A DNA stretch of 64,000 nucleotides. It comes from Scyliorhinus canicula. Its lineage: Eukaryota. A program made the position numbers and the translations under genes. The stretch is from positions 20,723,323 to 20,787,322 of the forward strand of contig NC_052153.1 of assembly GCF_902713615.1 (NCBI RefSeq). The letters run 5' to 3'. The notes below the pieces were generated by a model. The model had not been told where the DNA came from and ran no database searches. It saw only the letters and a list, made by a program, of their open reading frames with translations. Below are positions 1 to 64,000 of this stretch, one piece after another; positions within the stretch are counted from its first letter, which is position 1, and every line of letters begins with the position of its first letter.

Positions 1-282
1 TGGCAGGCGAGAAGGTGAACCCCCCTCTGCACTTGCGCTGGGATGACATCAGCAGTCGCTGACGCCCCAGCGCATGCGCGGACCTGCGCCGGCTGGCGGA
101 GTCCCTTCAGCCCTGGCTGGCGCAGCGCAAAAGGCCTTCCACGCCGGCCGGCGGGGCGCAAACCACTCCAGCGCCGGCCTAGCCCATCCTCCGCACCTTT
201 GGGGCGGCCCAACGCCGGAGTGGTTCCCGCCACTCCACTGCGCGTTTCTGCCCGCCCCGCCAATTCCCGGAGAATCCCACCC
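1..282. mobile_element. End of GC-rich non-autonomous TIR element (Harbinger-type MITE)
   Basis: Ends ggagaatcccaccc, the terminal motif shared with similar elements at about 38893-39435 and 48400-49290. Confidence 0.6.
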
Positions 283-564
283 AAAGTACTCATTGAGAAC
301 CCTGCCCACATCTTCTGCATCAATATACATCTCTGATAATCCCTACCCTTTCCTCAGTTATTCTCTTGCTCTGAATGTATTGATAAAAATCCAGCTCGCA
401 TTTTTTAATATTCTCTCCTTGCTTTCCTAATATCATTTTTTACTTCACCCCTGTCCTTTCCATACTCCTCTTGGCTTTCCACAGTATTAAGCTTTGTGTG
501 ACTGTCATAAGTTTGCTTTTTATGCTTTATCTTGCCCCGTATGCTTCTGGATAACCAGGGGGCT

Positions 565-890
565 CAGCATTTCTGCCTCACAGCGCCAGGGAACCGGGTT
601 CAATTGTGGCCTTGGATGACTGCGCGGAGTCTGCATGTTCTCCCCGTGTCTGCGTGGGATTTCTCCGGGTGCTCCGGTTTCCTCCCACAGTCCAAAGATG
701 TGCAGGTGAGGTAGATTGGCCGTGGTAAATTGGCCCTTAGTGTCCAAAGATGGGCAGGTCAGATGGAGTTATGGATAGGTTGGGGGGGGGGGGGGGGGGG
801 GCCCTTGGTAGGGTGCTCTTTCAGAGGGTCAGTGCAGATTCTATGGCCAGAATGGCCTCTTTCTGCAGTGTAATCCTGTGGATTCTATGG
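565..890 (+). mobile_element. HE1/V-SINE-type tRNA-derived SINE
   Basis: Core gtgtctgcgtggg..ctccgggtgctccggtttcctcccacagtccaaagatgtgcagg and a CR1-like tail. Confidence 0.85.
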
Positions 891-1201
891 AGCTCTAGAT
901 GTTGCAGTATCGCTCTTTTTCTTGTGTGGCATGTTTACACTACACTTGTAGAATCTTGCTCTCGAATGTCTCCCACTGATGTGGTACTGTTTTCCCTATT
1001 AGACGTTCTATCCAGTCCACTCTCGCCAGCTCATCTCTCAGCTTTGTAAACTCTGTGTTCCACCAATTAAGAACTTTTACATCCTGTTCTGTCTTAGACC
1101 TTTCTAAATCTAACTATGTTATGGTCAACCTTGCCAAAATGGTTCCCCACTGCTACTTCATCCACTTGCCCAGCTTCCATTCCCAAGACTAAATCTACAA
1201 T

Positions 1202-1385
1202 TGGGGCTGGTTTAGCTCACTCGGCTAAATCGCTGGCTTTTAAAAAGCAGGCCAGCAGCACGGTTCGATTCCCGTACCAGCCTCCCCGGACAGGTGCCGG
1301 AATGTGGCAACAAGGGGCTTTTCACAGTAACTTTATTGAAGCCTACTCGTGACAATAAGCTATTTTCATTTCATTTCATTTTCAA
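1202..1385 (+). mobile_element. tRNA-derived SINE with (TTTCA)n tail
   Basis: ggggctggtttagctca head with A/B boxes (ggttcgattccc). Related copies at 8075-8390 and 40440-40600. Confidence 0.8.
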
Positions 1386-2479
1386 TTGCACCCACTTTAG
1401 TTGGGCTGGCTAAAAAGTCCTCTTGAATGCAATTCAAGAATTTTGCGGTCTGTGTCCTTCACACTGTTCGCATCCCAATTAATATTAGGCTAGTTGAAGT
1501 CCCCAATGATTACTGCCCTATTGTCTTTACTTTCAGAAGTCTGTCTACATATTTGCTCTCCCACTATTTGGGGTCTGTTGTACAGTTCTACCAATGTGAC
1601 TGACTGATAGAAATTGACTATTCTAGTCAGATATAAAAGGTTTAAATGAAAACTTATTAAGAATAAATTAACTATAATCATATTAGGCATTATTTCAGCG
1701 CAACTATAGCTGGGAATCCGCTAAGGGTTAATCCAGATAATACTCTCAATTTCTCACATTTTACAAGTTGTTCGAGACTAGCTTAAGATTGTAAGAACAG
1801 TGACATCAACTAGCTAAAAGGCTCCATTGTTATACAGTAAAGAACTGGTAGTTCCGTCTCTATAGTAATAACCAGTCTGAGGCTGATATTTTCTTAGCGA
1901 AAACTGTTTTTCTCCAATAATGACTACATGCAGGTGTGGATATGTTGGAAAATTGGCAAGCGATGGAATGAGAAATTGGCACCAATATAGTCAAATACAT
2001 ATATTTCTTAAAATTGATAGACAGACAGTTTGGCCGAATTAAGTGAATTATAAATTAGTTAAAGCCAATCGGGGTGAAAAAAAGGCGAGACCTTAAAATA
2101 ATAATTTCCTTAAGAATAACTTACCTGGGATGGAAAAACTCATTCCGGAATCAATCTATCTTTTTCTAAAACCTATTTCCTCGCTGCCTTTGCTAAATCG
2201 CCATCTTTCTTTTGTTTAAATCAGTCAGTCATTTTATACTGTGTATTATGATTTGAAGAATTACCACGACCTGTATTTTAAAACTCAACCACTGTATTCA
2301 TTAAAGACAATCAATCAAGCTTGCTAAAGGGCTAGTCGGAAGTCTCTTCATGTTGTATTGAAAATAAAGTTGCCAGAGGGCACAACAGCTGACTAATAAA
2401 GTTCCAGTGGACTTTGCCAAAACGCACAGACTTGACCTCTGTTATTTGGGAACTGAGAAGGGATAACGGGTATCCAGGG

Positions 2480-3640
2480 TTCCGAATATACACAGAGATC
2501 CATCACTGACCTTTTTTTATTTTTGATCTCAACCGATACGGCCTCATTTGATCCTTCAATCTGTATAGTGTCCCTCCTTACACCTGTAATTGATTCTTTA
2601 ATCAATAATACAACATTTTAGCCACTCCCTATCCTGTCTGAAAACTCTATATCCAAGGATATTGAGCTGCCATTTTTGTCCCTCTTTATACCAAGTTACA
2701 GTCATAGTAATTGTATTGTGCTGCCTTGTGTCTATCTGGGCCCTCAGTTCATCAGCTTTGTTTGCTAACTCTTTACATTTACAAGTACACCTTTTAGCAC
2801 TGCCAGATTCCTGTGCTGTACACTTTTCAACCTAGTGCTTCTTCTGTTTTTCAGAGTCACTCATTGATTTTCCAATTCCAATTCCTTACTCTGAATTTGC
2901 CCTCAGTTTCCCATTCCTCTGCAAATCTAGATTAAATGTTTCCCCTCCAAGATGCACTCATGAATCTTGCAACGAGGATATTTATTCCAGTCCTTTTCAG
3001 GTGCACCTTTCCCAAATGCCTCAGAAATCCGATGCCCTCCCTCTGATGCACCTTTACAGCTATATGTTTAATCGCTCAATTCTCCCATTTCTATTCTCAC
3101 TAGAATGCAGGACGGGGGGAATCTTGAGATTGCTGCTTTAAAAGAACAAAGTACAAAGAACAAAGAACAATACAGCACAGGAACAGGCCCTCTGGCCCTC
3201 CAAGCCTATACCGGTCATGATACCAACCTTTGCCAAAACCCTAAAGAACAAAGAACAATAGAGGTCTTGTTTATCAATCTCCTCTCTAGTTATCTAAAAT
3301 CTGCTTTCAGGACCTCATCCCCTTTCCTACCTAACTCATAGGTATCAATGTGGAACACGAGCTCTGGCTGATCACCCTCTCCCGAGAAGAATGTTCTCCA
3401 GCTGTTCCATAACAATTGTGACTCTATAACCAGTATGGCAACAAACCACCTTGGAGTATATCCACAGACACAGAAATGCCTATCTGTTTCCCTAAATAAT
3501 GAATCCCCTATAAATAATGTTCTTCCTTCTTTCTCCCCTCCTGTATAGGAGCGCCGCTTATTGTGCAACTAACCTGGCTCTGGCTGCACTCCTCTGAGGA
3601 ACCCTGGTAGCATCCATGACTTCCCACATATTACAGGACA
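2480..3640 (-). mobile_element. Degenerate CR1 LINE 5' part (ORF1 SGNH-esterase-like + start of ORF2)
   Basis: LFIGDSLFRETDRHFC..QPELVFHIDT..GRK matches the esterase-like ORF1 of CR1; EAVSVEIKNKK is endonuclease-like. Confidence 0.75.
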
Positions 3641-4272
3641 CGCATTCCACAAGAACTAGCTGTCCTTCCATAGCTTCAATTTATTTCTCTTACGCTAACT
3701 TTATTTTATTTGGATTTGTGATACTGTTCTATCTTATCTGGCCTTGGCATATTTTGCTTCCCTATTGCCTGTGGGTTCTTACTTAAAATCTTAGTAGCTA
3801 TATCTCTTAAAAACAATCCATTTTTCTCATTTTCATGACGTAAAGACCCTCCCGAGCAGTGGTTTCTCACCAATTAATGAACTTCTGCTGCTCCTGTCAT
3901 CTCACTCTTGGATATTTTCAAACTCAGCCCTCTCGTGCAACTTGTCAACTCCTCGTCTCCTGGAGGCTGAGATAGGTAGAATAAAAGAAAGCAAAGAGCA
4001 TCTCCTTCTCCACCTCACCAAACTCACTCACTCACCACTTTTTGCTGGTGACATCTAACTCAACTAACCCTCTCAGCTCCTCCACTTTATTTGAGAACAC
4101 AGCCTGCTCCGCGTGCATCCATGTGCCGGAGACCTCACGTTCCTCATTCTCGATGAAGATCAGCTCATTCAAACTTCTGCCACTGATATTGTCTGCCTCA
4201 GCAAGACCTGTTTGTTCACCACTGCTGTCCTGACTGATCTGCATTGACCCCTGGTTCACCAGCAACTCGAAA

Positions 4273-4665
4273 TTAGAATCACAGAATAATACAGTGCAGA
4301 AGAGGCCTTTTGGCCCATCCAGTCTGCTCAGAAGCATGAAAGTCACCTGGCCCGACTGCCTAATCACATTTTCCAGCACTTGTTCCAAAGCCTTGAATGT
4401 TATCATGTGCCAAATTCTCATCCAGGTACTTTTTAAAGGATGTGAGGCAACCCGCCCCTACCACCCTCCCGGGCAGTGCATTCCAGACCGTCACCAGCCT
4501 CTGGGTAAAAATGGTTTCCCTCGAATCACCCCTAAACCTCCTGCCTCTCACCTTGAACTTGTGTCCCCCCATGACTAATCCTTCAACTAAGGGGAACAGC
4601 TGCTCCCTATCCACCCTGTCCATGCCCCTCATAATCCTGTACGTCTCAATCAGGTCACCCAAATG
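4273..4665 (-). mobile_element. CR1 LINE 3' end
   Basis: GDLIETYRIMRGMDRVDREQLFP..GHKFKVRG..FTQR.VWNALP, the CR1 ORF2 C-terminus. Confidence 0.9.
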
Positions 4666-5526
4666 TTCATTGTGTATGAATCCTTTCAAGACCTTGTCCC
4701 TCCCTATCTCTGTATTCTCTGACAGCCACACACCCGCAACCCACTTAAGCCGAGTTCTCCTGCCTCTGGTCCTTTTGCATTTCCATTGTCTGCAATTTCC
4801 CAATGAGGGCCATACCTCCAGCTGCCTCAGCCCCTTGCTCCGGAATACTTGCCCAAAACCCCTCTGTCTCCATTAACAGCCTTCTTAAAACCTTTTTTCA
4901 CCTAGTCCTCATATCTCCTGCTTCGACTCGAGATCCATTTGAACCTGATTCAACCTCTGTAAGGTTCCTTGGGTCATTTTCCTATTGTCAGTAGGACCTG
5001 GTATGATTGTAAATCACTCTATTCCATCCCAGAGCCTTTCCGGATGCTGGATAATTGTTGATGTTCAGACTTTTTAAGGAACTTAAATGCGACCCCTCCC
5101 TCAATCAATCAAATTTTCTTTGAAGAAAATGAAAAAAAAGCGGAAACAATTAGAGTTGCAAATATTTTTAATATTTTTGCTATTACGAGCGCGATGACAG
5201 GAACTCGAGTCGTTTATATGGACCCGACTAGAATTATTTTTCTGTGGACTAGCGAATTAATTTAATGGATTTGTTTTCCCAGCACAGAGATACCCCCTGC
5301 CGTTCTACATTCTGGGAATTTGGGGAGAGCTGAGATCATCAAATTTTCCAAACATTGTGGATAAAAAGGAACCCTGCAGCAGCTCTGTGCTTTGCTTCCC
5401 AAAATGCACCGTGAGTAGATGAAAGTCATTGGTCGGTGGCTGAATTTATAAAATGTACCCTTTTGTCTGCTTTGAGTGATTCTGAATCAACAGCTATTGA
5501 ATGCTCCTGGGATACAGTGGGCATCA

Positions 5527-5855
5527 TTATTTGATTAAGCTGCAGGCTGTGGCGATTTCCCTTGTAGTGCAACTGCTATCACAGCATTGGTCAATAATTG
5601 GAATCTGCTTCTTGATCAATTTAGTTTGGGCGAGGGGCTTTGGGAAAACAAACTGCATTGTTTGGTCCCCCTCAACCTGAGGGCCAGCAACATGATAATC
5701 AGGTTCCATCTGCTCTTCCTGGGTGTAGTCATTGCCAAACGATTGCTGTCCATCATAAAACTCATAGTGCTGAAGCCTGTCATCGCCGAACACCCTCCGA
5801 ATTTGCTCTCTGTTCATCTTGAAGTAATCATCCCTGTTTGAGATCTCTGCGGGAT
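5527..5855 (-). CDS. Relaxin/insulin-like preprohormone, coding exon 2 (C peptide + A chain)
   Basis: Acceptor ttgtttctgttccag|ATCCC (AG at 5857-5856). The phase-1 join with exon 1 stays in frame (...PGY-N-PAEISNR...). Ends KK-QIPIIDQCCDSSCTTREIATACSLIK*, the insulin-superfamily A-chain motif CC-x3-C-x8-C after a dibasic site. Full product 165 aa. Confidence 0.93.
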
Positions 5856-6183
5856 CTGGAACAGAAACAAAGTTCCATCTGTGAACGCTCAATCAATGTA
5901 TCAGCATTTTAACTCCATGTTATCATCCCAAAATGGAACATTCACCTCAGAGAGAGTTTACCCATACTTACGTCGATTTAAGTGAACTTTTTTGCCGATT
6001 TAGTTTTTGCCTATTAACCATGCAAATTATTTTCTAATGTTGGTGTTTCTGTTTTTCTATCCTATAGGATGGGCTCAATGATCCCAGCTGGGAGCCTCAT
6101 GCCAGAGGAGTTTGGAGACATTTTGGGGCTGATTCACCAGCCACTGCTCCTGTTATTGTCTATTAAGGATTATTTAATAGGAA

Positions 6184-6385
6184 GGCAGCACGGTGGCACA
6201 GTGGTTAGCATTGCTGCCTCACGGAGTTGATGTCCCAGGTCCGATCCCAGCTCTGTGGAGCTTGTACATTCGCCTCGTGTCTGCGTGGCCTTCGCCCCCA
6301 CAACCCAAAGATGTGCAGGGTAGGTCGATTGGCCACGCAAAATTGTCCTTAATTGGAAGAAATGAATTGGGGACTCGAAATCTAT
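6184..6385 (+). mobile_element. HE1-type SINE (intronic)
   Basis: ggcagcacggtggcacagtggttagca head. Confidence 0.85.
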
Positions 6386-7414
6386 TTTTACAAAAGGATT
6401 ATTTAATAAGGAGGCAAATAGGGGGATTTAGTAATGGAAAAGGGCAGCAGGGAATGGGCATGAATGCAATATTTATGGGGAGAAATCTGCAGCAGGACCC
6501 GTGTGCAACCATCCTGTGCCAGGGAGCAGGAGGCGTGGGTTCTGTCAATGGGGAACATGGAGGGCTTGACTGAACGGCCACATGAAATAACCTTTTTACA
6601 AAGCAGAATCAAACACAGATTTACATCAATGAAATATTCATATGACATGCTGATTTATAATGCACAAACTTCGCTAATCATATACTTAACGTAACTGTGC
6701 TCCTTCATTCTTGTTTGATTTAGTTGGCACCTGATGACGCAAGAATTTTCAAATATTGAAATGGGGTCACACTGGGAAAGGGTTTGGGAAGCACCATGGT
6801 GCAAAACAAACTGGCTCTGCTCCTGATCTGCTATTGTGCCTTGGTGGAAAATCTTTCGTGAGGCTCCCACACATTTGGCAAAGGCATGGTGGTGCAGAGG
6901 GACAAATTCCCAGTTCTCATTGAGCTTTTCAGAACTATTATTATAGGTTTTGTTCTGACATGCTCTATAACTCAGTGATAATTTCAACTCACTTGACCTG
7001 CCAGGAACTGTGCAAGTAAACTTGCGCATTCCAGAAAGTGTGCTGAATTATAGGAAAATAACGTTTAAAGCCGGGTTTAATGTGTTCTCGGTGTGCCTCC
7101 AGAGCCATTTTGCGTTTCCAACTATTTGATTAGTGTTACTCACTCCGCTGGCTGGATTGCACCTCTTCTGTCGATCAGTCCAAGTCAAACTCAATCCTGA
7201 CCCATTACCTTGTGTTGTGAATTATTAACAATGCCAGGCAAGCTCCCAGTGAGACAGCTTGGGAAGGCCTTGCTGCAGATTCCTGGGGGGCTGCCACTGC
7301 AGGACTGTCGCTACAATACTAGAGGAGGTAGCAGAGACTGATCCCTTCAAAGGAAGCTGAGGAGAGGATGTCAGTACGAGACCCTCTTCCCAAATGTAGT
7401 CCTCAGTGACATTA

Positions 7415-7763
7415 CATAGAACATAGAACATAGAACAGTACAGCACAGAACAGGCCCTTCGGCCCTCGATGTTGTGCCGAGCAATGATCACCCCACTCAA
7501 ACACACGTATCCACCCTATACCCATAACCCAACAACCCCCCCCATAACCTTACTTTTTAGGACACTACGGGCAATTTAGCATGGCCAATCCACCTAACCC
7601 GCACATCTTTGGACTGTGGGAGGAAACCGGAGCACCCGGAGGAAACCCACGCACACACGGGGAGGATGTGCAGACTCCACACAGACAGTGACCCAGCCGG
7701 GAATCGAACCTGGGACCCTGGAGCTGTGAAGCATTTATGCTAACCACCATGCTACCGTGCTGC
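7415..7763 (-). mobile_element. HE1-type SINE, full length, young
   Basis: Head plus (TTCTATG)n tail; near-identical to 12288-12640. Confidence 0.9.
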
Positions 7764-8074
7764 CTGGCAGCATTGGGAAGGGGCAGTAACTGGAGAGAAT
7801 GTAAAGAACGTCTGATCATGTCCTCTCATGTGGGACATGCACAGATTCACTTTCAACAGGACAGAGGTCAGAGGTCAGAGACAGGCACCTTATGATTTAT
7901 TCCCCTCCCTTTTCCAAAATTGCTGAGTTCAACTCACTCAGCATTATCGGGGAACTAAACCTGGAATCTACTGTTCTCTGTAATTTACCTCCTTTGCTAC
8001 TGGGCCACATTATCTTTCTTTTAAGTTTAACATTTCACATCATTTAGACTCCAAGTGGGGGGGGGGTGGTCCAC

Positions 8075-8390
8075 AATAATAATAATAATCTTTATTACTG
8101 TCACAAGTAGGCTTACATTAACACTGCAATGAAGTTACTGTGAAAAGCCCTTAGTCGCCACACTCCGGCGCCTGTTCGGGTACACAGAGGGAGAATTAGG
8201 AATGTTCAATTCACCTAACAAGCACATCTTTCGGGAATTGCGGGAGGATACCGAAACACCTGGAGGGAACCCTCGCAGACACGGGGAGAATGTGCAAACT
8301 CCGCACAGATGGTGACCCAAGCGGGAACCGAACCTGGGACCCTGGCGCTGTGGCGCAACAGTGCTAACCACTGTGCCACCGTGCCACCCT
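8075..8390 (-). mobile_element. tRNA-derived SINE
   Basis: gggtggcacggtggcacagtggttagc head, (ATT)n tail. Confidence 0.8.
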
Positions 8391-8475
8391 AGCACGGACA
8401 GCCAGTGAATAATGCCACCAGCATGGGGTTTGATTCCCCCTTTGGCTGAAGTAGACTTGGGGCCCACCTCCCCAC

Positions 8476-8705
8476 NNNNNNNNNNNNNNNNNNNNNNNNN
8501 NNNNNNNNNNNNNNNNNNNNNNNNNNNNNNNNNNNNNNNNNNNNNNNNNNNNNNNNNNNNNNNNNNNNNNNNNNNNNNNNNNNNNNNNNNNNNNNNNNNN
8601 NNNNNNNNNNNNNNNNNNNNNNNNNNNNNNNNNNNNNNNNNNNNNNNNNNNNNNNNNNNNNNNNNNNNNNNNNNNNNNNNNNNNNNNNNNNNNNNNNNNN
8701 NNNNN
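8476..8705. other. Assembly gap (230 N) inside the intron of the relaxin-like gene
   Basis: Run of N. Confidence 0.99.
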
Positions 8706-9062
8706 GGACAATCATTAAACTAAAACTATAGTGTAAAGTAACAGAATTATGCAGCTCATTTCAGAATACAAGTAATTACAATAGATTACAAAATGTAGGT
8801 CTGCCTAATTTACAGAATAGAAATGAAAGGCTGTGGTTCCATGACTTTTAAATAATGGAGGATGCTACCTGAAGGTTCAACCCCTGCATGAATATGTGAA
8901 GACTGACATTCCTTCATGATAATGAAGCTGATAAGGTCATTGTATTCCTGATGCATTGATTTATAAAATCACATCATGTTTTAATTGGAATGACAACAAT
9001 GCATTTTCGGAATCACTGACTATTTCTCTACCTTGGTCAATAGAAGGGAGGTCAATACTCAC

Positions 9063-9231
9063 TATATCCGGGATGGAGGGCTCTCTGGCTAATGCCCCTG
9101 CAGATAGTTACCAGTATTTTGACAAAACTGTGACCACAGAGCTTTGTGAATACCAGACCAGGGTTTAATGTAGAATCTGCAAAGAGTGGCAGCGAGAGCC
9201 CAGTAATCAGGACGAACACCAGACACTTCAT
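9063..9231 (-). CDS. Relaxin/insulin-like preprohormone, coding exon 1 (signal peptide + B chain + start of C peptide)
   Basis: Manual translation from ATG at 9231: MKCLVFVLITGLSLPLFA-DSTLNPGLVFTKLCGHSFVKILVTICRGISQR-ALHPGY. Hydrophobic leader, B-chain motif LCG with C-x11-C spacing, ends at the canonical donor A|GTGAGT (9062-9057), phase 1 (169 nt). Confidence 0.93.
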
Positions 9232-9304
9232 TGCACTTCGTAAACCCGAATAGCTGCTAATTCCTCTCTAGCTCGGACTTCCAGGTTTATCTGTTCCCTG
9301 CCCA

Positions 9305-9311
9305 TTTTATA
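9305..9311 (-). promoter_or_regulatory. TATA box of the relaxin-like gene
   Basis: TATAAAA on the minus strand about 75 nt upstream of the ATG, with an AGATAA (GATA-type) hexamer at 9287-9292. Confidence 0.7.
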
Positions 9312-9805
9312 GCCGTTTTGCCTCCTTACTGTGAAGTTTCATTGTTTGCCATTAACTTTTGTCCCATTTTCTGATGGCTTTTGACATTTTTCCAACACCG
9401 TAAACCCATGAATGTCTTCACTAAACGACAACTCTTTGATTAATATTTAGACTAACCAGCTTCTATCTGTAATTGATATCGAACAGGGAGCTGTAGCAGC
9501 CACAACATCAAGAAGAGTGTAGCTGTAGCAACCACAACATCAAGCTAAGGGCAGCACAAGGAAGACATTACCAATAGTTGTCAAACTGACTACAGCTTTT
9601 AACAATTAAATTGTGCCATTCTCTCCCTTCCCATGGCCTACACTTGGATTCCACTCCGAGGAAGTTGCTTCTTCACAGATGCAATAGATTTGGGTAAACT
9701 TTGCCTGTCGACAGCCACCGAGAGTTACCTTTGTAAATGTACTAATTATGTGACAAAGGAATGGTAAAACAATAATGTATATTCTTTATTAAAAGATAAA
9801 CTATA

Positions 9806-12800
9806 GATCGCGATCTACTGGCCTCATTGCGAACTTGCTCAAGTGAAACGAGGCCGGTGAATAACGGGAGAGGCCAAAAGCGAGAAGCACGCCAGGCGGC
9901 AAACCAGGATGCAACCGGCCCGCTCCTGTAGGTGAAATCGGGATCTCACTGTAGAGAGGTGAGAAACCAATTATCACCACTTAAGCCCATTTCCATATGA
10001 CTAATGAGAGCCACCCTTTATCCAACGCCCTCCCGTCAGATAATGGCCTCCCCAGCAAGTGCCGATTAGTACTCCTTTTGAAAAATGTGAACTGGGCGGA
10101 AGGGCTTCTGTGGAGAGCTGAGGAGGTGAGAAGCCATCTTGGCTCACAGGCAAAGAGTCTGGGGGTGCTGGGCTTGCTGCCCCTGTACTCAGCGGAGGGG
10201 GTGGGGGACCATCGGCTGAGGGTAGGTTGCCATCGGAAGGTGGGGGGGGGTAACCGGGAGGGGGGGGGGGGCAACCACTCATGGCACCACCATGCCAAAC
10301 CCTGGATTGTGTGTACCCATTCTGGGATCAACCCTTGCCTCTGCCCGTCTGCCTCAATGACCACCCATAACCCCCGCTGACTGCCGAGGCCTCTGGCCAT
10401 GCAGCTGACATCTAGGGAATTGGCTGCCATGGTTAAGTGAGCACTTCACTCAACCTAAGTGGATTCCCATGGGTGGGCCAGCCATGTAGCATGTGGGAAT
10501 GATTGCCTAGCATCCCAATCAGACCGTGATGCCTGCACACTGCAGCAGCCAACGTCCGAACATCCAGGAGATGGAACACAGCTCTGGCTGGAGGGTGGGT
10601 GAGTGCCACGGGGAGGGGGCCAGTGCCCTGTTAAGTTGACGTTGTGAGCGGGTGTCGGGGTACAGGGCGCGTTGCCCGCTGTGACTGGGAGTGTGTGGGC
10701 AGGGCGTTCCGGGTAGGGGGTGGGGAGGATCAGTAAGGGAATGGCGGGTCCCGGGGTGGGAGCCACCGCTATTTGTCAATGTTCCCAATGCCTTAAAGAT
10801 GTTAAATGCTATGTCAGGGATGTTAGACTCAGAGGTTGCCCCAATGGTGCTGGTGCTGCACGATGTGACCAGACACAGGAGAAGGCGTCAGCAACAGTGT
10901 CTGCAGATGTTCGAGGCAATGGCCCATGTGCCGGATTCCACCCTGAGGATCCAGGTGGCCATCAACCGAGGGAGGGACCAAGAGGATGAGTCCCACTACG
11001 GCCCAGGGTGTACAGGCATCGCTGGTCCTTTGAACAAACGACGGACAGTGCGTGCAGCAGGAGGCTCCGCCTCAAAAAGGAGACGGTGCGACACCTGTGC
11101 CATATAGTCACGGACTTGGCACCACACGGAGGAGGAGGAGGACACATGCTCCCAGTGGCCGTCGAGGTCACTGCAGCCCTGAACGTTTCTGCCATGTGAT
11201 CATTTCAGGGCTCTAGCGGGGACCTGTGTGGACCTCACAGGCCACAGCCCACAGGTGCATCCGGCAGGTCACGAATGCCCTGTATACCCGGGCGGTAGAC
11301 TACACTGTCTTTGACATGGAACAGGCTCAGCAAGATGCCTGAGCTGCAGGTTTCTCTGCCATCGCCGGGATACCCGAGGTCCGGGGAGTCATAGATGTCA
11401 TGCATGATGCCTGTACGGCGGCCGGAGACCAAAGTGGAGACTCGCTACAACGAGGCCATGCAGCCACCCGGGCTGTCCATGAGCAGTGCATCGGACTCCT
11501 CAAGATGCGGTTCCAATGCCTCGACAGCTCTGGTGGTGGACTCCAGTACACCGTCCAGAGGGTCGTCTGCTTTGTGGTGGTCTTCTGTGCCCTCCACGAC
11601 CTGGCACAGCAGCGGGACGACAAGCTGGAAGTTGGTGATGAGGAGCGTGTGGCCATCTCCGAGGCGGAGGAGGATGAGGATGATGAGGAGGCTCCAGACC
11701 GGCAGGGGCTGGAGGACAAGGCCGGGGAGGAACCTGAGACCCAGGCGGAGGCTGAGGACATGTGGCAGTGATGAGTGTCCAGCAAGCCCGGAGGGCCAAG
11801 GAGGCTCTCATATTCGCTCGCTTTGCCTTGGGCGTGGCCTGGTCCGTCTTCACAACCTTACCCACCCACCACCCTCATTTACATCCTCCCAGGATATGTG
11901 TCACATCACTCCAGGGTGCTGGGACAGTGTTTTGGCACTGTCAGCGGGTCAGTGTTGAGGACAGGGGAGGTGATGATAACCTGCAGAGAGCTAAGCGCTG
12001 GTGCTCCTCAATCTATGCCATAGTCTGACCCCTGCCTGTCTGCTGAATGCTCGCTCACACCCATCACCTGCACGTAATAATGCATTGGGGAAAAAACTGA
12101 CAGAGGTTTCCTCCTGGTTGTGTACAAGGATGTTTATTGTTCAATACAAGTCCTCTCTCTCCCAATGGGGCCGCCCCACACCCTCCCACCGCCCCAAATA
12201 TCCACTCTCCACACCCACTTTCACCCCCTACCTGCCCCATTTCCCCCCCCCCCCCACCCCCACACTTCCAGTGCCCTCAGTGATAAAACATAGAACATAG
12301 AACATAGAGCAGTACAGCACAGAACAGGCCCTTCGGCCCTCAATGTTGTGCCGAGCCATGATCACCCTACTCAAACCCACGTATCCACCCTATACCCGTA
12401 ACCCAACAACCCCCCCCTTAACCTTACTTTTATTAGGACACTACGGGCAATTTAGCATGGCCAATCCACCTAACCCGCACATCTTTGGACTGTGGGAGGA
12501 AACCGGAGCACCCGGAGGAAACCCACGCACACAGGGGGAGGACGTGCAGACTCCACACAGACAGTGACCCAGCCGGGAATCGAACCTGGGACCCTGGAGC
12601 TGTGAAGCATTTATGCTAACCACCATGCTACCCTGCTGCCCCCCTGATCCTCAATGTGCTTGGCCCTCCGAGCTCTACCACTATGTCGAGGTGTCTCCCC
12701 AGGATTCACAGCTGAGGTGCAGACAACCAGGTGCTTACCTCATCCCATGGTCTTCGATGTTCCTGGTGGATGTCCTCTGAGGGTCCTGGGGCTGGAGGCC

Positions 12801-14760
12801 CCCGGCCCACTTGTCGATGGCCCCGAGATGCGGACACATCAGAGGGGTGGAACCCGGGGGGGATATTGGCCACCGTTGCCGTCCCAAATGATAGTTATAG
12901 AACTTACAGTGCAGAAGGAGGCCATTCGACCCAGCGAGTCTGCACTGGCCCTTGGAAAGAGCACCTGCCTCCACCCTATCCCCGTAACCCAGTAACCCCA
13001 CCTAATAGTTTTTTGGACACTAAGGGCAATTTAGCATGGCCAATCCACCGAACCCTGCACATCTTTGGACTGTGGGAGAAATCCGGAGCAGCCGGAGGAA
13101 ACCCACGCACACACGGGAAGAACGTGCAGACGCCACACAGACAGAATCGAACCTGGGACCCTGGAGCTGTGAAGCAACTGTGCTAACCACTGTGCTACCG
13201 TGCTGGGTGTGGGTTGGCACCCAGGGCCCATAGGCCCCTGGGTTCCACCTTGGGATGGAGGGGCAGCTGGTTCGAGCCCCCCGCATCATCTGGCTCTGCC
13301 AGCCCTGGCGGCTTCCCGATGTCTGCACCATGGTGTCAAAGACCACGGCGATGCTCCTCAGTGATTGCGACATGCTCTGCCATGCCTCGGCAATGCCCAC
13401 CTGCGACCAGGACAGGCTCCGTAGTGCCTCGGCCTCTCCCATCTGAGAGCGGGACATTCATCAAAGTTAGTCTGTACTGCATGACATCCCCCAGTGAGTT
13501 AGGCATTCTGTCGATACCCTTGGCCATGGCCAACATCGACTGCGCGACCTCTTGGACACCTTCCCTTATGGTATTGATGCCGTGCACCAGGCTCCCACTG
13601 CAGTCGCCACTCTAGCTGTGTTGGCCTCAGTGCCACTCATTGCCGGCGCCATCTCCTGTGGCTATAGCCTGTGTGACTCCTCCGACCGCCTATGGATCTG
13701 CTGGAGTGATGCTGACGTCTCCCTCTGAATGTCCCGGCCGCTCCCTATCGTCTCCATCAGCTTCAGGTAACCCTGTTCCAGAGGCTCAGCATCAAGTTGG
13801 GACCCAGCTGGGTCCTGGGATCCAACAGATCTCCAACTGCTGTGTCGGCTGGGGGTTCCTGCCTGATGTACATCAGCAGCAGTGTGGTGCTCACCAGATT
13901 GTGCCCCAGAAGCCTGACCACAAACATTTCCCACCGAGCTGTGTGTATCTGCACTGGTGGAGGGTGGAGGTGCTGCAACTATAACAGTTGCATCCTGATA
14001 GCTCTCTCTGAGGTGCTCTCCTCAGAGTTAGGAGAGGTGCCGCCCGGGATGGGCCGTGGCTGGACGACCTGCAGGAGAATGGACATGTGGTCAGTGGGAG
14101 GGATGGGTCAGTCAGCAAGGCAATCACTACTCACGTTTGGCCACCGGGTGGAGTCTGGTGGTTCCTCACCTCTGTGATGTCCGCCAAGCTGTGGGTGACC
14201 GCCCTGTCCTCCGCCACACCAGTGACGTCCAGGGCCTGTTCCTCAAAGAAGGTGAGGATTCTTAAGTCCACCACCCCACCACCAGTCTGGGCCCCCAGCC
14301 GCCAATTATTGGAGAGCTTTTCCTGAGGAGACACAGAGAGGGTATCATTAGCCACACACACGTGGTTCACAGTTGTGAAGGGGGGTTGGGGGTCACCTGG
14401 GGGGGGGGGGGGGGTGAGGAGGTAGATGCCTCCTTGGGGAGGACGATGGAGGGGCCGTTGGTGTCTGCTCACTCATGCTGCCCGCTGCAGGTCGTTGACC
14501 TTCTTCCGGCACTGTAGGCCAATCCTCCTGGTCACACTCCACAAGTTGACTGCTGCTACCACCTCATCCCAGGCAGCACTGGCTGCCTTGTGGTTCACCC
14601 TCCATGGCCCCTGGGGGAACAGGACATCCCTCTTGGCCTCCACCGTATCCAGGAGCCTCCCCAGGTCAGCATCCCCGAATCTTGGGGCTGGCTCTTCGGC
14701 GAGCTAGTTGGTCGAGCAAGTGCAGCTTAAGTGCTGCTCGACCTTCTGAGTGCCGGGGGA

Positions 14761-14794
<34 letters not shown>

Positions 14795-14977
14795 GTGGCG
14801 TGGAGGGGGGCCTCGGGTGATTGGCGAGCGCGGTGCCGGCAAATCAGCTGGCAAGCCGTCATATGGGGCAAGAAGCACATGAGGCCTCGTTAAATGGACC
14901 AATTAACGTTGACTAGGAAGCCCGAGGGAATTCCCGCTCGTGAGCACACTTAGACATTTTTCCAGAGAATCGCACCC
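9806..14977 (+). mobile_element. Degenerate PIF/Harbinger DNA transposon (DDE transposase on +, Myb/SANT-like gene on -)
   Basis: Transposase fragments RRLRLKKETVRHLC, LPVAVEVTAALN and IGLLKMRFQCLDSSGGGLQY..VVFCALHDLA at 10950-11800. Convergent minus-strand remnant (PAPRFGDADLGRLLDTVEAKRDVLFP, about 14700-14480). Terminal ccagagaatcgcaccc. SINE insertions at 12288-12640 and 12895-13205. Confidence 0.85.
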
Positions 14978-15355
14978 ATGTACGATGTTGGCTGGGAGGT
15001 TATGTGGGCACATCTGCCTTGCAGGTCTGCTCATGTACACTGAGTTCAGGGTCAAAGGATTACAACATCACACCCCATCTCGGTGGCAGTGACTGACAGC
15101 AGATTAAGATATGTATCCATGCAGATATATGTACAGCAATTCACAACATCCCCCTTTCCTCTAAACTAGAGGTTTACCTTCAAAAAAGTAAAACTATCTA
15201 CATTACAGCAAAACATTATGTTATTATTATACCATTATAGAAAGTCTCTGAAATGTATTGGTGGTTTGCTTATCCATCCAGACGTAATGGTTGGAAGCTG
15301 CTGTGTGTTTTCAGAATGCTGCTCCATGATGCTTTGTTTGTATTACATCCTAAAC

Positions 15356-16112
15356 CAGTGATCTTCAAAGTCAGGGGCGCAACCCGCGGGTGGATGGCAG
15401 GCGGGTGTCGGGAGGGTTGCGGAGCCGTTGTCTGCGGCGCTCCAGATCGAGCAAATCCCTGCGCAGCAGCCGGCTTTTCATAACGGCGGCTGCAAGCGGC
15501 CGCAAACATGTTAAAAAAAATTTGCCCGCATTGCGCATGCGCGCTGATCATCGGGTACACATGCGCAGTGCGGCTGCTATTTTTTTAAACGGTTGCAGCT
15601 TTTTGTTTTACAAGTTCTGTAGTGGGTTTTTATTCATTTGTTTTATTCATTTAATTTTATTCATTTTATTTTTTTTACAAGTTCGGGGGGGTTTTATTCA
15701 TTTTTTTCATTTATTTTTCTCATTTTATTTTTATTTTTTTCTGCAAGTTGGCGGGGGGGGGGGGGGGGTTTATTTGATAAAATTTTACAAGAAAAAAATT
15801 CTGAACTTTGGACAGATGGAGACTCCATGCTTTCCGATACCGGAAGGCTTCACCTTCATCCAACAGGTTCCATCGGAGGAGCGTGTACGAGGGTCAAAGG
15901 GACCCAAAACCATTTCCTCCATTTTTGTCAGCAGCAAACAAGGTAAGAGAAAATGGTGGGTCGCGCAGGTCGGCCGGTGTGGGTCGCGAAGGTCGGCCGT
16001 CGTGGGTGGCGAAGGTCGGCCAGCATGGGTCATGAAGGTTGGACGGCGTAGGTCGCGAAGGTTGGCCGGTTGGTAAAAATGGGTCCCCGGACAGAAAGTT
16101 TGAAGAACATTG
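15356..16112. mobile_element. Non-autonomous hAT (Charlie-like) DNA transposon
   Basis: TIRs cagtgatcttcaaag / aaagtttgaagaacattg with 8-bp TSD tcctaaac (15348-15355) / ttctaaac (16113-16120). Confidence 0.85.
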
Positions 16113-16212
16113 TTCTAAACTGTGTTCTATTCGCAACAGGGTCACACTGTGTTTCTGGTTGTGCTCTTTGACATCTGTTTTGTCACACTGTTAAAGAGTT
16201 TGGTGTCTGCAC

Positions 16213-16900
16213 TTCATAGAATTTACAGTGCGGAAGGAGGCCATTTGGCCCATTGCGTCTGCACCCGCCGCTTGGAAAGAGCACTCTACTTCAGCTCACT
16301 CCTCCACCCAATCCCAATAACCCAGTAACCCCAGCTAACCACTGTGATACCATGCTGTCCCAAATCTTTTACTTTTAATTTAGAACACAGAACATAAAAC
16401 ATACAGTGCAGAAGGAGGCCATCAAGTTTGCACCAACCCACTTAAGCCCTCACTTCCATCCTATCCCCGTAACCCAATAACCCCTCCTAACCTTTTTGGT
16501 CACTAAGGGCAATTTATCATGGCCAATCCACCTAACCTGCACATCTTTGGACTGTGGGAGGAAACCAGAGCACCCGGAGGAAACCCACGCACACACGGAG
16601 AGGATGTGCAGACTCCGCACAGACTGTGACCCAAGCCGGCATAGAACCTGGGACCCTGGAGCTGTGAAGCCACTTGTGCTACTATGCTGCCCAATTCATC
16701 CAATTCACTTTTTCCAATTGAGGGGCAGTTTAGCGTGGCCAATCCACCTTCCCTGAACATCTTTGGGTTGTGGGGGTGAAACCCACGCAAACACAGGGAA
16801 AATGTGCAAACTCCACACGGACAGTGACCCAGGGCCGGGAACGAACCTGGGACCTCAGCGCCGTGAGGCAGTAATGCTAACCACTGTGCCACCGTGCTGC
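16213..16900 (-). mobile_element. Cluster of three HE1-type SINE pieces
   Basis: Repeated SINE heads and tails on the minus strand. Confidence 0.85.
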
Positions 16901-18200
16901 ACTCTGCCCTCAATCTTGATACAATCTTGGCTCTGGGGAGGTGCTGAGTGTTCTGTTGGGTTTCATGTGCCATCAGTTATATTGGACTTTTTGTCCAATC
17001 TTCAATTTTGATAATGCATTCCCCACATGCCGATGGTGAGTACCTTTCATCCTGGTCGTTTTTTCTATCTTCTGCTCTGAGGAATATCAGCAAGTGATGA
17101 CTGGGGAGGGATGTTACACTTGTCTGCCAGATAGTAATTCTGCATGGGTTCTGCAGTAGAGTGACGTTTGCAAGTTTCAAACAGGCATACATATACAGAA
17201 CTATGCACATAACCTGTCAGCTGATGATCTACATTGTAGAGTTATGTGGTCTTCTCAGTGTAAGCACATTTCTTCTAATAATGCTCACTGTGGTCTATGG
17301 TCTTCATCATGATTTTTACCAAGGACATCAAGGTCCCTGCTTGCCAGTCGGCCTGGAATCACTGGGCCTACAGTATCCAAGGTGTAAAAACTCAGGGGTG
17401 ACCAGGGTCAATTGTTGCAGCAACACTTGAGTACAATGGACTCCAGGGACAGAATCTCTGAGCCACTATACACCATGAGATTGGGAGTGGTTGGATGAAC
17501 CAGCACCTGCCCCTTCTGTGGATTCATAAATTTCTGTGTGCAAAGTGCAAAGCTCCCATACTGTTATTCAGTTTTGCAATTTGGGTTTTCCCTACATCTG
17601 TGGCCATATAATCCAGGGTGGCAAAGTTGACATCAACGTGCCAGCACATTCTTTGATATTCACCACACGCAATGTCTGCTCACTTTATGTATCGATGGTC
17701 TGATTGCCCTCATCAAGTGGCCACACAGCTTGGCGATATTTCATGGCGTTTTATTTTGGTGATGTATGTTACATGCTCTGGATTGATTGGATTGCTGTAC
17801 TTGCCTGGCCTCTGGCTGTGGGTTCTCATGATGTCAAGCCACTTTTTCTAACCCTTGCTTTCTACGTTGGTGCTGCAGTGTTCCCTGGTGCCACATGCCT
17901 TGACACATAATGAATAAACATAATGCTCTTCGGTGTTCTACATCATTACTTTCAAAGGCAATTGTAAAGTAGCACGGTGTACTGATGCACTTAAAAATGT
18001 ACCACCTGCTGTCAGTGCAGTCAGTAAAGTCACACTCAAAAGCAGTGGATTGTTAGGCGATGTGTAGATCAAGAAATGCACTTATTTTCATGATATGACA
18101 CTGAAGGAATGAGCACATGTTAATCCAGCTATGTGATCGCTTGACCCTTCTTTGAGTTCTATCACATTGCAAACATTATAGAGCAACCATAATAGGGAAA
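16900..18200 (-). mobile_element. Highly degenerate Gypsy pol remnant (probably extends back to about 15250)
   Basis: Interrupted RNase H/integrase-like residue patterns; no intact frame. Confidence 0.45.
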
Positions 18201-18235
18201 TTTCAATGATCCAGATACAGACTGGAATAGTCACA

Positions 18236-19400
18236 GGGCATGATCTAACCAAATTGGAACAGTGTCCCGTGAAGGGTGCGTTTAACTGGGGGTTTCCCCA
18301 CGCTTGCAGCGCTGAGAAACACCTCACTATCTATCGGGACTCGGTTTCAATTTGGGGCCTCAGAGGGGAACGCTTGCCGATGTCGCACTTAGTCCCGTTT
18401 CCTGCACTGAGGAGCTTCACTCGCCTGTACTCCTCAGTCAGGAAGAGAATGGCATCCTGATCTCTCCACCTCCTGGCGCGACTCCTGAAGCCCAACTCAC
18501 CTACAAGAGGGTCTTTGGGCACCCCGGCACCATACCTCACAAGCCCAGGGTACCCTGGACCCAATCCCTGCCATGAGAAAGAGGCCAGCCTGGCACCGTG
18601 GCAATGCCCTGCCAGTGCCACCTGGGTACCTTCGCAGTGCCAGGCCAGCACTACATGCCAGGCTGGTAATGCCAAGGTTACCGAGTGGCACCAGCAGTGC
18701 CAGGGTGTCAGCCTGTCCAGAGAGCAAGCACCTGGGGGCCTCCGATCCCCTGGGGGGCCCCCACAAGTGCCGTTCTATCTGGTCCCCATTTATGCACTGA
18801 ACAGCACTCCCCCGAGGTCTCCGAGGCCAGGGGGTTAGATCCCAATTCCTCGGGCCGATCAAGGAAGTGCATATTACAGTGAGACGAGGGGCAGGATTCT
18901 CTGTTAGCCGACACCAAAATCGGGAAATGCGATTGGCTGGAAAATAGCTTCCGACGTCAAAATTGCGGTAGGCGCCGATTTGATGCCAAATCACGATTTT
19001 CCGTCACCTCGAAAACTGAGTCAATGCGTTTCACTCTCCACGTACAACAGACACCGTTTGCACATCATTAACGAGCCTGACCCGGTATTATCCAGGGCCT
19101 CCGCGTTTCTCCGCCTCCAATGGGCCAAGTTCCCCCTTGTGCTTTTAAAAATCGTGAAACCGACATGGCGGCTGCTGAGGGTGAGAGAGGGCGTACAGAA
19201 AGTGTCCGACATCGCCATAGATGTCCCCCCCAGGCCACCCCCCAAGGTGCCCTCTGGCCCCAGCTGACTCATCAGATGTATGGACGCGCTCCAGCAGAAC
19301 CAGTGCCATCTTGTTGGCTGGAATGAGTGTGTGGGGAGATTGTAATGTGTTAGTGCGGCTGCAGCTTGTCAGCCTCCCGAATGTTGATGACATGTGTAGC
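18236..19400. mobile_element. Harbinger-type non-autonomous elements
   Basis: TIR motif ggggcaggattctc at about 18889; internal sequence is shared with 61740-62370. Confidence 0.55.
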
Positions 19401-21826
19401 CCCTTTTCCAAGATGGCTGCAATTCAAAACTGCCATTCGTTGCTGCAAGCCTACCTCGTGGTGAGTTTTGGCGCCTCTTTTACCGTTTTTTCTTGTATGT
19501 TCCTCGCCGAATTCTTGAAATTTGTCCAGGACTGCCTGGAAGTCGCTCTTGTTTTGCCCCTTTGAGTATTTGAAGGTCTGGAAGATTCCAGCTGCTTTTG
19601 GACCCACGATGGTAAGTAGAAGCTTTATTTTCTCTGCATCCGCCACGCCATCTTGGTCTGACGCTGAAAGTCACCTCTGCAGAACCCTGAAACAAGCAGT
19701 TAGCACCACCTAAAATGATGATATGGTCCTGGAAGACTAAAACTCAGACAAAGATTTCATCTTGGGAGGTGGCTACCCCAGTACCAAATCCGGAGCACAA
19801 CGTGTTGTGCATTGAAGACCCCGACGATGAGTTCTTCGGATTGGGGAATCCTCAGCACAGCATATATGACATCCCAACTCGTGACGCCAAGAGACAGAGA
19901 GCGGTACAAGCCCACAATGCGCGGCCTGCTGCCACACAGAGGGTGGTCCAAGCACCATGAAGGGTCCCAGCCTGCACACAGAAAGCAATGAAAGACTCCA
20001 CAGCGAACTCGTGGACAGCCTCCACAATAGAAGCAACGCAAGGCTCCAGAGCGCAGTCCTTGCATGAACAAGAAGTGATGACAGTCTCCACAGCGAGACC
20101 GATGCACGATTCCACACAGGGAACGCTGCAAGACTCCACAGAGGGGGTGACACAAGCCACCACAGCGAGCTCATGGACAGACTCCACGATCGAAGGAACG
20201 CAAGACTCCAGAGCGCAGTCCTTGCATGAACAAGACGATGAGGGTCTAACAACCTCCTCTGAGCAACCATCAGCAGACAATGCAAGTCTGCCATGCTCAA
20301 GTGAACAACAGAAAGACTATGTTAGTCTGCCACGCTCAAGTGCACAGCAAGAAGACTATGACAGTCGACCACGCTCAAGTGCATGACAAGAAGACATTGA
20401 GGCTCTACCCACTGTATGTGCGACAAATGACGACGGCATCCTACTTCCCATATAGGATGTGCAACGTGACAGACCTCAGCTAGTGTGTACAGAGGCACTC
20501 GTCAATCACAGTGAGACTACTGGTGACTCTGGTGACTCTGGTGACACCATATTACTTCAAACCTCATTCGCTCGAGCTTCTGCACAAGCAAATGCATTCC
20601 TGAACGTTTTGACTCCGGAAGTGGAGCATCACAAAACTTCAGAAGATTCAAGTGAACCTGCAATGACTCCAGACAGGGAGAAACCTCAAGCCAAAGCTGA
20701 TTCAAGTAAGCCGGACTTGACTCCAGACGGGGAGCGCCGCGAACTCAGTGACGGCACGCTCAAGGTAACAGCAGATGCCACAAAGCACGCTGACACGAGT
20801 AACTCTGTGAAGGACTCGTATTATCCACAGAGTGTGGTCCTTGAGCGCAGAAAACAAGACAACAACAAAGACAACGACACGAAGCGTACCAGAGCCAACA
20901 ACGTCGACAGCAAGCACGACAAAAACAACAACAATGGAACTGCGACTGGTACGACATGGTACAACTCTGCAAATGCGGGACACTTACTACTCAGCTCAGT
21001 ACAATGACATACCATGGCAGGACGACACAGATTGTATACATCTCTACCACAAGCATCAGAAGAAAAAAAGACTCCAAATCAGACAACAACGTGATTTGAC
21101 CACTTCTTGGTTCCTTACACACAGGGACACTGACGGCGTTGACAAAACAATGCCACCATCAACATCACCACCTCACCAACCAAACAAGAAAGACACTCGA
21201 CCACAACAATTCATGAATTTTGAACTCACGCATATGATTTGGACTTATTGTTTAATGATCACTGTTATCATAACTTGTACAGAGCATCACTTATCTACCT
21301 GTTTTTGGTCAATTTTCTTGAACAGTCGACAGAAAATATGTAACACGAAAAAAGGGGGGATGTGGTGAAATGCATCACTATAAATACACAAGGGGTTAAT
21401 GTAAATACACGTAGACTAGATAGACACTAGAGGGAGCACCAGAGACATGACACACAAATATTTAACCAATAGGCCAGTAAGATAGGAAACGACCAATGGG
21501 CATTCACGACACACACAGAGGTGACACTACAACAGGGGGCATTACACCAACTGATATAAAAGGACATGATCTTCCTCTTTCCAGTGGAGACACTCAGTGA
21601 GTACACAGGGTTGATTTGAAACACATCACACCCACCACCTGAATTGTAGCAGACTGGTTCGTCAGTCTGAGCAGCTATAGCAGGATTAACAGGAGAGTCA
21701 AATCCAAGTAGGAGAATCGTTAACAGGTTAACAAATGTGTTGAAGCTATCCCTAAGTCTGAACCTTCCTTTGTCAGACTGCACATCAAGGGAGCAGCTTA
21801 TGCAACGTCAAGAGCATAACAAAACA
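19400..21826 (+). mobile_element. Rearranged Gypsy LTR retrotransposon with 3' LTR
   Basis: PPT aaaaagggggga (21349-21360) followed by LTR TGTGG..AAACA (21361-21826). Gag-like fragment KIKLLLTIVGPKAAGIFQTF at 19480-19646. Internal 162-bp and 39-bp repeats. Confidence 0.8.
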
Positions 21827-21829
21827 GTC

Positions 21830-24000
21830 ACCAGCCTGGATTGTTGTCCTTGATGCCACGCATAGCTGGTGCTATGCCCTGCTGCCTTAGTCGTTGAGGT
21901 TTGGACCAATCGGGTTTGGACCCACTGCAGTGTCTATGCGATCCCCTTCTGAATCTCATTGCCGCACTCTAGCATCTGCATCAGCTCTGGGGTAACCTTG
22001 TCCAGAGGCTCAGCACTGGACTGGGACCCAGCTGGATCTTGGGATCCAGCAGACCTCCGACTGCTGACTCCCTTGGGTATTCCTGCCTCCAACTGATGTG
22101 CATCAGCACCCATGTGGTGGCCACCAGATCGTGCCCCAGAGGCATGTCCACTAATGTTGCCCATCGCAGTGTAGGTCACCCCGCTGGTGGAAGTTGGGGG
22201 TGACGGCTGTGATACCTCGATGGTGGCATCCCCAGAGTTCTCCTCAGAAGTGTTCTCTTGGAAAGCGGAGGCCACTCCGGATGGGCCGGAATCATCCGAT
22301 GGAGATCCTACAGGAGAATGAAGATGTGGTCAGGGAGAGGGGAGGATCATTGGCTGGGATTCTCCATCCTGGGACGCCCAGAGTGCATTCTCCTATAGGA
22401 TAGAGAATTGGGTGTTGGGGGGAAAATCGGGATCCGCGCTGGGGCCTGGACATAGTGTTAAGGCCGGAAGGCCAAAAAAGTAGACACCAGTTAAGTTGGC
22501 ACGGGTGCAGGGCACAGTTTAACGTTAGAGAATCGGCATTAATCTGTGTACATGTTTTCACATTGAACACCTGTGCACACTGTTGCAGCCTGCCTCGGTG
22601 CTCTGTCAGAAGGGTGTGAGGGCTGGGCTGGCCGCAGAGGGGGCGCAGGGAGGTGGGGGGGGGGGGGGATGTGTGGATGTTGTCTGTCGGCTTGGCTCAG
22701 GGGCCACAGTTCAGCCAGTGCACACCGCTCCGGTGTCCAATCCCCATCTCCCCACCTCCTCCACCAACAACCCCACCCCTCCCCCCACCTCCCCCTTTCA
22801 TCCCCACCTCCGCCACCCCAGGGATTTGATGGGACTGTGTGATGGAATGGCCAGCTCGCACGCAGGCATTATCCAGGTGGATGGTGGAAAGTGTTACCGT
22901 GGGCAGGACTCACACATTGTCAAACGATGCAGAGCACCAGAGCTCATCGCAGAGCGGGTGGTCATCATCCTCCATCCCATGGACCACACCCGCTGTTCCT
23001 CCCAACCCAGGGCCCCCACCCCATAGTCCAGCAGGTATGTATCATGGGGGAGATTGCAGCCGTGGTGGGGGGGAATGTTGGGGGGAGGGGGGTGTGTGGA
23101 CGGAGAGGGGAGGGGGGATATGGGGGGGGTGGACGGAGAGGGGAGGGGGGATGTGGGGGTGGGGTACGATGTCCGTGCTCCTGGCCAGTCCCTGCCCCCC
23201 CCACTAGTCGGTGAACCTGGAGGCCCAGGTGCACACGTTGTGCAGCCTCCCATCCCTGCCCGTGCCCCATGTCCTGCCCATCCAACCCCTCGCCCTCATC
23301 CTCCTTGTCAGATGAGGCCTGCCATTCTTCTCCTCTATCACGTCGCCCTTAAACTGCACGATGTTGTGGAGGACACAACAGGCCACCATGATGCGGCCAA
23401 GCACCGCTGCTTATGTTCAACACCAGGGCCATTTTGGAAAGAACTAGGGCCATCTTGGGGAGGGGAAGAATGGTAGAGGAATGGCATAGATGCTGAGACC
23501 CAGAGTGCACAGATCTTGCTTCTACTACCTCCAAATGTCATGCCATTGATAAGGTGGATGTCTCGGGGAGGCCATTGCAGACCTGTGTACTTTGCTTTGG
23601 ATGACCTCTGGCACCTGGGACCTAATACCTGGGTCCTTGAAAGCCATGGTGGGAATGAGCTTCTATACAACCGGCACCTTGCAGGGCTCCACCAGGAGCA
23701 AAAGCGGCATTTTCCACGCATCTGCTCTTCATTGCTTCCAAGGAGTAATGTTCAAGAGGACCGGCGAGACCGGATACAGGACAGACGTAGATAGCCAGGC
23801 CAAATGGTTTGTGAGGTTTGAGCCCATCACAGGCTTCCCACAGGCCCAGGGTGGTATTATTTGCACAAATGTGGCAATCGGGGCCTCCTTCCCTTAGAAT
23901 CTTCCTTTCTGCCCCGCCACATAATGGGTCAGGCCAGCACTCTGCTGGTTGGTTGACGGCTGCATAATCACAGTCAGCCAGCTGTTCCTGCCACGAGCGG
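21830..24000 (-). mobile_element. Degenerate Harbinger element pieces
   Basis: RIMVACCVLHNIVQ transposase C-terminus (23300-23410); 21940-22330 is homologous to 13740-14100. Confidence 0.7.
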
Positions 24001-24014
24001 CGTTACCAACCACA

Positions 24015-24292
24015 GAACTTAGTATTTGCAGAGCAGAGGGAGGCCACTCAGCCCATCGAGTCAGCACCGACCCTTGGAAAGCCCACCCCACCTAAGCCCA
24101 TCCCTATCCCGATAACCCAGTAACCCCATATAACCTTTTTGGACACTAAGGGCAATTTAGCATGGCCAATCCACTTAACCTGTGCATCTTTGGACCGTGG
24201 GAGGAATCCGGAGCACCCGAAGGAAACACAGGGAGAACGTGCAGACTCTGCACAGAGGGTGACCCGAGCCGGGAATCAAATCTGGGACCCAG
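24015..24292 (-). mobile_element. HE1-type SINE (truncated)
   Basis: SINE core and tail. Confidence 0.8.
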
Positions 24293-25127
24293 GAAAACTT
24301 CCAGATCTGCTGACAGGATCTGTGCTGGAAAGGTTAAACCCTGCCACACTTCTCTAATATCCCTTTTGTAGCCTCTGTATCCTCATGGCGTTTCCCCTAT
24401 CTAACGCGTATTGTCGGCAAAATTGAAAACGTTGCCCCTCATCTAAATCATTGATATAGATTGTCCCTAACTGAGCCCCAAATGCCAATCCTTGCAATCA
24501 TCCACAAGCTTGTCAGCCTGAAAATGATCAATTTATTCCTACTCTCTGTTTCCTGGCCATTAACCAGTCCTCAATCCTTATCAGATATATTGCTCCCAGT
24601 CCCATCAATTTGTGTTTGGTGTCCTCACCTCTTGTGCAATCCCTTATCAAATGCTTTCTGAAAATCCAAACATACTACATCCACTGGTTTCCCTATTGCT
24701 GAACCTTTAAAAACCACTAACAGATCTGTCAAACAGGATTTCCTTTTCACAAATCCAATTTGACTGCTGAATTATACTACACATTTTCAGTGCCAAGTTC
24801 CAATGTCACATATAGTCAGACCTGGCATTTCCCTGCCCCTGATGTCAGATTAAGTGGTCTGCAGTTTCCTGTTTGGCCTGTCCCTCTTATAAAGAGCAGG
24901 GTCACATTTTCAAACTCACAATCATTGAGAAACAATAGAATCTAGAGAACCCTATCGAACTCTAAAATCCTCCCAATCCTAAGGAGTTCCATTCTTTTTG
25001 CCAGAATTTTTACAAGCATCTCCTTTAAATCTTGACTATAGGTCGACCTAGCGTATAATACAACCCCATTTTCCAGCCCCAAATATCATGCTTTTGGGTG
25101 GTGTATAAGTCTGCCATATTCTGTATG

Positions 25128-26458
25128 ATGTGTTGGGTAAAAGATACGATTTATAATCATCTAGATAGGAATAATATGATTAGGGATAGTCAGCATGGTT
25201 TTGTGAAGGGTAGGTCATGCCTCACAAACCTTATCGAGTTCTTTGAGAAGGTGACTGAACAGGTAGACGAGGGTAGAGCAGTTGATGTGGTGTATATGGA
25301 TTTCAGTAAAGCGTTTGATAAGGTTCCCCACGGTCGGCTATTGCAGAAAATACGGAGGCTGGGGATTGAGGGTGATTTAGAGATGTGGATCAGAAATTGG
25401 CTAGTTGAAAGAAGACAGAGAGTGGTAGTTGATGGGAAATATTCAGAATGGAGTTCAGTTACGAGTGGCGTACCACAAGGATCTGTTCTGGGGCCGTTGC
25501 TGTTTGTCATTTTTATAAATGACCTAGAGGAGGGCGCAGAAGGATGGGTGAGTAAATTTGCAGACGACACTAAAGTCGGTGGAGTTGTAGACAGTCCGGA
25601 AGGATGTTGCAAGTTACAGAGGGATATAGATAAGCTGCAGAGCTGGGATGAGAGGTGGCAAATGGAGTTTAATGTGGAGAAGTGTGAGGTGATTCACTTT
25701 GGAAAGAATAACAGGAATGCGGAATATTTGGCTAATGGTAAAATTCTTGGTAGTGTGGATGAGCAGAGGGATCTCGGTGTCCATGTACATAGATCCCTGA
25801 AAGTTGCCACCCAGGTTTATAGGGTTGTGAAGAAGGCCTATGGTGTGTTAGCCTTTATTGGTAGAGGGATTGAGTTCCGGAGCCATGAGGTCATGTTGCA
25901 GTTGTACAAAACTCTAGTACGGCCGCATTTGGAGTATTGCGTACAGTTCTGGTCGCCTCATTATAGGAAGGACGTGGAAGCTTTGGAACGGGTGCAGAGG
26001 AGATTTACCAGGATGTTGCCTGGTGTGGAGGGAAAATCGTATGAGGAAAGGCTGATGGACTTGAGGTTGTTTTCGTTAGAGAGAAGAAGGTTAAGAGGTG
26101 ACTTAATAGAGGCATACAAAATGATCAGAGGGTTAGATAAGGTGGACAGCGAGAGCCTTCTCCCACGGATGGAGGTGGCTAGCACGAGGGGACATAGCCT
26201 TAAATTGAGGGGTAATAGATAGGACAGAGGTCAGAGGTGGGTTTTTTACGCAAAGAGTGGTGAGGCCGTGGAATGCCCTACCTGCAACAGTAGTGAACTC
26301 GACAACATTGAGGGCATTTAAAAATTTATTGGATAAGCATATGGATGATAAGGGCATAGTGTAGGTTAGATGGCCTTTAGTTTTTTTTTCCATGTCGGTG
26401 CAACATCGAGGGCCGAAGGGCCTGTACTGCGCTGTATCGTTCTATGTTCTATGTTCTA
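25128..26458 (+). mobile_element. Young 5'-truncated CR1 LINE (reverse transcriptase)
   Basis: 374-aa ORF with QHGFVKGRSCLTNL, YMDFSKAFDKV, GVPQGSVLGP and KFADD. Frameshift near 26220; (TTCTATG)n tail. Confidence 0.97.
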
Positions 26459-26464
26459 TAACTC

Positions 26465-26556
26465 TTCATTCACCTGAGGAAGGAGCAGTGCTCCGAAAGC
26501 TAGTGATTTCAAATAAACCTGTTGGACTTTAACCTGGTGTTGTGAGACTTCTTACT
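26465..26556 (+). mobile_element. Penelope-like element 3' fragment
   Basis: cctgaggaaggagcagtgctccgaaagctagtg..aataaacctgttggactttaacctgg; family assignment from memory only. Confidence 0.4.
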
Positions 26557-28404
26557 CTTTTTAACTTTACTGCAGTGAGAGTAAAACTACTTGACTTCAG
26601 GACACGGCTTAATTCAGATCAGAATTTAACCATTTTCCCAAAATGCCTGGTGCCTTAGCTCCACCCGTCAATGGCATCACCTTACCAATTTGAAATCTAA
26701 TTAACTCCACAGGAAATCTCCTTGATCAAAACAAAATTTCATTAGCCCAAACTTTTTACGATGGTTTAATTGTACCCCTGGCTCCCAATCTTTCAAACCA
26801 AGGTTCTTTGAAAACATGACTCAGCAGTCACACACACGTACTAACCCAGGCTTTTAAATCTCACTTACCCAAAACATCTATAATACAATATATCTGGAAT
26901 TCCCACATTCATCACAGCCCCTAAAAACTACACAATTGGCTGAAATAGCACAAACGATAAAGCTGTTTACATATGGAAATGATCCAGAGGATTTCTTTCA
27001 AAGGGTGAACCAGTCTGTCTGTGATAACTGCTACTCCATTCCCCCAGAACACAGGAGGTGGAACACTTCAGGAAATGGTAGAAGCCATGAGAAATGCAGT
27101 AGGATCAAACAGCGGTGATCCTGAATAAAAATTTTAATAATTGCATGCAGAGAAAGGGAGAGGACCCGGCCTCATTTGCGCACCAACTCTGGGTACATTT
27201 TAATAAGGTTTTTACTCTGGGATTGGACAAGCACAACTAGTAGCTCCTCACTTGGGTAATCTGGTGGGCCACTCTACGGAACAGGGAAAGAAAAGATGTG
27301 ACCATTTTCATCCCTCAGATGCCGCCCACACTGAGGCATGGGTCCTGAGACACTTGGTTATAGCAGGGGAATAGGAGACCTGCAGAAAGCCTGCCTGTAA
27401 ACAGCAAGGCGGAATGAATTTGGTGCATGGACAAACTGGGGAACCGGCTTGGAAAACTGAAGGGGGAGATAGAGGACTCCGCGGAATGGAGCGCCATCGC
27501 ATTCAGCCTGGCCCTCGTCCCCATTCTCAGGGAGGAAGGGATTCACAGGTCAACAGCCAGCAGTCGCCCGGGGCGTTTCTCAAGAAATTGTGATGTCCCC
27601 AGGAGGCTGTACACCCACAGTTCCTCTCTGGGACAGACTGATTGCCCCCAAATTGCAGGTCCATCCTGCAGAATTAGAGTACACCCCATGAATCTTATTT
27701 TAGAAGATGGTGCCCGGGATTCTCTGTTTCTGAGACTGAGTGTTGACGCCAGCGCAGGATTCGTGGACATCCACAATAGCAAAACTAGCATCGCACCTGG
27801 ACTGATTCAGCGACTGTATAGGAGCGAGCACCAGCGCTACGTGGGACACAATCAATTCCAATTACTGTACCCGCGTTCCAGACCGTGATTTTGGTGTCGG
27901 AACCTATTCTCCGCCCAATCGTATTTCCCGATTTCGGCGTTGGCCGACGGAGAATCCCGCCCAATAGATTTTGCAATTGGAGATTTGCAATATTTGCATT
28001 CGCATTCGGTTTACACGCCAGAGCCGAACATACCTTGAGATCCAATTTAACGTCAGTTAAAATTGCCCTTTGATCCAGCAAATTGCTGTATATGGAGAAT
28101 GGGTGGAGAAAACAGGGACCCCATTCCTACGGGAATCAATCAGGAAAAAATTTGCCCTGTTGGGGAATTGTGGAACGGAACATCTGATATATCGGGCAAC
28201 AAAGCCGGTCAGTGTATCATTCGCCAAAACCAGTTGACCTTTGTCAGTCACAAACATGACTGGGCTTGTAAGAAGGGTGAAGTTAGTGTTGAGGGACCAG
28301 ACCCTAAAACAGGAGCAGAACAAGGTGTTGCCAGAGTGATTGATAATTTGTTTGATATTGGGGTTCTTTGACCACTCGCATGACCAGTAACTCTCCGATT
28401 TGTC

Positions 28405-28624
28405 GGCAGCACGGTGGCGCAGTGGGTAGCACTGCTGCCTCACGGCGCTGAGGTCCCAGGTTCGATCCTGGCTCTGGGTCACTGTCCGTGTGGAGTTTGC
28501 ACATTCTCCCCGTGTTTGCGTGGGTTTCGCCCCCACAACCCGAAGATGTGCAGGGTAGGTGGATTGGCCTCGCTAAATTGCTCCTTAATTGGAAAAAAAA
28601 TTGGGTACTCTAAAAAAAATTTTA
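28405..28624 (+). mobile_element. HE1-type SINE with 16-bp TSD
   Basis: TSD aactctccgatttgtc at 28389-28404 and 28625-28640. Confidence 0.93.
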
Positions 28625-29707
28625 AACTCTCCGATTTGTCCAGTTAAAAAGGCAGATGGGCCATTGTGCCTTCCAATTAATTCCAGGGAATTAAATAAAT
28701 CTGCTCTTTTTTTTACACCAATGTTAACTACTAGTCCCGAAACGATGATGATACAGGTCCCCGATCCTGGATATTAGCCAGGCATTTTTGCCTATTCCTT
28801 TAACCCACGATTATCAGTGCAAATTCGCTTTTGCTTTCTAGGGGCATCCCCCAGGGACCTGCCTCCCGCAGGGTTTCCATAATTCACCCTCACCTTATCA
28901 TCAGCGTTTGGCTAATGGCCTCAGATCGTTCTCAGAGCCTGGATGTCTGATACGGTACGTGGATGACCTGTTGTTACAAACTGAAACTGCTGAGGAACAT
29001 CTTAAATTGTTAGATGACTGATTGAAACTTTTGACCTCTCTTGGGTTAAAAGCAAATCCGAAAAAAGGCACAAAAAATTAAAAGTCAGGTTGCATACTTG
29101 GGCACTGTGATTAAAGGTGGAAAGAAAGCAATCGATCAGCACAGAGTCGATGCTATTTTAAAACTACCACTCCCTACGAACGTGAGCTCTCGGAGATCCC
29201 TTTTTAGGATTTTTGGTAGGTTGCTGTCAAAATCACGTCTCCAGGTTCGCCACAAAGGCGGCACCATTGCCCAAACCCTTGAGGGAACATAGTGAGTGAC
29301 AATGGATACCCGAGCACACACAGGGAGTCAGCAGCTCAAGCAAGCTCTTGCACAGGCACCAACCAGACAGATTTCCGACCCAGAATCTCCCTTTATGCTG
29401 GAATTCGCAGCAACTACCTCGATAATCTCTGCCGTGCTGTTACAGGAAAGACACGGGAGACTTCTGCCTGTCGCCTCTGCTTCATTTGATGTCCGGCAAT
29501 TAACTTCAGTGGAACAGGTTTTCTCTGTGTGAGCACCGGCTTTTGGCAGTATTTTGGGCTGTCCAGTATTTAAAGGTTAAAGTATTAAAGGTTAAAATCC
29601 ACTCACTATCCTGACAGAGCAGACTCCTATCCAACTTTTATTTGATGTAGGTATAAAAGATGGTATAGTTAGCCACAACCGGATTGACCAGTGTACTCTG
29701 TTGCTCC

Positions 29708-30442
29708 ACAGAATCACGGAATAAAACAGCACAGAAGAGGCCATTCAGCCCATCATGTCTGCGGCAATACATGAAACACACCTGACCTGCCTACCTAATC
29801 CCATTTGCCAGTACTGGCCCATAACCTTGAATGTTATGACGTGCCAAGTACTCATCCAGGTACTTTTTAAAAGGATGTGAGGCAACCCACATTTCCCAGG
29901 AAATGCATTCCAGACCGTCATCACCCTCTGGGTAAAAAAGGTTTTCCTCAAATCCCCCCTAAACCTCCTGTCCCTCACCTTGAACTTGTGTCTCCCCGTG
30001 ACTGATCCTTCAACACAGGGGAACAGCTGCTCCCTATCCACTCTGTGCATATCCCTCATAATTGTCCACCTCAATCAGGTCACCCCGGTCACCCCTCAGT
30101 CTTCTCTCCTCCAGCGAAAATAGCCAAACCTATTCCAACCTCACTTTGTAACTTAAATGTTCCATCCCAGGCAACATGCTGGTGAATCCCCTCTGCACCC
30201 CCTCCAGTGCAATCACATCCTTCCTATAATGTGGCGACCAGAATTGCACACAATGCTCCAGCTGTGGCCTCACCAAAGTTCAGAACAACGCCAACATGAC
30301 CTCCCTGCTTTTGTAATCTATGCCTCGATTGATAAATGTTCCATATGCCTTTTTCACCACCCTATTAACCTGCCCTCTCGCCTTTAGAGATATATGGACA
30401 AACACGCCAAGGTCCCTTTGTCCCTTGGCCTTCCCAGTATCG
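29708..30442 (-). mobile_element. CR1 LINE 3' fragment
   Basis: CR1 ORF2 C-terminal motifs (QRDLGVFVH, VVKKAYG, FFTQRV). Confidence 0.9.
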
Positions 30443-32319
30443 TGAATCCAGGATCGGGATATCTCAGTCAAATGAATTCACACAAAGCCACTCTCAGCGG
30501 ACAACAGAGTTTACCACGGGATCACACATGAATGTACTCCTTACGCAGCACGTGTGCCCAAGGGCTCATTTGTGGCAAAACTAAAGAGGGGAGTTAGAGA
30601 GAGGCCAATTGGGCCGAAAATTTAAATTTTCATAGCTGGATCTTCCATGCTGGAGGGTGGTACTAGAAAAACGACACAGATCACGCAGGCAAACCTGTGA
30701 TAGAATTGCATTGTAGCTGTGCTCGACAATGAGCACGCAAGAAGCTGAACTAACAGCTGTAGCCTATGCGGTCAGCTTCCAAGGGGATCTTCCGCCAACA
30801 GCTACTAACTGTTCACACAGTACGTATGTGTGCAGCAGCCTAACAGATTTCCTGCCTTTACGGGCAGCACAGGGATTCATTCAGCAGACGGTAAGACCCT
30901 GCCATCTGCCCCATTGCTGAAATTGATTCTGGGAAAAGCTGAAGGCTGCCAGTATGAAATAATTAAAGGTAAAGCCCGCCCCAAAGAGTCCCCAAAGGGA
31001 AACAGAATGGCAGATGCATTGGCAAAGGAAGGAGCTCGAGAGGGAATCCCCTGGACTCCACAAACTGCAAATGAGCTGGAAAGAAATACCGAGCCCGTCT
31101 ACGCAATAACGGTTAATCAGACGCAAGCCAGTAACTTAACTGAAGCTCAGAAAGGGGACGACGATTTAAACCAGTTGGCTGCAGTAATCACACATGGAAA
31201 GAAAAGATTCAGGTTGATAAACCTGTACTCGGGCGGCACGGTGGTGCTGTGTTTAGCACTGCTGCCCTACGGCACTGAGAACCCGGGTTCGATCCCGGCC
31301 CCGGGTCACTGTGGAGTTTGCACATTCTTCCCATTTCTGTGTGGGCCTCACCCCCACAACCCAAAGATGAGCTGGTTAGGTGGATTGGCCGCGCTAAATT
31401 GCCCCTTGATTGGAAAAAAAGAATTGGATATGCTAAATTTAAAAGAAAGAGAAAGCTGCAGTCCCCACGCAGGATCAGGACCAAACCAGATACCAGTCCC
31501 ATGGTTTACAGGGACACCAGGAATTGAAAACACATTTGAAAGAATATGGAGGTATGTTGGGGCCACAAAGTGAAAATGATGCAAAGCACTATGTAGAAAA
31601 TTGTCTAATTTGTGCTCAAAACGATCCAGACCACTATGCTCATAAAGCAGCCCTCAGACTCACACAACTGGGAGATGATTCATGACTAATCTGAAATTGA
31701 TTATGTGGGTCCTCTGCCAGAGTGCAAGGGGTGGGGGGGGGGGGGGGGGGGGGGATGTCATTGCCACCACGACATGATTGATGGTGTGGAAGAACCCATC
31801 TTTCCTATGTTGCTTACCCCACCAGTTACACCCCAAATGAGGTAACCCCAGCACAGCTACCCCTATTGTGAAAGCGTCACCTAAATCAGGAAGGGGTACC
31901 CCAGGGAGCTCCTTGAAGGGTAACGTCTCGTACCTGTCCAATATAGCACACCTTTGCTTTTTCAAAGGAGAGGACCACATGGTTCCAGACAAACGCGCAG
32001 ATAAAAACAATATTGAATAAACAGAAAAATGAATAAAATGTAAAGATCAGACAGGTATTATGAGCCACAAGATAGATAATGGTTTGAAAAATCATGATCG
32101 TAAAGCGTGGTGATTTTCTGGACTGATGAAGTAACCGCATCATCAGCGATACCCATCAATAGGAGTCACCTTGAGGCATTTGGAAATCACAAGATATTAA
32201 ACCGGGAAATACCGGAAGGTGGAGACAATCCATGCATTGGACCATTCCCGATGCTGTATATAAAAGTTGAAGGACCGGTGGAGTTTATACTGACATAAAT
32301 TACTTCACAAAATTGGATG

Positions 32320-33815
32320 CATCCCAAGTATTTTGGCAAATCCAAGTTGAGGAATCCAGCAGAAGGCTCTGCATCTTCAACATGTCTTTTAGCAGGTTCT
32401 GCTGCAACCGAATGCAATTTGGCATCATCTCAGCATCAGAGATTTTCCATTGAATCATGGAACAGATGATTGAGGGAATAGAAGGGGTTCGTGTCTACGT
32501 TGACAATATCATAATCTGGGCCACAACCCCAGAGGAACATGTGTCACGACTCAAGAAAGTATCCGACGCATACATGAACATGGCCTCAAGCTAAATAGGT
32601 CCAAGTGCTGTTTTGGGACATCCACGCTGAAGTTCCTGGGCGATCAGATTTTGCGACATGTTGTGCGCCTGGACACAGACAAAATTAAAGTCATCGAGGC
32701 AATGAAAGTCCCCGAGGACAAGAAGGCAGTACTGCGCTTCCTGGGAATGGTCAATTTCCTTGGCAAGTTCATCCTGAATTTGGCCACGCACACCACGGCC
32801 CTACACAACCTGGTAAAAAAATCAACCGCCTTTGAGTGGAACATGGAGCACCGAACAATGTGGCTGGAGCTGAAAGCCAAGCTCACCACTGGACCCGTCC
32901 TTACATTATTTGACGCAGACCGAGAGTCCAAGATATCCACAGATGTGAGTCAGGATGGCATTGGGGCGGTGTTGCTTCAAAGAGACGACACGTCATCCTG
33001 GGTACCGGTAGCATACGCGTCACGGGCAATGACACCCATTGAGACCAGATATGCGCAGATTGTGAAGGAGTGTATAGGTCTTCTCACCGGCATCCTCAAA
33101 TTTCATGATTATGTCTACGGCTTGCCAACATTTTCTTTTGCGACGGATCATAATCCTCTGGTCCACGTCATCCAAAAGGACCTGAACAACATGACTTGTT
33201 TGCAGAGAATTCTGCTCAAACTCCAGAGGTATGATTTCAATTTGGTGTACACACCTAGCAAGGAACTCATCATCGCCAATGCATTGTCCCGGCTCCGTCA
33301 CCTCACCCAGTGAACCACTGGAGATCATCCAGCACAGGTACAACTGTGTGCAAGCACTCTCCCGACAACAGATGAGAAGATCGTTCTCATCTGAGAAGAG
33401 GCGGCCAAAGACCCCCTGTTGCAGCGAGTCATCCACAACCTCAGCAATGGCTGGCAGAAAGGGCAATGCCCTCAATTCTATAACGTCAAGGACAACCTGA
33501 CGCTAATCGATGGCATCCTGCTCAAGCTGGACAGGATAGTCATCCCGCTACGTCTCCAGAGCATGGTACTGCGGCAGATTCATGAGGGACTCCTGGGCGT
33601 AGAAAAGTGCAGATGCAGGGCCCGGCAACAACCAGGACATCACGGACATTGTCCTGAACTGCGAAACCTGTCAGAGGTTCTAACCAACGCAGATCACGGA
33701 GACGCTCCAACCACATGACCTAGAGACCTCTCTGTGGTCCAAGGTTGGCATTGACCTATTCCACGCGAATGGTCGCGACTATATCTTAATCATCGATTAC
33801 TTTTCTAACTATCCT
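32320..33815 (+). mobile_element. Gypsy pol fragment (RT, RNase H, integrase)
   Basis: LRFLGMVNFLGKFI, TDVSQDGIGAVLLQ, VAYASRAM, TDHNPL and IDLFH..LIIDYFS. Confidence 0.92.
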
Positions 33816-34569
33816 CTTAAGGCAAACTTTATTTTCTCAAGACTGAGAAACCCAGCCATGTCACTAACCCAGGTCTCTACACTCGGGGGCTTTGAGTCCC
33901 TCCACATCTCCAGGCTACCAGGGAGGCAAAGACCAGGGCGTTGGCCTCTTTCCACTCCCATGCCGACTCCTCGCCCACTACCCACTTCCTGATCATGGCT
34001 ATATTAGCCGCCCAGTAGTAATTGCAGAAGTTCGGCAGCACCAACCTACCCTTACCCCCGACTGCGCTCCAGCAACACTTTCTTCACTCGCGGGGTTTTA
34101 CCCGCCCATACAAAGCCCAAAATAATCTTATTCACCCGCTTGAAAAAGGCCTTCGGGATGAAGATGGGGAGGCACTGAAATAGAAACAGAAATCTGGGGA
34201 GGACCATCATTTTCACAGTCTGTACCCTCCCGCCAGTGGTAGTGGGAGCATGTCCCATCTCTTAAAGTCCCCTTCCATTTGTTCTACCAACCGGGATAGG
34301 TTTAACATGTGCAGTACCTCCAATTTCCGGGCCACTTGGATTCCCAGATAACGAAAGCTCTTCCCTACCATTCTAAGCAGCAGCTCTCCCAGTCTCTTTT
34401 CCTGCCCTCTTGCCTGGATTGCAAACATCTCACTTTTCCCAATGTTCAATTTATACCCCACAAAATTGCAAAATTCCCCAAGATTCGCATTACTTCCCCC
34501 ATCCCCTTCAACGGGTCCGAAATGTACAAGAGCAGGTCATCTGCGTAGACCGAGACCCGGTCTCCCCCT

Positions 34570-34601
<32 letters not shown>

Positions 34602-36850
34602 CCACCCCAAACCAGCCCTTTCCAGTTCCTAGAGGCTCTTAACGCCATGGCTAATGGCTCTATGGCCAGAGCAAGCAGTAACGGGGATTGGGGGCACCCT
34701 TGCCTCGTCCCTCGGTGTAGTTCAAAATACCTCGACCTCAGCCGGTTCGTACGCACACTCACTACTGGTGCCTGATAGAGCAACCACACACAGTCAATAA
34801 AGCCGTCACCAAAGCCAAACCTTCCCAGTGCCTCCCACAGGTAATTCCACTCCACCCGATCAAAAGCCTTCTCCACATCCATCGCTACCACAACCTCCGC
34901 CTCCTCTCCTTCTGAGGGCATCATATTAGCATTTAGAAGCGTTCAAACATTGGCCTTGAGTTGCCTGCCCTGAACAAATCCCGTCTGGTCTTCCGCTATC
35001 ATCCCCGGGACACAGTCCTCTATCCTTGTGGCCAGTATCTTAGCCAGCAGTTTGGCATCCACATTCAGTAGAGAAATCGGCCTGTATGACCCGCATTTCT
35101 CCGGATCCTTCTCTCCTTTCAAGATCAATGGAATTGAAGCCTGCGACATTGTTGGAGGGAGGACTCCCTTCTCTCTTGCTTTGTTAAATGTCCTCACCAG
35201 CAGTGGGCTCAATATCTCTGAAAAAGTCTTACAGAATTCCACCGGGTAGCCGTCAGGGCCCCGGGGCCTTGCCTGACTGCATGCCCTCCAGCCCCTTGAT
35301 TATTTCCTCAATCTTAATTGGGGCTTCCAGCCCCTCCACCAGATCCTCAACTGATCCAAAAATTGCCTCATCCCCTCCATCCCAGCCGGGGATTCCGACT
35401 CATATAATTTACTATAAAAGTCCTTAAACACCTCATTCACCCCCGCTGGGTCCAGGACAGTATTACCGTTTCGACTCTTTACTTTATCTATCGGCCTGGC
35501 CGCCTCTCTTTTCCTGAGCTGGTGTGCCAACATTCTGCTTGTCTTTTCCCCGTACTCATAGATCACCCCGTTGTCTTCCTCAACTGTTCCACTGCTTTCC
35601 CTGTGGTCAACAGCCCCAACTCCACCTGTAATCTCCGCCGCTCCCTCAGTAGTTCCGCATTCAGGGCCTCCGAGTATCACCTGTCCGCCTGGAGTATCTC
35701 CTCCACTAACCTATCCCTCTCAGCCCGTTCCACCTTTTCTCTGTAGGCCCGTATCGAGATTAATTCCCCTCTGACTACTGCCTTCAAAGCTTCCCAGACC
35801 GTCGCTTCAGAGACCTCCCCCTAACATTTGTTTCCAGGTAGTTCTGGATGGACTTGTTAACCCGCCCACAGACCGCCTCGTCCACTAGCAACCCCACATC
35901 CAGTCTCCACAGCGGGCGTTGCCCTCTCTCCATACTAACCCGTAGTTCCACCCAGTGCGGGGCATGATCCGACACTGCAATTGCCGAGTACTCAGTATCC
36001 ACCACCCATGCTGACTAGCCATCACCCTTTTTAGGCCAGCCTCGAGCTCGCGCCCACCACTTCCTTGAGTCCCCACTCGGACTGTCGCCTTTCCCAACCT
36101 CCCATTTGTCCCCTAGTAACAGTTCCTCCCCGTCAGCAAAGCACCACTCCCCCCCCCCCCCCCCCTCACTCCTAGCAACAACACTAAAAACCCAATCCCC
36201 CAAGTCAAGCTCTATCTTAACACCTGTCCACCCCCGAACTTCACCCCCTAAAGAGGGTCATTTTTGCCCGATTGAACCCAGCTCGCCTCTTGGCCAAATC
36301 CGCTCCCAGGTCTTAATAAATGTGCAACTCACAGTTCTCCCACTTGCTGCTCCATTCTTTCTTGGCCCACCGCAAAACGTGTTCCTTGTCCATGAAATAG
36401 TGAAAACGTACCACCATGGCCCTCGGCGGTTCGTTTGCTCTGGGCCTCCTCGCGAGGGATCTTTGCGTTCTGTCCAATTCCAGGGGCTGAGGGTACGCCC
36501 CAGCCCCCATCAATTTCTTCGTGTTTTTCTTCAGCTTGGCGAAGCAATCCTCGGAAAACTTCACCAGCTGATCCGTCGACCACTGTGCCAGCTCCCCGCG
36601 GCCCTGCTGCCCCGCCATGCTGTCCCGTGTTACCACCTCTGCTTGCGTCTCCCTTATAAGACTTTGTTGTCTCACACGGCCACTTATGGTCCAATTCTCC
36701 ATACACCGGAGGGGGATTTCTCCTTACTGTCTCACTCTTCACTGCTTTACCCTATAAAATCCAAAAAGAAAACAGGGGAACAAGGTCCAAAAGTCCGTTA
36801 CAGGCGGGAGCTATCAAATGTGCGACCTACCCCTCCATGGCTGCCACCGG
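33816..36850 (-). mobile_element. Degenerate L1/Tx1-clade LINE (ORF1 remnant + ORF2)
   Basis: SYRPISLLNVDAKLLAKILA, DVEKAFDRVEW, GTRQGCP.SPLL, SDHAP; ORF1 PPRAMVVRFH. Confidence 0.92.
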
Positions 36851-36854
36851 AAGT

Positions 36855-38892
36855 CTGTTCGAATCTATTATTAAGGAGGTTATAGCGGAATACTTAGAAA
36901 ATCATAATGTGATCAGGCAGAGATTTCCCTCTCACATCATGGCTTTGTGAGAAGGAAATCGTATTCAAATTATTTGTGTTTTTTGAGGGAGTAACAAGCA
37001 AGGTGGATAAAGGGGAACCTGTAGATGCAGTGTACTTGGATTTCCAAAAGGAATTTGATAAATTGTCATGTCAAAGGCTATTACACAGGATACCAGAATA
37101 TAGTGTAGAGGGTAACATGAATAAAGGATTGGTTAGCTAATGGGATGCAGAGAGTAGGAGTAAATGGGTCTTTTATTGGTTGGCAAATTGTAACTAGTAG
37201 AGATCAGTGCTGGGGTCTCAACTATTTATGATCTATGTCAATGATTTTGATGTATGGTAACTACATTTGCTGATGATATAGGTAGGAAAATAAGTTGTCA
37301 AGAGGAGATAGAGAGCCAGCAAAGTGATGTAGACAGGTGAAATAAGTTGGACAAAAATTGGAAGAGGGAATATAATGTGGATAACTGTGAATGTATTCAC
37401 TTTGGCATGAAGAATAAAAAAATCAGAATACTATTTAAATGTAGATAGATTACAGAACTCACTGGTAAGAGGGATCTGTATTTCCTCGTCAATGAATCAC
37501 AAGAAGTTAGTATGCAGGTACAGCAAGGGATTAGGACGGCAAATTGAATGTTAGTGTTGACTGCAAGAAGAATGGAACAGAAAGGATGGGAACATTTAAT
37601 GCAGCTGTACAGGACATAGGTGAGACCACATCTTGAATACTGAGCACAGGTTTAGTCTCCCATTTGAAAAAAAACATTTATTTGTCTTAGAAGCTGGAAG
37701 GAGAAGTTTTTCTTCATTCATTCCTGGCCTGAAGTGACTATTGTATGAAGAAGGGTTGAACAGGTTTGGCCATTACCCATTGGGGTTTAGAAGAATGAGA
37801 GGTGATCTTATTGAAATATCTAAAATCCTGAGAGGATTTAATAGGATAGGTATCAGGAGGATATTTCCAATTGTGGGAAAGACTAGTGCTGCGATTTTGC
37901 ACCCGTGTTCGCAGTGAGCGCAAACAGCGATGTGGGCGCAAAATCGCGTGAGACTCTAGAAATGAAACTCTCACCAGTGAGATTGCGTTTTCCGATTCCC
38001 CCCCCGCCTCTTGCCAGTGGCGTAATGAAGTTGCCGCCCCGATCAGCAACATCATTTCAATACATTTTAGTACAATTAGCTGCCTCCCCTGACATATCGT
38101 CCTCTCACAATTTAAATTCTCCAATCGCCGACATCACGTTACATTGGCGAGGTTTACAACTGCTTTTTAACAATGGGAACCAGGTGATGGGAGCCGGCCA
38201 CAGGCGAACAGGTAAGTGTTGGCCCCAGGGGAAGATGGAGATGCCCGGACAATACCCGGGCACTGCTCGCTCCTGGCACTCCTGTCTGGCACTCTGGCAC
38301 TGTCCCCGGCACTGCTCCCTCCATTGCGTGGGGTCTCCTTCTGCATTTGGGGATGGGGCCACCCATGTCCTTGGAGAGGGTTTTCCCATGCCCACGCGGG
38401 GCCCATGCCCATCCTGTGTTTTTTCTCAGAGATCAGGGCGTCCTTTACAAAGGGCATCTGGATCTCGGGATTCCCAGCTGTCGGCTTTTTCCGGCCCTGC
38501 CCCACCAGCGTGACAGCACGGGCCACACCTGCAGGTTTACTCTGTATTGAGGTGCTGGACTATCTGACAAGGAAAGCTGGCTCTGCAGCCGTGCGAGCAA
38601 CAATCTGCTTTTCTAGCCTTCGCCAGCACTCTGTGCAGAGAATGGAAAATTCCACCCAATATAAAACTGAAAGAGAGGTTTCTCTTTCTCTCTGGCGGTA
38701 GTTAGTACGGGGAATTCTCTCCTCCACACACCAGTGGAGGTTGGGCAATTGAATTTATTGAAGACAGATTCAAATAGCTTTTTGGTAGACAAAAGATTCA
38801 AAGATTATGGCGGGGAGAGCAGACAAGAAAGGGAAATTGAGCCCATAACCAGATAAGCCTTGATCTTCTTGACTAACAGAGCAGGCTCAAAA
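36855..38892 (+). mobile_element. Old CR1 LINE with a MITE insertion (about 37885-38655)
   Basis: Degenerate VYLDFQKEFDK, FADD and RPHLEY motifs with multiple stops. Confidence 0.85.
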
Positions 38893-39615
38893 GGCGGGCT
38901 TGGATTCTCCCCTACCCGGCGTGGCGGGGGGTCCCGGTGTATTGGAGTGGAGTCAACTACTCCGGCATCGGGCCTCCTCAAAGGTGCGGAATTCTCCTGT
39001 CTGGCGGAATTCTCCGCACCTTTAGGGGCCAAGCCCTCACATTGAGGGGTAGGCCCGCGCCGGAGTGGTTGCCGCTCCACCGACCGGCGCGAACGGCCAT
39101 TGGCGCCACGCCAGCTGGGGCTGAAAGGCATTCGCTGGCCGGCGGAAGTCCACGCATGCGCCGGTGCGTCAGCGGCTGCTGACGTCATACCGGCGCATGC
39201 GCAGAGGAGGGCTTCTCTTCCGCCCCCGCCATGGTGAAGGCCATGGCGGGGCGGAAGAAAAAGAGTGCCCCCACGGCACAGGCCCGCCCGCCGATCGGTG
39301 GGCCCCGATCGCGGGCCAGGCCACCGTGGGGGCATCCCCCGGGGTCAGATCGCCCCGCCCCCCCCGACCCCGGAGCCCACCCGCACCGCCAGTCCAGCCA
39401 GCACCAGAGGTATTTTGATTCCCGCCGGCGGGATTGGGGCAATTTAGTGTGGCCAATCCACCCAGCCTCCACATCTTTGGGTTGTGGGGGTGATACCCAC
39501 GCAGACACAGGGAGAATGTGCAAACTCCACACAGACAGTGACCCAGGGCCGGGATTCGAACCCAGGTCCTCAGCGCCGTAGGCCGCAATGCTAACCACTG
39601 TGCCACCGTGCTCCC
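38893..39615. mobile_element. GC-rich Harbinger-type MITE followed by an HE1-type SINE (39436-39615, -)
   Basis: Homologous in reverse to 1-282; SINE head at 39615. Confidence 0.75.
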
Positions 39616-39940
39616 CAAGAACTGTTATTCTAAGCTGTCAAAACAGCTGCGACCACATCCTGGACTGGCAACTCATAACCTTATGTCTGGCAACTCCTAA
39701 CCTTATGACCTTATGTAATCACGCACGCGACATATGGGTTGGACAAATGTAAGCTATATATGGAATAAGAATGCAAACTAATTCTGCTTTGAAAGGGTAT
39801 ATTGACACAGTTTTAAGCCACAGCTCAGTGAGAAGGTGCCAGCAGAACTGGGCTCCAGGACCTTTCTCCCAGAGCTCTGCACAATACATTGCTTCTTTTG
39901 CTCACGTTAAGGTCTACGTGTGAATATTTTCACCCAAGAA

Positions 39941-40190
39941 TTATTGCAGTTTATATTCTGACTGGCTCTTTAAGTTAATTATAACTCAATTGACCTGCCA
40001 GAAATATACCAATGAACTGGCACATTCCAGTTGAATATAAGAAATTAATCAGTGAAATCATTTAATGTGCTCTCATGTCATTTCAAAGCTACTTTTGATA
40101 TCCAACATTTCATCATAACTTTATTCACTCAGTTATCTCTTTCTCCTGTCTGTCAATCCCATTCCAACCAAACCACAATCCAGTACCATG
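39941..40190 (-). other. Paralogous intron segment (copy 3) homologous to 6941-7205
   Basis: Shared blocks in the same orientation, e.g. aactca(c/a)ttgacctgccag, cattccag, tttaatgtg(t/c)tctc and cactc. Confidence 0.6.
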
Positions 40191-41249
40191 GGCTGGATTT
40201 TACCTTTTATACCCCACCTCCCCTAATTTACCCAAATGAAAGTTTATGAGCAGGCCCACCAATAGAAAAAGCTTCTCCACAGCCTTATTACATTGGAAGG
40301 AAATGTTTTTTGGCTCAGGGACAGACCTCTGACCCACCTGGCCGTCTGGAGGCTCAGTTGCCCCAGCAGCGCCAAGTTTGAGTGGTGGTCACATGCTGGA
40401 ACTACAGGCAGTCCTCAAACAAGAAGAGCATGCGCCACCGGATAATAATAACTTATTGTCACGAGCAGGCTTCAATGAAGTTACTGTAAAAAGCCCCTAG
40501 TCGCCACATTCCGGCGCCTGTTCTGGGAGGCCGTTGCGGGAATTGACATTATTCTGCATTACAAGCCAGTTGTTTAGCCCTCTGTGCTAAACCAGCCCCT
40601 AGAGGTAAGTCTGGGGTATCAGCAGGCCTCAGCAAGGAAGTGGGGGGGGGGGGGGGAGTTGGCCATGAGGGAGGTGAGGTGCCAGGATTGAGGGGCCAGA
40701 GACGAGATTAAAGATGCAGATAGATATTGTGGGGAGCTGAAGGGGAGCCTTCGATAGGCGCACTTGATCACTCAAGAGAGGTGACCCTGCCCCTTGTTCG
40801 ACATCAACTCGCGCAGTAAACCCGCCAGGCTTCCATGATGTGGGCCTCCATCTCCGTGCGTAAAATGTGGCGGAGGTGGAGTGAGGCACTTAAGTAGCTA
40901 TTACATGGCTATTTAAGTACCTCGATAGGCCTAAGGGTGGCCAGGTGGGCAGGCTGCCTGACATCTTCCCCGCCCACCATAAATTAGGAGACAGGTCAGA
41001 GTGGGTGCCAAGGGGGTGGGAAAGCTGGGCACTGAATTTTATGATTAACCCCTGACTTCAACCACACTGGTTGGGGAGCTGCAAAAATCCAGGCCCCTGT
41101 GGTGGAAATGTTTCCAAGCTCCTGACAAGACAGCACTGGGAAAGCCAAAATTCCAGTGGTGCCACATCAGGACTGTCAGAGCTAGGCTGACAGCTTCAAA
41201 GGAAGGGGAGGAGAGGAGGTCAATACAAGGTCCTTTTCTCCATTGTGGT

Positions 41250-41462
41250 CCTCAGTGCCATTGGGAAAGCTTTCTCCGTTGAGGGGGAAAGTTGACTGGT
41301 GGTGATTTAACCGGAGGATCACCACACTTCAGGCGATGGGCAATGTTGAGAAGGCGGGGCCTTCATGAATAACCCCAGTCAGTACAGGAATTGAATCCAC
41401 ACTGCTGGTCTCACTCTGCATCACAAACCAGCTGTCCAGCCAACTGAGCTAAAACCGGCCCC
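41250..41462 (-). mobile_element. tRNA-derived SINE (possibly Deu-domain type)
   Basis: gccggttttagctcagttggctggacagc head and ggattcaattcc B-box. Confidence 0.6.
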
Positions 41463-41558
41463 AAACATTTCAATATAAATTACATCTAAACTTTCACCTT
41501 GTGACTATTGCATAATTATTTCTCAAACCTAGTCAATGGAACAGATTTTAATACTTAT

Positions 41559-41710
41559 CATTTAACAATGAATGAGAGCTCTTCAGACATCCAAGAAGCA
41601 AATCGGCAAAATATTATGTCTAAACGATTTGTGGATATCTCGTCAAGGTTTGCTCCACCAGTGCTCACTTTAAGCTCCAGGAGGCTAAGTAGAAAGAATA
41701 TAAATTGTAA
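41559..41710 (-). pseudogene. Relaxin-like paralog, decayed exon 1 (copy 3)
   Basis: Reads ..FIFFLLSLLELKVSTGGANLDEISTN.., with AACCTTGACGAGATATCCACAAA matching the NPG(L/E)(V/I)F(T/L)K codons of copies 1 and 2, and AGAGCTCTC matching AGAGCCCTC. The donor position reads ATAAGT and the first 43 intron nt are 30/43 identical to the intact gene. The LCG codons are missing and the 5' end abuts a Gypsy LTR. Confidence 0.65.
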
Positions 41711-44303
41711 TTAAAGTAACAAAAAGTCTGCCCATGGCAGCAAACTACTTACACTACACACTCCGTTGAGATAACCAACGTGCCGGCCCCTCTTTGGCCG
41801 GCTTTTATGCTCGATCTTACAAGCCCCAGCTGGGTCGGCCTTCGCCCACTATCGGGGAAGCTCAAATTCCGTGAGCCCCACAGGGAGGTCAATTACCACT
41901 TCCCCATGGGCCTCATGGGAGTTATGACACCCTTCTCCCCGCCCCCCGCCAAGTCCAAATGTTTCCCCTCTGAAACCATCAGAGGAGGTCTGCTGCGGTG
42001 CGCCACACGTGGCTATGCTTCTGGCAGTGGTGGTCTGGGTCGGGGGGCATGTAACGGTCGGTAGACCACCCTTTCCTAGATGATCTCTGGAGAGGTATTG
42101 CCGGGATTTCAGCCCCGGGACGCATTGCCCATCTGTCCAGAGGCCTTGGTGTCCATCTTTGAGTCTGAGTCATCATCGTCTTGATGGTCTGGGTGTTGGG
42201 CCTCGGTGGGTTGCATGCCCTCGCTACGGAGTGGTTCCCGCGGAGGTGGAAGTTCCGACGTCCCTGGTCAGGTGTCCTCCAATGCGGACTCCCGTTTCTT
42301 CAGCTGGTTAACATATTTACACAGGATCTTCCCTTGGACATTAACCTTGTAAGATACGGCCTTGTTCGCTCCAACATTATCCCTGGGAGCCAGACTGCAC
42401 CATCTCCGAAGTTGTGGACATAAACAGTGGCCACCGGTTGAACGTTCCGCCCTGGCTTCCTGTGGTCATGATACTTCTGCTGTGAATCTTGCTGCAGCTC
42501 TCCTTTCCTGCCCAGGTTTGGGAAAGTCAGGCTTAATCGGGTTCTGAGGGGCCAGTCCATCAGCAGCTCTGTGGGTGCCACCCATGTTGTTACAAGCGGT
42601 GTGGTCCTCCAGTTGAAAAGTAATCTCGGCAGTTGTGTGTCCAGGGAGCCCGTGGTCAGCTTCCGCCTTCCTCTCTTAAATGTTTGGACCACCCGTTTGG
42701 CCAGGCCATTAGATGATGGATGGTCGGGGTGGTTCAGATATGTCTGACTCCATTCGTACATATACAAGTGGAGAACTCTTCGCTTGTGAACGGGGAGGAT
42801 GCCATCTTCGACAATTAGTTCCTGCTACTTTTGGAAATAGGGCTGCTGGGGGTGGGGCCCCCTGTAATACACTATGTAGCAGCATGTGGCGGAGCTTTGC
42901 CAATGTGCGATCTCTCTGCGCCCACGTGTGTATCTGTACGACTGTCACCGGCAGAGTGTCCAAACAGTTTAAAGTTGCCACAATGTTGTCTGCCACTGGT
43001 GGAGATAAGGGCGATGGTGAAAAATATATTCATATGCTGCCAGCAAATTTGGGCCAGGATTTGGACCAAAGCTATGGGATGAATTCCCTTGCCCTCCTTA
43101 AAACAGTGGTTTGTGGTCAGCGATTATAAGTGCCACCCATAAACAAACCGATGAAATTGTTTCACACCGAATGTCATAGCCAAGCCTTCTTTTTCCAACT
43201 GGACATAGAAGCGCTCCGCATCTGCCAGAGTTCTGGATGCGGATGCAATGGGGCGTTCTGTGCCAACGTCTCATCTATGGGACAGCACCGCCCCTATACA
43301 GTAAGGGGAGATATCGCAAGTAAGAACGAGCGGCCGGGTTGGATCATAGTGGGCAAGCAGCTGGGAGGATGACAGCCGCCTCTTCACTCCTGCAAATGCC
43401 TCCTCCTGTGGGGTTCCCCAGGCCCACGTCTGGTTCTTCCTTAACAAGATGTGAAGCGGTGCCAGCAGGGTGGCCAAGTTTGGAATGAACTTTCCGCAAT
43501 AATTTACGAGGCCCAGAAATGATCTTAGTTCCATCGTATGAATTCGGAGCCCCTTTCGTGGCCTAAACCACGGGATGAAATCCAACTTTATCCACCCTGT
43601 ACATTGAGTATCATCACGACCTTTGCTTGAAAAGCACACTTGCTTCCTTTCAGGTGGGCGCCCACCTGGGAGACTCCTCTGAAAACCTCCTCTTGCTTAT
43701 CCATGTGGTCTTTGTTGGTGGCCCCCATAACGAGCACAACTTCTAAATACCCCGCCATCTTGCTTAGTCGCTGGACGATACGTTCCATCACCCTTTGAAA
43801 GATTGCAAGGGTTGAAGAGACCCTGCAAGGGAGGTGGGTGTATTCGAATAGCCCCCCCACCTCCAATGTTTAAAACCACATGTTTCCGTGATGCGGTGTC
43901 CAGGTATGACTGCAGATATGCTTGGCTGATATTTAGTTTGGTGAATGATCATCTGCCAGCGCAAGGCATAGGGTAACCTGCCAGGCCTGAGTTGAAGGCC
44001 TCCAGTTTCCTGAAAAGCGGCATTTTTGAAAGATAATTCCACAAGCTGCTGCCCAGCAATCTTTCGGAGAGGCTGCGGCGTCTTAACAACAAAGAACAAA
44101 GAAAAGTACAGCACAGGAACGGGCACTTCGGCCCTCCAAGCCTGTGCCGACCAAAGTTTCGTCTTGAGGTAGAGTTTCGTCTTGAGGTAGAGTTGAGATT
44201 TTTTATTTCCCTCGTCGCCAGTTTAATGACAAGAAGCCAGCGGTACGAAGAACATAGATTTTAATTAAAGTAACATAAAGTCTGTCCACAGCAGTGAACT
44301 GTT
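41705..44303 (-). mobile_element. Gypsy LTR retrotransposon (deleted), both LTRs partial
   Basis: PBS tggcgacgag (44220-44211), PPT at 41940-41930, and ttaaagtaac..aagtctg shared by the two LTR remnants. LRSFLGLVNYCGKFIPNLA and HPSSNGLAKRVVQTFK pol motifs. Confidence 0.9.
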
Positions 44304-45469
44304 TAGGGGTGGGGGGTGAATTTTGGAGGAAAATGTGAAAATGAAGCATAAAACATTTTTTTTTTTTTAAGTGGCGTGGTCACCTTTTGCGTTCATGATC
44401 ACCTCATGAATGCTGGTTAAAGCAGTGGTTGGGCGGAATCTCCACAGGCCTTCCAATCTTGCGTCGGCCTCAAACCCGTTTGAAAATGTGCGGCATGCAA
44501 AGGTCGCACCTCAGTGCACTTGTGACTAGGAGGTGAGCGCAACATGCATAACCTGCCTGTCATTGTGCTGCAACACTCCTGCTGCATTGAATACCCCACT
44601 GCTGGTGCTGTGGGATTGACCTCCTCCTGCTCCAGTAATCACGCAGAGCTCCACTTTCAGACACTGACCAGTCCAGCACTCGGGCTTGGGGAGAGCAAGG
44701 GTCTTCGGTCCCTGGCAACTGACATCATTCCGCCCACGACTGCACTGTGCTGTGAGATTGATGGAGGCTCCCACTTTTACAGATGAGGATTTCAACTGGA
44801 GGTGGGGTGTGAGGAGAGGGTGGGGGTGATGCACGCAGGCGGGGGTGGGGTGGGGGGGGGGAATGGGGAAGGAAGGATTTGCAAGGAAAGAGCAAGGTCG
44901 GCCAAACACAAGGTGGGCGAGGGGGAAGGAATTCTGTGCAAGGGCACTGGGCACGGGCAATGAGGCACGACATAAGGCAGAGGGGGAAAGGAGGTGGAGG
45001 GAGGATGAGGAACAATGAGGGGGCAGAGGGAGGACTGAGCGGTGGGAAGCTGGAACCTGGCAAGCATGCATGAAACACTAACGAATAAGGGGGTCAAAAG
45101 GATATCACATTTTTAACTGGAAGGGGATGCACGCAGGCTCCAGAATAGGAGTGGGGGCTGTTAATGTTTCACTTAGAAGGTTGGGGGTGGGGTTGGTTTG
45201 GGCGGGTCCTTAGTCCTCATGGCAACGGGGAAAATATGTGAAAGTCCAAGTCCTTGATCAGGGGCTTGTAGTCAGGGGTCAGAGTACATACACTTCTGTG
45301 GCAATGTGGAAAGGAATAACAGATTACAGGAAGCCCAGGGGCTACGTGGACCTCATAGTCAGGAGTCAGAGATAGGAGACAGTCCAGGAGTGCAGCGGGC
45401 ATGCAGGGCTATTGGGAGAATGGTGTCCTCCAGCTACAGGGACGGACAAGGACTCATCATAGAATCATC

Positions 45470-45789
45470 ATAGAATTTATAGTGCAGAAGGAGGCCATTT
45501 GGCCCATCAAGTCTGCACCGGCTCTTTGAAAGAGCACCAAGCCCACACCTCCACCCTATTCCCATAGCCCAGTAACCCCACCCAACACTAAGGCCAATTT
45601 AGCATGGCCAATCCACCTAACCTGCACATCTTTGGACTGTGGGAGGAAACCGGGGCACCCAGAGGAAACCCACGCACACACGGGGAGAACGTGCAGACTC
45701 CGCACAGACAGTGACCCAGCGGGGAATCGAGCCTGGGACCCTGACGCTGTGAAGCAATTGTGCTAACCACCATGCTACCGTGCTGCCCT
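45470..45789 (-). mobile_element. HE1-type SINE
   Basis: Full head and tail. Confidence 0.9.
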
Positions 45790-46764
45790 GTGCTCCAGAG
45801 GAAAAAAGACACAGCTTAGTCTGCAGGCCTGGCTCACAGTCACTGTTGCTGAGCTTGGCTGTCTCTGCACTGGGCTGTAGCTGGAATGATGATGGTGCCT
45901 GGAGGCATCTGCAGCCTGTAGATCGGAAAGAAATAATAAAGGTGGGGTGGGGGGGATGTATGTGAAGGTACACGCAGCCTCTATATGGGGTAACTAGAGG
46001 TCCACATGGGGCTTGTGCACTCGGGGTGAGGGGGTGGGGAAAGGATAAGAATGTCACCACAATAAGTATGGGATCCAGTCTTATTGTGGGAGGCTGAGGA
46101 ACAACAGGGGAAGCTGTACCTTCACATTGTGAGGTTCAAGGTATGCATCTAGCACAATGGCCGTGAGAGAAGGAGCATTGGATTCCGTTGGGAAATAAAG
46201 GTGAACAACCAGCGTCTTTCTGCTCCACAATATTGGCGCTTGGTGAGAATGAAAGTAACAGCGGGTCTGTCCGGGAGGGGTCTGAGGAACACACTGCTGG
46301 ACTAACGGGCTCCTTCAGGGGGCGCACCCTCACTTGTTGATGCTGCAACAGTGGACAGAAATAAGGTTCATTAGAAAAGGAGGAAGATCTTCAGGGGAAG
46401 AAAGATATTGAAAGCCAATGTCTTCATGAGTGCTGTTAAATTAATATTCAGAACATCGTCACATTACAGTCACTGCATCTCAAGTTAACACCAAAGAATG
46501 TGTTTTTTTTGAATGCAGGCAATAGTGAAGGAGGTACAGCTACATCACATATGGTATTCCATCAATTAAGGCCGGTCACATGTTGAACAGAATTGGCATT
46601 CACAACAGGTCAAAGGGCGTCCAGTCACTGGCAATGAGCAACTCACTTGTCATTAGTATGCCAGATCAGAGGCTGAGGCACGGAGCTAGCTTGGGTTCTT
46701 CATCTCATTTACACCTCAGCATCCCACACAGGGTTCCAGATGTCACATTTCTGGAAGCCGACCT

Positions 46765-47639
46765 TGTTTAGCAAAGCAGGGGAGTCCACAGCGAGTAAAG
46801 TAAAAGACTTTAATTAACAGAAGTACATGAGCCCCGTTTAAACCTCACCAGGTACTCTCTCTCTCTGTTGGTCGGTTACACACTAGCCAACCTTTTTTTT
46901 TAGGGGTAAGCTACCCCGCCCCTTGCGTGGAATCTCGTCCTCTTCGAGCTGCACGGGGAAAACAAACATCCCCAGACCCGATGTCCCGTGCTGGGCAGCG
47001 ATTTTCAGAAGTTTTGAAATTAATTGCAATGGACTCTCTGGTGGACCTCTCCGCAGGATTGAACCGGTATCGCTGAACGATGATAGATGGGGTCGGGTTG
47101 AAATGCTATCCCACCAATGTGAGGAGCTGATCAACTGGCACCCTGTCTGGCCTCGCCAGAAATGTGAGGCCCCAAATCACTCCAAACGTGTGCACTCCAC
47201 AGGCGGTCAACAGAGTTACGATCTGGCGATCACTTTCTGTGATGTATTGGCTTTGGAAAAGTATCATATCCGCTCTGCCTGCTGATTGCAGGCCATCGAA
47301 ACTCCCAAAAAGAGGCATCGTGAATTACCCAACTCCACACCCTGGTCCAAACTAAAATCAATGCGGAGAGGTGGCTCAGCTGGATAGGTTGCACATCAAC
47401 AGCTCCAGGTTTACCCTCGTCGCCAGTTTAGTAAAGCACAGGGATCCACAGCGAGTAAAGTAAAAAAAACTTTTATTTACACAAGCATATACATGAGTCC
47501 CGGTTAAACCTCACCGGATACTCTCTCTCTCTCGATCAGTTCCACATTTTCGATCTTTTATCTAAGTACGGGTAAGCTACCCCTCCCCTAACGGGAAAAC
47601 AATCATCCCCACTCCGTATGTCCCGTGCTGGTTATTACA
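46765..47639 (-). mobile_element. Short non-autonomous LTR element: two ~220-bp LTR-like direct repeats
   Basis: ccacagcgagtaaagtaaaa..aaacctcacc..atgtcccgtgctgg at 46787-46994 and 47446-47631; PBS tggcgacgag at 47425-47416. Confidence 0.7.
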
Positions 47640-47829
47640 CCTTAGTCACCTCAATGTGCTCCAGCATCTCAGGGATAAGGCTCCATCAGCAACGCGTGAG
47701 CGAGGCAGGAAAAGTTGCAAAGTCGGACATTTCCCATGGGTTTCTTATTCTGAGCTTCATTTTCTCCCCCTTTACTCTTTCTTGTCTGAAATGTTTCATT
47801 CCAGAGGGAAGATAAATGGATCCTGGGCT

Positions 47830-49295
47830 CAGTGCTGTCTTTGTCAGAGTCCGAATGCAATGGAGGAGGTGAAGGATGGAGAGACAATGCTGAGTGCAGC
47901 TCCAGCAGGAGGTCCTGCCTGAGGGACATGGTCAAAGGGGAGCTAGAGCAGGAACAAGAGGGTCTGGAGGAGAGACCCAGACACTGGAGGCAATTCACCA
48001 GACCAAGCGTTTAGTGTAGAAGAGCTCCAATTTCCAAATCAGTGAGAGGCAATGCCGGGCGAGTCTGCACTTGTCCCGAGATTTAGTACATCACATATCC
48101 CACATTCATCATGAAAACCTGAAGCTATGTGGGGTTGGAAACTATCCCCTGCCAGTGACCCTGGAGGTGCTCATTGCACTCAATTGCTTTGCCCCGGTCT
48201 TTCCAGGGAGTAACAGAAGACCTGTGAGGTATCTGTCAATCTGCAACACATCAATGCGTGTCAAAGGTCACAGACGTCCTTTACAAGAAGACCCATCAAT
48301 ATGTCAGGTTTGTTCTGGATGAAAATAGTCCAACTGCTCGATTCACCGGCTTTGTCGCCATCTCAGGCTTCCCAAGGGTACAAGAGACGGCACCCATGGT
48401 GCGGAGAATCGGCGCCATTTGCGCCGGCGCGTTTGACGCGGTGCCGGCCGCAGGCCGCTGGAATCGGCGGGGGCCGCTGATTCTCCGGCCCGAATGGGCC
48501 GAGTGGCCGGGCAGATACGACAGAGTCCCGCCGGCGCCGTTCACCCCTGGTCACTGCCAGCAGGAACTCTGCGCGAAGGACCGGGGGCAGCCTGTGGGGC
48601 GGGGAAAAACGATCCTTCACCGGGGTGGGGGGGGCCTCCGATGGGGTCTGGCCCACGATCGGGGCCCACCGATCAGCAGGCCAACCTCTCCCCCTCCCGG
48701 GTCTACTTTCCTGCGCAGCCGGCCCCTGAACACCGATGCCATGTTGCGTCGGGGCCGGCGCACGGAAAAAGTGTAACACGGTAGCATTGTGGATAGCACA
48801 ATGGCTTCAGAGCTCCAGGGTCCCAGGTTCGATTCCGGCTTGGGTCACTGTCTGTGCGGAGTCTGCACATCCTCCCCGTGTGTGCGTGGGTTTCCTCCGG
48901 GTGCTCCGGTTTCCTCCCACAGTCCAAAGATGTGCAGGTTAGGTGGATTGCCCTTAGTGTTCAAAATTGCCCTTAGTGTTGGGTGGGGTTACAGGGTTAT
49001 TGGGATAGGGGGAGGTGTTGACCTTGGGTAGGGTGCTCTATCCAAGAGCCGGTGCAGACTCGATGGGCCGAATGGCCTCCTTCTACACCGTAAATTCTAT
49101 GATAAGTCCCCCGTGCATGCGCAGGTTGGCGCGGCACCCATTTGGCGTCAGGAAGGGAGGCTGGAGCAGCATGAACCGCTCCAGCGCCGTGTTGGCCCCC
49201 GAATCGGTCGTCCCCATGCCCGTTCCACGCCGTCATGAAACGCGACGGCGTTCACGACGGCGCCAACACTTGAGCTCCATTTGGGAGAATCACCC
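47830..49295 (+). mobile_element. Harbinger transposase remnant plus MITE and SINE (48775-49100)
   Basis: LPVTLEVLIALNCF, FVAISGFPRVQ; MITE termini ggagaatc. Confidence 0.65.
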
Positions 49296-49614
49296 CCTTG
49301 GTTGCAATTCTTGAAATTTGTTCTCTATACTTTGCGCATTTCTGTAAATATTCCCCATGAGAGCACCCTCCCTCCATCGATTAGCTTACCATCTTCTAAG
49401 GGCTGGATTCTTCCACCCCGCCCGCCGCAAGGTCGCCACAGGCAGGACGCAGACCATGTAACGGTCCATTGTCTCGGGTGGGAATTTCCGGTCGCCGGAG
49501 AGACGCGGCCAGAGAATCCTGCCCTTACAGCCTAATCCTGCAATTTATGTGAGATTCTCCTCGAATGTCTTCACCAGAGACAACTTCTTATCCTGCGACT
49601 CTGTTAGATTACTT

Positions 49615-50792
49615 GGGAACATAGAAGCATAGAAAAAATAGAAGCAGGAGGAGGCCATTCGGCCCTCAATCCCGCTCCGCCATTCATTATGATCATGGCT
49701 GATCATCCAATTCAATAGCCTCATCCCACTTTGCCCCATATCCTTTGATCCCCTTTACCCCAAGTGCGATATCTAAATGCTGCTTTAAACCAGACAATGT
49801 TTTGGACTCAACTACTTCCTGTGATAACAAATTCCACAGACTCACCATTCTCTGGGTGAAAAAATCTTTCCTCATCTCTGTCCTAAATGGATTACCCCGT
49901 ATCCTCAATCTGTGACCCACTATCAGAAACGTATTTCCTGCATCTGCCCTGTCCAGTCCCGTTAGAATTTTATAGGTTTCTATGAGATCTCCCCTCATTC
50001 TTCTGAATTCCAGCGAATGCAATCCTAACCAATTCAATCTTGCCTCGTACGTCAGTCCTGTCATCCCAGGAATCAGTCTGGTAAACCTTCGCTACACTCC
50101 CTCTCGAGCTAGACCATCCTTCCTCAGATCAAAACCACACACAATATTCCAGGTGTGGCCTCATCAAGGCCCTGTATAATTGCAGCAACACATCCCTGCT
50201 CCTGTATGCGAATCCTCTCGCAATGAAGGCCAGCATACCATTTGCCTTCTTTACCGCCTGCTGCACCTACATGCTTACCTTCAGTGACTGGTGTACGAGG
50301 TCATGCAGGTCTAGTTGCACATTCCCCTCTCCTAATCAAAGATCCCTCCCACCCGGCTTAATCACTCTTTCAACTTCTTCCATCGGGCAGGAGATACAGA
50401 AGTCTGAGAACACGCACAAACAGACTCAAAAACAGCTTCTTCCCCACTGTCACCAGACTCCTAAATGACCCTCTTATGGACTGACCTCATTAACACTACA
50501 CCCTGTATGCTTCATCCGATGCCAGTGCTTATGTAGTTACATTGTATATCTTGTGTTGCCCTATTATGTATTTTCTTTTCTTCCCTTTTCATCCCATGTA
50601 CTGTTGAGCTGCTCGCAGAAAAATACTTTTCACTGTACCTCGGTACACGTGACAATTAACAAATCCATTCCAATCCAAACCTAATTTATGGCCATTCAGG
50701 TAATAGTCTGCCTTCTTGTTTTTGTTACCAAAGTGGATAACCTTGCATTTATCCAAATTATACTGCATCTGCCACCTATTTGCCCACTCACG
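49615..50792 (-). mobile_element. CR1 LINE fragment
   Basis: RRMRGDLIETYKILTGLDR and WANRWQMQYNLDKCKVIHFG. Confidence 0.9.
50339..50675 (+). mobile_element. Rex1/Babar-clade LINE 3' end inserted in CR1
   Basis: Encodes LLPSGRRYRSLRTRTNRLKNSFFP; short repeat tail aatccattccaatccaa. Confidence 0.75.
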
Positions 50793-51913
50793 CAACCGAG
50801 TGCCACCTTACAGTGGTTCATGATCCCCAGGAAATGCCAGGGCAACATGGGTAGGGGGAAAAGAGATGTCAGAACAGTCACATCCCATTTTTGGGTCCGC
50901 TGGTCATGGGCATTCCAAATTTCCCCTTCCAAGGGAAAGTTAATTTAATCATGCGACCCTCCTTTTATGGCAGACCGGGGTATAGAGGAGGCTGCCCCTT
51001 TTTATCACATCCGTATGTTATGTTTTGATACTGCAGATGCACATTCTAAAGAACCAGTTAGAGAGGCTTCAGAAAGAGACAAAGAGCTAACAATTTATTG
51101 ATATCACTCTCTCAGAATGAATTGAGGCCATCCCTGTGTCCGAGTGGACAAATGCACCACTTGCGGTCATGTTTTTTGGAGTTAACAGTCATTTCAGAAC
51201 CGTGTTTTCATGTTTGCTTCAAAATATTTGTCAAAGCATTGCTGGCAAAAGATTTAAACATCCTGGTTGGGGAAAACATCCAAGCGAATGAGTGTTCAGA
51301 TTCATTGGTAACTGGAAAATCCAACAGTAAAAGTTTAATGTGAGATGTATCTGCATCCTGTATTGGATCACAGATACGACAAACATTAACAAACCCAGAC
51401 TGTGCTTCTCTAACATTGAGCTAATGGCATGGACAGGAGGGGGTTTAGTTTACAACAGCCTGATTTCTGTACTCTCTACCTATCCATAAACAGAAAGCTG
51501 CATTTTTAAAACAAATGTATTTCTCCCCAAACCTTCAGTTTGGAGTGATCTGATTCTCTATTAATAACCCCACAGCAACCTCGAGATCAGGTAAAATTAG
51601 ATATTTTACCTCACACAAACCAGCAGAAGAGCTTCTGCAAAGTCCACCCCTTTTGCATTCATGCAATAAAAGAGCAATGAAGGAAAGATAGGAGTTCAGA
51701 GGAAGGCCTCGCTAAAAATAAGGCTTCCGAGTATCAGCGGGAAGCCATGGGCCGCAGATACTGAGTTTAAAGAGTGCCCATTTACAGAGGTCAGAAACCA
51801 CGATGCCCTTTCTGACTTCAGCAGCAGTCTCGGCCCTGCGCCGAAGCAATCTGCGAAGTTTGAACGTAGTCATGCCCGCTGTGACAGGGGAACTAAGGGA
51901 ACGGCCATTGAGA

Positions 51914-52086
51914 TCAGGAATTTAAGCTGCAGGTTTGTATAGAAGACAGCAAGCAACAGGTTTCACAACAGTTTTAAAGGTATGTTGAAGTTTTCTTCCA
52001 AATTTCTTGCAATAAAATATATTTTTTCACTTCAACGATCAATAAAGTATACTTTTTTACTTGGATACAATGGTTCCGTTGTCTTT
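51914..52086 (-). pseudogene. Relaxin-like paralog, exon 2 pseudogene (A chain)
   Basis: Pyrimidine tract plus acceptor ttgtttacag|AA, phase 1, in frame to ...QEIWKK-TSTYL*NCCETCCLLSSIQTCSLNS*. KK-x7-CC spacing is as in the intact gene and CCTGCAGCTTAA is shared. Premature TAA at 51974-51976 and one codon missing between the last two cysteines. Confidence 0.75.
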
Positions 52087-52937
52087 CTGTAAACAAGGAG
52101 GGGAGGTGATGGAAGGGAGGGAGGGGAGGGAGAGGAAGGAGGCAAGGGGAAGGAGGGGAGGGAGAAGAGGGAGGAGGGGAGGCTCTTCTGGGGAGTTCTC
52201 AACACATAGGGACATGCATTTAACTCAGCCTCTGCTCCACGCACCCCCCCCCCCCCCCCCGACTAAATGCCTTAATTCCATCTTCATACAGGCCAAAGGC
52301 AGTGGCCAGGTGATCACAAACTGCCCTTGCATCACTCGGAGCTTCCTCACCTGCCCCAGGAGGTATGCCTGCATCAGGTTCCATATTGCCCTCCTCCAGC
52401 TACTCCACTTCATGTGGCAAGACATCTTGTGGGTGAATGCTCAGTCCATTCTGAAGGGCAAAGTTGTGTAATGCACAACACACAGCAACAATCTTTGCAC
52501 CTATCCCTGGGCATGCAGTAAAATACCCCTGACCTGTACAAGCATCAAAAAGGTGATTTCAAAATACCAATTATCCTCTCCACTACCTGGCGTGTTGCCT
52601 TCCTGTTGATCAATGAAACAGTGTCATTTCTAGGCACCCTCAATACAATATATGTTCAATCGACAGCCCGATTACTTTTGGGAACCAAGCGATTTGGTAG
52701 AATACGATTGACCTTTCCTTCACCTTCACAGGGGATGTGTCAAATATAATAAGCTCCGAAGCCCTATGATGAATTGCATGAATTACCTGGTGAATGCTGG
52801 TCCTCGCAGTATTCTGTCAAATGTTACACATGTCACTAATGCTATGTTGAAAGGAACCAAAAAAGATTCAGCGCTGTCCTGAGTTTTGTTTCCACTGTTA
52901 AGGCAGTTAGAGATCACCTTCGGGCCTTCCTTCAATT

Positions 52938-53124
52938 GGGGTCAATTCTCCGTCGGAAGGAATCTCCATTCTGCCGGCAGCGCAACCCGCCCATGGGTTT
53001 CCCGGCGGCATGGGGTGGCCACAATGGGAAATCCCATGGGCCGGTTGCGGGAATGGAGAATCCTGCTGCCGGCGGTGACGCGCTGCCGGGGAACACGCGG
53101 CTGGGGAGGCGGAGACTTCACCCC
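52938..53124. mobile_element. Palindromic MITE
   Basis: Termini ggggtcaattctccg / cggagacttcacccc; similar element at 54670-54842. Confidence 0.7.
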
Positions 53125-53210
53125 AACATTTCACAAAGGCGTTGCTTCCTCGCTGAAGCGCAGTCTCCTGGCACACATCTCCTCTGACATCATTTCATAT
53201 GATAGCCTGT

Positions 53211-54253
53211 GTCTGTACACTGAGGGATCTGTACACTCTGAGGGGTCTGTACACTCTGAGGGACATGTACACTCTGAGGGACATGTACACTCTGAGGGGT
53301 CTGTACACTCTGAGGAGTCTGTACACTCTGAGGGGTCTGTACACTCTGAGGGACATGTACACTCTGAGGGACATGTACACTCTGAGGGGTCTGTACACTC
53401 TGAGGAGTCTGTACACTCTGAGGGGTCTGTACACTCTGAGGAGTCTGTACACTCTGAGGGGCCTGTACACTCTGAGGGACATGTACACTCTGAGGGGTCT
53501 GTACACTCTGAGGGGTCTGTACACTCTGAGGAGTCTGTACACTCTGAGGTGTCTGTACACTCTGAGGGGCCTGTACACTCTGAGTGGTCTGTACACTCTG
53601 AGGAGTCTGTACACTCAGAGGGGCATGTACACTGTGAGGGGCATGTACACTGTGAGGGGCCTGTACACTCTGAGGGGGTCTGTACACTCTGAGGGGTCTG
53701 TACACTCTGAGGGGTCTGTACACTCTGAGGGACATGTACACTCTGAGGGACATGTACACTCTGAGGGGTCTGTACACTCTGAGGGGTCTGTATACTCTGA
53801 AGGGCCTGTACACTCTGAAGGGTCTGTACACTCGGAGGGGTCTGTACACTCTGAGGGGTCTGTACACTCTGAGGGGTCTGTACACTCTGAGGGGTCTGTA
53901 CACTCTGAGGGGTCTGTACACTCTGAGGGGTCTGTACACTCCGAGGGGTCTGTACACTCCGAGGGGTCTGTACACTCTGAGGGGCATGTACACTCTGAAG
54001 GGTCTGTACACTCTAAGTGGTCTGTATACTCTGAAGGGCCTGTACACTCTGAGTGGTCTGTACACTCGGAGGGGTCTGTACACTCGGAGGGGTCTGTACA
54101 CTCTGAGGGGCCTGTACACTGTGAGGGATCTGTGCACTCTGAGGGATCTGTACACTCTGAGGGATCTGTACACTCTGAGGGATCTGTACACTCTGAGGGA
54201 TCTGTACACTCTGAGGGGTCTGTATACTCTGAGGGACCTGTACACTCTGAGGG
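53211..54253. repeat. 18-bp minisatellite (TCTGTACACTCTGAGGGG)n, about 58 copies
   Basis: Directly visible tandem array with variant units (GGGACATGTAC, GGAGTCTGTAC, GGGCCTGTAC) and a 1-nt insertion near 53675. Confidence 0.97.
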
Positions 54254-54436
54254 ATGAGTAACTAATTCGCCCCCTCTCCCGGCAACATGTTGCCGAGCTC
54301 TTCTCTCATGAACCCTATGCTGATGTCAAAGCCTCAGTGATTTTAAGACACCAGGTGAAATAATGGGAGAGGAATAGGTAAACCTAAAAGTGAAAGCAAG
54401 AGACGAAATAGCGGAGATTCAGAACTGTGAAGCGAA

Positions 54437-54607
54437 TTGAAGTACTTGGTGTTCATTCTGGTAATCAGACAGTTCCTGCTCTTTACAGATTCTGCTGAAG
54501 TTGACCCTGGTGAGATATTCTTAAAGCTCTGATTTCATAAACCTGCGATACAAATATTGCGTATCTGCAGGGTCAGCGGTTGGAGATCACTCCAGCTGCA
54601 GCATATA
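54437..54607 (+). pseudogene. Relaxin-like paralog, exon 1 pseudogene (copy 2)
   Basis: Translates LKYLVFILVIRQFLLFTDSAEVDPGEIFLKL*FHKPAIQILRICRVSGWRSLQLQHI then GTGAGT. The start codon is TTG, the first B-chain Cys is TGA (54530-54532), the donor is phase 0, and the TATA box is degraded. The 5'UTR (54355-54436) and intron (54608-54652, 54855-55140) align to the reverse complement of 9232-9312, 9018-9062 and 8710-8995. Confidence 0.9.
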
Positions 54608-55344
54608 GTGAGTGTTGACCTACCTTCTATTGACCAAGACAGAGAGATAGTCGTTGGTGCCGTGCAAGTTGGGCGGTATCCTCCGTTTCACCGGCAGCGC
54701 ACTCACGCCCACGGATTTACCGACGGCGTGGGGGTACCCACAATGGAAAACCCATTGGCCGGCTGCCGGGAAGGAGGATCCCACTGTTGGCGGGAGCGTG
54801 CCGTGCCAGAAAATGGGTGTGGCGGGACCGAGAATCCCACCCGTCACGTTTACATGTCATTCCTGTTAAAACGTGATGCAATTTTATATATCAATACATC
54901 AGGAATATAATGACCTTATCAGCTTAATTATCACGTAGGAATGTTTTCATATATTCATGCAGGGGTTGAACCATCAGGCAGCATCCTCCATTATTTGAGA
55001 GTCACAGAACCATGGCCTTTGATTTCTAGGTTAATTAGGTAGATCTACATTTTGCAATCTATTGTAATTATTTGTATTCTGAAATGAGTTGCATTGTGCA
55101 ATCATCCTGTTACTTTCTACTTCTGTTTTAATTTAATGATCATCCAGAGTTATGTCATGAATAATGATTACTTGTTTTATACATGTCATCAAGCCATGAT
55201 GATTTTTCAGTAAACCAGTCATCTATCGGTCCATCCATCCATCTCTCTGTCTATCCCGTGACTTCACTATGGGGCAGGGTGGGGGTGCTACCTCAGGCAA
55301 AGGGGAATCATTGGCATTATTCTAAGCCACACACTAGTCGTCTG

Positions 55345-56565
55345 AGTCGTAGAGTTTTATAGCACAGAAAGAGGCCCTTCGGCCCATCGTGTCTGTGACG
55401 GCCATCAAGCACCTATCTTCTCTAATCCTATTTTCCAGCACTTGGTTTGAAGCCTTGTGTGCTATGGTGTTTCCATGCTCATCTAAATGCTTCTGAAATG
55501 CTGTGAGGGTTCTGTCTCTATCACCCTTTCAGGCAGTGAGTTTTTCCTTAAATCCTCTCTGAATCTCCTGTCCATTACCTTAAGTTGAGCCCTCAACTAA
55601 GGGGAAAGGTCTCTTCTTATCTATCCTGGTATCTGATGACCCAAGAATGATCAAATATTGAAATGGGATCACATTTTAGAAGAGTTTGAGACATGATACA
55701 AAACAAACAGGGTCCGCTTCTGTCGCTCTACTGTGCACAGTGGCACAGTGATTAGCGCCGCTGCCTCACAGCGCCAGGGACCCGAGTTCAATTCCGGCCT
55801 TGAGTGAGTGTGTGGAGTTTGTACATTCTCTGCATGTCTGCGTGGGTTTCCTCCGGGTGCTGCTGTTTCCTCCCACAATCTAAAGATGTGCAGGTTAGGT
55901 GGATTGGCCATGCTAAATTGTCCCTTAGTGTCCAAAGATATGTTGGTTAGGTGGGTTTACGGGGATAGGACGGGGGGAGTGAGTCAAAGTGCGGTGCTCT
56001 TTCAGAGGGTGAGTGCCGACTTGATGGGCTGAATGGCCTCCTTCTGCACTGTAGTGATTCTGAGATTGCGTACTTTGGTGGAAAATCTTCAGTGAGGTTT
56101 CCACACATCTGGTAAAGTTATAATGGCGCTGAGGGAACAACTCCCTGCAAATTCTCATTGAGTCTTTCAGCACTATTATTAAAAGCAACATCCTGGTGAA
56201 TCTCCTCTGCACCCTTTCTGCTGCAATCAGCTCCTTCCTATTGTGTGGTGACCAGAACTGCCCACAATACTCTAGCTGTGGATATATGAGCAGTTTATAT
56301 AGCTCCATCACACCCTCTCTGCTCTTGTATTCTTTGTGTCGGCTAATAAATCCTGTCTAATCCTGTTAGAATTTTATACGTTTCTACGAGACCCCCTCTC
56401 ACTTTTCTAAACTGCAATGAATATAATCCTAACTGACTTAGTCTCTCCTCGTACAACAGTCCCCTCATCCCAGGAACCAGCCTGGCAAACCTTCGCTGCA
56501 CTCCCTCCACAGCAAGAACATCCTTCCCCAGATAAGAACATCAAAACTGCACACAATACTCCAGG
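55345..56565 (-). mobile_element. CR1 3' fragments (55345-55628, 56184-56565) and an HE1 SINE (55733-56065, +)
   Basis: CR1 tail and LEYCGQFWSPH..ERVQRRFTRML motif; SINE head cacagtggcacagtgattagc. Confidence 0.85.
55632..56180. other. Paralogous intron segment homologous to 6731-6943, split by a SINE
   Basis: ctgatgac(g/c)caagaat..tcaaatattgaaatggg and ttggtggaaaatctt..gtgagg...ccacacat..ttctcattgag..tttcag..ctattatt match 6731-6943 in direct orientation. Confidence 0.75.
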
Positions 56566-57144
56566 TATCACAGAGCCTTGAAGTTTCCAGGTTCAGTCCT
56601 CAGTCAGAACTCAGCCAATTAGTGAGATACAATTGGCCTCAACAACTTTGGAAAAGAGAGGGAAAAAGTTCCTGCCCCTGTAACTCCTGTTGAAAGTGAG
56701 TCTGTACATGTCCCACATGAGGATATGATCAAATTTTTTTGCATCCACCCCATTTGCTACCCCTTCCTGGGTCTGCCATGTAATGACACTGAGGACCACA
56801 ATGGAGAAGAGGGCTGCGTACTGACATTCTCTCCTCAGCTTCTGTGGTAATGCGGCCCCTTTAAGGGGCGAGCCCTCACAGTCCATGTGACCAGCTTGGG
56901 GCCAATCGTGATGGAGCGCACAAACCCTGACCAATGGAGAGAAAGCTTGGGGCACTTGGAGCAGGAGCCCAGACAGTGTGCACCCTGGAACCAGAGCATT
57001 AAGACCTAGTCAATGTTGCTCTGTGCCTGGATATTGTTGTCTTTGCCTATTGTTAATAAACCTCCTTTATTGGTGCTGGATGTCTCCAATTTATTATTTT
57101 GATCCACCACTTTGATCGATCGCTTATCCTCAGTGGTTTGGGAT

Positions 57145-58950
57145 TTGACTTCCGGTGACCGAGATGTACTGAACGGACACACAAAAGACTCACTCCTCCT
57201 GAGAGTTTAGTTTTCGGTACTTTTAACCGATTATAGAATTGGGGAAAAATCGGGGGAAAACATCCCCTCACCCTCTTCCAACAGCAGCAAATCAACGACG
57301 TCTAGCAGTAGAAGGTCCAAAAAGAGGCGAAAGGCAACAAAAGCCTGGAGAAGCTTCCAGAGGAGATGGTGAATGTACGAGGCGACGAAGACCCAGCTGC
57401 ACCCAACAAAGAAGGAACACCAGGCCGTGCACGGAGCTCCCCCTCACCGGTGGATGGGTGAAGGAGGTTCCTCACTAAGGAACTACAAGAACTCAAAGAG
57501 ACCATCAAGGCAGACACGAGGGCACCGGTCAAGATGGCAGTGACGCGGAGGCACTGATCGCCATGCAGGCGGCCCTGGGCAAGGCGGAGAGGCACCTGGA
57601 GGTCCAGGGGAACACCATAAAAGACCTGGAGAAGGCCTCAATGGACCAGAGCAACTGGATTGTCGCACTGGAATTGGAGGTGGCAAGGTTGGTGGCGACG
57701 CAGGGAACTCTAATAGGGAAAATCGAGGGCCAGGAGAATCGGTCAAGGCACCAGAACCTGCAGGTAGTGGACCTACTAGAGGAGACCTAGGGCAGCAATC
57801 CCACGGAATACGTGGCCCAAGGAAAAGAAACATGGGAGGTCTGACCCTCCCAAACCTATAATTCTACGACTGAGCAGCCACGGCAGAGAGTGAGGGGATG
57901 GGCGAAGGAGCCAGAAGCTTATGGGTAAAAATGGAGGTGAGTTCCTGCAGTTACGACAGTACTCCAATCCCCGCCAAACAACGACTCAAAAAGCCGAGTG
58001 GTGGAAGCTACACTCTGGACATGGTACCAATTGAGGTAACTCTTTGGCCTGACCAAAATGTTCACCATGACCCCCATCTGCAACAACCACAGGCTCACGC
58101 CAGCAACAATGGATGCCACCTTTAAAAGGTGGAGGTAGAATGGGGGACGTTGACAGTTAGCGACTTAAACACAAATGATGGACTAGCGACGCTGGAAGAA
58201 CTTACGGAAAGTTTTAAACTGCCCAAAGGAAATTAATTAAGGCATATACAACTTAAAAACTTCCTCGGTAGGAAACCACAAGGTACCCACGGACGGCAAG
58301 ACACTGACTGATGGAGGAACTGTTGGACGCGAGCGACTTAGGGAAAGAGAACTGCGGGGATCTGTATGCACGACTGTTGGAGGAGGCACAATGCCCCCTG
58401 GATGAGACGAGAGAAAAGTGGGAGGAACAGCTGGGGATAGAAATAGGGGGAGGACTCTGGATTGAAAAACTGCACAGGGCAAACTCCACTTCCACATGCG
58501 CAGGGCACAGCTTAACGCAGCTAAAGGTGGTGCACAGAGCATACCTAACCATAACACGAATGAACAGGTGGAGGACAAATGTGAACAGTGCTAGGGGGGC
58601 CCGGCCAACCACACCCACACCCACCTGGGCCTGCCCCAGACTTGTCGGGTTCTGGACAAAATTTTACGAAGCAATGTTCGGGGTTGTGGGGGTGAGGGCA
58701 GAGCCATGACCGAGAGTGGTAGTCAGGGGGGTCGATGCCCTTGTCTTTGCTTCCCTAATTGCCCGGCGAAGAATTCTGCTCGGCTGGCGATCGGCAGCAC
58801 CACCCAAAGGCTGCCTGACATGGCGGAATTTCTCCGTCTGGAGAAAACAAAATTCGCTAGCTGGGGGTCAGAAAAAGGCTTCCACAAGACGTGGAGGCCA
58901 TTCACCAACTTGTTCCAGGACCTGTTTGTAGCCAGCAGCCAATAGAGCTG
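57145..58950 (+). mobile_element. Degenerate L1/Tx1-clade LINE
   Basis: Coiled-coil ORF1 (..ENRSRHQNLQVV.L) and an ORF2 C-terminal remnant (QLKVVHRAYLT..WACP). Confidence 0.75.
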
Positions 58951-59321
58951 GCGGGGGGAGGGTTAGGCATAGGTGCGCCACTAAACGTCAAAGAAAGTCG
59001 CACAGGAGGAAAGATGGAATGAGAGTGAGAGAGAGAGAGAGACTTCCAGCTTCTCACACAGGCGGCAGCAACAGAAAGGTAGAGCAGAGAGCGGAGGAAG
59101 GTGGCTCTAGAAGGGAACCAAGTGGGGAGATTTCAAATATGTACAAGCTCTACTGAAATTTGATGAGAGACGCCAAAACATTTTTTTGAGAAAATAGCTA
59201 AACAGTTGAGATTGCTTGAGGATTGTTGGACCCATCTCTTACAGGCTAGTCAAGACTATGCGTACTTATCAGAGGAAAGATCTGGAGACCAAGAGATAGT
59301 AATAGAACATACAGTGCAGAA

Positions 59322-59621
59322 GGAGGCCATTCGGCCCATCGAGTCTGCACCAACCCACTTAAGCCCTTACTTCCACTCTATCCCCGTAACCCAATAACGT
59401 CTCCTAACCTTTTTGGACACTAAGGGCAATTTAGCTTGGCCAATCCACCTAACCTGCACATCTTTGGACCACCCGGAGGAAACCGGAGCACCCGGAGGAA
59501 ACCCACGCAGACATGGGGAGAACGTGCAGACTCCACACAGACAGTGACCCAGTGGGGATTCGAACCTGGGACCCTGCCGCTGTGAAGCCACAATGCCAGC
59601 CACTGTGCTACCGTGCTGCCC
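59322..59621 (-). mobile_element. HE1-type SINE
   Basis: Head and tail present. Confidence 0.88.
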
Positions 59622-59783
59622 TCGTAAATAAAGCTATATTGGGGACATATGAGCTAGTACCGCAGGTGAACAGACAGAAATTTAGAGCTGTCACAAAACA
59701 GGCCGTGAATTCAGAAGGATTAAACAAAGTAATTTTGATAGGTGGGTAAGGGCCTTGAAAATAGGAGAAAACTATGAAGCCTT

Positions 59784-60069
59784 TGTGGTGGTATGATTAA
59801 CATAGCTGCCTGCCATTGGTGCAGAACACCGGCTTACCATTGGCCCTGGTCGGTCATGTGCCTCTCGACCGATTGGTTGAGAGCAGTCATGTGACGGCTC
59901 CCCGATTGGTCAAGAGGCTGAGTTAACCCCGCCTCCAGGGCGAGGTATAAATACCCAACACGGCCTGCGGTCGGCCATTTACTGTAGTCGACCGCAGGGC
60001 TAACATACAGCTTATTAAAGCCTAACTTTTGTACAGCAACTCGTCTCGCGTTTAATTGATGGTTCATCA
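59784..60069 (+). mobile_element. Solo LTR (286 bp) with 5-bp TSD
   Basis: TG...CA termini, internal TATAAAA and ATTAAA, TSD gcctt at 59779-59783 and 60070-60074. Confidence 0.9.
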
Positions 60070-60784
60070 GCCTTTGGAGAGATAATTCTGTTAGAGGAAT
60101 TTAAAGGTTCGTTGCCGACCATGATTAGAACTCATGTTGAGGAGCAGATAGTTAGAACTGCCAGAGAGGCCACGGAGCTTGCGGACGACTATGAGGTGGT
60201 TCATAGACCAAAGCCCTCCTCAGTCCAAATCAGAGAAAGTTAGAAATTAGGAAGGCACAAGAGCGGGCAGATCAGCCAGAGAAAGAGCGGTCAGCAACTC
60301 CAAAGAGGTTTCACCTCAGATTACAACAGAATCTGTTGAAAGGGTGAGAGATATGAAAAAGGTCAGATGTTTTCATTGTAATAAACCGGGCAACACCAAA
60401 TCACTATGCTGGCGATTAAACGTTCGGATGCAGGGTATTACCAATCTTCAAAGTGGAAATATGAAGTAAGAGGCTGGAGAACAGGAGGAGCAGGTGAGGT
60501 TTGTACACACCGTAAAGGAACAGACAATAGGAGGGTATGTGTCTCCACAAAGTGCATGGGGGCAGAGTGACCAGCAGGTAGCGGACAAGCTTAAAGAATT
60601 TGTGTGCGGGTGAGGGTAAAATATTTCCATGTGGATGGGATCAAAGGGGAAAAGATATTAAAATGTTTTGAAATACAGGAGCGAGTCACTTCCTAATGTC
60701 ATGGGACAAAGACATTTGTTGTCCAGAAGGGGTATTTAAAAAGTGATGCTGATTACCAGGGAGAAAGGAAAGAAATTTATTTTG

Positions 60785-61130
60785 TAAAATTCGGTGGAGT
60801 TGTGGACGGTGCGAAAGGATGTTGCAGGTTACAGAGGGACATAGATGAGCTGCAGAGCTGGGCTGAGAGGTGGCAAATGGAGTTTAATGCAGTAAAATGT
60901 GAGGTGATTTATTTTGGAAGGAGTAACAGGAAGACAGAGTACTGGGCTGATGGTAAGATTCTTGGTAGTGTGGACAAGTAGAGAGATCTCAGTGTCCATA
61001 TACATAGATCCCTGAAAGTTGCAACCCAGGTTGAGAGGATTGTTAAGAAGGCGTAGCTTTTATTGGTAGAGGAATTGAGTTTCGAAGCCATGAGGTAATG
61101 TTGCAGCTGTATAAAACTCTGGTGCGGCCA

Positions 61131-61163
<33 letters not shown>

Positions 61164-61651
61164 CATTATAGGAAGGATGTGGAAGTATTGGAAAGGGTGC
61201 AGTGGAGATTTACCAGGATGTTGCCTGGTATGGAGGGAAGATCTTATGAGGAAAGGCTGAGGGACTTAAGGCTGTTTTCGTTAGAGAAGAAGGTTAAGAG
61301 GTGGCATAATTGAGGCATACAAGATGATCAGATTAGATAGGGTGGACAGTGAGAGCCTTTTTCCTCAGATGGTGATGGCTAGCACGAGGGGGCATAGCTT
61401 TAAATTGAGGGGAGATAGATATAGGACAGATGTCAGAGGTAGGTTCTTTACTCAGAGAGTAGTAAGGGTGTGGAATAACCTGCCTGCAACAGTAGTGGAC
61501 TCACCGACATTAAGGGCATTTAAATGGTCATTGGATAAACATATGGCTGATAAAGGAATAGTGTAGATGGGCTTTAGAGTGGTTTCACAGGTCGGCGCAA
61601 CATTGAGGGCCGAAGGGCCTGTACTGAGCTGTAATGTTCTATGTTCTATGT
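60785..61651 (+). mobile_element. CR1 LINE 3' fragment
   Basis: Highly similar to 25570-26458; (TTCTATG)n tail. Confidence 0.93.
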
Positions 61652-64000
61652 TAAGCTTAGAGTGTAACTTGAAAACAGGTGACATAGTGGTGGTGTGGTA
61701 GAAGCCTTGCCCATTGAAGACATTCAATTAATTCTAAGGAATGGTATTACATGATCACTTGTGGTTTTAAAAATCGGGAAACAGGCACCATGGTTGCTGA
61801 GGAGAGAGGGGGGTATGAAAGGTGTCCAACATCGCTGCAGTGTGCTGACAGTTGTGCCGCTGGCCGAGGGAACTCCACCAGGGTCGGCGGGGGACGGCCA
61901 GAAGGTGGGTCATGGGGTGGGGGTGGACGGACATGGAACACCATTACCGCTGTCTGCAAGACAGCCATGTGACTGCGCGCGTCGCTGACTGCCCACTGTA
62001 AGCTTAATGCCACGGGCCGTATGGTTGTCCCCCCCAGGCCACCCCACCAGTACCCTCTGGCCCCCGCCAACCCATCAATGGGCTGGGCGCAGTCCAGCGC
62101 AAACAGTGTCAGCTTGTTGGCTGGGATGAGTGTGTGTGGTGAGTGGAGTGCAAATATGCGGCTGCAGCTTGTCAGACTCGAGTGCCAGTCCTGACCCCAG
62201 CAAAGCTGGTTACCTTTCCCATTTGAATCAATCGTGTTCCACGTGACCCAGGTGCTAGTCCATTAATGGTGGTTGAATTGCTCCGGGTCCGGCACCCATT
62301 TTGTTGTCGTGGAATTCTACCGATTCGGTCCCGGCGTCAGCACTTAGTCCCTGAAACGGATAATCCCGCCAAAGGTGTTTGGGAGGAAGGACGCGCCTGC
62401 AACTGTTCAAAGGCTCATGGACAGAGCGAATCGAGGATGGAGTCACTGTGCCGTCGACAATAATGACTTAGTGGTGTTCAGCGCGAAGTGGGAAGAGCAC
62501 CTGCGCCACATAAAGGAACAGTTTGACCGCTTAGAAGAAGATAATTCGGTGAGAAACCAGACAAAAAGAAAATTGGCTGCGGTCCAAACTTTCATATCTG
62601 GGGCACACAGTGGGACATGGTCAAAGAGCACAGCAAGATGCAAATTTACAGGCCACGTGGCACTTCCTGGAACCCACCACCAGGAAGGAAACTTTACATC
62701 TGGGGCTGGCGTTACAGCATTGAGATTTAAGTTGCCAACAAGCTAGCAGAGACAATCAGAGATACGCACCAGAATCACTTCAAAGTTTATGGAGACATTT
62801 CAAGATTGGGTCATTTGGTCAATCTATTGCAACCGTAATCTTGCATTCGGCTGCGAGAGATCATTGCGGATGCTTTACGCCGAGTATGAAGAAACTTCTG
62901 GGAACAGTGGGGAACTTTCTGGGGTATTTTTCTCTGTTAATACATGCTTTTGAGTTTTGTAATATGTAAGAAGATGGAACTAAAAAGAGAAGGGTTGAGA
63001 AATGAAAGTCTCTCAACTTTAAGACATTTCATTTTTATAAAGCGGGGGGGCGGAGGGGGGGAAATGTCATGAACCTTCCTGGAGACAGCTGTAGACAGTG
63101 TTCAACAGGGCCTCAATTGGTATGTGCTTCCCGGTAGCAAGAGTACAACGGCAGTTTAGATAATAATCGAGCATGAACGGCATATCGAGGAGAAACAGAT
63201 TATAGACAATTGGGAAGGTCCCTGAATTAAACATATAGTAATGTATAGCCAAGGAGGTAGATAGGGACAATCAGCTGAACACACAGAAGGGATAATCAAA
63301 GAATCACGAAGGAGGGGTTATTGGGTTACGGGGATGGGGTGGAAGTGAGGGCTTAAGTGGGTCGGTGCAGACTCGATGGGCCGAATGGCCTCCTTCTGCA
63401 CTGTATGTTCTATGTATAATTGCCAAACACTGAGAAGGGAGGAAGGGCAGTTACCATCCAGCTCTCTCAGAAAGCAGACAGGCCAATGTCCAGCCAGCGA
63501 GCTGAAGGTCAAGTTTACAGCAAACAAGCTTCTAAGTCTTGGAGCAAAGGCAGTGCAGAGAATGTTCGGACCAGCAGTTTTAAAATATCTTCGCTGGAGA
63601 AGGAAAAGAGGGTTCCCAGATTTGAGTGTCATCGTGTATTGTGTGGCAACTAAAGCTGGTTATTCAATTCGAATGTTGTTTGGGGAACAGGAGAAGTCTT
63701 ATAAAGTTAATGTAACAAGGGGTGCAATCTACATAAACGGTGTGTAGTTAATAATTCATACATCTTAAATTGCATGAGAGATCCAACATCACAATAGGTT
63801 TGTAAACTGGGTTAGTTTGAAGCAGCAGACCCCATAACCAGTTCCGGTGAAGGATCTGAAGCTTCTCGGACTGTTACTCTCTTGCTGATTTAACGAGGAG
63901 TGCATGTGGCCAGGTGGAAGATCTGAACAAGTTCACTTTGTGAAGGGAAAATTAACAATGGTGATGTCATCAATCAGTTGATTCACTGATGCGGAGATGC

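Follow-up and report, generated by a model that had tools for sequence, protein, structure and literature searches.

Gene structure and predicted precursor

Direct reading of the minus strand of the window (the whole 64-kb stretch of DNA analysed) revealed a two-exon gene that runs from an ATG at 9231-9229 through a splice donor at 9062 and an acceptor at 5857-5856 to a stop codon at 5529-5527. The spliced coding sequence of 498 nt (165 codons plus stop) encodes a 165-aa prepropeptide, and the gene is apparently unannotated. A TATAAAA sequence at 9305-9311, about 75 nt upstream of the ATG, may act as the TATA box, placing a predicted transcription start near 9280. The coding part of exon 1 (9063-9231) comprises 56 codons and the first base of codon 57. 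The single phase-1 intron (5856-9062) opens with GTGAGT (9062-9057) and closes with a pyrimidine tract and AG (5857-5856), and exon 2 (5527-5855) contributes the last two bases of codon 57, 108 codons and the TAA. SINE-like multi-copy repeats are found inside the intron, for example at 7401-7764. An alternative acceptor at 5880-5879 was rejected, being out of frame and reaching a stop codon. On the same strand, about 260 nt past the stop codon, the sequence ATTAAA (5261-5266) is a candidate polyadenylation signal.

The precursor is organized as leader, B chain, acidic connecting peptide, KK site and A chain. Residues 1-18 (9178-9231) form a signal peptide with the hydrophobic core LVFVLITGLSLPLF (GRAVY 2.0), for which the small residue at position -1 predicts cleavage after Ala18. 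The B chain, residues 19-50 (9082-9177), contains C32-G-x10-C44 and an H-x3-K-x2-V cassette, and the R-x4-R at its end is a putative prohormone convertase site. It is followed by a connecting peptide of 87 aa (residues 51-137) with a pI of about 4.7 (scored on residues 52-137), whose region is interrupted by the intron. The dibasic KK (residues 138-139, 5608-5613) stands at the junction with the A chain, seven residues before the CC, and cleavage there is predicted by the established specificity of prohormone convertases. The A chain, QIPIIDQCCDSSCTTREIATACSLIK, covers residues 140-165 (5530-5607) with the pattern CC-x3-C-x8-C, which occurs once in the six frames of the 64-kb window; its N-terminal Gln could cyclise. 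Cysteines are present at positions 3 (in the leader), 32, 44, 147, 148, 152 and 161, and the precursor has no N-x-S/T site.

This reading confirms the gene model of the preliminary description (TATA, ATG, 18-aa leader, GT-AG phase-1 intron, KK and 165 aa), including its six correctly spaced cysteines; the B chain reads C-G-x10-C and the A chain CC-x3-C-x8-C. The acidic C peptide, given there as about 89 aa, was closely matched. Exon 1 had also been said to be invisible to the ORF track, which is the case because the ORF that begins at the ATG is only 59 aa long.

Assignment to the insulin/relaxin superfamily

The two exons were searched separately. Exon 2 alone matched the Pfam Insulin profile (PF00049) with an E value of 0.0016 and 19.8 bits, below the curated cut-off of 23 bits, over profile positions 45-81 of 81, that is, the A-chain half only; exon 1 alone had no Pfam match. 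Among PDB chains, the best match of exon 1 was the B chain of human INSL3 (E 0.009, 12 of 18 positions identical), and that of exon 2 was IGF-I (E 0.09), accompanied by the A domains of IGF-II, insulin and DILP2. Relaxin chains did not reach an E value of 10 in the PDB searches with either exon. In the ESM Atlas the nearest neighbours of each exon taken separately were Insulin clusters (0.92 for exon 2 and 0.89 for exon 1). Taken singly, each of these homology scores is marginal.

The sequence also displays the features expected of the superfamily: C-x11-C in the B domain with Gly33 after its first Cys, CC-x3-C-x8-C in the A domain, a secretory leader, the order B/connecting/A, a basic site before the A chain, and a phase-1 intron in the connecting region. 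A phase-1 intron within the connecting peptide is typical of the insulin/relaxin family. The superfamily assignment made in the preliminary description is borne out by the Pfam, PDB and ESM Atlas searches of the separate exons. The description of the hormone as undescribed holds at the protein-database level, where a word-indexed search of 5.8 billion protein clusters retrieved no close relatives of exon 1 or exon 2 and an exhaustive HMMER search of the 1.84 billion representatives gave nothing real for exon 1. Two phmmer matches to exon 1 in the latter set were spurious, coming from long tandem-repeat proteins in which many weak repeats sum. The statement that the chains resemble no known member was too strong: the B helix is INSL3-like (H-x3-K-x2-V, compared with H-x3-R-x2-V), the A chain starts in an insulin/IGF-like way, and the decayed copies described below carry the relaxin-type C-x4-W.

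Paralogous remnants

A second copy was detected on the plus strand at 54362-55140 (tblastn E 0.001, nhmmer E 2e-31), inverted with respect to the intact gene and covering the promoter region, exon 1 and the beginning of the intron. It retains the C-x11-C spacing, C-x4-W and the donor GTGAGT, and its TATA equivalent is degenerate (GAAATAA). Its lesions are ATG to TTG, the first B-chain Cys to TGA, Gly to Phe, and a 2-nt insertion before the donor. The copy continues on the same strand at 56685-56842, colinear with the intron segments 7861-7776 and 7417-7353 that lie beyond the N gap of the intact gene, with 81-86% identity and two to three copies in the window. A possible third exon-1 remnant, heavily decayed, is weakly suggested on the minus strand at 41518-41653 by an nhmmer E value of 0.45, a C-x4-W reading and similarity in the donor flank. 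At the DNA level no second exon 2 was found in the window, and an A-chain-like reading at 51923-51997 was discarded, with an E value of only 4.

Exon 1 of the intact gene is 65% identical to that of the second copy and the intron 85% (Fisher p = 3e-7). The exon comparison gave a dN/dS of 0.71 with a dS of 0.61, which shows no clear sign of purifying selection. Positive selection on the B helix was rejected, as the 5' non-coding sequence is equally diverged and dS is as inflated as dN. A mosaic history, such as gene conversion of the intron tract, fits the contrast between exon and intron better. The intact gene is a member of a small birth-and-death cluster, which includes at least one decayed partial duplicate with promoter, exon 1 and part of the intron.

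Transcription and functionality

Words from the exon 1 region were found in only four runs of one sample, at 0.13-0.26 of the words, a k-mer share that does not say which bases are present; these four runs have only 39-145 Mb of contigs. In some 20 other RNA runs of the species the share was 0.00. This k-mer evidence suggests transcription in one sample only. Many RNA runs also contain 14% of the words of 5400-8400, and their reading as exon 2 plus UTR was rejected because the same runs have 0.00 for exon 1 and the intron contains the multi-copy SINE-like repeats.

The remnant lost its start codon, a cysteine, the glycine and the frame within 170 nt, while the intact copy keeps all the defining residues, both splice sites and the dibasic site. 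On the reading that we consider most probable, the locus is a real, intact and probably functional gene whose two exons encode a secreted prepropeptide of the insulin/relaxin superfamily, most likely of the relaxin/INSL branch. A pseudogene that is young or unexpressed and belongs to a decaying cluster, its frame not yet hit, would also have dead neighbouring copies and a dN/dS of 0.71 against the remnant. It would agree as well with the replacement of the Trp/Phe after the last B-chain Cys, the Tyr before the last A-chain Cys and the relaxin cassette, with the lack of a similar protein in any database searched, and with the finding that most RNA runs are without exon 1. We nevertheless consider such a pseudogene rather unlikely, since the exon 1 sequences of the two copies have diverged at 35% of sites, with four or more disabling lesions in 170 nt of the remnant, whereas the 498 nt of the intact copy are free of such lesions and its start codon, leader, six cysteines, glycine, splice sites (both), KK and TATA are all preserved; in addition, exon-1-region words are present in the RNA-type runs of one sample.

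Branch of origin

A relaxin-family origin of the gene is favoured because the decayed copy at 54362-55140 keeps C-x4-W, a comparison of sequence motifs in which the intact gene reads C-R-G-I-S-Q, the remnant at 54.5 kb C-R-V-S-G-W and the weak remnant at 41.6 kb C-R-F-A-S-W. The promoter, exon 1 and donor shared with this C-x4-W remnant, the long connecting peptide and the position of the phase-1 intron also support the relaxin branch. The motif RxxxRxxI/V, which defines the B chain of the relaxin subfamily (PMC551602), is absent from the intact gene, which reads H-S-F-V-K-I-L-V.

The window contains no flanking genes and gave little further indication of the ancestry of the locus. We found no tyrosine-kinase motif, of the JAK type or otherwise, in any frame of the 64 kb, no host-gene Pfam domain in 20 ORFs (the longest ones of the window together with those on either side of the gene), which gave only retroelement domains and low-complexity matches, and no match in Rfam. 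Genes of the relaxin/INSL family are linked to the JAK paralogon, in the pairs RLN/INSL6-JAK2, INSL3-JAK3 and INSL5-JAK1.

Descent from the insulin/IGF branch, which would make the gene an additional, divergent insulin-like one with a receptor tyrosine kinase as its target, would explain why the best PDB matches of the A domain are IGF-I, IGF-II and insulin and include no relaxins, why the A chain begins with IIDQCC, like GIVEQCC or GIVDECC, why Val is kept at the B12-equivalent position, and why the Gly of the relaxin-type CCxxGC is absent. We regard it as quite improbable. The B chain matches INSL3 only, the paralogous remnants retain the relaxin-type C-x4-W, and the 87-aa connecting peptide is relaxin-like and unlike that of insulin or IGF. 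The usually aromatic core and receptor positions are occupied by Gln (B24/B27 equivalent) and Ala (A19 equivalent). The aromatics needed for insulin-receptor binding at the equivalents of B24-26 and A19 are missing. The second half of the A chain, moreover, follows the pattern of the relaxin family, C-T-x-x-E-I-x-x-x-C.

Integrity of the gene across the assembly gap

The N gap at 8476-8705 is wholly intronic, beginning 357 nt past the donor and ending 2.6 kb before the acceptor, so that no reading frame crosses it. The two- or three-copy DNA on its flanks (9306-8711 and 7861-7353) aligns colinearly and in a single orientation with the gap-free paralogous stretch 54362-56842. The colinearity supports how the sequence is ordered and oriented across the gap, and is compatible with extra sequence hidden in it. 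An assembly chimera, in which exons 1 and 2 of different copies were joined and the 165-aa protein is not the product of one gene, has in its favour a gap of estimated length between the exons and at least one further exon-1 copy in the window that lacks an exon 2. It is very improbable given this colinearity of unique sequence on both sides with the paralogous stretch, the matching phases of donor and acceptor, and the content of the window, where a single intact B-chain exon and a single A-chain exon share one strand and follow each other in the correct order.

That ORFs and cysteine motifs came together by accident in repeat-rich DNA is extremely unlikely. The window does have more than 130 ORFs of at least 90 aa, and E values of 0.0016 and 0.009 are marginal before correction for ORF number. 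Against this, both halves of a single domain family occur on one strand in the expected order, with consensus splice sites in matching phase, an ATG and leader ahead, and KK seven residues in front of the CC; each half has family matches by independent methods, and a paralogous copy conserves exon 1 and its donor.

Predicted hormone and its significance

As a functional gene of the relaxin/INSL branch, the locus would produce a protein directed to the secretory pathway by its 18-aa leader. The B and A domains are predicted to adopt the insulin fold, with three disulfides formed from Cys32, 44, 147, 148, 152 and 161. Prohormone convertases would cut after R-G-I-S-Q-R and after KK, releasing the acidic connecting peptide of about 87 aa and leaving a two-chain hormone, its B chain about 31-32 aa long and its A chain 26 aa, with an N-terminal Gln on the latter that may cyclise. 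In the predicted mature peptide RxxxRxxI/V is replaced by HxxxKxxV, which resembles mammalian INSL3, and the Trp four residues after the last B-chain Cys is lost. Because the relaxin cassette and this Trp are lost and the A chain starts with IIDQCC, we would not expect classical agonism at RXFP1 or RXFP3; our best guess for the receptor is an RXFP2-like LGR.

The gene could be orthologous to an ancestral relaxin-family gene (INSL3 or RLN) and very divergent, or it could be an extra lineage-specific paralogue, and these two possibilities seem about equally balanced. A more specific proposal is that it encodes a lineage-specific hormone that arose by local duplication, is not an orthologue of insulin/IGF or of RLN, INSL3, RLN3 and INSL5, the four ancestral genes of the relaxin family, and has had its receptor-binding surface rebuilt through the INSL3-like H-x3-K-x2-V, the loss of Trp and the insulin-like start of the A chain. 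On sequence grounds this joint reading is tentative and somewhat doubtful; if it is true, the hormone would signal through a different receptor from its parent, or differently.

If expressed, the gene would extend the insulin/relaxin repertoire of this vertebrate by an unannotated peptide hormone. Relaxin-family ligands and their RXFP receptors are a classic example of how ligand and receptor co-evolved following the vertebrate genome duplications, and a member without the RxxxRxxI cassette and the C-terminal Trp, with dead sisters that have the Trp, would be a natural experiment in the rewiring of receptor specificity. It could also identify the gene behind the relaxin-like peptides purified decades ago from the elasmobranch reproductive tract. 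As this locus shows, two-exon prohormone genes with a short first exon slip past ORF-based and annotation-based catalogues.

Comparison with known hormones

Human INSL3 (PDB 2H8B, 2K6T and 2K6U) resembles the predicted hormone in its B chain (KLCGHSFVKILVTICRG vs KLCGHHFVRALVRVCGG, E 0.009), in the H-x3-(R/K)-x2-V cassette that replaces RxxxRxxI in both, and in being a two-chain peptide with a removable connecting peptide from a two-exon gene. It differs in that the A chain of the present gene has no INSL3 match in the PDB search and in the residues of the binding surface: His, Lys and Val are present or conservatively replaced, but Arg B20 is changed to Thr and Trp B27 to Gln, both of which matter for the binding of INSL3 to RXFP2 (PMC11122137). 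Trp B27 has also been lost in the Insl3 of zebrafish and Callorhinchus (PMC11122137). Since non-mammalian INSL3, including that of Callorhinchus, has Arg followed by Glu/Asp where mammals have His-His (PMC11122137), the likeness of the His to mammalian INSL3 is probably convergent. INSL3 is further characterised by activating RXFP2 and by its expression in Leydig or theca cells.

The relaxins (RLN1/2, RLN3 and the peptide-sequenced relaxins of sharks and skates, the latter compared by description) share with the present gene the long connecting peptide, the dibasic site before the A chain, the N-terminal Gln of the A chain and a locally duplicating cluster, together with the C-x4-W found in its remnants. 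The gene departs from them in lacking RxxxRxxI/V, in having Gln for the Trp, and in having Ser for the Gly of CCxxGC. A survey of chondrichthyan relaxin-family genes was not found in the literature searched. A glycosylated relaxin-like molecule has been described from an elasmobranch, the male Atlantic stingray (Bullesbach, Schwabe and Lacy 1997, cited in PMC551602), and its B chain is without the relaxin-specific motif. By this description it is like the predicted hormone and would be the obvious candidate orthologue if the genome is that of a cartilaginous fish; it is unlike it in being glycosylated, given that the present precursor offers no N-x-S/T site.

The A domains of insulin, IGF-I and IGF-II have the same cysteine spacing, and IIDQCCDSSC is comparable to the IVDECCFRSC of IGF-I (E 0.09). 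They differ from the present gene in their connecting region, a C-peptide of about 30 aa in insulin or an uncleaved C domain in IGF versus 87 aa with processing sites, and the present gene is without D/E domains and without aromatics at the equivalents of B24-26 and A19. INSL4 and INSL6, fast-evolving and lineage-specific orphan members of the relaxin cluster, likewise originated by local duplication and lost the relaxin motif. Rapid evolution of duplicated relaxin-family genes has been described, and for these two rapid or positive selection following duplication is discussed (PMC551602). Both are mammal- or primate-specific, and what they have in common with the present gene is the mode of evolution rather than orthology.

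Structure of the hormone gene

Direct reading of the minus strand placed a TATAAAA element at 9311-9305 and the ATG start codon at 9231. The coding part of exon 1 (9231-9063) comprises 56 codons and the single base 9063, followed by the consensus donor GTGAGT. The acceptor AG (5857-5856) stands after a pyrimidine tract about 3.2 kb past the donor, and exon 2 (5855-5527) supplies the rest of codon 57 and 108 further codons, with TAA at 5529-5527. An upstream AG at 5880-5879 was rejected as an alternative acceptor, since the frame would not match. Translation of the separate pieces and of the spliced window sequence gave 165 residues, with a hydrophobic leader of 18 aa, a B chain of 32 aa containing C-G-x10-C, an 87 aa connecting peptide (residues 51-137, pI about 4.7), a KK processing site (residues 138-139) seven residues ahead of CC, and an A chain of 26 aa with CC-x3-C-x8-C. 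This last cysteine pattern occurs once across the six frames of the 64-kb window. The gene model had been proposed in the preliminary description and proved right in every detail checked, both in the minus-strand reading and in the translation of the pieces and the splice. Judged from its sequence, the gene is real and correctly modelled, and it belongs to the insulin/relaxin superfamily.

Evidence for membership of the superfamily

Homology searches were run with each exon separately and not with the spliced protein. The Pfam Insulin family matched exon 2 in the A-chain half only (E 0.0016; 19.8 bits, cut-off 23), and exon 1 alone had no Pfam match. Among solved structures, the sole family found with exon 1 was human INSL3, through its B chain (E 0.009), and exon 2 found, at a best E of 0.09, IGF-I, IGF-II, insulin and a Drosophila insulin-like A chain. 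In the ESM Atlas, exon 2 had its nearest neighbours at 0.92, with Insulin-family clusters in all ten best named matches, and exon 1 had its own, likewise Insulin-family clusters, at 0.89.

Taken one by one, these superfamily scores are marginal. A chance arrangement of sequence features is nevertheless very improbable, because both halves of one small domain lie on the same strand in the correct order, joined by consensus splice sites with matching phases, with an ATG and a leader in front and a dibasic site seven residues ahead of CC, and because exon 1 and its donor are conserved in a second copy within the window (nhmmer E 2e-31). The gene combines the cysteine framework, the glycine, the domain order, the processing site, and the intron phase and position of the superfamily.

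A decayed second copy and weak candidate remnants

The second copy (copy 2; 54362-55140, inverted relative to the intact gene) is the only robust remnant in the window and extends from the promoter region through exon 1 into the first part of the intron. This copy is dead, since its start codon is lost (ATG to TTG), its first B-chain Cys has become TGA, its Gly has become Phe, and a 2-nt insertion lies ahead of the donor; the C-x11-C spacing is retained. No second exon 2 was found in the window, nor any more unique colinear homology past 56842, and copy 2 was therefore either duplicated only in part or later deprived of the 3' half. A much weaker candidate exon-1 remnant (41518-41653, minus strand) reads C-R-F-A-S-W and shows donor-flank likeness (nhmmer E 0.45). 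A very weak A-chain-like reading at 51923-51997 (minus strand) has seven residues between KK and CC, yet it is interrupted by a stop codon and its spacing is wrong (tblastn E 4).

Directly upstream of copy 2 lies a minisatellite (53211-54253) in which an 18-bp unit, GTCTGTACACTCTGAGGG, is repeated 58 times at 90% matches; its translation gave spurious Pfam matches to Bactofilin, FapA and MinC. Besides the hormone gene, the window holds just retroelement ORFs, SINE-like repeats and a minisatellite. The retroelement ORFs include a reverse transcriptase at 25098-26222 (plus strand; RVT_1, E 3e-27) and an RT-RNaseH ORF at 32651-33313 (plus strand; E 2e-26). No host-gene Pfam domain was detected in the 20 ORFs scanned, no other host gene was recognised among them, and neither a kinase motif nor an Rfam family was found in the window. 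Synteny within these 64 kb is not informative.

Probable linkage of the two exons across an assembly gap

The intron contains an N gap (8476-8705) that no reading frame crosses. The gap-free stretch of copy 2 (54362-56842, plus strand) is colinear, in one orientation and order, with segments of the intact gene on both sides of this gap: 9306-9018 and 8995-8711 flank it towards exon 1, 7861-7776 and 7417-7353 towards exon 2. The segments compared are low-copy DNA, occurring two or three times in the window, and their colinearity with a gap-free paralogue supports the scaffold join of both exons, but does not reveal the content of the gap itself.

The counterparts of 7861-7776 and 7417-7353 adjoin in copy 2, at 56685-56842 on the plus strand, and in the intact gene a SINE-like insertion (7401-7764) intervenes. 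This insertion postdates the duplication, because the segment it splits is contiguous in the paralogue. It is young and 96% identical to a copy at 12275-12640, 5 kb away, and a core of about 200 bp common to both occurs at least 16 times across the window.

Divergence between the copies and probable function

Identity between the intact gene and copy 2 is 65% in exon 1 against 85% in the adjoining intron (Fisher p = 3e-7), and just 51% in the Cys-to-Cys B helix. Selection on the receptor-binding helix was rejected as the cause, since the 5' non-coding region has diverged just as far (64% identity), dS is inflated to the same degree (0.61; intron distance 0.16) and exon 1 has a dN/dS of 0.71. 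The pattern suggests instead a mosaic history, for example one in which the intron tract later underwent gene conversion. The comparison of the two copies therefore gives no clear sign for or against constraint. The case for function comes from the contrast in disabling lesions: copy 2 carries at least four in 170 nt, and the 498 nt of the intact gene carry none. On this ground the intact gene is probably functional.

Protein collections and transcript indexes

A word-indexed search of 5.8 billion protein clusters gave no match for exon 1 or exon 2, and with exon 1 as the query, a full HMMER scan against 1.84 billion representatives yielded just two long tandem-repeat proteins, both rejected because weak repeats sum up in them. 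One of these (P0001, 3101 aa) carries a repeat of about 57 aa with LCGHASVK...C, and its total of 59 bits against the B-chain exon is the sum of 34 weak repeats and not homology. The gene lacks an annotation in the protein collections that were searched; its earlier designation as undescribed stands for those collections, from which both the protein and a close orthologue are absent, and extends to them only.

For the stretch 5400-8400, about 14% of the words were present in many RNA runs. This share is probably repeat sequence, since the same runs held 0.00 of the words of the exon-1 region and the intron carries multi-copy repeats. Words of the exon-1 region were present only in four runs of a single sample (S1), at 0.13-0.26; the predicted exon alone would give a share of about 0.33 of that region. 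With contigs totalling just 39-145 Mb, these runs are too small to cover one quarter of an arbitrary genomic stretch. The shares, taken from the word index only, are a hint compatible with tissue-restricted transcription, and no proof of it.

Origin and comparison with known families

The signature C-x4-W is typical of the relaxin family, with Phe at that place in insulin and IGF. Four residues past the last B-chain Cys, copy 2 has Trp (C-R-V-S-G-W), compared with C-R-G-I-S-Q in the intact gene. The C-x4-W of the remnants, together with the 87 aa connecting peptide, places the origin in the relaxin/INSL branch, from which the gene probably descends.

The intact gene differs from relaxin proper, which is defined by the motif RxxxRxxI/V (PMC551602), in having H-x3-K-x2-V in the B-chain helix, in lacking the Trp and in carrying Ser for the Gly of CCxxGC. 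Its helix motif resembles the H-x3-R-x2-V of mammalian INSL3, but Arg B20 and Trp B27, the latter important in INSL3 (PMC11122137), are both replaced. The likeness to human INSL3 is probably convergent, because non-mammalian INSL3, including that of Callorhinchus, has Arg then Glu/Asp instead of His-His (PMC11122137). The A chain starts in the manner of insulin or IGF (IIDQCC), yet the protein lacks the aromatic residues needed for insulin-receptor binding.

The gene may be an INSL3 or RLN orthologue that has diverged very far; a new lineage-specific hormone, the possibility raised in the preliminary description, seems rather unlikely. Precedents exist for both motif loss and rapid change. A male stingray relaxin-like molecule is described as being without the relaxin motif, and INSL4 and INSL6 are fast-evolving duplicates (PMC551602).

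What the first reader, a model, noticed from the sequence alone, without database searches (positions are those of the whole stretch)
5527..56180. Birth-and-death cluster of relaxin-like genes: one intact gene plus at least three paralogous remnants in about 50 kb
Seen in sequence: intact gene (5.5-9.3 kb, -), decayed exon 1 with intron homology (39.9-41.7 kb, -), A-chain exon (51.9-52.1 kb, -) and exon 1 with UTR/intron homology (54.4-56.2 kb, +). The remnants show different levels of decay, implying repeated duplication and loss. Established knowledge: a local relaxin-family expansion is known in placental mammals (RLN1/2, INSL4, INSL6). Inference: this is an independent expansion in a cartilaginous fish, probably extending beyond the window.
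Basis: partly seen in the sequence, partly recalled or inferred. Interest (0 to 1): 0.85.

Follow-up and report, generated by a model that had tools for sequence, protein, structure and literature searches.

The report
Shark relaxin-like gene with decayed copies
This stretch of shark DNA holds one working, very highly expressed gene for a relaxin-like hormone plus two clear broken copies, and skates and other sharks carry similar clusters, so it is a real but fairly ordinary case of genes duplicating and decaying, in a lineage where I found no published description of it.

Summary
Partly confirmed.

- **Intact gene:** it is real. It has two coding exons on the minus strand (9231-9063 and 5855-5527), a phase-1 intron and a 165-aa product. 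The N gap (8476-8705) lies inside the intron. RNA contigs join 9063 directly to 5855, so the gap does not affect the reading frame.
- **Copy 2 (54362-56842, +):** a definite paralogous remnant. It keeps exon 1, the region just upstream and colinear intron. It has lost its start codon and TATA box, carries a stop at the first B-chain cysteine, and has a shifted donor phase.
- **Copy 3 (about 39.9-41.7 kb, -):** a probable, much older remnant. The exon-1 match is weak, the donor is destroyed, and two colinear intron blocks are significant.
- **"A-chain exon" (51.9 kb):** not established. Only the cysteine pattern and splice phase fit. There is no alignment, profile or flank homology.
- **Family:** the gene belongs to a fast-evolving family found only in elasmobranchs in these searches (skate "prorelaxin-like"; unnamed models in catshark and bamboo shark). 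A 23-kb skate locus holds three paralogs. The expansion therefore looks old and shared, not private to this species.
- **Classification:** the protein lacks relaxin's RxxxRxxI/V cassette, so it is relaxin-family but not relaxin proper.

The scan's earlier notes on this topic all lie on this same window.

The parts
9063..9231 (-). Exon 1 coding part of the intact gene. It encodes the signal peptide and the B chain (C32-x11-C44, cassette H-x3-K-x2-V) and ends in a phase-1 donor A|GTGAGT.
   Evidence: RNA contigs run from 5855 into 9063-9092. The same sample holds 29-57% of exon-1 words. The best PDB match is the INSL3 B chain, E 0.009.
9305..9311 (-). TATAAAA box, 74-80 bp upstream of the ATG.
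   Evidence: Read directly from the sequence. The matching place in copy 2 reads GAAATAA.
9335..9403 (-). Upstream block conserved with the bamboo shark and little skate genes; a candidate promoter-proximal element.
   Evidence: blastn: L001 9590-9757 = window 9484-9316; L002 9719-9776 = window 9395-9339, 81%. Three-way alignment. Absent from copy 2.
5856..9062 (-). Intron of the intact gene. It contains the N gap (8476-8705), SINEs at 6184-6351, 7401-7764 and 8182-8395, and the blocks shared with copies 2 and 3.
   Evidence: RNA depth is 0-7 in the part of the intron that was laid (5856-6150), against thousands in the exon.
5527..5855 (-). Exon 2 coding part of the intact gene: C-peptide, KK138-139, A chain (CC147/148-x3-C152-x8-C161) and TAA stop. 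The 3' UTR runs to at least 5250.
   Evidence: Pfam Insulin PF00049 E 0.0013, 20 bits, below the 23-bit cut-off on the fragment.
54362..56842 (+). Copy 2: inverted paralogous remnant of the 5' flank, exon 1 and the proximal intron. The exon-1 relic is 54437-54607: TTG in place of ATG, TGA at the first B-chain Cys, 171 nt against 169 nt so the donor phase is shifted. The C-x4-W motif after the second Cys is retained.
41553..41735 (-). Copy 3: heavily decayed exon-1 relic. An ATG is followed by a hydrophobic run, then several stops; the donor GT is now AT.
   Evidence: nhmmer E 0.05 with the profile, 0.14 and 1.3 with single queries, best non-self hit each time. blastn E 0.011 in the regional search. 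Sequence. 46-48% identity to the other two.
39927..41262 (-). Copy 3 intron relics. 41184-41262 matches gene 7335-7413 and copy 2 56778-56842. 39927-40189 matches gene 6926-7205. Both are colinear with the exon-1 relic.
   Evidence: Block 7335-7413 is unique flank next to a SINE insertion that copy 2 lacks.
51914..52086 (-). Unproven A-chain-like stretch. It has a polypyrimidine tract plus AG acceptor in phase 1, 37 open codons, KK, a TAA one codon before NCC, then CC-x3-C-x7-C-x4-stop.
   Evidence: For. Against.

Best explanation
The window holds part of a tandem array of relaxin-family (insulin-superfamily) hormone genes in a shark, evolving by duplication and decay.

Shown:
- One member is intact, correctly spliced and very abundantly transcribed in one sample.
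- Its precursor has a signal peptide, a B chain, a C-peptide of about 90 aa and an A chain preceded by a KK site, with the six canonical cysteines.
- Copy 2 is a segmental, DNA-level duplicate. It carries intron and 5' flank, is inverted relative to the gene and is disabled by several lesions.
- Copy 3 is probably an older duplicate of the same kind, now almost erased.

Inferred:
- The copies arose by unequal recombination in this repeat-rich region. They were later broken up by SINE, LINE and minisatellite insertions and at least one rearrangement.
- The proximal intron of the gene and copy 2 (85% identity) was probably homogenised by gene conversion, because exon 1 and the 5' flank are only 65% identical.
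- The intact peptide is presumably secreted and cleaved to a two-chain hormone. It has H-x3-K-x2-V in place of relaxin's R-x3-R-x2-I/V and no Trp after the B-chain helix, so it is unlikely to act as a classical RXFP1 ligand. Its receptor is unknown.

The same family is clustered in little skate (three paralogs in 23 kb) and catshark, so the array is an old elasmobranch feature with lineage-specific turnover.
For: Gene structure and splice. A 30-letter loose end at 5855 equals 9063-9092, exon word depth is about 5,000-40,000 against 0-7 in the intron, and one search finds exon-1 words in the same sample. Superfamily. Family homologs, all elasmobranch: (E 4e-7 to 1e-3 against 1.8 billion proteins), names, full-length alignment. 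A model of the skate homolog has confident B and A helices (pLDDT 83-91), and its best 23 Swiss-Prot fold matches are all relaxin, INSL3, INSL5 or INSL6 precursors. Copy 2. Copy 3. Clusters elsewhere: skate L002, catshark gene models of 82 and 234 kb on one chromosome, a three-B-chain model P0006, and weak A-chain-like bits in bamboo shark L001. Conserved upstream block.
Against: Only one functional member is in this window. Copy 3's exon match is not significant alone (E 0.05-1.3). Its support depends on two intron blocks that I could not exclude as low-copy transposon pieces with only 64 kb of sequence. Block 6725-6943 matches copy 2's region in the wrong orientation, which plain duplication does not explain. 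The family tree is unresolved, so orthology and timing are not shown. No flanking gene is present to identify the relaxin locus by synteny. Transcription of the remnants was not tested.
Confidence: 0.8

Rival explanations
1. There is one gene and one pseudo-exon only. Copy 2 is the sole true remnant. The 41.6-kb and 51.9-kb features are chance similarity plus shared transposon fragments.
For: Copy 3's exon match has E 0.05-1.3 and no homology upstream of it (32% identity). The 51.9-kb site has no alignment, profile or flank support. The window is full of SINE and LINE copies.
Against: The 41.6-kb site is the top non-self hit for three queries, in the same register, on the strand and side predicted by two significant colinear blocks. 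One of those blocks is unique flank shared by all three copies.
Confidence: 0.15
2. At least three remnants exist. The 51.9-kb stretch is a true exon-2 relic, perhaps the lost partner of copy 2's exon 1, separated from it by an inversion.
For: CC-x3-C-x7/8-C occurs only twice in all six frames: at the real A chain and here. The expected count with a nearby stop is 0.08 per window, or 0.0025 with a dibasic site. The frame is phase 1 from a good acceptor, with 37 open codons. The wrongly oriented block beside copy 2 hints at an inversion.
Against: The patterns were defined after seeing the site. The family profile gives no hit at E<=200. There is no homology in the flanks, whereas copies 2 and 3 keep 66-85% in non-coding DNA. 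Residues between the cysteines do not resemble any family member.
Confidence: 0.35
3. The copies are assembly artefacts, such as uncollapsed haplotypes or a misjoin at the N gap.
For: There is an assembly gap inside the gene, and the region is repeat-rich.
Against: The copies differ by 15-50% and by many indels and insertions, far more than alleles would. Spliced RNA links the two sides of the gap.
Confidence: 0.02
4. The family is not relaxin-derived. It would instead be an independent insulin/IGF-like lineage that resembles relaxins only in precursor layout.
For: The A chain scores best against DILP2, IGF-1 and insulin A chains. It lacks the relaxin Gly (CCDSSC), and the relaxin B-chain cassette is absent.
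Against: The B chain matches INSL3 best. Paralogs have CCxxGC and C-x4-W. Skate paralog A in the same cluster carries RxxxRxxV. The fold search ranks only relaxin and INSL precursors at the top. NCBI names the skate member prorelaxin-like.
Confidence: 0.1

Closest known systems
Local expansion of the RLN locus in placental mammals (RLN1/RLN2, INSL4, INSL6)
   Same: Both are tandem duplication of a relaxin-family gene followed by rapid divergence and loss of the relaxin receptor cassette in some copies. The local duplications are described in PMC3310001.
   Different: This is another vertebrate lineage. In this window only one copy is functional and the others are fragments. Orthology of the locus to RLN was not shown, because the window has no flanking genes.
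Elasmobranch 'prorelaxin-like' gene models: XP_055486529 in little skate, XP_072373717/18 and GCB70559 in cloudy catshark, GCC25587 in bamboo shark
   Same: They align over the full length, including C-peptide motifs. They share the two-exon layout and a conserved upstream block. They are clustered in skate and catshark.
   Different: They are only 25-36% identical to this gene in exon 2. This gene was not found in the protein collections searched. It has H-x3-K-x2-V and CCDSSC.
INSL3
   Same: The B-chain core (KLCGH.FV+.LV..C) is the best solved-structure match, E 0.009.
   Different: There is no Trp after the second B-chain Cys and no Arg pair. The A chain is insulin-like. Orthology was not tested.
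Glycosylated relaxin-like molecule of the male Atlantic stingray
   Same: It is an elasmobranch relaxin-like peptide whose B chain lacks the relaxin-specific motif, as cited in PMC551602. Another paper lists alkaline glands among the sources of shark relaxin-like peptides (PMC2805637). This makes it a plausible relative of the family.
   Different: The tissue of the expressing sample here is unknown.

Membership tests
Insulin/IGF/relaxin superfamily (Pfam PF00049) | Six cysteines: B chain C-x11-C and A chain CC-x3-C-x8-C | tested here: met
   C32 and C44; C147, C148, C152 and C161 in the spliced 165-aa product.
Insulin/IGF/relaxin superfamily (Pfam PF00049) | Profile score above Pfam's gathering threshold | tested here: inconclusive
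   The exon-2 fragment scores 19.8-20.1 bits against a 23-bit cut-off. The spliced protein has no reference and was not submitted. Homologs P0009 (27.5 bits) and P0006 (32.5 bits) pass; P0008 and P0003 fall just below.
Insulin/IGF/relaxin superfamily (Pfam PF00049) | Precursor order signal-B-C-A, with a basic cleavage site before the A chain and a phase-1 intron in the C-peptide | tested here: met
   KK138-139; donor after codon position 1; the splice is confirmed by RNA.
Insulin/IGF/relaxin superfamily (Pfam PF00049) | Insulin fold: one B helix and two A helices | tested here: inconclusive
   Only the skate homolog P0009 was modelled. Its B and A segments have pLDDT 83-91. The top 23 Swiss-Prot matches are relaxin or INSL precursors at E 6e-3 to 0.2 with TM below 0.4. 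The PDB search gave only a weak insulin-precursor hit.
Relaxin proper (RXFP1 ligands) | B-chain cassette R-x3-R-x2-I/V | tested here: not met
   The gene has H-S-F-V-K-I-L-V. Skate paralog A in the homologous cluster does have R-x3-R-x2-V.
Relaxin proper (RXFP1 ligands) | Glycine in the A-chain loop (CCxxGC) | tested here: not met
   The gene has CCDSSC. P0008, P0001 and P0006 have the Gly.
Relaxin proper (RXFP1 ligands) | Position in the conserved RLN locus (synteny with its flanking genes) | not testable with these tools
   No other recognisable gene was found in the 64-kb window. The long ORFs checked are transposon-derived or have no Pfam match.
INSL3 | B-chain His/Arg/Val/Arg binding residues plus Trp after the second Cys | tested here: not met
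   His and Val are present, Lys replaces Arg, and there is no Trp. Trp is retained in copy 2, P0009 and P0008.
Elasmobranch prorelaxin-like cluster | Significant full-length similarity to its members, including the C-peptide | tested here: met
   E 3.6e-7 to 9.5e-4 library-wide for exon 2 alone. Alignments.
Elasmobranch prorelaxin-like cluster | Shared non-coding upstream block | tested here: met
Birth-and-death tandem gene cluster | Neighbouring paralogous copies that share non-coding DNA (segmental duplicates, not retrocopies) | tested here: met
   Copy 2's intron and 5' flank are colinear with the gene. Copy 3 has two colinear intron blocks.
Birth-and-death tandem gene cluster | Pseudogenes with disabling lesions and unequal divergence | tested here: met
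   Copy 2 has start loss, a stop, a phase shift and TATA loss at 65% exon identity. Copy 3 has stops and a lost donor at about 48% identity.
Birth-and-death tandem gene cluster | Several functional paralogs in the same array | tested here: not met
   Only one intact gene lies in this window. The skate locus has three apparently open paralog exon sets. The flanks of this window could not be read.

The most novel reading that the evidence does not exclude
Sharks and rays may carry an old, fast-turning-over tandem array of relaxin-derived peptides. Most members would have lost the classical relaxin receptor cassette. The intact member here would be one of the most abundant messages in a single tissue. 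On this reading the array encodes secreted reproductive or accessory-gland factors, of the kind purified from stingray as a relaxin-like molecule. These would evolve under sexual or maternal-fetal conflict and act through a receptor that is not yet known.
Probability: 0.35. Interest if true: 0.7.

Novelty: new member of a known kind. Interest (0 to 1): 0.5.

Why it matters
Current accounts of relaxin-family history rest on whole-genome duplications plus local duplications seen in placental mammals. The paleogenomic study I read sampled no cartilaginous fish (PMC3310001). A second, independent local expansion in elasmobranchs would show that the relaxin locus is repeatedly prone to tandem growth and to loss of its receptor-binding motif. 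This one includes a member expressed at very high level and relatives that are unnamed or unannotated in public genomes. It also offers candidate genes for the relaxin-like peptides purified from shark and ray reproductive tissues decades ago. Practically, the intact gene here and two skate paralogs appear to be missing from public annotation, and two catshark models look like chimeras stitched across the array.

Tried and rejected
The splice was therefore shown through the loose end at 5855, not as a listed joint.
- Word-indexed protein searches with exon 2, with a family profile and with a C-terminal profile added no new members.
- The spliced 165-aa protein has no reference. I did not type it into the Pfam, structure or library tools; exon pieces and homologs were used instead.
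- A family tree of eight sequences was star-like. The grouping of this gene with skate paralog A had only 59/58 support.
- Foldseek against the PDB gave one insignificant insulin-precursor hit.
- Other weak A- or B-chain-like stretches were set aside as noise or unproven:
  - 16108-16158 (+), profile E 0.05 falling to 0.37 with a richer profile.
  - 38540-38701 (-), a 'CCSHGC' at about the distance expected for copy 3's exon 2, but E 6 and no flank homology.
  - 43836-43895 (-).
It was not counted as colinear evidence.
- Four of the five literature searches looked for a described elasmobranch relaxin gene cluster and found none; the fifth looked for the stingray relaxin-like molecule.
- The N gap was not filled or looked up.
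Full report
**The assembly gap**

The only N run in the window is 8476-8705. It lies between the two coding exons of the proposed gene, inside the intron. Exon 1 starts at ATG 9231 and ends after 9063 at a donor A|GTGAGT. Exon 2 starts at 5855 after ..ttccag and ends with TAA at 5529-5527. Both splice sites are phase 1, and the joined frame gives 165 residues.

RNA-derived contigs of three runs from one sample (X2, X3, X4) stop matching the genome at 5855. They continue with up to 63 letters, and the 30 shown are exactly the + strand of 9063-9092. The transcript therefore joins the two sides of the gap at the predicted junction. The gap affects only the intron length. I did not fill it or look it up.

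Word depth over exon 2 is about 5,000-40,000 in those runs, against 0-7 in the intron. The same sample holds 29-57% of the exon-1 words. Most other RNA runs under the same species label hold none. The message is therefore abundant and restricted. The RNA carries one variant, 5630 G>C, which changes Ala to Gly in the C-peptide.

**What the gene encodes**

The product has these parts:
- a hydrophobic N-terminus;
- a B chain with C32-x11-C44;
- a long acidic C-peptide;
- KK at 138-139;
- an A chain with CC-x3-C-x8-C.

Pfam's Insulin model matches the A-chain part at E 0.0013, which is below the gathering score on this fragment. Among solved structures, the B chain matches the INSL3 B chain best (E 0.009). 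The A chain matches DILP2, IGF-1 and insulin A chains weakly. The relaxin cassette R-x3-R-x2-I/V reads H-x3-K-x2-V here. The A-chain loop lacks the relaxin glycine. No Trp follows the second B-chain cysteine.

**Relatives elsewhere**

A full HMMER scan of 1.8 billion representative proteins with exon 2 alone gave eight hits. Three are long proteins of 491-5,306 aa that I set aside as likely low-complexity matches without reading their sequences. The other five are from elasmobranchs:
- two consecutively numbered unnamed models and one older model in cloudy catshark;
- one model in brownbanded bamboo shark;
- a little-skate protein named prorelaxin-like.

All five align with this gene from signal peptide to A chain, including C-peptide motifs. 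Two pass Pfam's Insulin threshold.

A model of the skate member has confident B and A helices and a disordered C-peptide. Its best 23 matches among Swiss-Prot models are all relaxin, relaxin-3, INSL3, INSL5 or INSL6 precursors, at weak E-values.

The genes share a non-coding block just upstream (window 9335-9403) in all three species. The window's SINE family is also present in the bamboo shark and skate loci. I checked that only indirectly.

**Copy 2**

The stretch 54362-54662 (+) matches 9306-9008 (-), nhmmer E 1e-33. The match continues colinearly through 54855-55145 = 8995-8706, up to the edge of the gap. It continues further through 56567-56778 = 7984-7765 and 56778-56842 = 7417-7353. The gene carries a 350-bp SINE between the last two blocks that copy 2 lacks. 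That SINE is 96% identical to another copy at 12275-12640, so it inserted after the duplication.

The exon relic (54437-54607) has these lesions:
- TTG in place of ATG;
- TGA at the first B-chain cysteine;
- a length of 171 nt against 169 nt, so the donor phase is shifted;
- the TATA box is gone.

It keeps a C-x4-W motif that the skate and bamboo shark proteins also have. Because intron and flank are included, this is a DNA-level duplicate and not a retrocopy.

**Copy 3**

A profile of the first two copies finds 41515-41661 (-) as its best remaining hit, E 0.05. Each copy used alone finds the same place as its best non-self hit, at E 0.14 and 1.3. The site has an ATG followed by a hydrophobic run, several stops, and AT where the donor GT should be. 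Alone this would not be convincing.

Two further matches lie downstream on the same strand and in the right order: 41184-41262 = 7335-7413 (E 2e-13) and 39927-40189 = 6926-7205 (E 5e-22). The first block is also present in copy 2. It is unique flank next to the SINE insertion, not part of the SINE. Given that anchor, the exon-like hit falls in a search space about sixty times smaller than the whole window.

I rate copy 3 as probably real and much older. Exon identity is 46-48%, against 65% for copy 2. A third match, 8079-8180 = 40442-40526, is out of order. It also occurs at 1285-1358, so I treat it as a repeat.

**The 51.9-kb 'A-chain exon'**

In favour:
- CC-x3-C-x7/8-C occurs only twice in six frames: at the true A chain and here.
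- Shuffled windows give 0.29 such patterns, 0.08 with a stop within six codons, and 0.0025 with a dibasic pair upstream.
- The frame is phase 1 from a good acceptor at 52087, with 37 open codons.

Against:
- These patterns were set after seeing the site.
- A TAA sits one codon before the CC.
- tblastn gives E 1.5 and nhmmer gives nothing.
- A family profile that includes the skate paralogs gives nothing at E<=200.
- The flanks share nothing with the gene's exon-2 flanks beyond one 12-mer, although copies 2 and 3 keep 66-85% identity in non-coding DNA.

I leave it unproven, at about one chance in three.

**Clusters in other species**

The 23-kb little-skate locus around the annotated gene holds two more, unannotated, paralogs. 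Paralog A is upstream: exon 1 at L002 739-936 and exon 2 at 3871-4236. Its B chain carries R-x3-R-x2-V and its A chain is the most like this gene's. Paralog C is downstream on the other strand, with exon 2 at 21330-20971.

The two catshark models span 82 and 234 kb of one chromosome for products of 240 and 225 residues. One has three B-chain-like segments and the other a repeated C-peptide segment. This is what a gene predictor would produce by stitching exons across an array. The bamboo shark locus shows weak A-chain-like fragments 8 kb downstream of its gene.

A tree of the eight sequences is star-like, with terminal branches of 0.7-1.6 changes per site. The family evolves fast, and the order of duplications cannot be read from it.

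**Interpretation**

The window shows birth-and-death turnover in a relaxin-family array. The array is a shared elasmobranch feature and not a private expansion of this species.

One detail points to more than simple decay. Between the gene and copy 2, the 5' flank and exon 1 are 65% identical (K2P 0.48), while the adjoining intron is 85% identical (K2P 0.16), with the switch at the donor site. The non-coding 5' flank is as diverged as the exon. Selection on the peptide alone therefore does not explain the contrast. Gene conversion of the proximal intron, or a mosaic origin, fits better. This is inference.

**Literature**

Known accounts describe local duplications of the RLN locus in mammals and sampled no cartilaginous fish (PMC3310001). 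Relaxin peptides have been purified from skate, dogfish and sand tiger shark. A relaxin-like molecule lacking the relaxin motif was purified from male stingray (PMC551602; PMC2805637). Four of my five searches looked for a described elasmobranch relaxin gene cluster and found none; the fifth, for the stingray molecule, returned no sequence.

**Verdict**

The thing itself is a new example of a known kind of evolution. Its interest lies mainly in the very high expression, the lost receptor cassette, and the unannotated family across sharks and rays.

Noticed in passing
window 8706-9306 vs 54362-55145: Divergence between the gene and copy 2 is a mosaic. The 5' flank and exon 1 are 65% identical and the adjoining intron is 85% identical, with the change at the donor site. 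Because the non-coding flank is as diverged as the exon, gene conversion of the intron fits better than accelerated peptide evolution.
   Followed up: partly
window 6725-6943 vs 55627-55770 and 56059-56181: A block of about 220 bp in the gene's intron recurs beside copy 2, split by a SINE. Its orientation is the opposite of what copy 2's colinearity predicts. It is either a low-copy transposon or evidence of an inversion within copy 2.
   Followed up: partly
window 9335-9403 (-); L001 about 9650-9720; L002 9719-9776: A block of about 60-70 bp upstream of the gene is conserved between this shark, bamboo shark and little skate. It is a candidate promoter-proximal element and is absent from copy 2.
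   Followed up: partly
window 53211-54253: A minisatellite of 58 copies of an 18-bp unit (90% matches) ends about 100 bp before copy 2's homology begins. It may have replaced copy 2's promoter region.
   Followed up: no
window 7401-7764 and 12275-12640: Two SINE copies with a LINE-derived tail are 96% identical, so they are recent insertions. One sits in the intron of the intact gene at a site that is empty in copy 2.
   Followed up: partly
window 5630: The RNA contigs carry G>C on the + strand (Ala to Gly in the C-peptide) at about half the depth in two runs. It is probably an allele.
   Followed up: no
L002 739-936 and 3871-4236 (+); L002 20971-21330 (-): Two relaxin-family paralogs flank the annotated little-skate prorelaxin-like gene and have no gene call in that locus. 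The upstream one has the classical RxxxRxxV cassette.
   Followed up: partly
proteins P0001 and P0006 (cloudy catshark): These gene models of 240 and 225 aa span 82 and 234 kb and contain repeated C-peptide or B-chain segments. They look like chimeras stitched across a gene array.
   Followed up: partly
window 16108-16158 (+): A short stretch reads C-S-K-L-C-S-I-R-x5-L-C-F-W, resembling the A-chain end of catshark P0003. The profile E is 0.05, falling to 0.37 with a richer profile. It may be another relic or noise.
   Followed up: partly
window 38540-38701 (-): A 'CCSHGC' motif preceded by basic residues lies about where copy 3's exon 2 would be expected, 1325 bp below the last intron block against 1340 bp in the gene. 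It has profile E 6 and no flank homology.
   Followed up: partly
L001 24308-24523 (-): Two A-chain-like fragments in the bamboo shark locus ('KRPLTRCCTRGCSIR', then 'LSDQCCDH..') lie 8 kb downstream of the gene on the other strand. The profile E is 0.003 for the first.
   Followed up: partly

Follow-up and report, generated by a model that had tools for sequence, protein, structure and literature searches.

A predicted relaxin-like peptide gene of Scyliorhinus canicula with a non-canonical receptor-binding face, and its tandemly arrayed elasmobranch relatives

Introduction

The evolution of the relaxin family is usually told with four ancestral genes: RLN, RLN3, INSL3 and INSL5. In the stretch of Scyliorhinus canicula DNA analysed here (64,000 nucleotides, referred to as a whole as the window), the minus strand encodes a helix of the relaxin B-chain type in which the positions of the receptor-binding cassette are occupied by His, Lys and Val. 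The initial annotation took this cassette to be replaced, saw it paired with an insulin-like start of the A chain, and proposed an altered or new receptor specificity, an antagonist role or a non-endocrine secreted role. The question raised by this locus is whether these features make up a new kind of ligand, whether they are shared with other genes of a known kind, or whether they are early signs of the decay of the gene.

Results

Gene structure and predicted precursor

Between 9138 and 9100 the minus strand encodes C-G-H-S-F-V-K-I-L-V-T-I-C, from TGT at 9138-9136 to TGC at 9102-9100, and R-G follows; this reading agrees with the one given initially. The helix is part of a 165-amino-acid insulin/relaxin-type prepropeptide encoded by a two-exon gene on the minus strand, in which all six cysteines are present at the canonical spacing of the superfamily (C-G-x10-C and C-C-x3-C-x8-C) behind a hydrophobic N-terminus. 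The order of the precursor is signal peptide, B chain, long acidic C-peptide, K-K and a 26-residue A chain.

Introns of phase 1 are typical of insulin and relaxin genes. In the window gene a phase-1 intron (5856-9062, minus strand), which contains an N run (8476-8705) and interspersed repeats, splits the coding exons inside the C-peptide. The exons join in frame; the donor reads A^GTGAGT after 9063 (from 9062) and the acceptor ttccag^AT before 5855, the caret marking the exon boundary. A two-exon structure is typical of insulin and relaxin genes (PMC2805637).

The coding part of exon 1 (9063-9231, minus strand, ATG at 9231) comprises Met1-Tyr56 and the first base of codon 57, and runs through the signal peptide and the B chain into the C-peptide. 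A TATAAAA box was read in the sequence at 9305-9311 (minus strand), about 75 bases 5' of the start codon. The predicted signal peptide (residues 1-18, MKCLVFVL..., 9178-9231, minus strand) has the hydrophobic N-terminus that is kept across the family, the bamboo-shark protein starting with MKCLVFIL where the catshark window gene has MKCLVFVL, and would be cleaved after Ala18 or Ser20. From the alignment with the relatives (see below) the B chain is predicted to extend from Asp19 to Arg50 (9082-9177, minus strand); its mature end is probably Gln49, as would result from monobasic cleavage at R-x4-R and trimming of the Arg. The B-chain helix runs from Cys32 to Cys44 (9100-9138, minus strand), with His34, Lys38 and Val41 at the three positions of the relaxin cassette. 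The second B-chain cysteine, Cys44, is followed by Arg45 and not by Gly, the chain ends C-R-G-I-S-Q-R, and there is no Trp anywhere in the exon-1 peptide, which bears out the initial observations of an Arg in place of the Gly and of a missing terminal Trp.

The coding part of exon 2 (5527-5855, minus strand) continues the C-peptide and goes on through the KK site and the A chain to the stop codon TAA (5529-5527), with a TGA directly after it. The dibasic site between C-peptide and A chain is Lys138-Lys139 (5608-5613, minus strand). It precedes a predicted A chain of 26 residues (5530-5607, minus strand), which starts with Gln140, has the cysteine pattern CC-x3-C-x8-C and carries the tail S-L-I-K. 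The translation thus runs from L-I-K-K into Q-I-P-I-I-D-Q-C-C and ends with C-S-L-I-K, matching the earlier description of a Gln after KK, of IIDQCC and of a four-residue extension. Polyadenylation-like signals of the ATTAAA type, both of them motif matches only, are found at 5261-5266 (minus strand, about 260 bases 3' of the stop codon) and near 5172.

Representation in sequencing runs

Shares of sampled sequence words were taken from a run index, in which the kinds of run ('RNA?', '?' and 'DNA?') are the index's guesses. Nine small runs from three studies contained 0.70-1.00 of the sampled words of 5400-5855 (exon 2 and 3'UTR). The same nine runs contained 0.19-0.26 of 5400-7600, a stretch of which the exonic part makes up 0.207, and large 'DNA?' runs contained 0.38-0.69 of it. 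These values suggest that the nine runs behave like transcript assemblies and that the gene is apparently transcribed. In nine or more further small runs of this species next to none of the stretch of exon 2 with 3'UTR and intron was present, which hints at tissue-restricted expression. For two small runs of another organism, X6 and X7, the share of exon 2 and 3'UTR was about 9%, a value suggestive of a fairly close orthologue in a species related to this one.

An elasmobranch family of relaxin-like genes

A HMMER search with exon 2 against 1.84 billion representative proteins returned five true relatives (E 4e-7 to 1e-3), all from elasmobranchs and all with automatic names ('prorelaxin-like' or 'uncharacterized'). 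Three are from the cloudy catshark Scyliorhinus torazame (XP_072373717.1, XP_072373718.1 and GCB70559.1), one is from the bamboo shark (GCC25587.1), and the fifth is a cluster to which the 'prorelaxin-like' XP_055486529.1 of the little skate Leucoraja erinacea belongs. Further searches for protein homologues with exon 1, exon 2 and the family alignment yielded nothing beyond the known family members. With a six-member family profile from which the window gene had been left out, the spliced protein scored 132.5 bits (E 2e-40, residues 1-162), and the best of 200 shuffled sequences scored 6.1 bits; the family likeness is therefore not due to chance.

Pfam was scanned on the separate exons. Exon 2 matched the Insulin family PF00049 over residues 65-104 of the exon with 19.8 bits, as against a gathering cut-off of 23 bits, and exon 1 alone gave no PF00049 match; two relatives, P0009 (27.5 bits) and P0006 (XP_072373718.1, 32.5 bits), were above this cut-off. 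In the B region the best match of the family profile was the human relaxin-2 B chain (19 bits), followed by relaxin-3, INSL3 and INSL5. The nearest ESM Atlas clusters of the skate protein were prorelaxin 1, prorelaxin H1, relaxin-3a and INSL5. In all seven aligned family sequences the A chain extends two to four residues beyond its last Cys.

Structure prediction was applied to the skate relative, for which an AlphaFold2 model showed the B-chain helix and the two A-chain helices at pLDDT 64-75, the rest being disordered (mean 48.5). A wide fold search of the PDB with this low-confidence model was uninformative (best Z 3.5), and in a Swiss-Prot fold search INSL6, INSL3, relaxin-3 and prorelaxin H1 came first, none of them significant. 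Complex prediction with the predicted B and A chains gave a score of 0.21 against a mark of 0.34, which is evidence neither way on their pairing. A tree of the seven family sequences does not resolve and gives no orthology call to the skate gene. Scans of the repeat-rich 64-kb window for syntenic genes (regular expressions, and Pfam on the ten longest ORFs) found no kinase motifs, as JAK2 or JAK3 (the neighbour of INSL3) would show, and no other host gene; at the loci of the relatives the flanks covered were 10 kb. A full-text literature search with the sequences of the peptide and of shark and skate relaxins gave no match, and neither a publication that deals with such genes in catshark, bamboo shark or skate nor a functional study of skate XP_055486529.1 was found.

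Taken together, these sequence comparisons point, with a probability that we put at roughly 0.7, to an intact gene for a secreted two-chain peptide, which would be a member of an existing, unstudied elasmobranch family in the relaxin branch. The family is fast-evolving and tandemly arrayed, and is known so far from elasmobranchs only.

The B-helix face across the family

The cassette was compared in an alignment of seven sequences, those of the window gene and six relatives. Where the window gene has H/K/V, the residues are R/T/V in skate XP_055486529, R/A/L in catshark GCB70559, K/D/I in bamboo shark GCC25587, P/Y/I in catshark XP_072373717 and V/K/S in the third B-like segment of catshark XP_072373718; the canonical R/R/V is found in a skate paralogue that lies upstream of the annotated gene and has not been called. 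The relaxin cassette is thus absent from five of the six relatives, RxxxRxxV occurring in the uncalled skate paralogue only, and in the sequences compared a non-canonical cassette is the family norm.

The hydrophobic core of the helix is kept: a Leu before the first Cys, Phe, Tyr or Leu at +4, Val, Leu, Ile or Met at +5, and hydrophobic residues at +8 and +11 (with one Thr at +11). The window gene has retained the fold-bearing residues Leu (before the Cys), Gly, Phe, Val, Leu and Ile. Among the seven family members the exposed face of the B helix is variable and the core conserved.

Several of the deviating residues recur in the relatives. The Arg after the second B-chain Cys is found in the skate protein (C-R-G-I) and in a dead copy of the gene (C-R-V; see below), and catshark GCB70559 has Lys at this position. 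The first-position His is shared by the window gene and its dead copy (CAC against CAT) and is therefore probably older than the duplication that separated them. What is particular to the window gene is the Lys at the second cassette position and a Gln (CAG) in place of Trp, the Trp being kept at this site in the skate protein and in the dead copy (TGG in the latter).

The processing sites were compared in the same alignment. The C-peptide/A-chain site is K-R or R-R in four of the six relatives (KR, KRR, KR and KR); of the exceptions, one catshark protein has A-K only, and the upstream skate paralogue has R-R or K-R nearby. A basic residue is found 1-4 positions after the Trp in relatives (W-K, W-R, W-G-T-R) and in the dead copy (W-R), and the window gene has Q-R. 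The Arg or Lys just after the Cys would form, with this later basic residue, an R-x4-(R/K) convertase motif, and this motif may be the reason for the replacement of the Gly after the second Cys. In front of the A-chain CC the family consensus is S-D-R (S-D-R-C-C).

Tandem copies and a dead neighbour

The skate locus (L001) has two uncalled paralogues, one on each side of the called gene. The upstream one (L001:745-928 and L001:3929-4239, plus strand) lies 9 kb from the annotated gene, encodes a 164-amino-acid precursor and has the B-helix sequence C-G-R-F-Y-L-R-K-A-V. Its donor and acceptor contexts and its intron phase match those of the window gene, the donor context in the skate paralogues being GGATAT(A/G)^GTGAGT. 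The other is represented by a third skate exon 2 of the family (L001:20983-21291, minus strand), whose A chain ends at the last Cys (...C-C-V-E-H-C-N-F-E-K-L-L-S-E-M-C); the exon 1 belonging to it was not found within the fetched flank.

The window also contains a paralogous exon 1 (copy 2; 54437-54592, plus strand) which is dead: its start Met has become Leu, a stop codon stands at the first Cys, and two bases are inserted in front of the donor. Copy 2 has nevertheless kept the first-position His and a C-R-V-S-G-W-R ending. A candidate degenerate A-chain remnant lies at 51929-51970 on the minus strand (CC-x2-C-x8-C with an extra Cys, a stop before it and the end C-S-L-N-S); this match is weak (tblastn E 0.19). 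The skate cluster and the copies in the window, one of them dead, indicate that the family exists in tandem arrays that gain and lose copies.

Some further observations were made alongside. In catshark P0006, three successive B-chain-like C-x11-C segments precede one C-peptide and A chain; either this is an unusual precursor with several B chains, or exons of tandem copies have been fused in the gene model. The model next to it, XP_072373717.1, extends over 82 kb. A short distance upstream of the dead exon, 52886-54257 contains long, repetitive ORFs on both strands (268-352 amino acids) with Pfam matches to Bactofilin, FapA and MinC_C (bacterial beta-solenoid), which are probably tandem-repeat artefacts. 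Retroelement remnants are present at 25098-26219 (plus strand, RVT_1, E 3e-27) and at 32651-33310 (plus strand, RNase H, E 2e-26).

In the alignment of copy 1 (the window gene) with copy 2, identity is 51% in the helix, 65-77% in the other parts of exon 1 and in the promoter, and 83-87% in the intron (stretches compared: 9003-9062 with 54613-54672, and 8740-8996 with 54853-55140). No segment of this alignment diverges more than the B helix. Its low identity fits either a helix that has diversified or a mosaic history, and also relaxed constraint. If the latter were the case, the window gene would be intact by luck and bound for the fate of its neighbour, and its cassette and lost Trp would reflect decay rather than adaptation. 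The death of copy 2, the remnants in the cluster, a helix that is less conserved between the copies than the intron, and the absence of the terminal Trp found in the skate protein and copy 2 would all fit such a history. Against it, the gene retains all six cysteines, the core of the B helix, its two splice sites and two processing sites, the start codon and the TATA box, the match to the family profile covers the full length of the protein, and RNA-like runs from three studies contain the exon but little of the intron. We therefore consider decay unlikely, and prefer to regard the window gene as an intact member of the family.

Discussion

Predicted processing and receptor expectations

In the scheme that we envisage, the signal peptide would be removed from the precursor, three disulfides would form to give the insulin fold, a prohormone convertase would cut after Arg50 (R-x4-R) and after Lys138-Lys139, and a carboxypeptidase would trim the basic residues. 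The N-terminal Gln of the A chain may cyclise; the pyroglutamate proposed in the initial annotation is compatible with a Gln that follows a dibasic site. The His/Lys/Val face would then bind a leucine-rich-repeat receptor of the RXFP1/2 type in the manner of INSL3, or else the peptide would be an orphan like INSL6.

Since this face is off the signatures of relaxin, relaxin-3 and insulin, an altered receptor profile is a fair expectation. A His34-x3-Lys38-x2-Val41 face combined with Gln for Trp would be expected to give no RXFP3/4-type activation and weak or no canonical RXFP1 activity. By analogy with mammalian structure-activity work, from which all these expectations are derived, activation of the RXFP3/4 type appears unlikely and binding to RXFP1 in the canonical manner doubtful; the most likely role would be at an LGR-type relaxin receptor, or that of an orphan. 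Our confidence in any specific receptor is much lower than that in the gene and its family.

A more far-reaching reading is that the genes form a birth-and-death array specific to the elasmobranch lineage, in which the fold has been kept and the B-helix face diversified, and that this member has acquired a new or changed receptor or serves as a decoy or antagonist. We hold this to be a tentative possibility, and on balance a doubtful one. If it were true, the array would show, in a vertebrate, the diversification of a ligand face within the insulin superfamily.

Sharks and skates possess additional relaxin-like genes which are arranged in tandem, very divergent, and either automatically annotated or uncalled, and the receptor-binding face differs from copy to copy in this array. 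If expression of the peptides is confirmed, they would provide natural variants for the study of receptor choice among the RXFPs, and may represent signals of cartilaginous fishes, reproductive or paracrine, that have so far gone unrecognised.

Comparison with known ligands

The A-chain start described initially as insulin-like raises the possibility that the peptide is an insulin- or IGF-like ligand of the insulin or IGF-1 receptor tyrosine kinases. I-I-D-Q-C-C does resemble I-V-E-Q-C-C and I-V-D-E-C-C, and among the PDB matches of the A chain, all of them weak, DILP2, IGF-1 and insulin (E 0.06-0.3) were slightly ahead of relaxin A chains (E 0.3-0.5). This likeness is shallow. The gap in score is about 2 bits, the family consensus has S-D-R before the CC, and the family profile and the Atlas clusters point to prorelaxin, relaxin-3 and INSL5. 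Moreover, determinants of insulin-receptor binding are missing from the window gene: it lacks the aromatic triplet (B24-B26), has Ala for Tyr A19 before the last A-chain Cys, and has Q-I-P before the Ile-Ile pair where insulin has Gly A1. A ligand of this class would, on these grounds, be highly improbable, and membership in the relaxin branch remains the preferred reading.

INSL6 is an orphan testis peptide of the relaxin cluster, found in mammals, and has residues after the last A-chain Cys. Its entries from four mammals were among the top six Swiss-Prot fold matches of the skate-relative model (E 0.18 and weaker, TM 0.2-0.3), and it shares a long C-peptide with the window gene; the likeness, obtained by fold search of the skate relative, is non-significant.

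Human relaxin-2, the ligand of RXFP1 (PDB 6rlx, 2mv1), and the predicted peptide are both of the two-chain type with a long C-peptide. The window gene differs in having His and Lys for the two Arg, no Trp after the second Cys, and a C-terminal tail on the A chain. Substitution of Lys for the arginines in human relaxin strongly lowers activity. R-x3-R-x2-I/V is the accepted RXFP1 signature (PMC2805637), and with His34, Lys38 and Val41 the window gene does not carry it. In the structure of RXFP4 with INSL5 the C-terminal Arg-Trp of the B chain, which with its free carboxylate is required for activation, fills the receptor pocket, and the extra chain-end residues of insulin and the IGFs clash with this receptor (PMC9886975); the window gene has the B-chain end C-R-G-I-S-Q-R and the A-chain tail S-L-I-K. 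The absence of both the relaxin cassette and the C-terminal Arg-Trp, on which the proposal of a changed specificity had been built, was thus borne out.

The closest solved structure to the exon-1 peptide is the B chain of human INSL3 (PDB search; E 0.009, 11/18 residues identical). The INSL3 helix (PDB 2h8b, 2k6u) and that of the window gene can be written together as L-C-G-H-x-F-V-(R/K)-x-L-V-x-(V/I)-C, with His, a basic residue and Val in common. INSL3, too, has residues after the last A-chain Cys, and it was among the top Swiss-Prot fold matches of the skate relative, without significance. These similarities could be taken to mean that the window gene is the shark INSL3 orthologue and that its H-x3-(R/K)-x2-V face signals via RXFP2. 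In INSL3, which has the cassette H-x3-R-x2-V and acts on RXFP2, the receptor-contact residues include Arg B16, Arg B20 and Trp B27 (PMC11122137). The window gene has the His and the Val but has Lys for Arg B16 and Thr for Arg B20, has Arg for the Gly after the Cys, and lacks Trp B27. Moreover, the INSL3 histidines occur only in mammals among the species examined, and in Insl3 of the elephant shark the residues are Arg, Arg and Ile, the Trp being replaced by Leu (PMC11122137). Because His B12 is reported as mammal-specific, the INSL3 likeness of the window gene is read as convergent. The arrangement of the family in tandem arrays, the greater closeness of the family profile to relaxin-2, and a seven-sequence tree that does not resolve likewise speak against orthology, which we regard as very unlikely. 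Judged from the sequences, the likeness is real as chemistry but most likely convergent, and no sign of orthology. As for the claim that the cassette had been replaced, it stands in so far as His/Lys/Val is non-canonical, but it was overstated: the exact cassette positions are occupied, the face is similar to that of INSL3, and a related motif is, in part, already known from a ligand with an established receptor, namely human INSL3 with RXFP2.

Skate XP_055486529.1 is 34% identical to the window gene overall; read from the seven-sequence alignment, 12/19 residues are identical in T-K-L-C-G...C-R-G-I and 13/26 in the A chain. Both genes have two exons, and the donor and acceptor contexts match in the neighbouring skate paralogue. 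The skate protein shares with the window gene the Arg that follows the second Cys of the B chain, and its A chain likewise has 26 residues, starts with Gln (after K-R) and carries a four-residue tail with a final Lys. It differs from the window gene in its Arg/Thr/Val cassette, in a Lys that lies one position later, and in the Trp five residues after the Cys. Three of the odd features are therefore not specific to the catshark gene: by this alignment, the Arg after the second Cys, the Gln start of the A chain and the Lys-ending four-residue tail are old traits of the family and not innovations of this gene. As far as can be judged from such comparisons, the window gene encodes a known kind of hormone most of whose oddities are inherited, its own traits being the His (shared with the dead copy), the Lys and the change of Trp to Gln.

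Follow-up and report, generated by a model that had tools for sequence, protein, structure and literature searches.

The window, the whole stretch of 64,000 nt of Scyliorhinus canicula DNA that was analysed, carries two copies of a relaxin/insulin-like exon 1 in opposite orientation. One is part of an intact gene on the minus strand (gene A) and the other of a truncated pseudogene on the plus strand (copy B). No further exon-1 copies were found in the 64-kb window. The features of the locus are:

5527–5855, minus strand: gene A exon 2 CDS, with C-peptide, KK site, A chain (CC-x3-C-x8-C) and stop codon TAA
7353–9062, minus strand: 5′ part of gene A intron 1, homologous to copy B (80–91% identity)
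9063–9231, minus strand: gene A exon 1 CDS, with ATG at 9231 and donor GTGAGT at 9062, ending in phase 1
9232–9311, minus strand: gene A core promoter and 5′UTR, with TATAAAA at ~9308–9302 and an ungapped identity of 53/80 to copy B 54357–54436
53211–54253, no strand: minisatellite, 58 copies of an 18-nt unit
54357–54436, plus strand: copy B core promoter and 5′UTR remnant, TATA box degraded
54437–54607, plus strand: copy B exon 1 remnant, at the start of the pseudogene stretch 54437–55140
54608–56842, plus strand: copy B intron homologue, with homology to the gene A intron
54662–54853, plus strand: high-copy repeat in the copy B intron, a gap in gene A, with a depth in the tens of thousands

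The intact gene and its truncated copy

Translation of gene A exon 1 gave a signal peptide, a B chain with C-x11-C spacing and the start of the C-peptide. The intron is 3.2 kb long (donor 9063/9062, acceptor 5856/5855, phase 1). Once spliced, the gene has one 165-codon ORF for a 165-residue precursor, in the order signal peptide, B chain (CGHSFVKILVTIC), long C-peptide, KK site and A chain (CCDSSCTTREIATAC). The cysteine framework of the insulin/relaxin superfamily (B-chain Cys-x11-Cys, A-chain CC-x3-C-x8-C) is present behind the signal peptide. The single intron lies within the C-peptide coding region, the usual gene structure in the relaxin family.

Against Pfam, exon 2 alone, as a single-exon query, matched Insulin (PF00049) with 19.8 bits (E 0.0016; cut-off 23), and exon 1 alone had no match. 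The best solved relative of the B chain was the human INSL3 B chain (2k6u_B, E 0.0027), with 12 of 18 helix residues the same (11 listed as identities in the alignment line). Receptor-binding residues are the RxxxRxxI/V cassette in relaxins and a His/Arg/Val/Trp set in INSL3. The relaxin cassette is absent from the gene A B chain, which has HxxxKxxV instead, and the INSL3 set is incomplete, with the tail Trp replaced by Gln. In small RNA-like runs of S. canicula, 69–98% of the sampled words of exon 2 were present, and in the same runs 0–19% of the words of exon 1 plus the intron stretch. This word content suggests that gene A is expressed as a spliced transcript.

Copy B has lost its start codon (ATG>TTG) and has a stop in place of Cys32 (TGT>TGA, 54530–54532), a 3-nt deletion, a 3-nt insertion and two additional nt near the 3′ end of exon 1. 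It keeps the C-x11-C spacing, the first Cys being now TGA, as well as the C-x4-W tail and the hydrophobic spacing. The Trp of this tail is found in the pseudogene, as in other family members, and is a Gln in the intact gene.

Exon 2 of copy B was not found downstream to position 64000 by tblastn, motif scan or local DNA alignment; a weak QCADSC match at 61817–61879 was dismissed as noise. A candidate “orphan A-chain exon” at 51923–51997 (minus strand) had a tblastn E of 0.72, an in-frame stop ahead of the CC and a DNA local score of 12, where shuffled sequences averaged 10.7 and reached at most 16.5. Because this candidate lacks statistical support, the inversion scenario tying it to copy B was dropped.

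Homology between the copies is first detectable at 9311, a forced alignment upstream of 9312 giving 45%. The minisatellite ends ~100 nt 5′ of the copy B promoter remnant, and there is no homology to the gene A upstream region there. Within the intron the homology extends over ~1.7 kb, broken up in gene A by a run of N and by SINE insertions, and ends abruptly at A 7353 / B 56842, past which the DNA of each copy is unique and unrelated. No repeat anchors were found at this 3′ end. The run of N (230 N, 8476–8705) was left out of every count and contig comparison.

Divergence between the copies

Gene A and copy B were compared in a full MAFFT alignment, the material being the two copies and partial orthologues. 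Identity was 65.1% (108/166) in the exon 1 CDS, 47% (17/36) in the inter-Cys helix and 66% (53/80) in the 5′UTR and core promoter, where the 80 nt from TATA to ATG align without gaps. The intron was 85.8% identical (289/337; 83% in the first 54 nt and 86% in the next 283 nt), and collinear pieces further in had 91% (35 nt), 80% (146 nt) and 86% (65 nt). The difference in mismatch between exon 1 and intron is significant (Fisher p = 2.1e-7), and the exon/intron contrast is real and statistically solid.

The original prediction had called the intron far more conserved than the hormone-coding helix, from counts made by eye. Most of these counts were reproduced exactly: 40/45 for the first 45 intron nt, 45/50 for 54890–54939 against the reverse complement of 8911–8960, 20/30 for the first 10 signal-peptide codons, and 12/30 ungapped for the 10 codons that follow the first Cys of the B chain. 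The random expectation is ~25%. With a one-codon shift, the helix count of ~14/27 became 11/27. Identity over the aligned intron does exceed that of the exon (86% vs 65%), as had been claimed, but the low block also takes in the promoter and 5′UTR, and within it the helix does not stand out significantly.

A single change-point test on the uncorrected alignment gave a maximum chi-square of 35.6, exceeded in none of 2000 permutations, with 35% mismatch to the left (241 columns) and 14% to the right (355 columns). The break was placed at 9068/9067, and its 2-lnL interval, 9087–9061, spans the exon–intron junction. After lineage-specific changes had been removed with sequences of a related species (organism C), the best break lay after 9086 (2-lnL interval 9108–9079), mismatch dropping from ~33% to ~11%. 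The corrected interval lies within exon 1, around Cys44 to codon 51, with the splice junction outside it, and codons 43–57 were 84% identical after correction, like the intron.

The low-identity block consists of the core promoter, the 5′UTR and about the first 45 codons; it coincides with neither the exon nor the helix. What stands out is the 5′ end, the intron being even in identity throughout. By our own Fisher estimates, the excess divergence of the helix was not significant against the rest of the 5′ segment (p ~0.07, orthologue-corrected counts), nor against the 5′UTR (p ~0.13). Patchiness of mismatches within the 5′ segment was unsupported (runs z −0.57; 31 adjacent mismatch pairs vs 29.6 expected).

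Site classes and tests of selection

The 5′UTR differed at 27 of 80 sites and the intron at 48 of 337 (p = 1e-4), which corresponds to a K of 0.45 and 0.155, respectively. Mismatches in exon 1 numbered 21, 16 and 18 of 51 at codon positions 1, 2 and 3, the third positions (18/51) also differing from the intron (p = 6e-4). For exon 1 of A vs B, NG86 gave dS 0.60, dN 0.46 and an omega of 0.76; for the B chain alone, dS was 0.47, dN 0.56 and omega 1.2 (n.s., Fisher p = 0.8). Pairwise ML (GY94-F3x4) gave dS 0.48, dN 0.60 and omega 1.25, and omega = 1 was not rejected for exon 1 of A vs B (2dlnL 0.28). Setting dS to the intron K (0.155) required an omega of 4.3 and was rejected (2dlnL 8.4, p = 0.004). 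The intron had a transition/transversion ratio of 2.2 and the 5′ segment one of ~1.0, the latter fitting a deeper divergence. Because the excess divergence is common to silent sites and untranslated sequence, protein-level selection is unable to cause it, and because these sites carry the excess, the intron is no valid neutral yardstick for the exon.

The distribution of changes among codons had a structure of its own. Codons for the same amino acid in both copies had two synonymous differences over ~16 sites, with four-fold sites 9/9 identical, an intron-like level with p ~0.03–0.045 under 35% divergence. The changed codons had at least 10 unambiguous silent third-position changes, and ~13/20 synonymous differences vs 2/16 in the conserved codons. 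In an old comparison, that of gene A with the Chiloscyllium gene, 10 of 19 same-amino-acid codons were changed (our own reading of the alignment). Counted in frame, 19 codons had no mismatch, nine had one, 23 had two and none had three (permutation p < 5e-5), the off-frame counts being 15, 18, 11, 4 and 17, 14, 13, 4. Exactly two changes were present in 23 of the 32 changed codons. The silent-site identity of the conserved codons and the codon structure are jointly predicted by neither simple model. By these two patterns, some of the exon would be no older than the intron, and protein-level selection would have shaped the differences.

Comparison with a related species

Organism C contigs, from three runs of two studies, were placed on both copies at 80% likeness, and orthologue counts were restricted to stretches where one contig made up the whole depth. 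For gene A, one 604-nt contig covered 8902–9509. Exon 1 had 10 differences in 169 nt, four of them synonymous (two polymorphic) and six non-synonymous (G25D, T29K, V41I, I47S, S48G and A51S); the helix had one conservative change, V41I. The promoter and 5′UTR had one substitution and a 1-nt deletion in 80–90 nt, and the intron 11 differences in 161 nt, or ~16/357 over the whole block. The orthologue omega was 0.5–1.0, and exon 1 divergence was not above that of the intron. In the S. canicula lineage, codons 47–51 of gene A acquired four derived substitutions within 14 nt (Poisson p = 0.0015).

For copy B, a 335-nt contig covered 54480–54742, 72 nt upstream of 54480 being left unaligned, with 7/128 differences in the exon (5.5%) and one in the adjoining 54 nt of intron; a second contig gave ~18/258 in unique intron nt (~7%). 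Changes private to S. canicula were GGT>TTT in codon 33 (54533–54534), CTT>CCT and CGG>CAG. In the 335-nt contig, which ends at ~54742–54750, unique B sequence runs across 54661/54662 into the repeat insertion. As this contig showed no difference across the TGA, the stop of copy B was taken as common to both species.

The B-type contig had the B-specific intron state at all three sites checked by hand (8873, 8896 and 8901), and across the single available species split each intron groups with its counterpart in the other species rather than with the second copy of its own genome. Because both organism C copies have copy-specific states, the copies and their intron similarity are older than the species split, with no homogenisation since. 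Exon 1 of neither copy has been faster than neutral since that split, a period which makes up ~40% of the time since the last common ancestor of the intron copies.

The original prediction had ascribed the contrast to adaptive diversification at the receptor-facing surface. The pattern it described is real, but the 5′UTR and third positions are equally diverged and the intact helix is conserved. Diversifying selection was not borne out by dN/dS either, in orthologues (0.5–1.0) or in paralogues (ML omega 1.25, n.s. from 1). A dN/dS at or below 1 and a tract essentially limited to the intron, both of which the prediction had itself listed as refuting it, weaken the adaptive reading; as an adaptive signature, the contrast is not upheld.

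Outgroup and family context

The Chiloscyllium punctatum homologue (P0008, locus L001) was used as outgroup. Exon 1 changes polarised in this way were B-derived in 28 cases vs A-derived in 14 (p = 0.04), and the signal-peptide DNA of gene A was 70% identical to the Chiloscyllium gene vs 67% to copy B. By these comparisons the divergent copy is pseudogene B, and the conserved helix that of gene A, matching human INSL3.

A word-indexed protein search with exon 2 as query gave no match, and an exhaustive HMMER search gave five shark homologues: one from Chiloscyllium punctatum, three attributable to Scyliorhinus torazame and one from a run assembly. P0003 and P0006 were assigned to S. torazame by source naming, and P0001 by sharing the 275-Mb contig of P0006 in the same assembly. 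P0001 has a gene model of 82 kb and P0006 one of 234 kb; several B-chain-like motifs are fused in P0006, which has a precomputed PF00049 match. The closest full-length relatives of gene A are uncharacterised shark proteins.

Among five members, mean identity was 43% over the first 14 signal-peptide residues, 19% over the non-Cys residues of the B chain and 25% over those of the A chain; within the shark family the B-chain helix varies more than any other part. The gene A exon-1 peptide scored 102 against P0003 and 69–90 against copy B. A hand comparison of aligned peptides gave no sign of a P0003-like donor for the private residues of copy B. There is thus a cluster of several paralogues in which the B chain is hypervariable, and possible conversion partners would have been available.

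Possible origins of the contrast

A step that lies within the exon and involves every site class is most simply explained if the 5′ segment and the intron differ in age, as a result of gene conversion or recombination among clustered paralogues; we give this account, the best of those considered, an even chance. The 5′ segment would comprise the core promoter, the 5′UTR and ~45 first codons of exon 1, and would have a history separate from that of the 3′ segment, which runs from the last ~12–14 exon 1 codons into the intron for at least 1.7 kb. The common ancestor of the 3′ segment lies at K ~0.155, ~2 times the depth of the organism C split, and the 5′ segment is ~3 times deeper than the 3′ segment at every site class (dS 0.48, 5′UTR K 0.45). 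A significant divergence step that does not follow the functional site classes, as is expected of a mosaic, was found. Gene conversion of the intron had been named in the original prediction as the alternative to selection, and rightly so.

The discordance would have been made by gene conversion or non-allelic recombination among clustered relaxin/insulin-like paralogues. In one variant (a), an old paralogue pair would have had its intron overwritten from a break within exon 1. Variant (b) starts from a young, inverted partial duplicate of ~2 kb, whose exon-1/5′UTR part would later have been overwritten from a more distant paralogue; as distant paralogues are homologous only in that part, the event would be confined to it and the excess would stop near the exon end. 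The mosaic event would be older than the species split, since organism C retains copy-specific states in both copies. At the split the copy B stop codon would already have been in place, and both copies would since have evolved at or below the neutral rate. The larger divergence of the exon would then reflect ancestry, not quicker protein evolution.

Some observations speak against such a mosaic. The silent sites of conserved codons are intron-like, and the mismatches have a frame-specific codon structure. The uncorrected break interval takes in the junction, as a coding-specific process would predict. The abrupt end of homology at the 3′ side fits a simple partial duplication, although this alone predicts uniform divergence.

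We regard as rather unlikely that A and B are as old as their intron and that, in an episode of accelerated evolution, the signal-peptide and B-chain codons of a functional B were replaced before B died. The dN of 0.46–0.60, 3–4 times the intron K, would agree with this (omega 4.3 with dS at the intron value), as would the codon-structured mismatches, the intron-like synonymous divergence of unchanged-amino-acid codons, the working B-chain framework that copy B retains (C-x11-C / C-x4-W, hydrophobic spacing) and the low five-member inter-Cys identity (19%, vs 43% in the signal peptide). However, the 5′UTR is as diverged as the exon (34%), the changed codons carry the silent third-position changes given above, the signal-peptide core has diverged to the same degree as the hormone region, and the free ML omega does not differ from 1, while dS at the intron value was rejected. 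The intact helix is conserved against human INSL3, with only V41I between species and an orthologue omega not above 1.0. An omega of at least 4 across most of an exon in a short interval would be extreme, and if B began as the 2-kb fragment of today, it never had an exon 2 and hence was under no selection.

A mutational cause is improbable. Multinucleotide clusters, ASSET-like segment replacement or mutagenic recombination by the minisatellite would have scrambled short patches at the 5′ end of B and left the rest young. The tandem GG>TT that arose in B after the species split, the cluster of derived substitutions in gene A codons 47–51, the 58-copy minisatellite just upstream of B, the high share of codons with exactly two changes and the excess of B-derived over A-derived changes would suit this. 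Against it, the mismatches of the 5′ segment are not spatially clustered, the doublets are frame-specific, which a frame-blind process does not predict, and the B exon has evolved at the neutral rate since the split (5.5% vs ~7%). Similarly improbable is a hormone family that diversifies like cone-snail toxins, with framework codons, silent sites included, and introns near fixed, and with B-chain and neighbouring codons replaced wholesale by a codon-aware process. Such a process would combine strong diversifying selection with a targeted or multinucleotide mutational mechanism. This toxin-like reading is kept open by the frame-specific doublets, the 2/16 vs ~13/20 synonymous contrast and the 19% helix identity.

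Much less probable still is a constrained intron, in which an intronic regulatory element or RNA under purifying selection would hold the intron back and exon 1 would give the true, older neutral distance. The gene A intron differs by ~4.5% between species, vs an inferred ~12% upstream of 9321, where the sequence is partly repetitive, and a 90-nt piece at 8750–8837 was found in ~12–20 organism C contigs. Yet the pseudogene intron (~7%) has diverged between species similarly to that of gene A (4.5–6.8%), the similarity of the copies spans all alignable intron over 1.7 kb with no discrete element, and no Rfam family came near threshold in the intron. It is not obvious why a dead and truncated copy would need an intronic element, and the intron of the Chiloscyllium homologue is unalignable past ~40 nt. 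An alignment artefact or chance is hardly credible: two compensating codon indels lift helix identity from ~52% to ~67% by hand count, but the 5′UTR and most of the exon align gap-free, the helix register is fixed by the C-x11-C spacing, and neither the Fisher test nor the permutations leave room for chance.

The contrast is best filed as a probable mosaic history of paralogues in a hormone-gene cluster of the birth-and-death type, with the codon-level pattern unexplained; it would mostly reflect that history. An exon more diverged than its intron is often used as a quick adaptive signature, and silent and untranslated sites must be checked too. The family itself, shark relaxin/INSL3-like hormones whose signal peptide is conserved and whose B chain is hypervariable, is poorly described, and gene A, apparently expressed, lacks the predicted receptor-binding Trp that the dead copy B retains. 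Chromosome-level shark assemblies, among them those of S. canicula and S. torazame (GCA_047496885.1), make selection vs conversion directly testable in this family.

Comparison with known systems

The relaxin/INSL family of the insulin superfamily is known for its high sequence variability (PMC551602; PMC2805637). Gene A resembles its members in having two exons, with the intron in the C-peptide region, the C-x11-C and CC-x3-C-x8-C frameworks and lineage-specific paralogues. It is unlike relaxin in its HxxxKxxV in place of RxxxRxxI/V, and the Trp of C-x4-W is Gln in gene A.

Accelerated evolution was reportedly described for PLA2 genes by Nakashima et al. in 1993/1995 and for conopeptides by Conticello et al. 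in 2001. In venom and toxin families, UTRs and introns are conserved to the same degree, and dN/dS reaches 1 or more across many intact members. The A/B pair is like these families in that exons are more diverged than introns, with exonic synonymous divergence several times that of the intron, in a signal peptide that is conserved and a mature peptide that is hypervariable among family members, and in codons that are either invariant or multiply substituted. Habu venom genes, for example, have introns more conserved than exons through accelerated evolution (PMC6062510), and segments are switched in venom/toxin genes by ASSET (PMC2711939). Unlike in these families, the A/B 5′UTR is as diverged as the CDS (66% identity, vs 86% in the intron), omega does not differ significantly from 1 and the intact helix is conserved; moreover, this is one gene–pseudogene pair, and a hormone gene.

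In the primate L/M opsin genes, exon divergence significantly exceeds that of the flanking introns, which are homogenised by gene conversion, while the exon, which differs in function between the paralogues, remains distinct (PMC3213168; reviewed in PMC3924837). The A/B pair likewise has an exon more diverged than its intron, with synonymous sites above the intron level. It differs in that one partner is a truncated pseudogene and in that the diverged block takes in the promoter and 5′UTR. Furthermore, L/M opsin introns group by species, with repeated recent conversion, whereas the A/B introns group by copy across one split, so any conversion here would be single or old. The L/M opsin pair is the closest described parallel.

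Codon-level divergence of exon 1

We compared the first exons of the intact relaxin/insulin-like gene (gene A) and the pseudogene (copy B):
9063-9231, minus strand, gene A exon 1
54437-54607, plus strand, copy B exon 1 remnant

In the true reading frame, 19 codons had no mismatch, nine had one, 23 had two and none had three. The two off-frame distributions, for zero to three mismatches, were 15, 18, 11 and 4, and 17, 14, 13 and 4 (p<5e-5). Silent sites were identical in the conserved codons and heavily changed in the altered ones.

Gene A codons 47-51 (9079-9092) carried four derived substitutions in 14 nt, on the lineage of the S. canicula genome (Poisson p=0.0015). The residues affected were I47, S48 and A51; both the related species (organism C) and copy B kept S-G...S at these positions.

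Upstream regions

The stretch of gene A at 9316-9484 was 68% identical (E 8e-9) to positions 9590-9757 of L001, upstream of the Chiloscyllium punctatum homologue, and the first 18 coding nucleotides of the two genes were identical. Together, these matches suggest a promoter and start region conserved across the family. Copy B lacked the upstream region common to gene A and the Chiloscyllium gene; at this place, ~100 nt 5' of the copy B promoter remnant, lay the end of a minisatellite:
53211-54253, minisatellite, 58 copies of the 18-nt unit GTCTGTACACTCTGAGGG, 90% matches

For copy B, alignment of the organism C contig began at 54480; the initial 72 nt of the contig did not match the signal-peptide/5'UTR stretch of S. 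canicula copy B (54408-54479), suggesting a structural difference or an indel between the species at this position.

An "orphan A-chain exon" at 51923-51997 (minus strand), NCCETCCLLSSIQTCSLNS*, was rejected, having an in-frame stop immediately 5' of CC and a non-standard spacing. Its protein or DNA similarity to gene A exon 2 was not significant (E 0.72; local score within shuffles).

Repeats

A very high-copy GC-rich repeat, with a depth of tens of thousands in organism C, was found at three places:
54662-54853, inside the copy B intron
52974-53075
~9806-10000
The intronic copy was also present in the organism C contig spanning that site. Within the conserved intron block, a ~90-nt piece (8750-8837 and 55038-55085) was found in 12-18 organism C contigs per run, compared with 1-2 for the adjacent sequence. 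The piece is a dispersed repeat of low copy number or, alternatively, a segment common to more family introns.

Expression and family members

Between 69 and 98% of the words sampled from exon 2 of gene A, within the stretch 5380-5860, were present in small RNA-like run assemblies of S. canicula (39-300 Mb, three studies), against 0-19% for the stretch of exon 1 plus intron. These proportions fit spliced expression of gene A.

In Scyliorhinus torazame (GCA_047496885.1), the family proteins P0001 and P0006 had annotated gene models spanning 82 and 234 kb on the same 275-Mb contig, and P0006 had four C-x11-C B-chain-like motifs. These models look like fusions that join family members of a tandem cluster. 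The tail position was Gln in intact gene A of both species, and Trp in copy B, other family members and INSL3.
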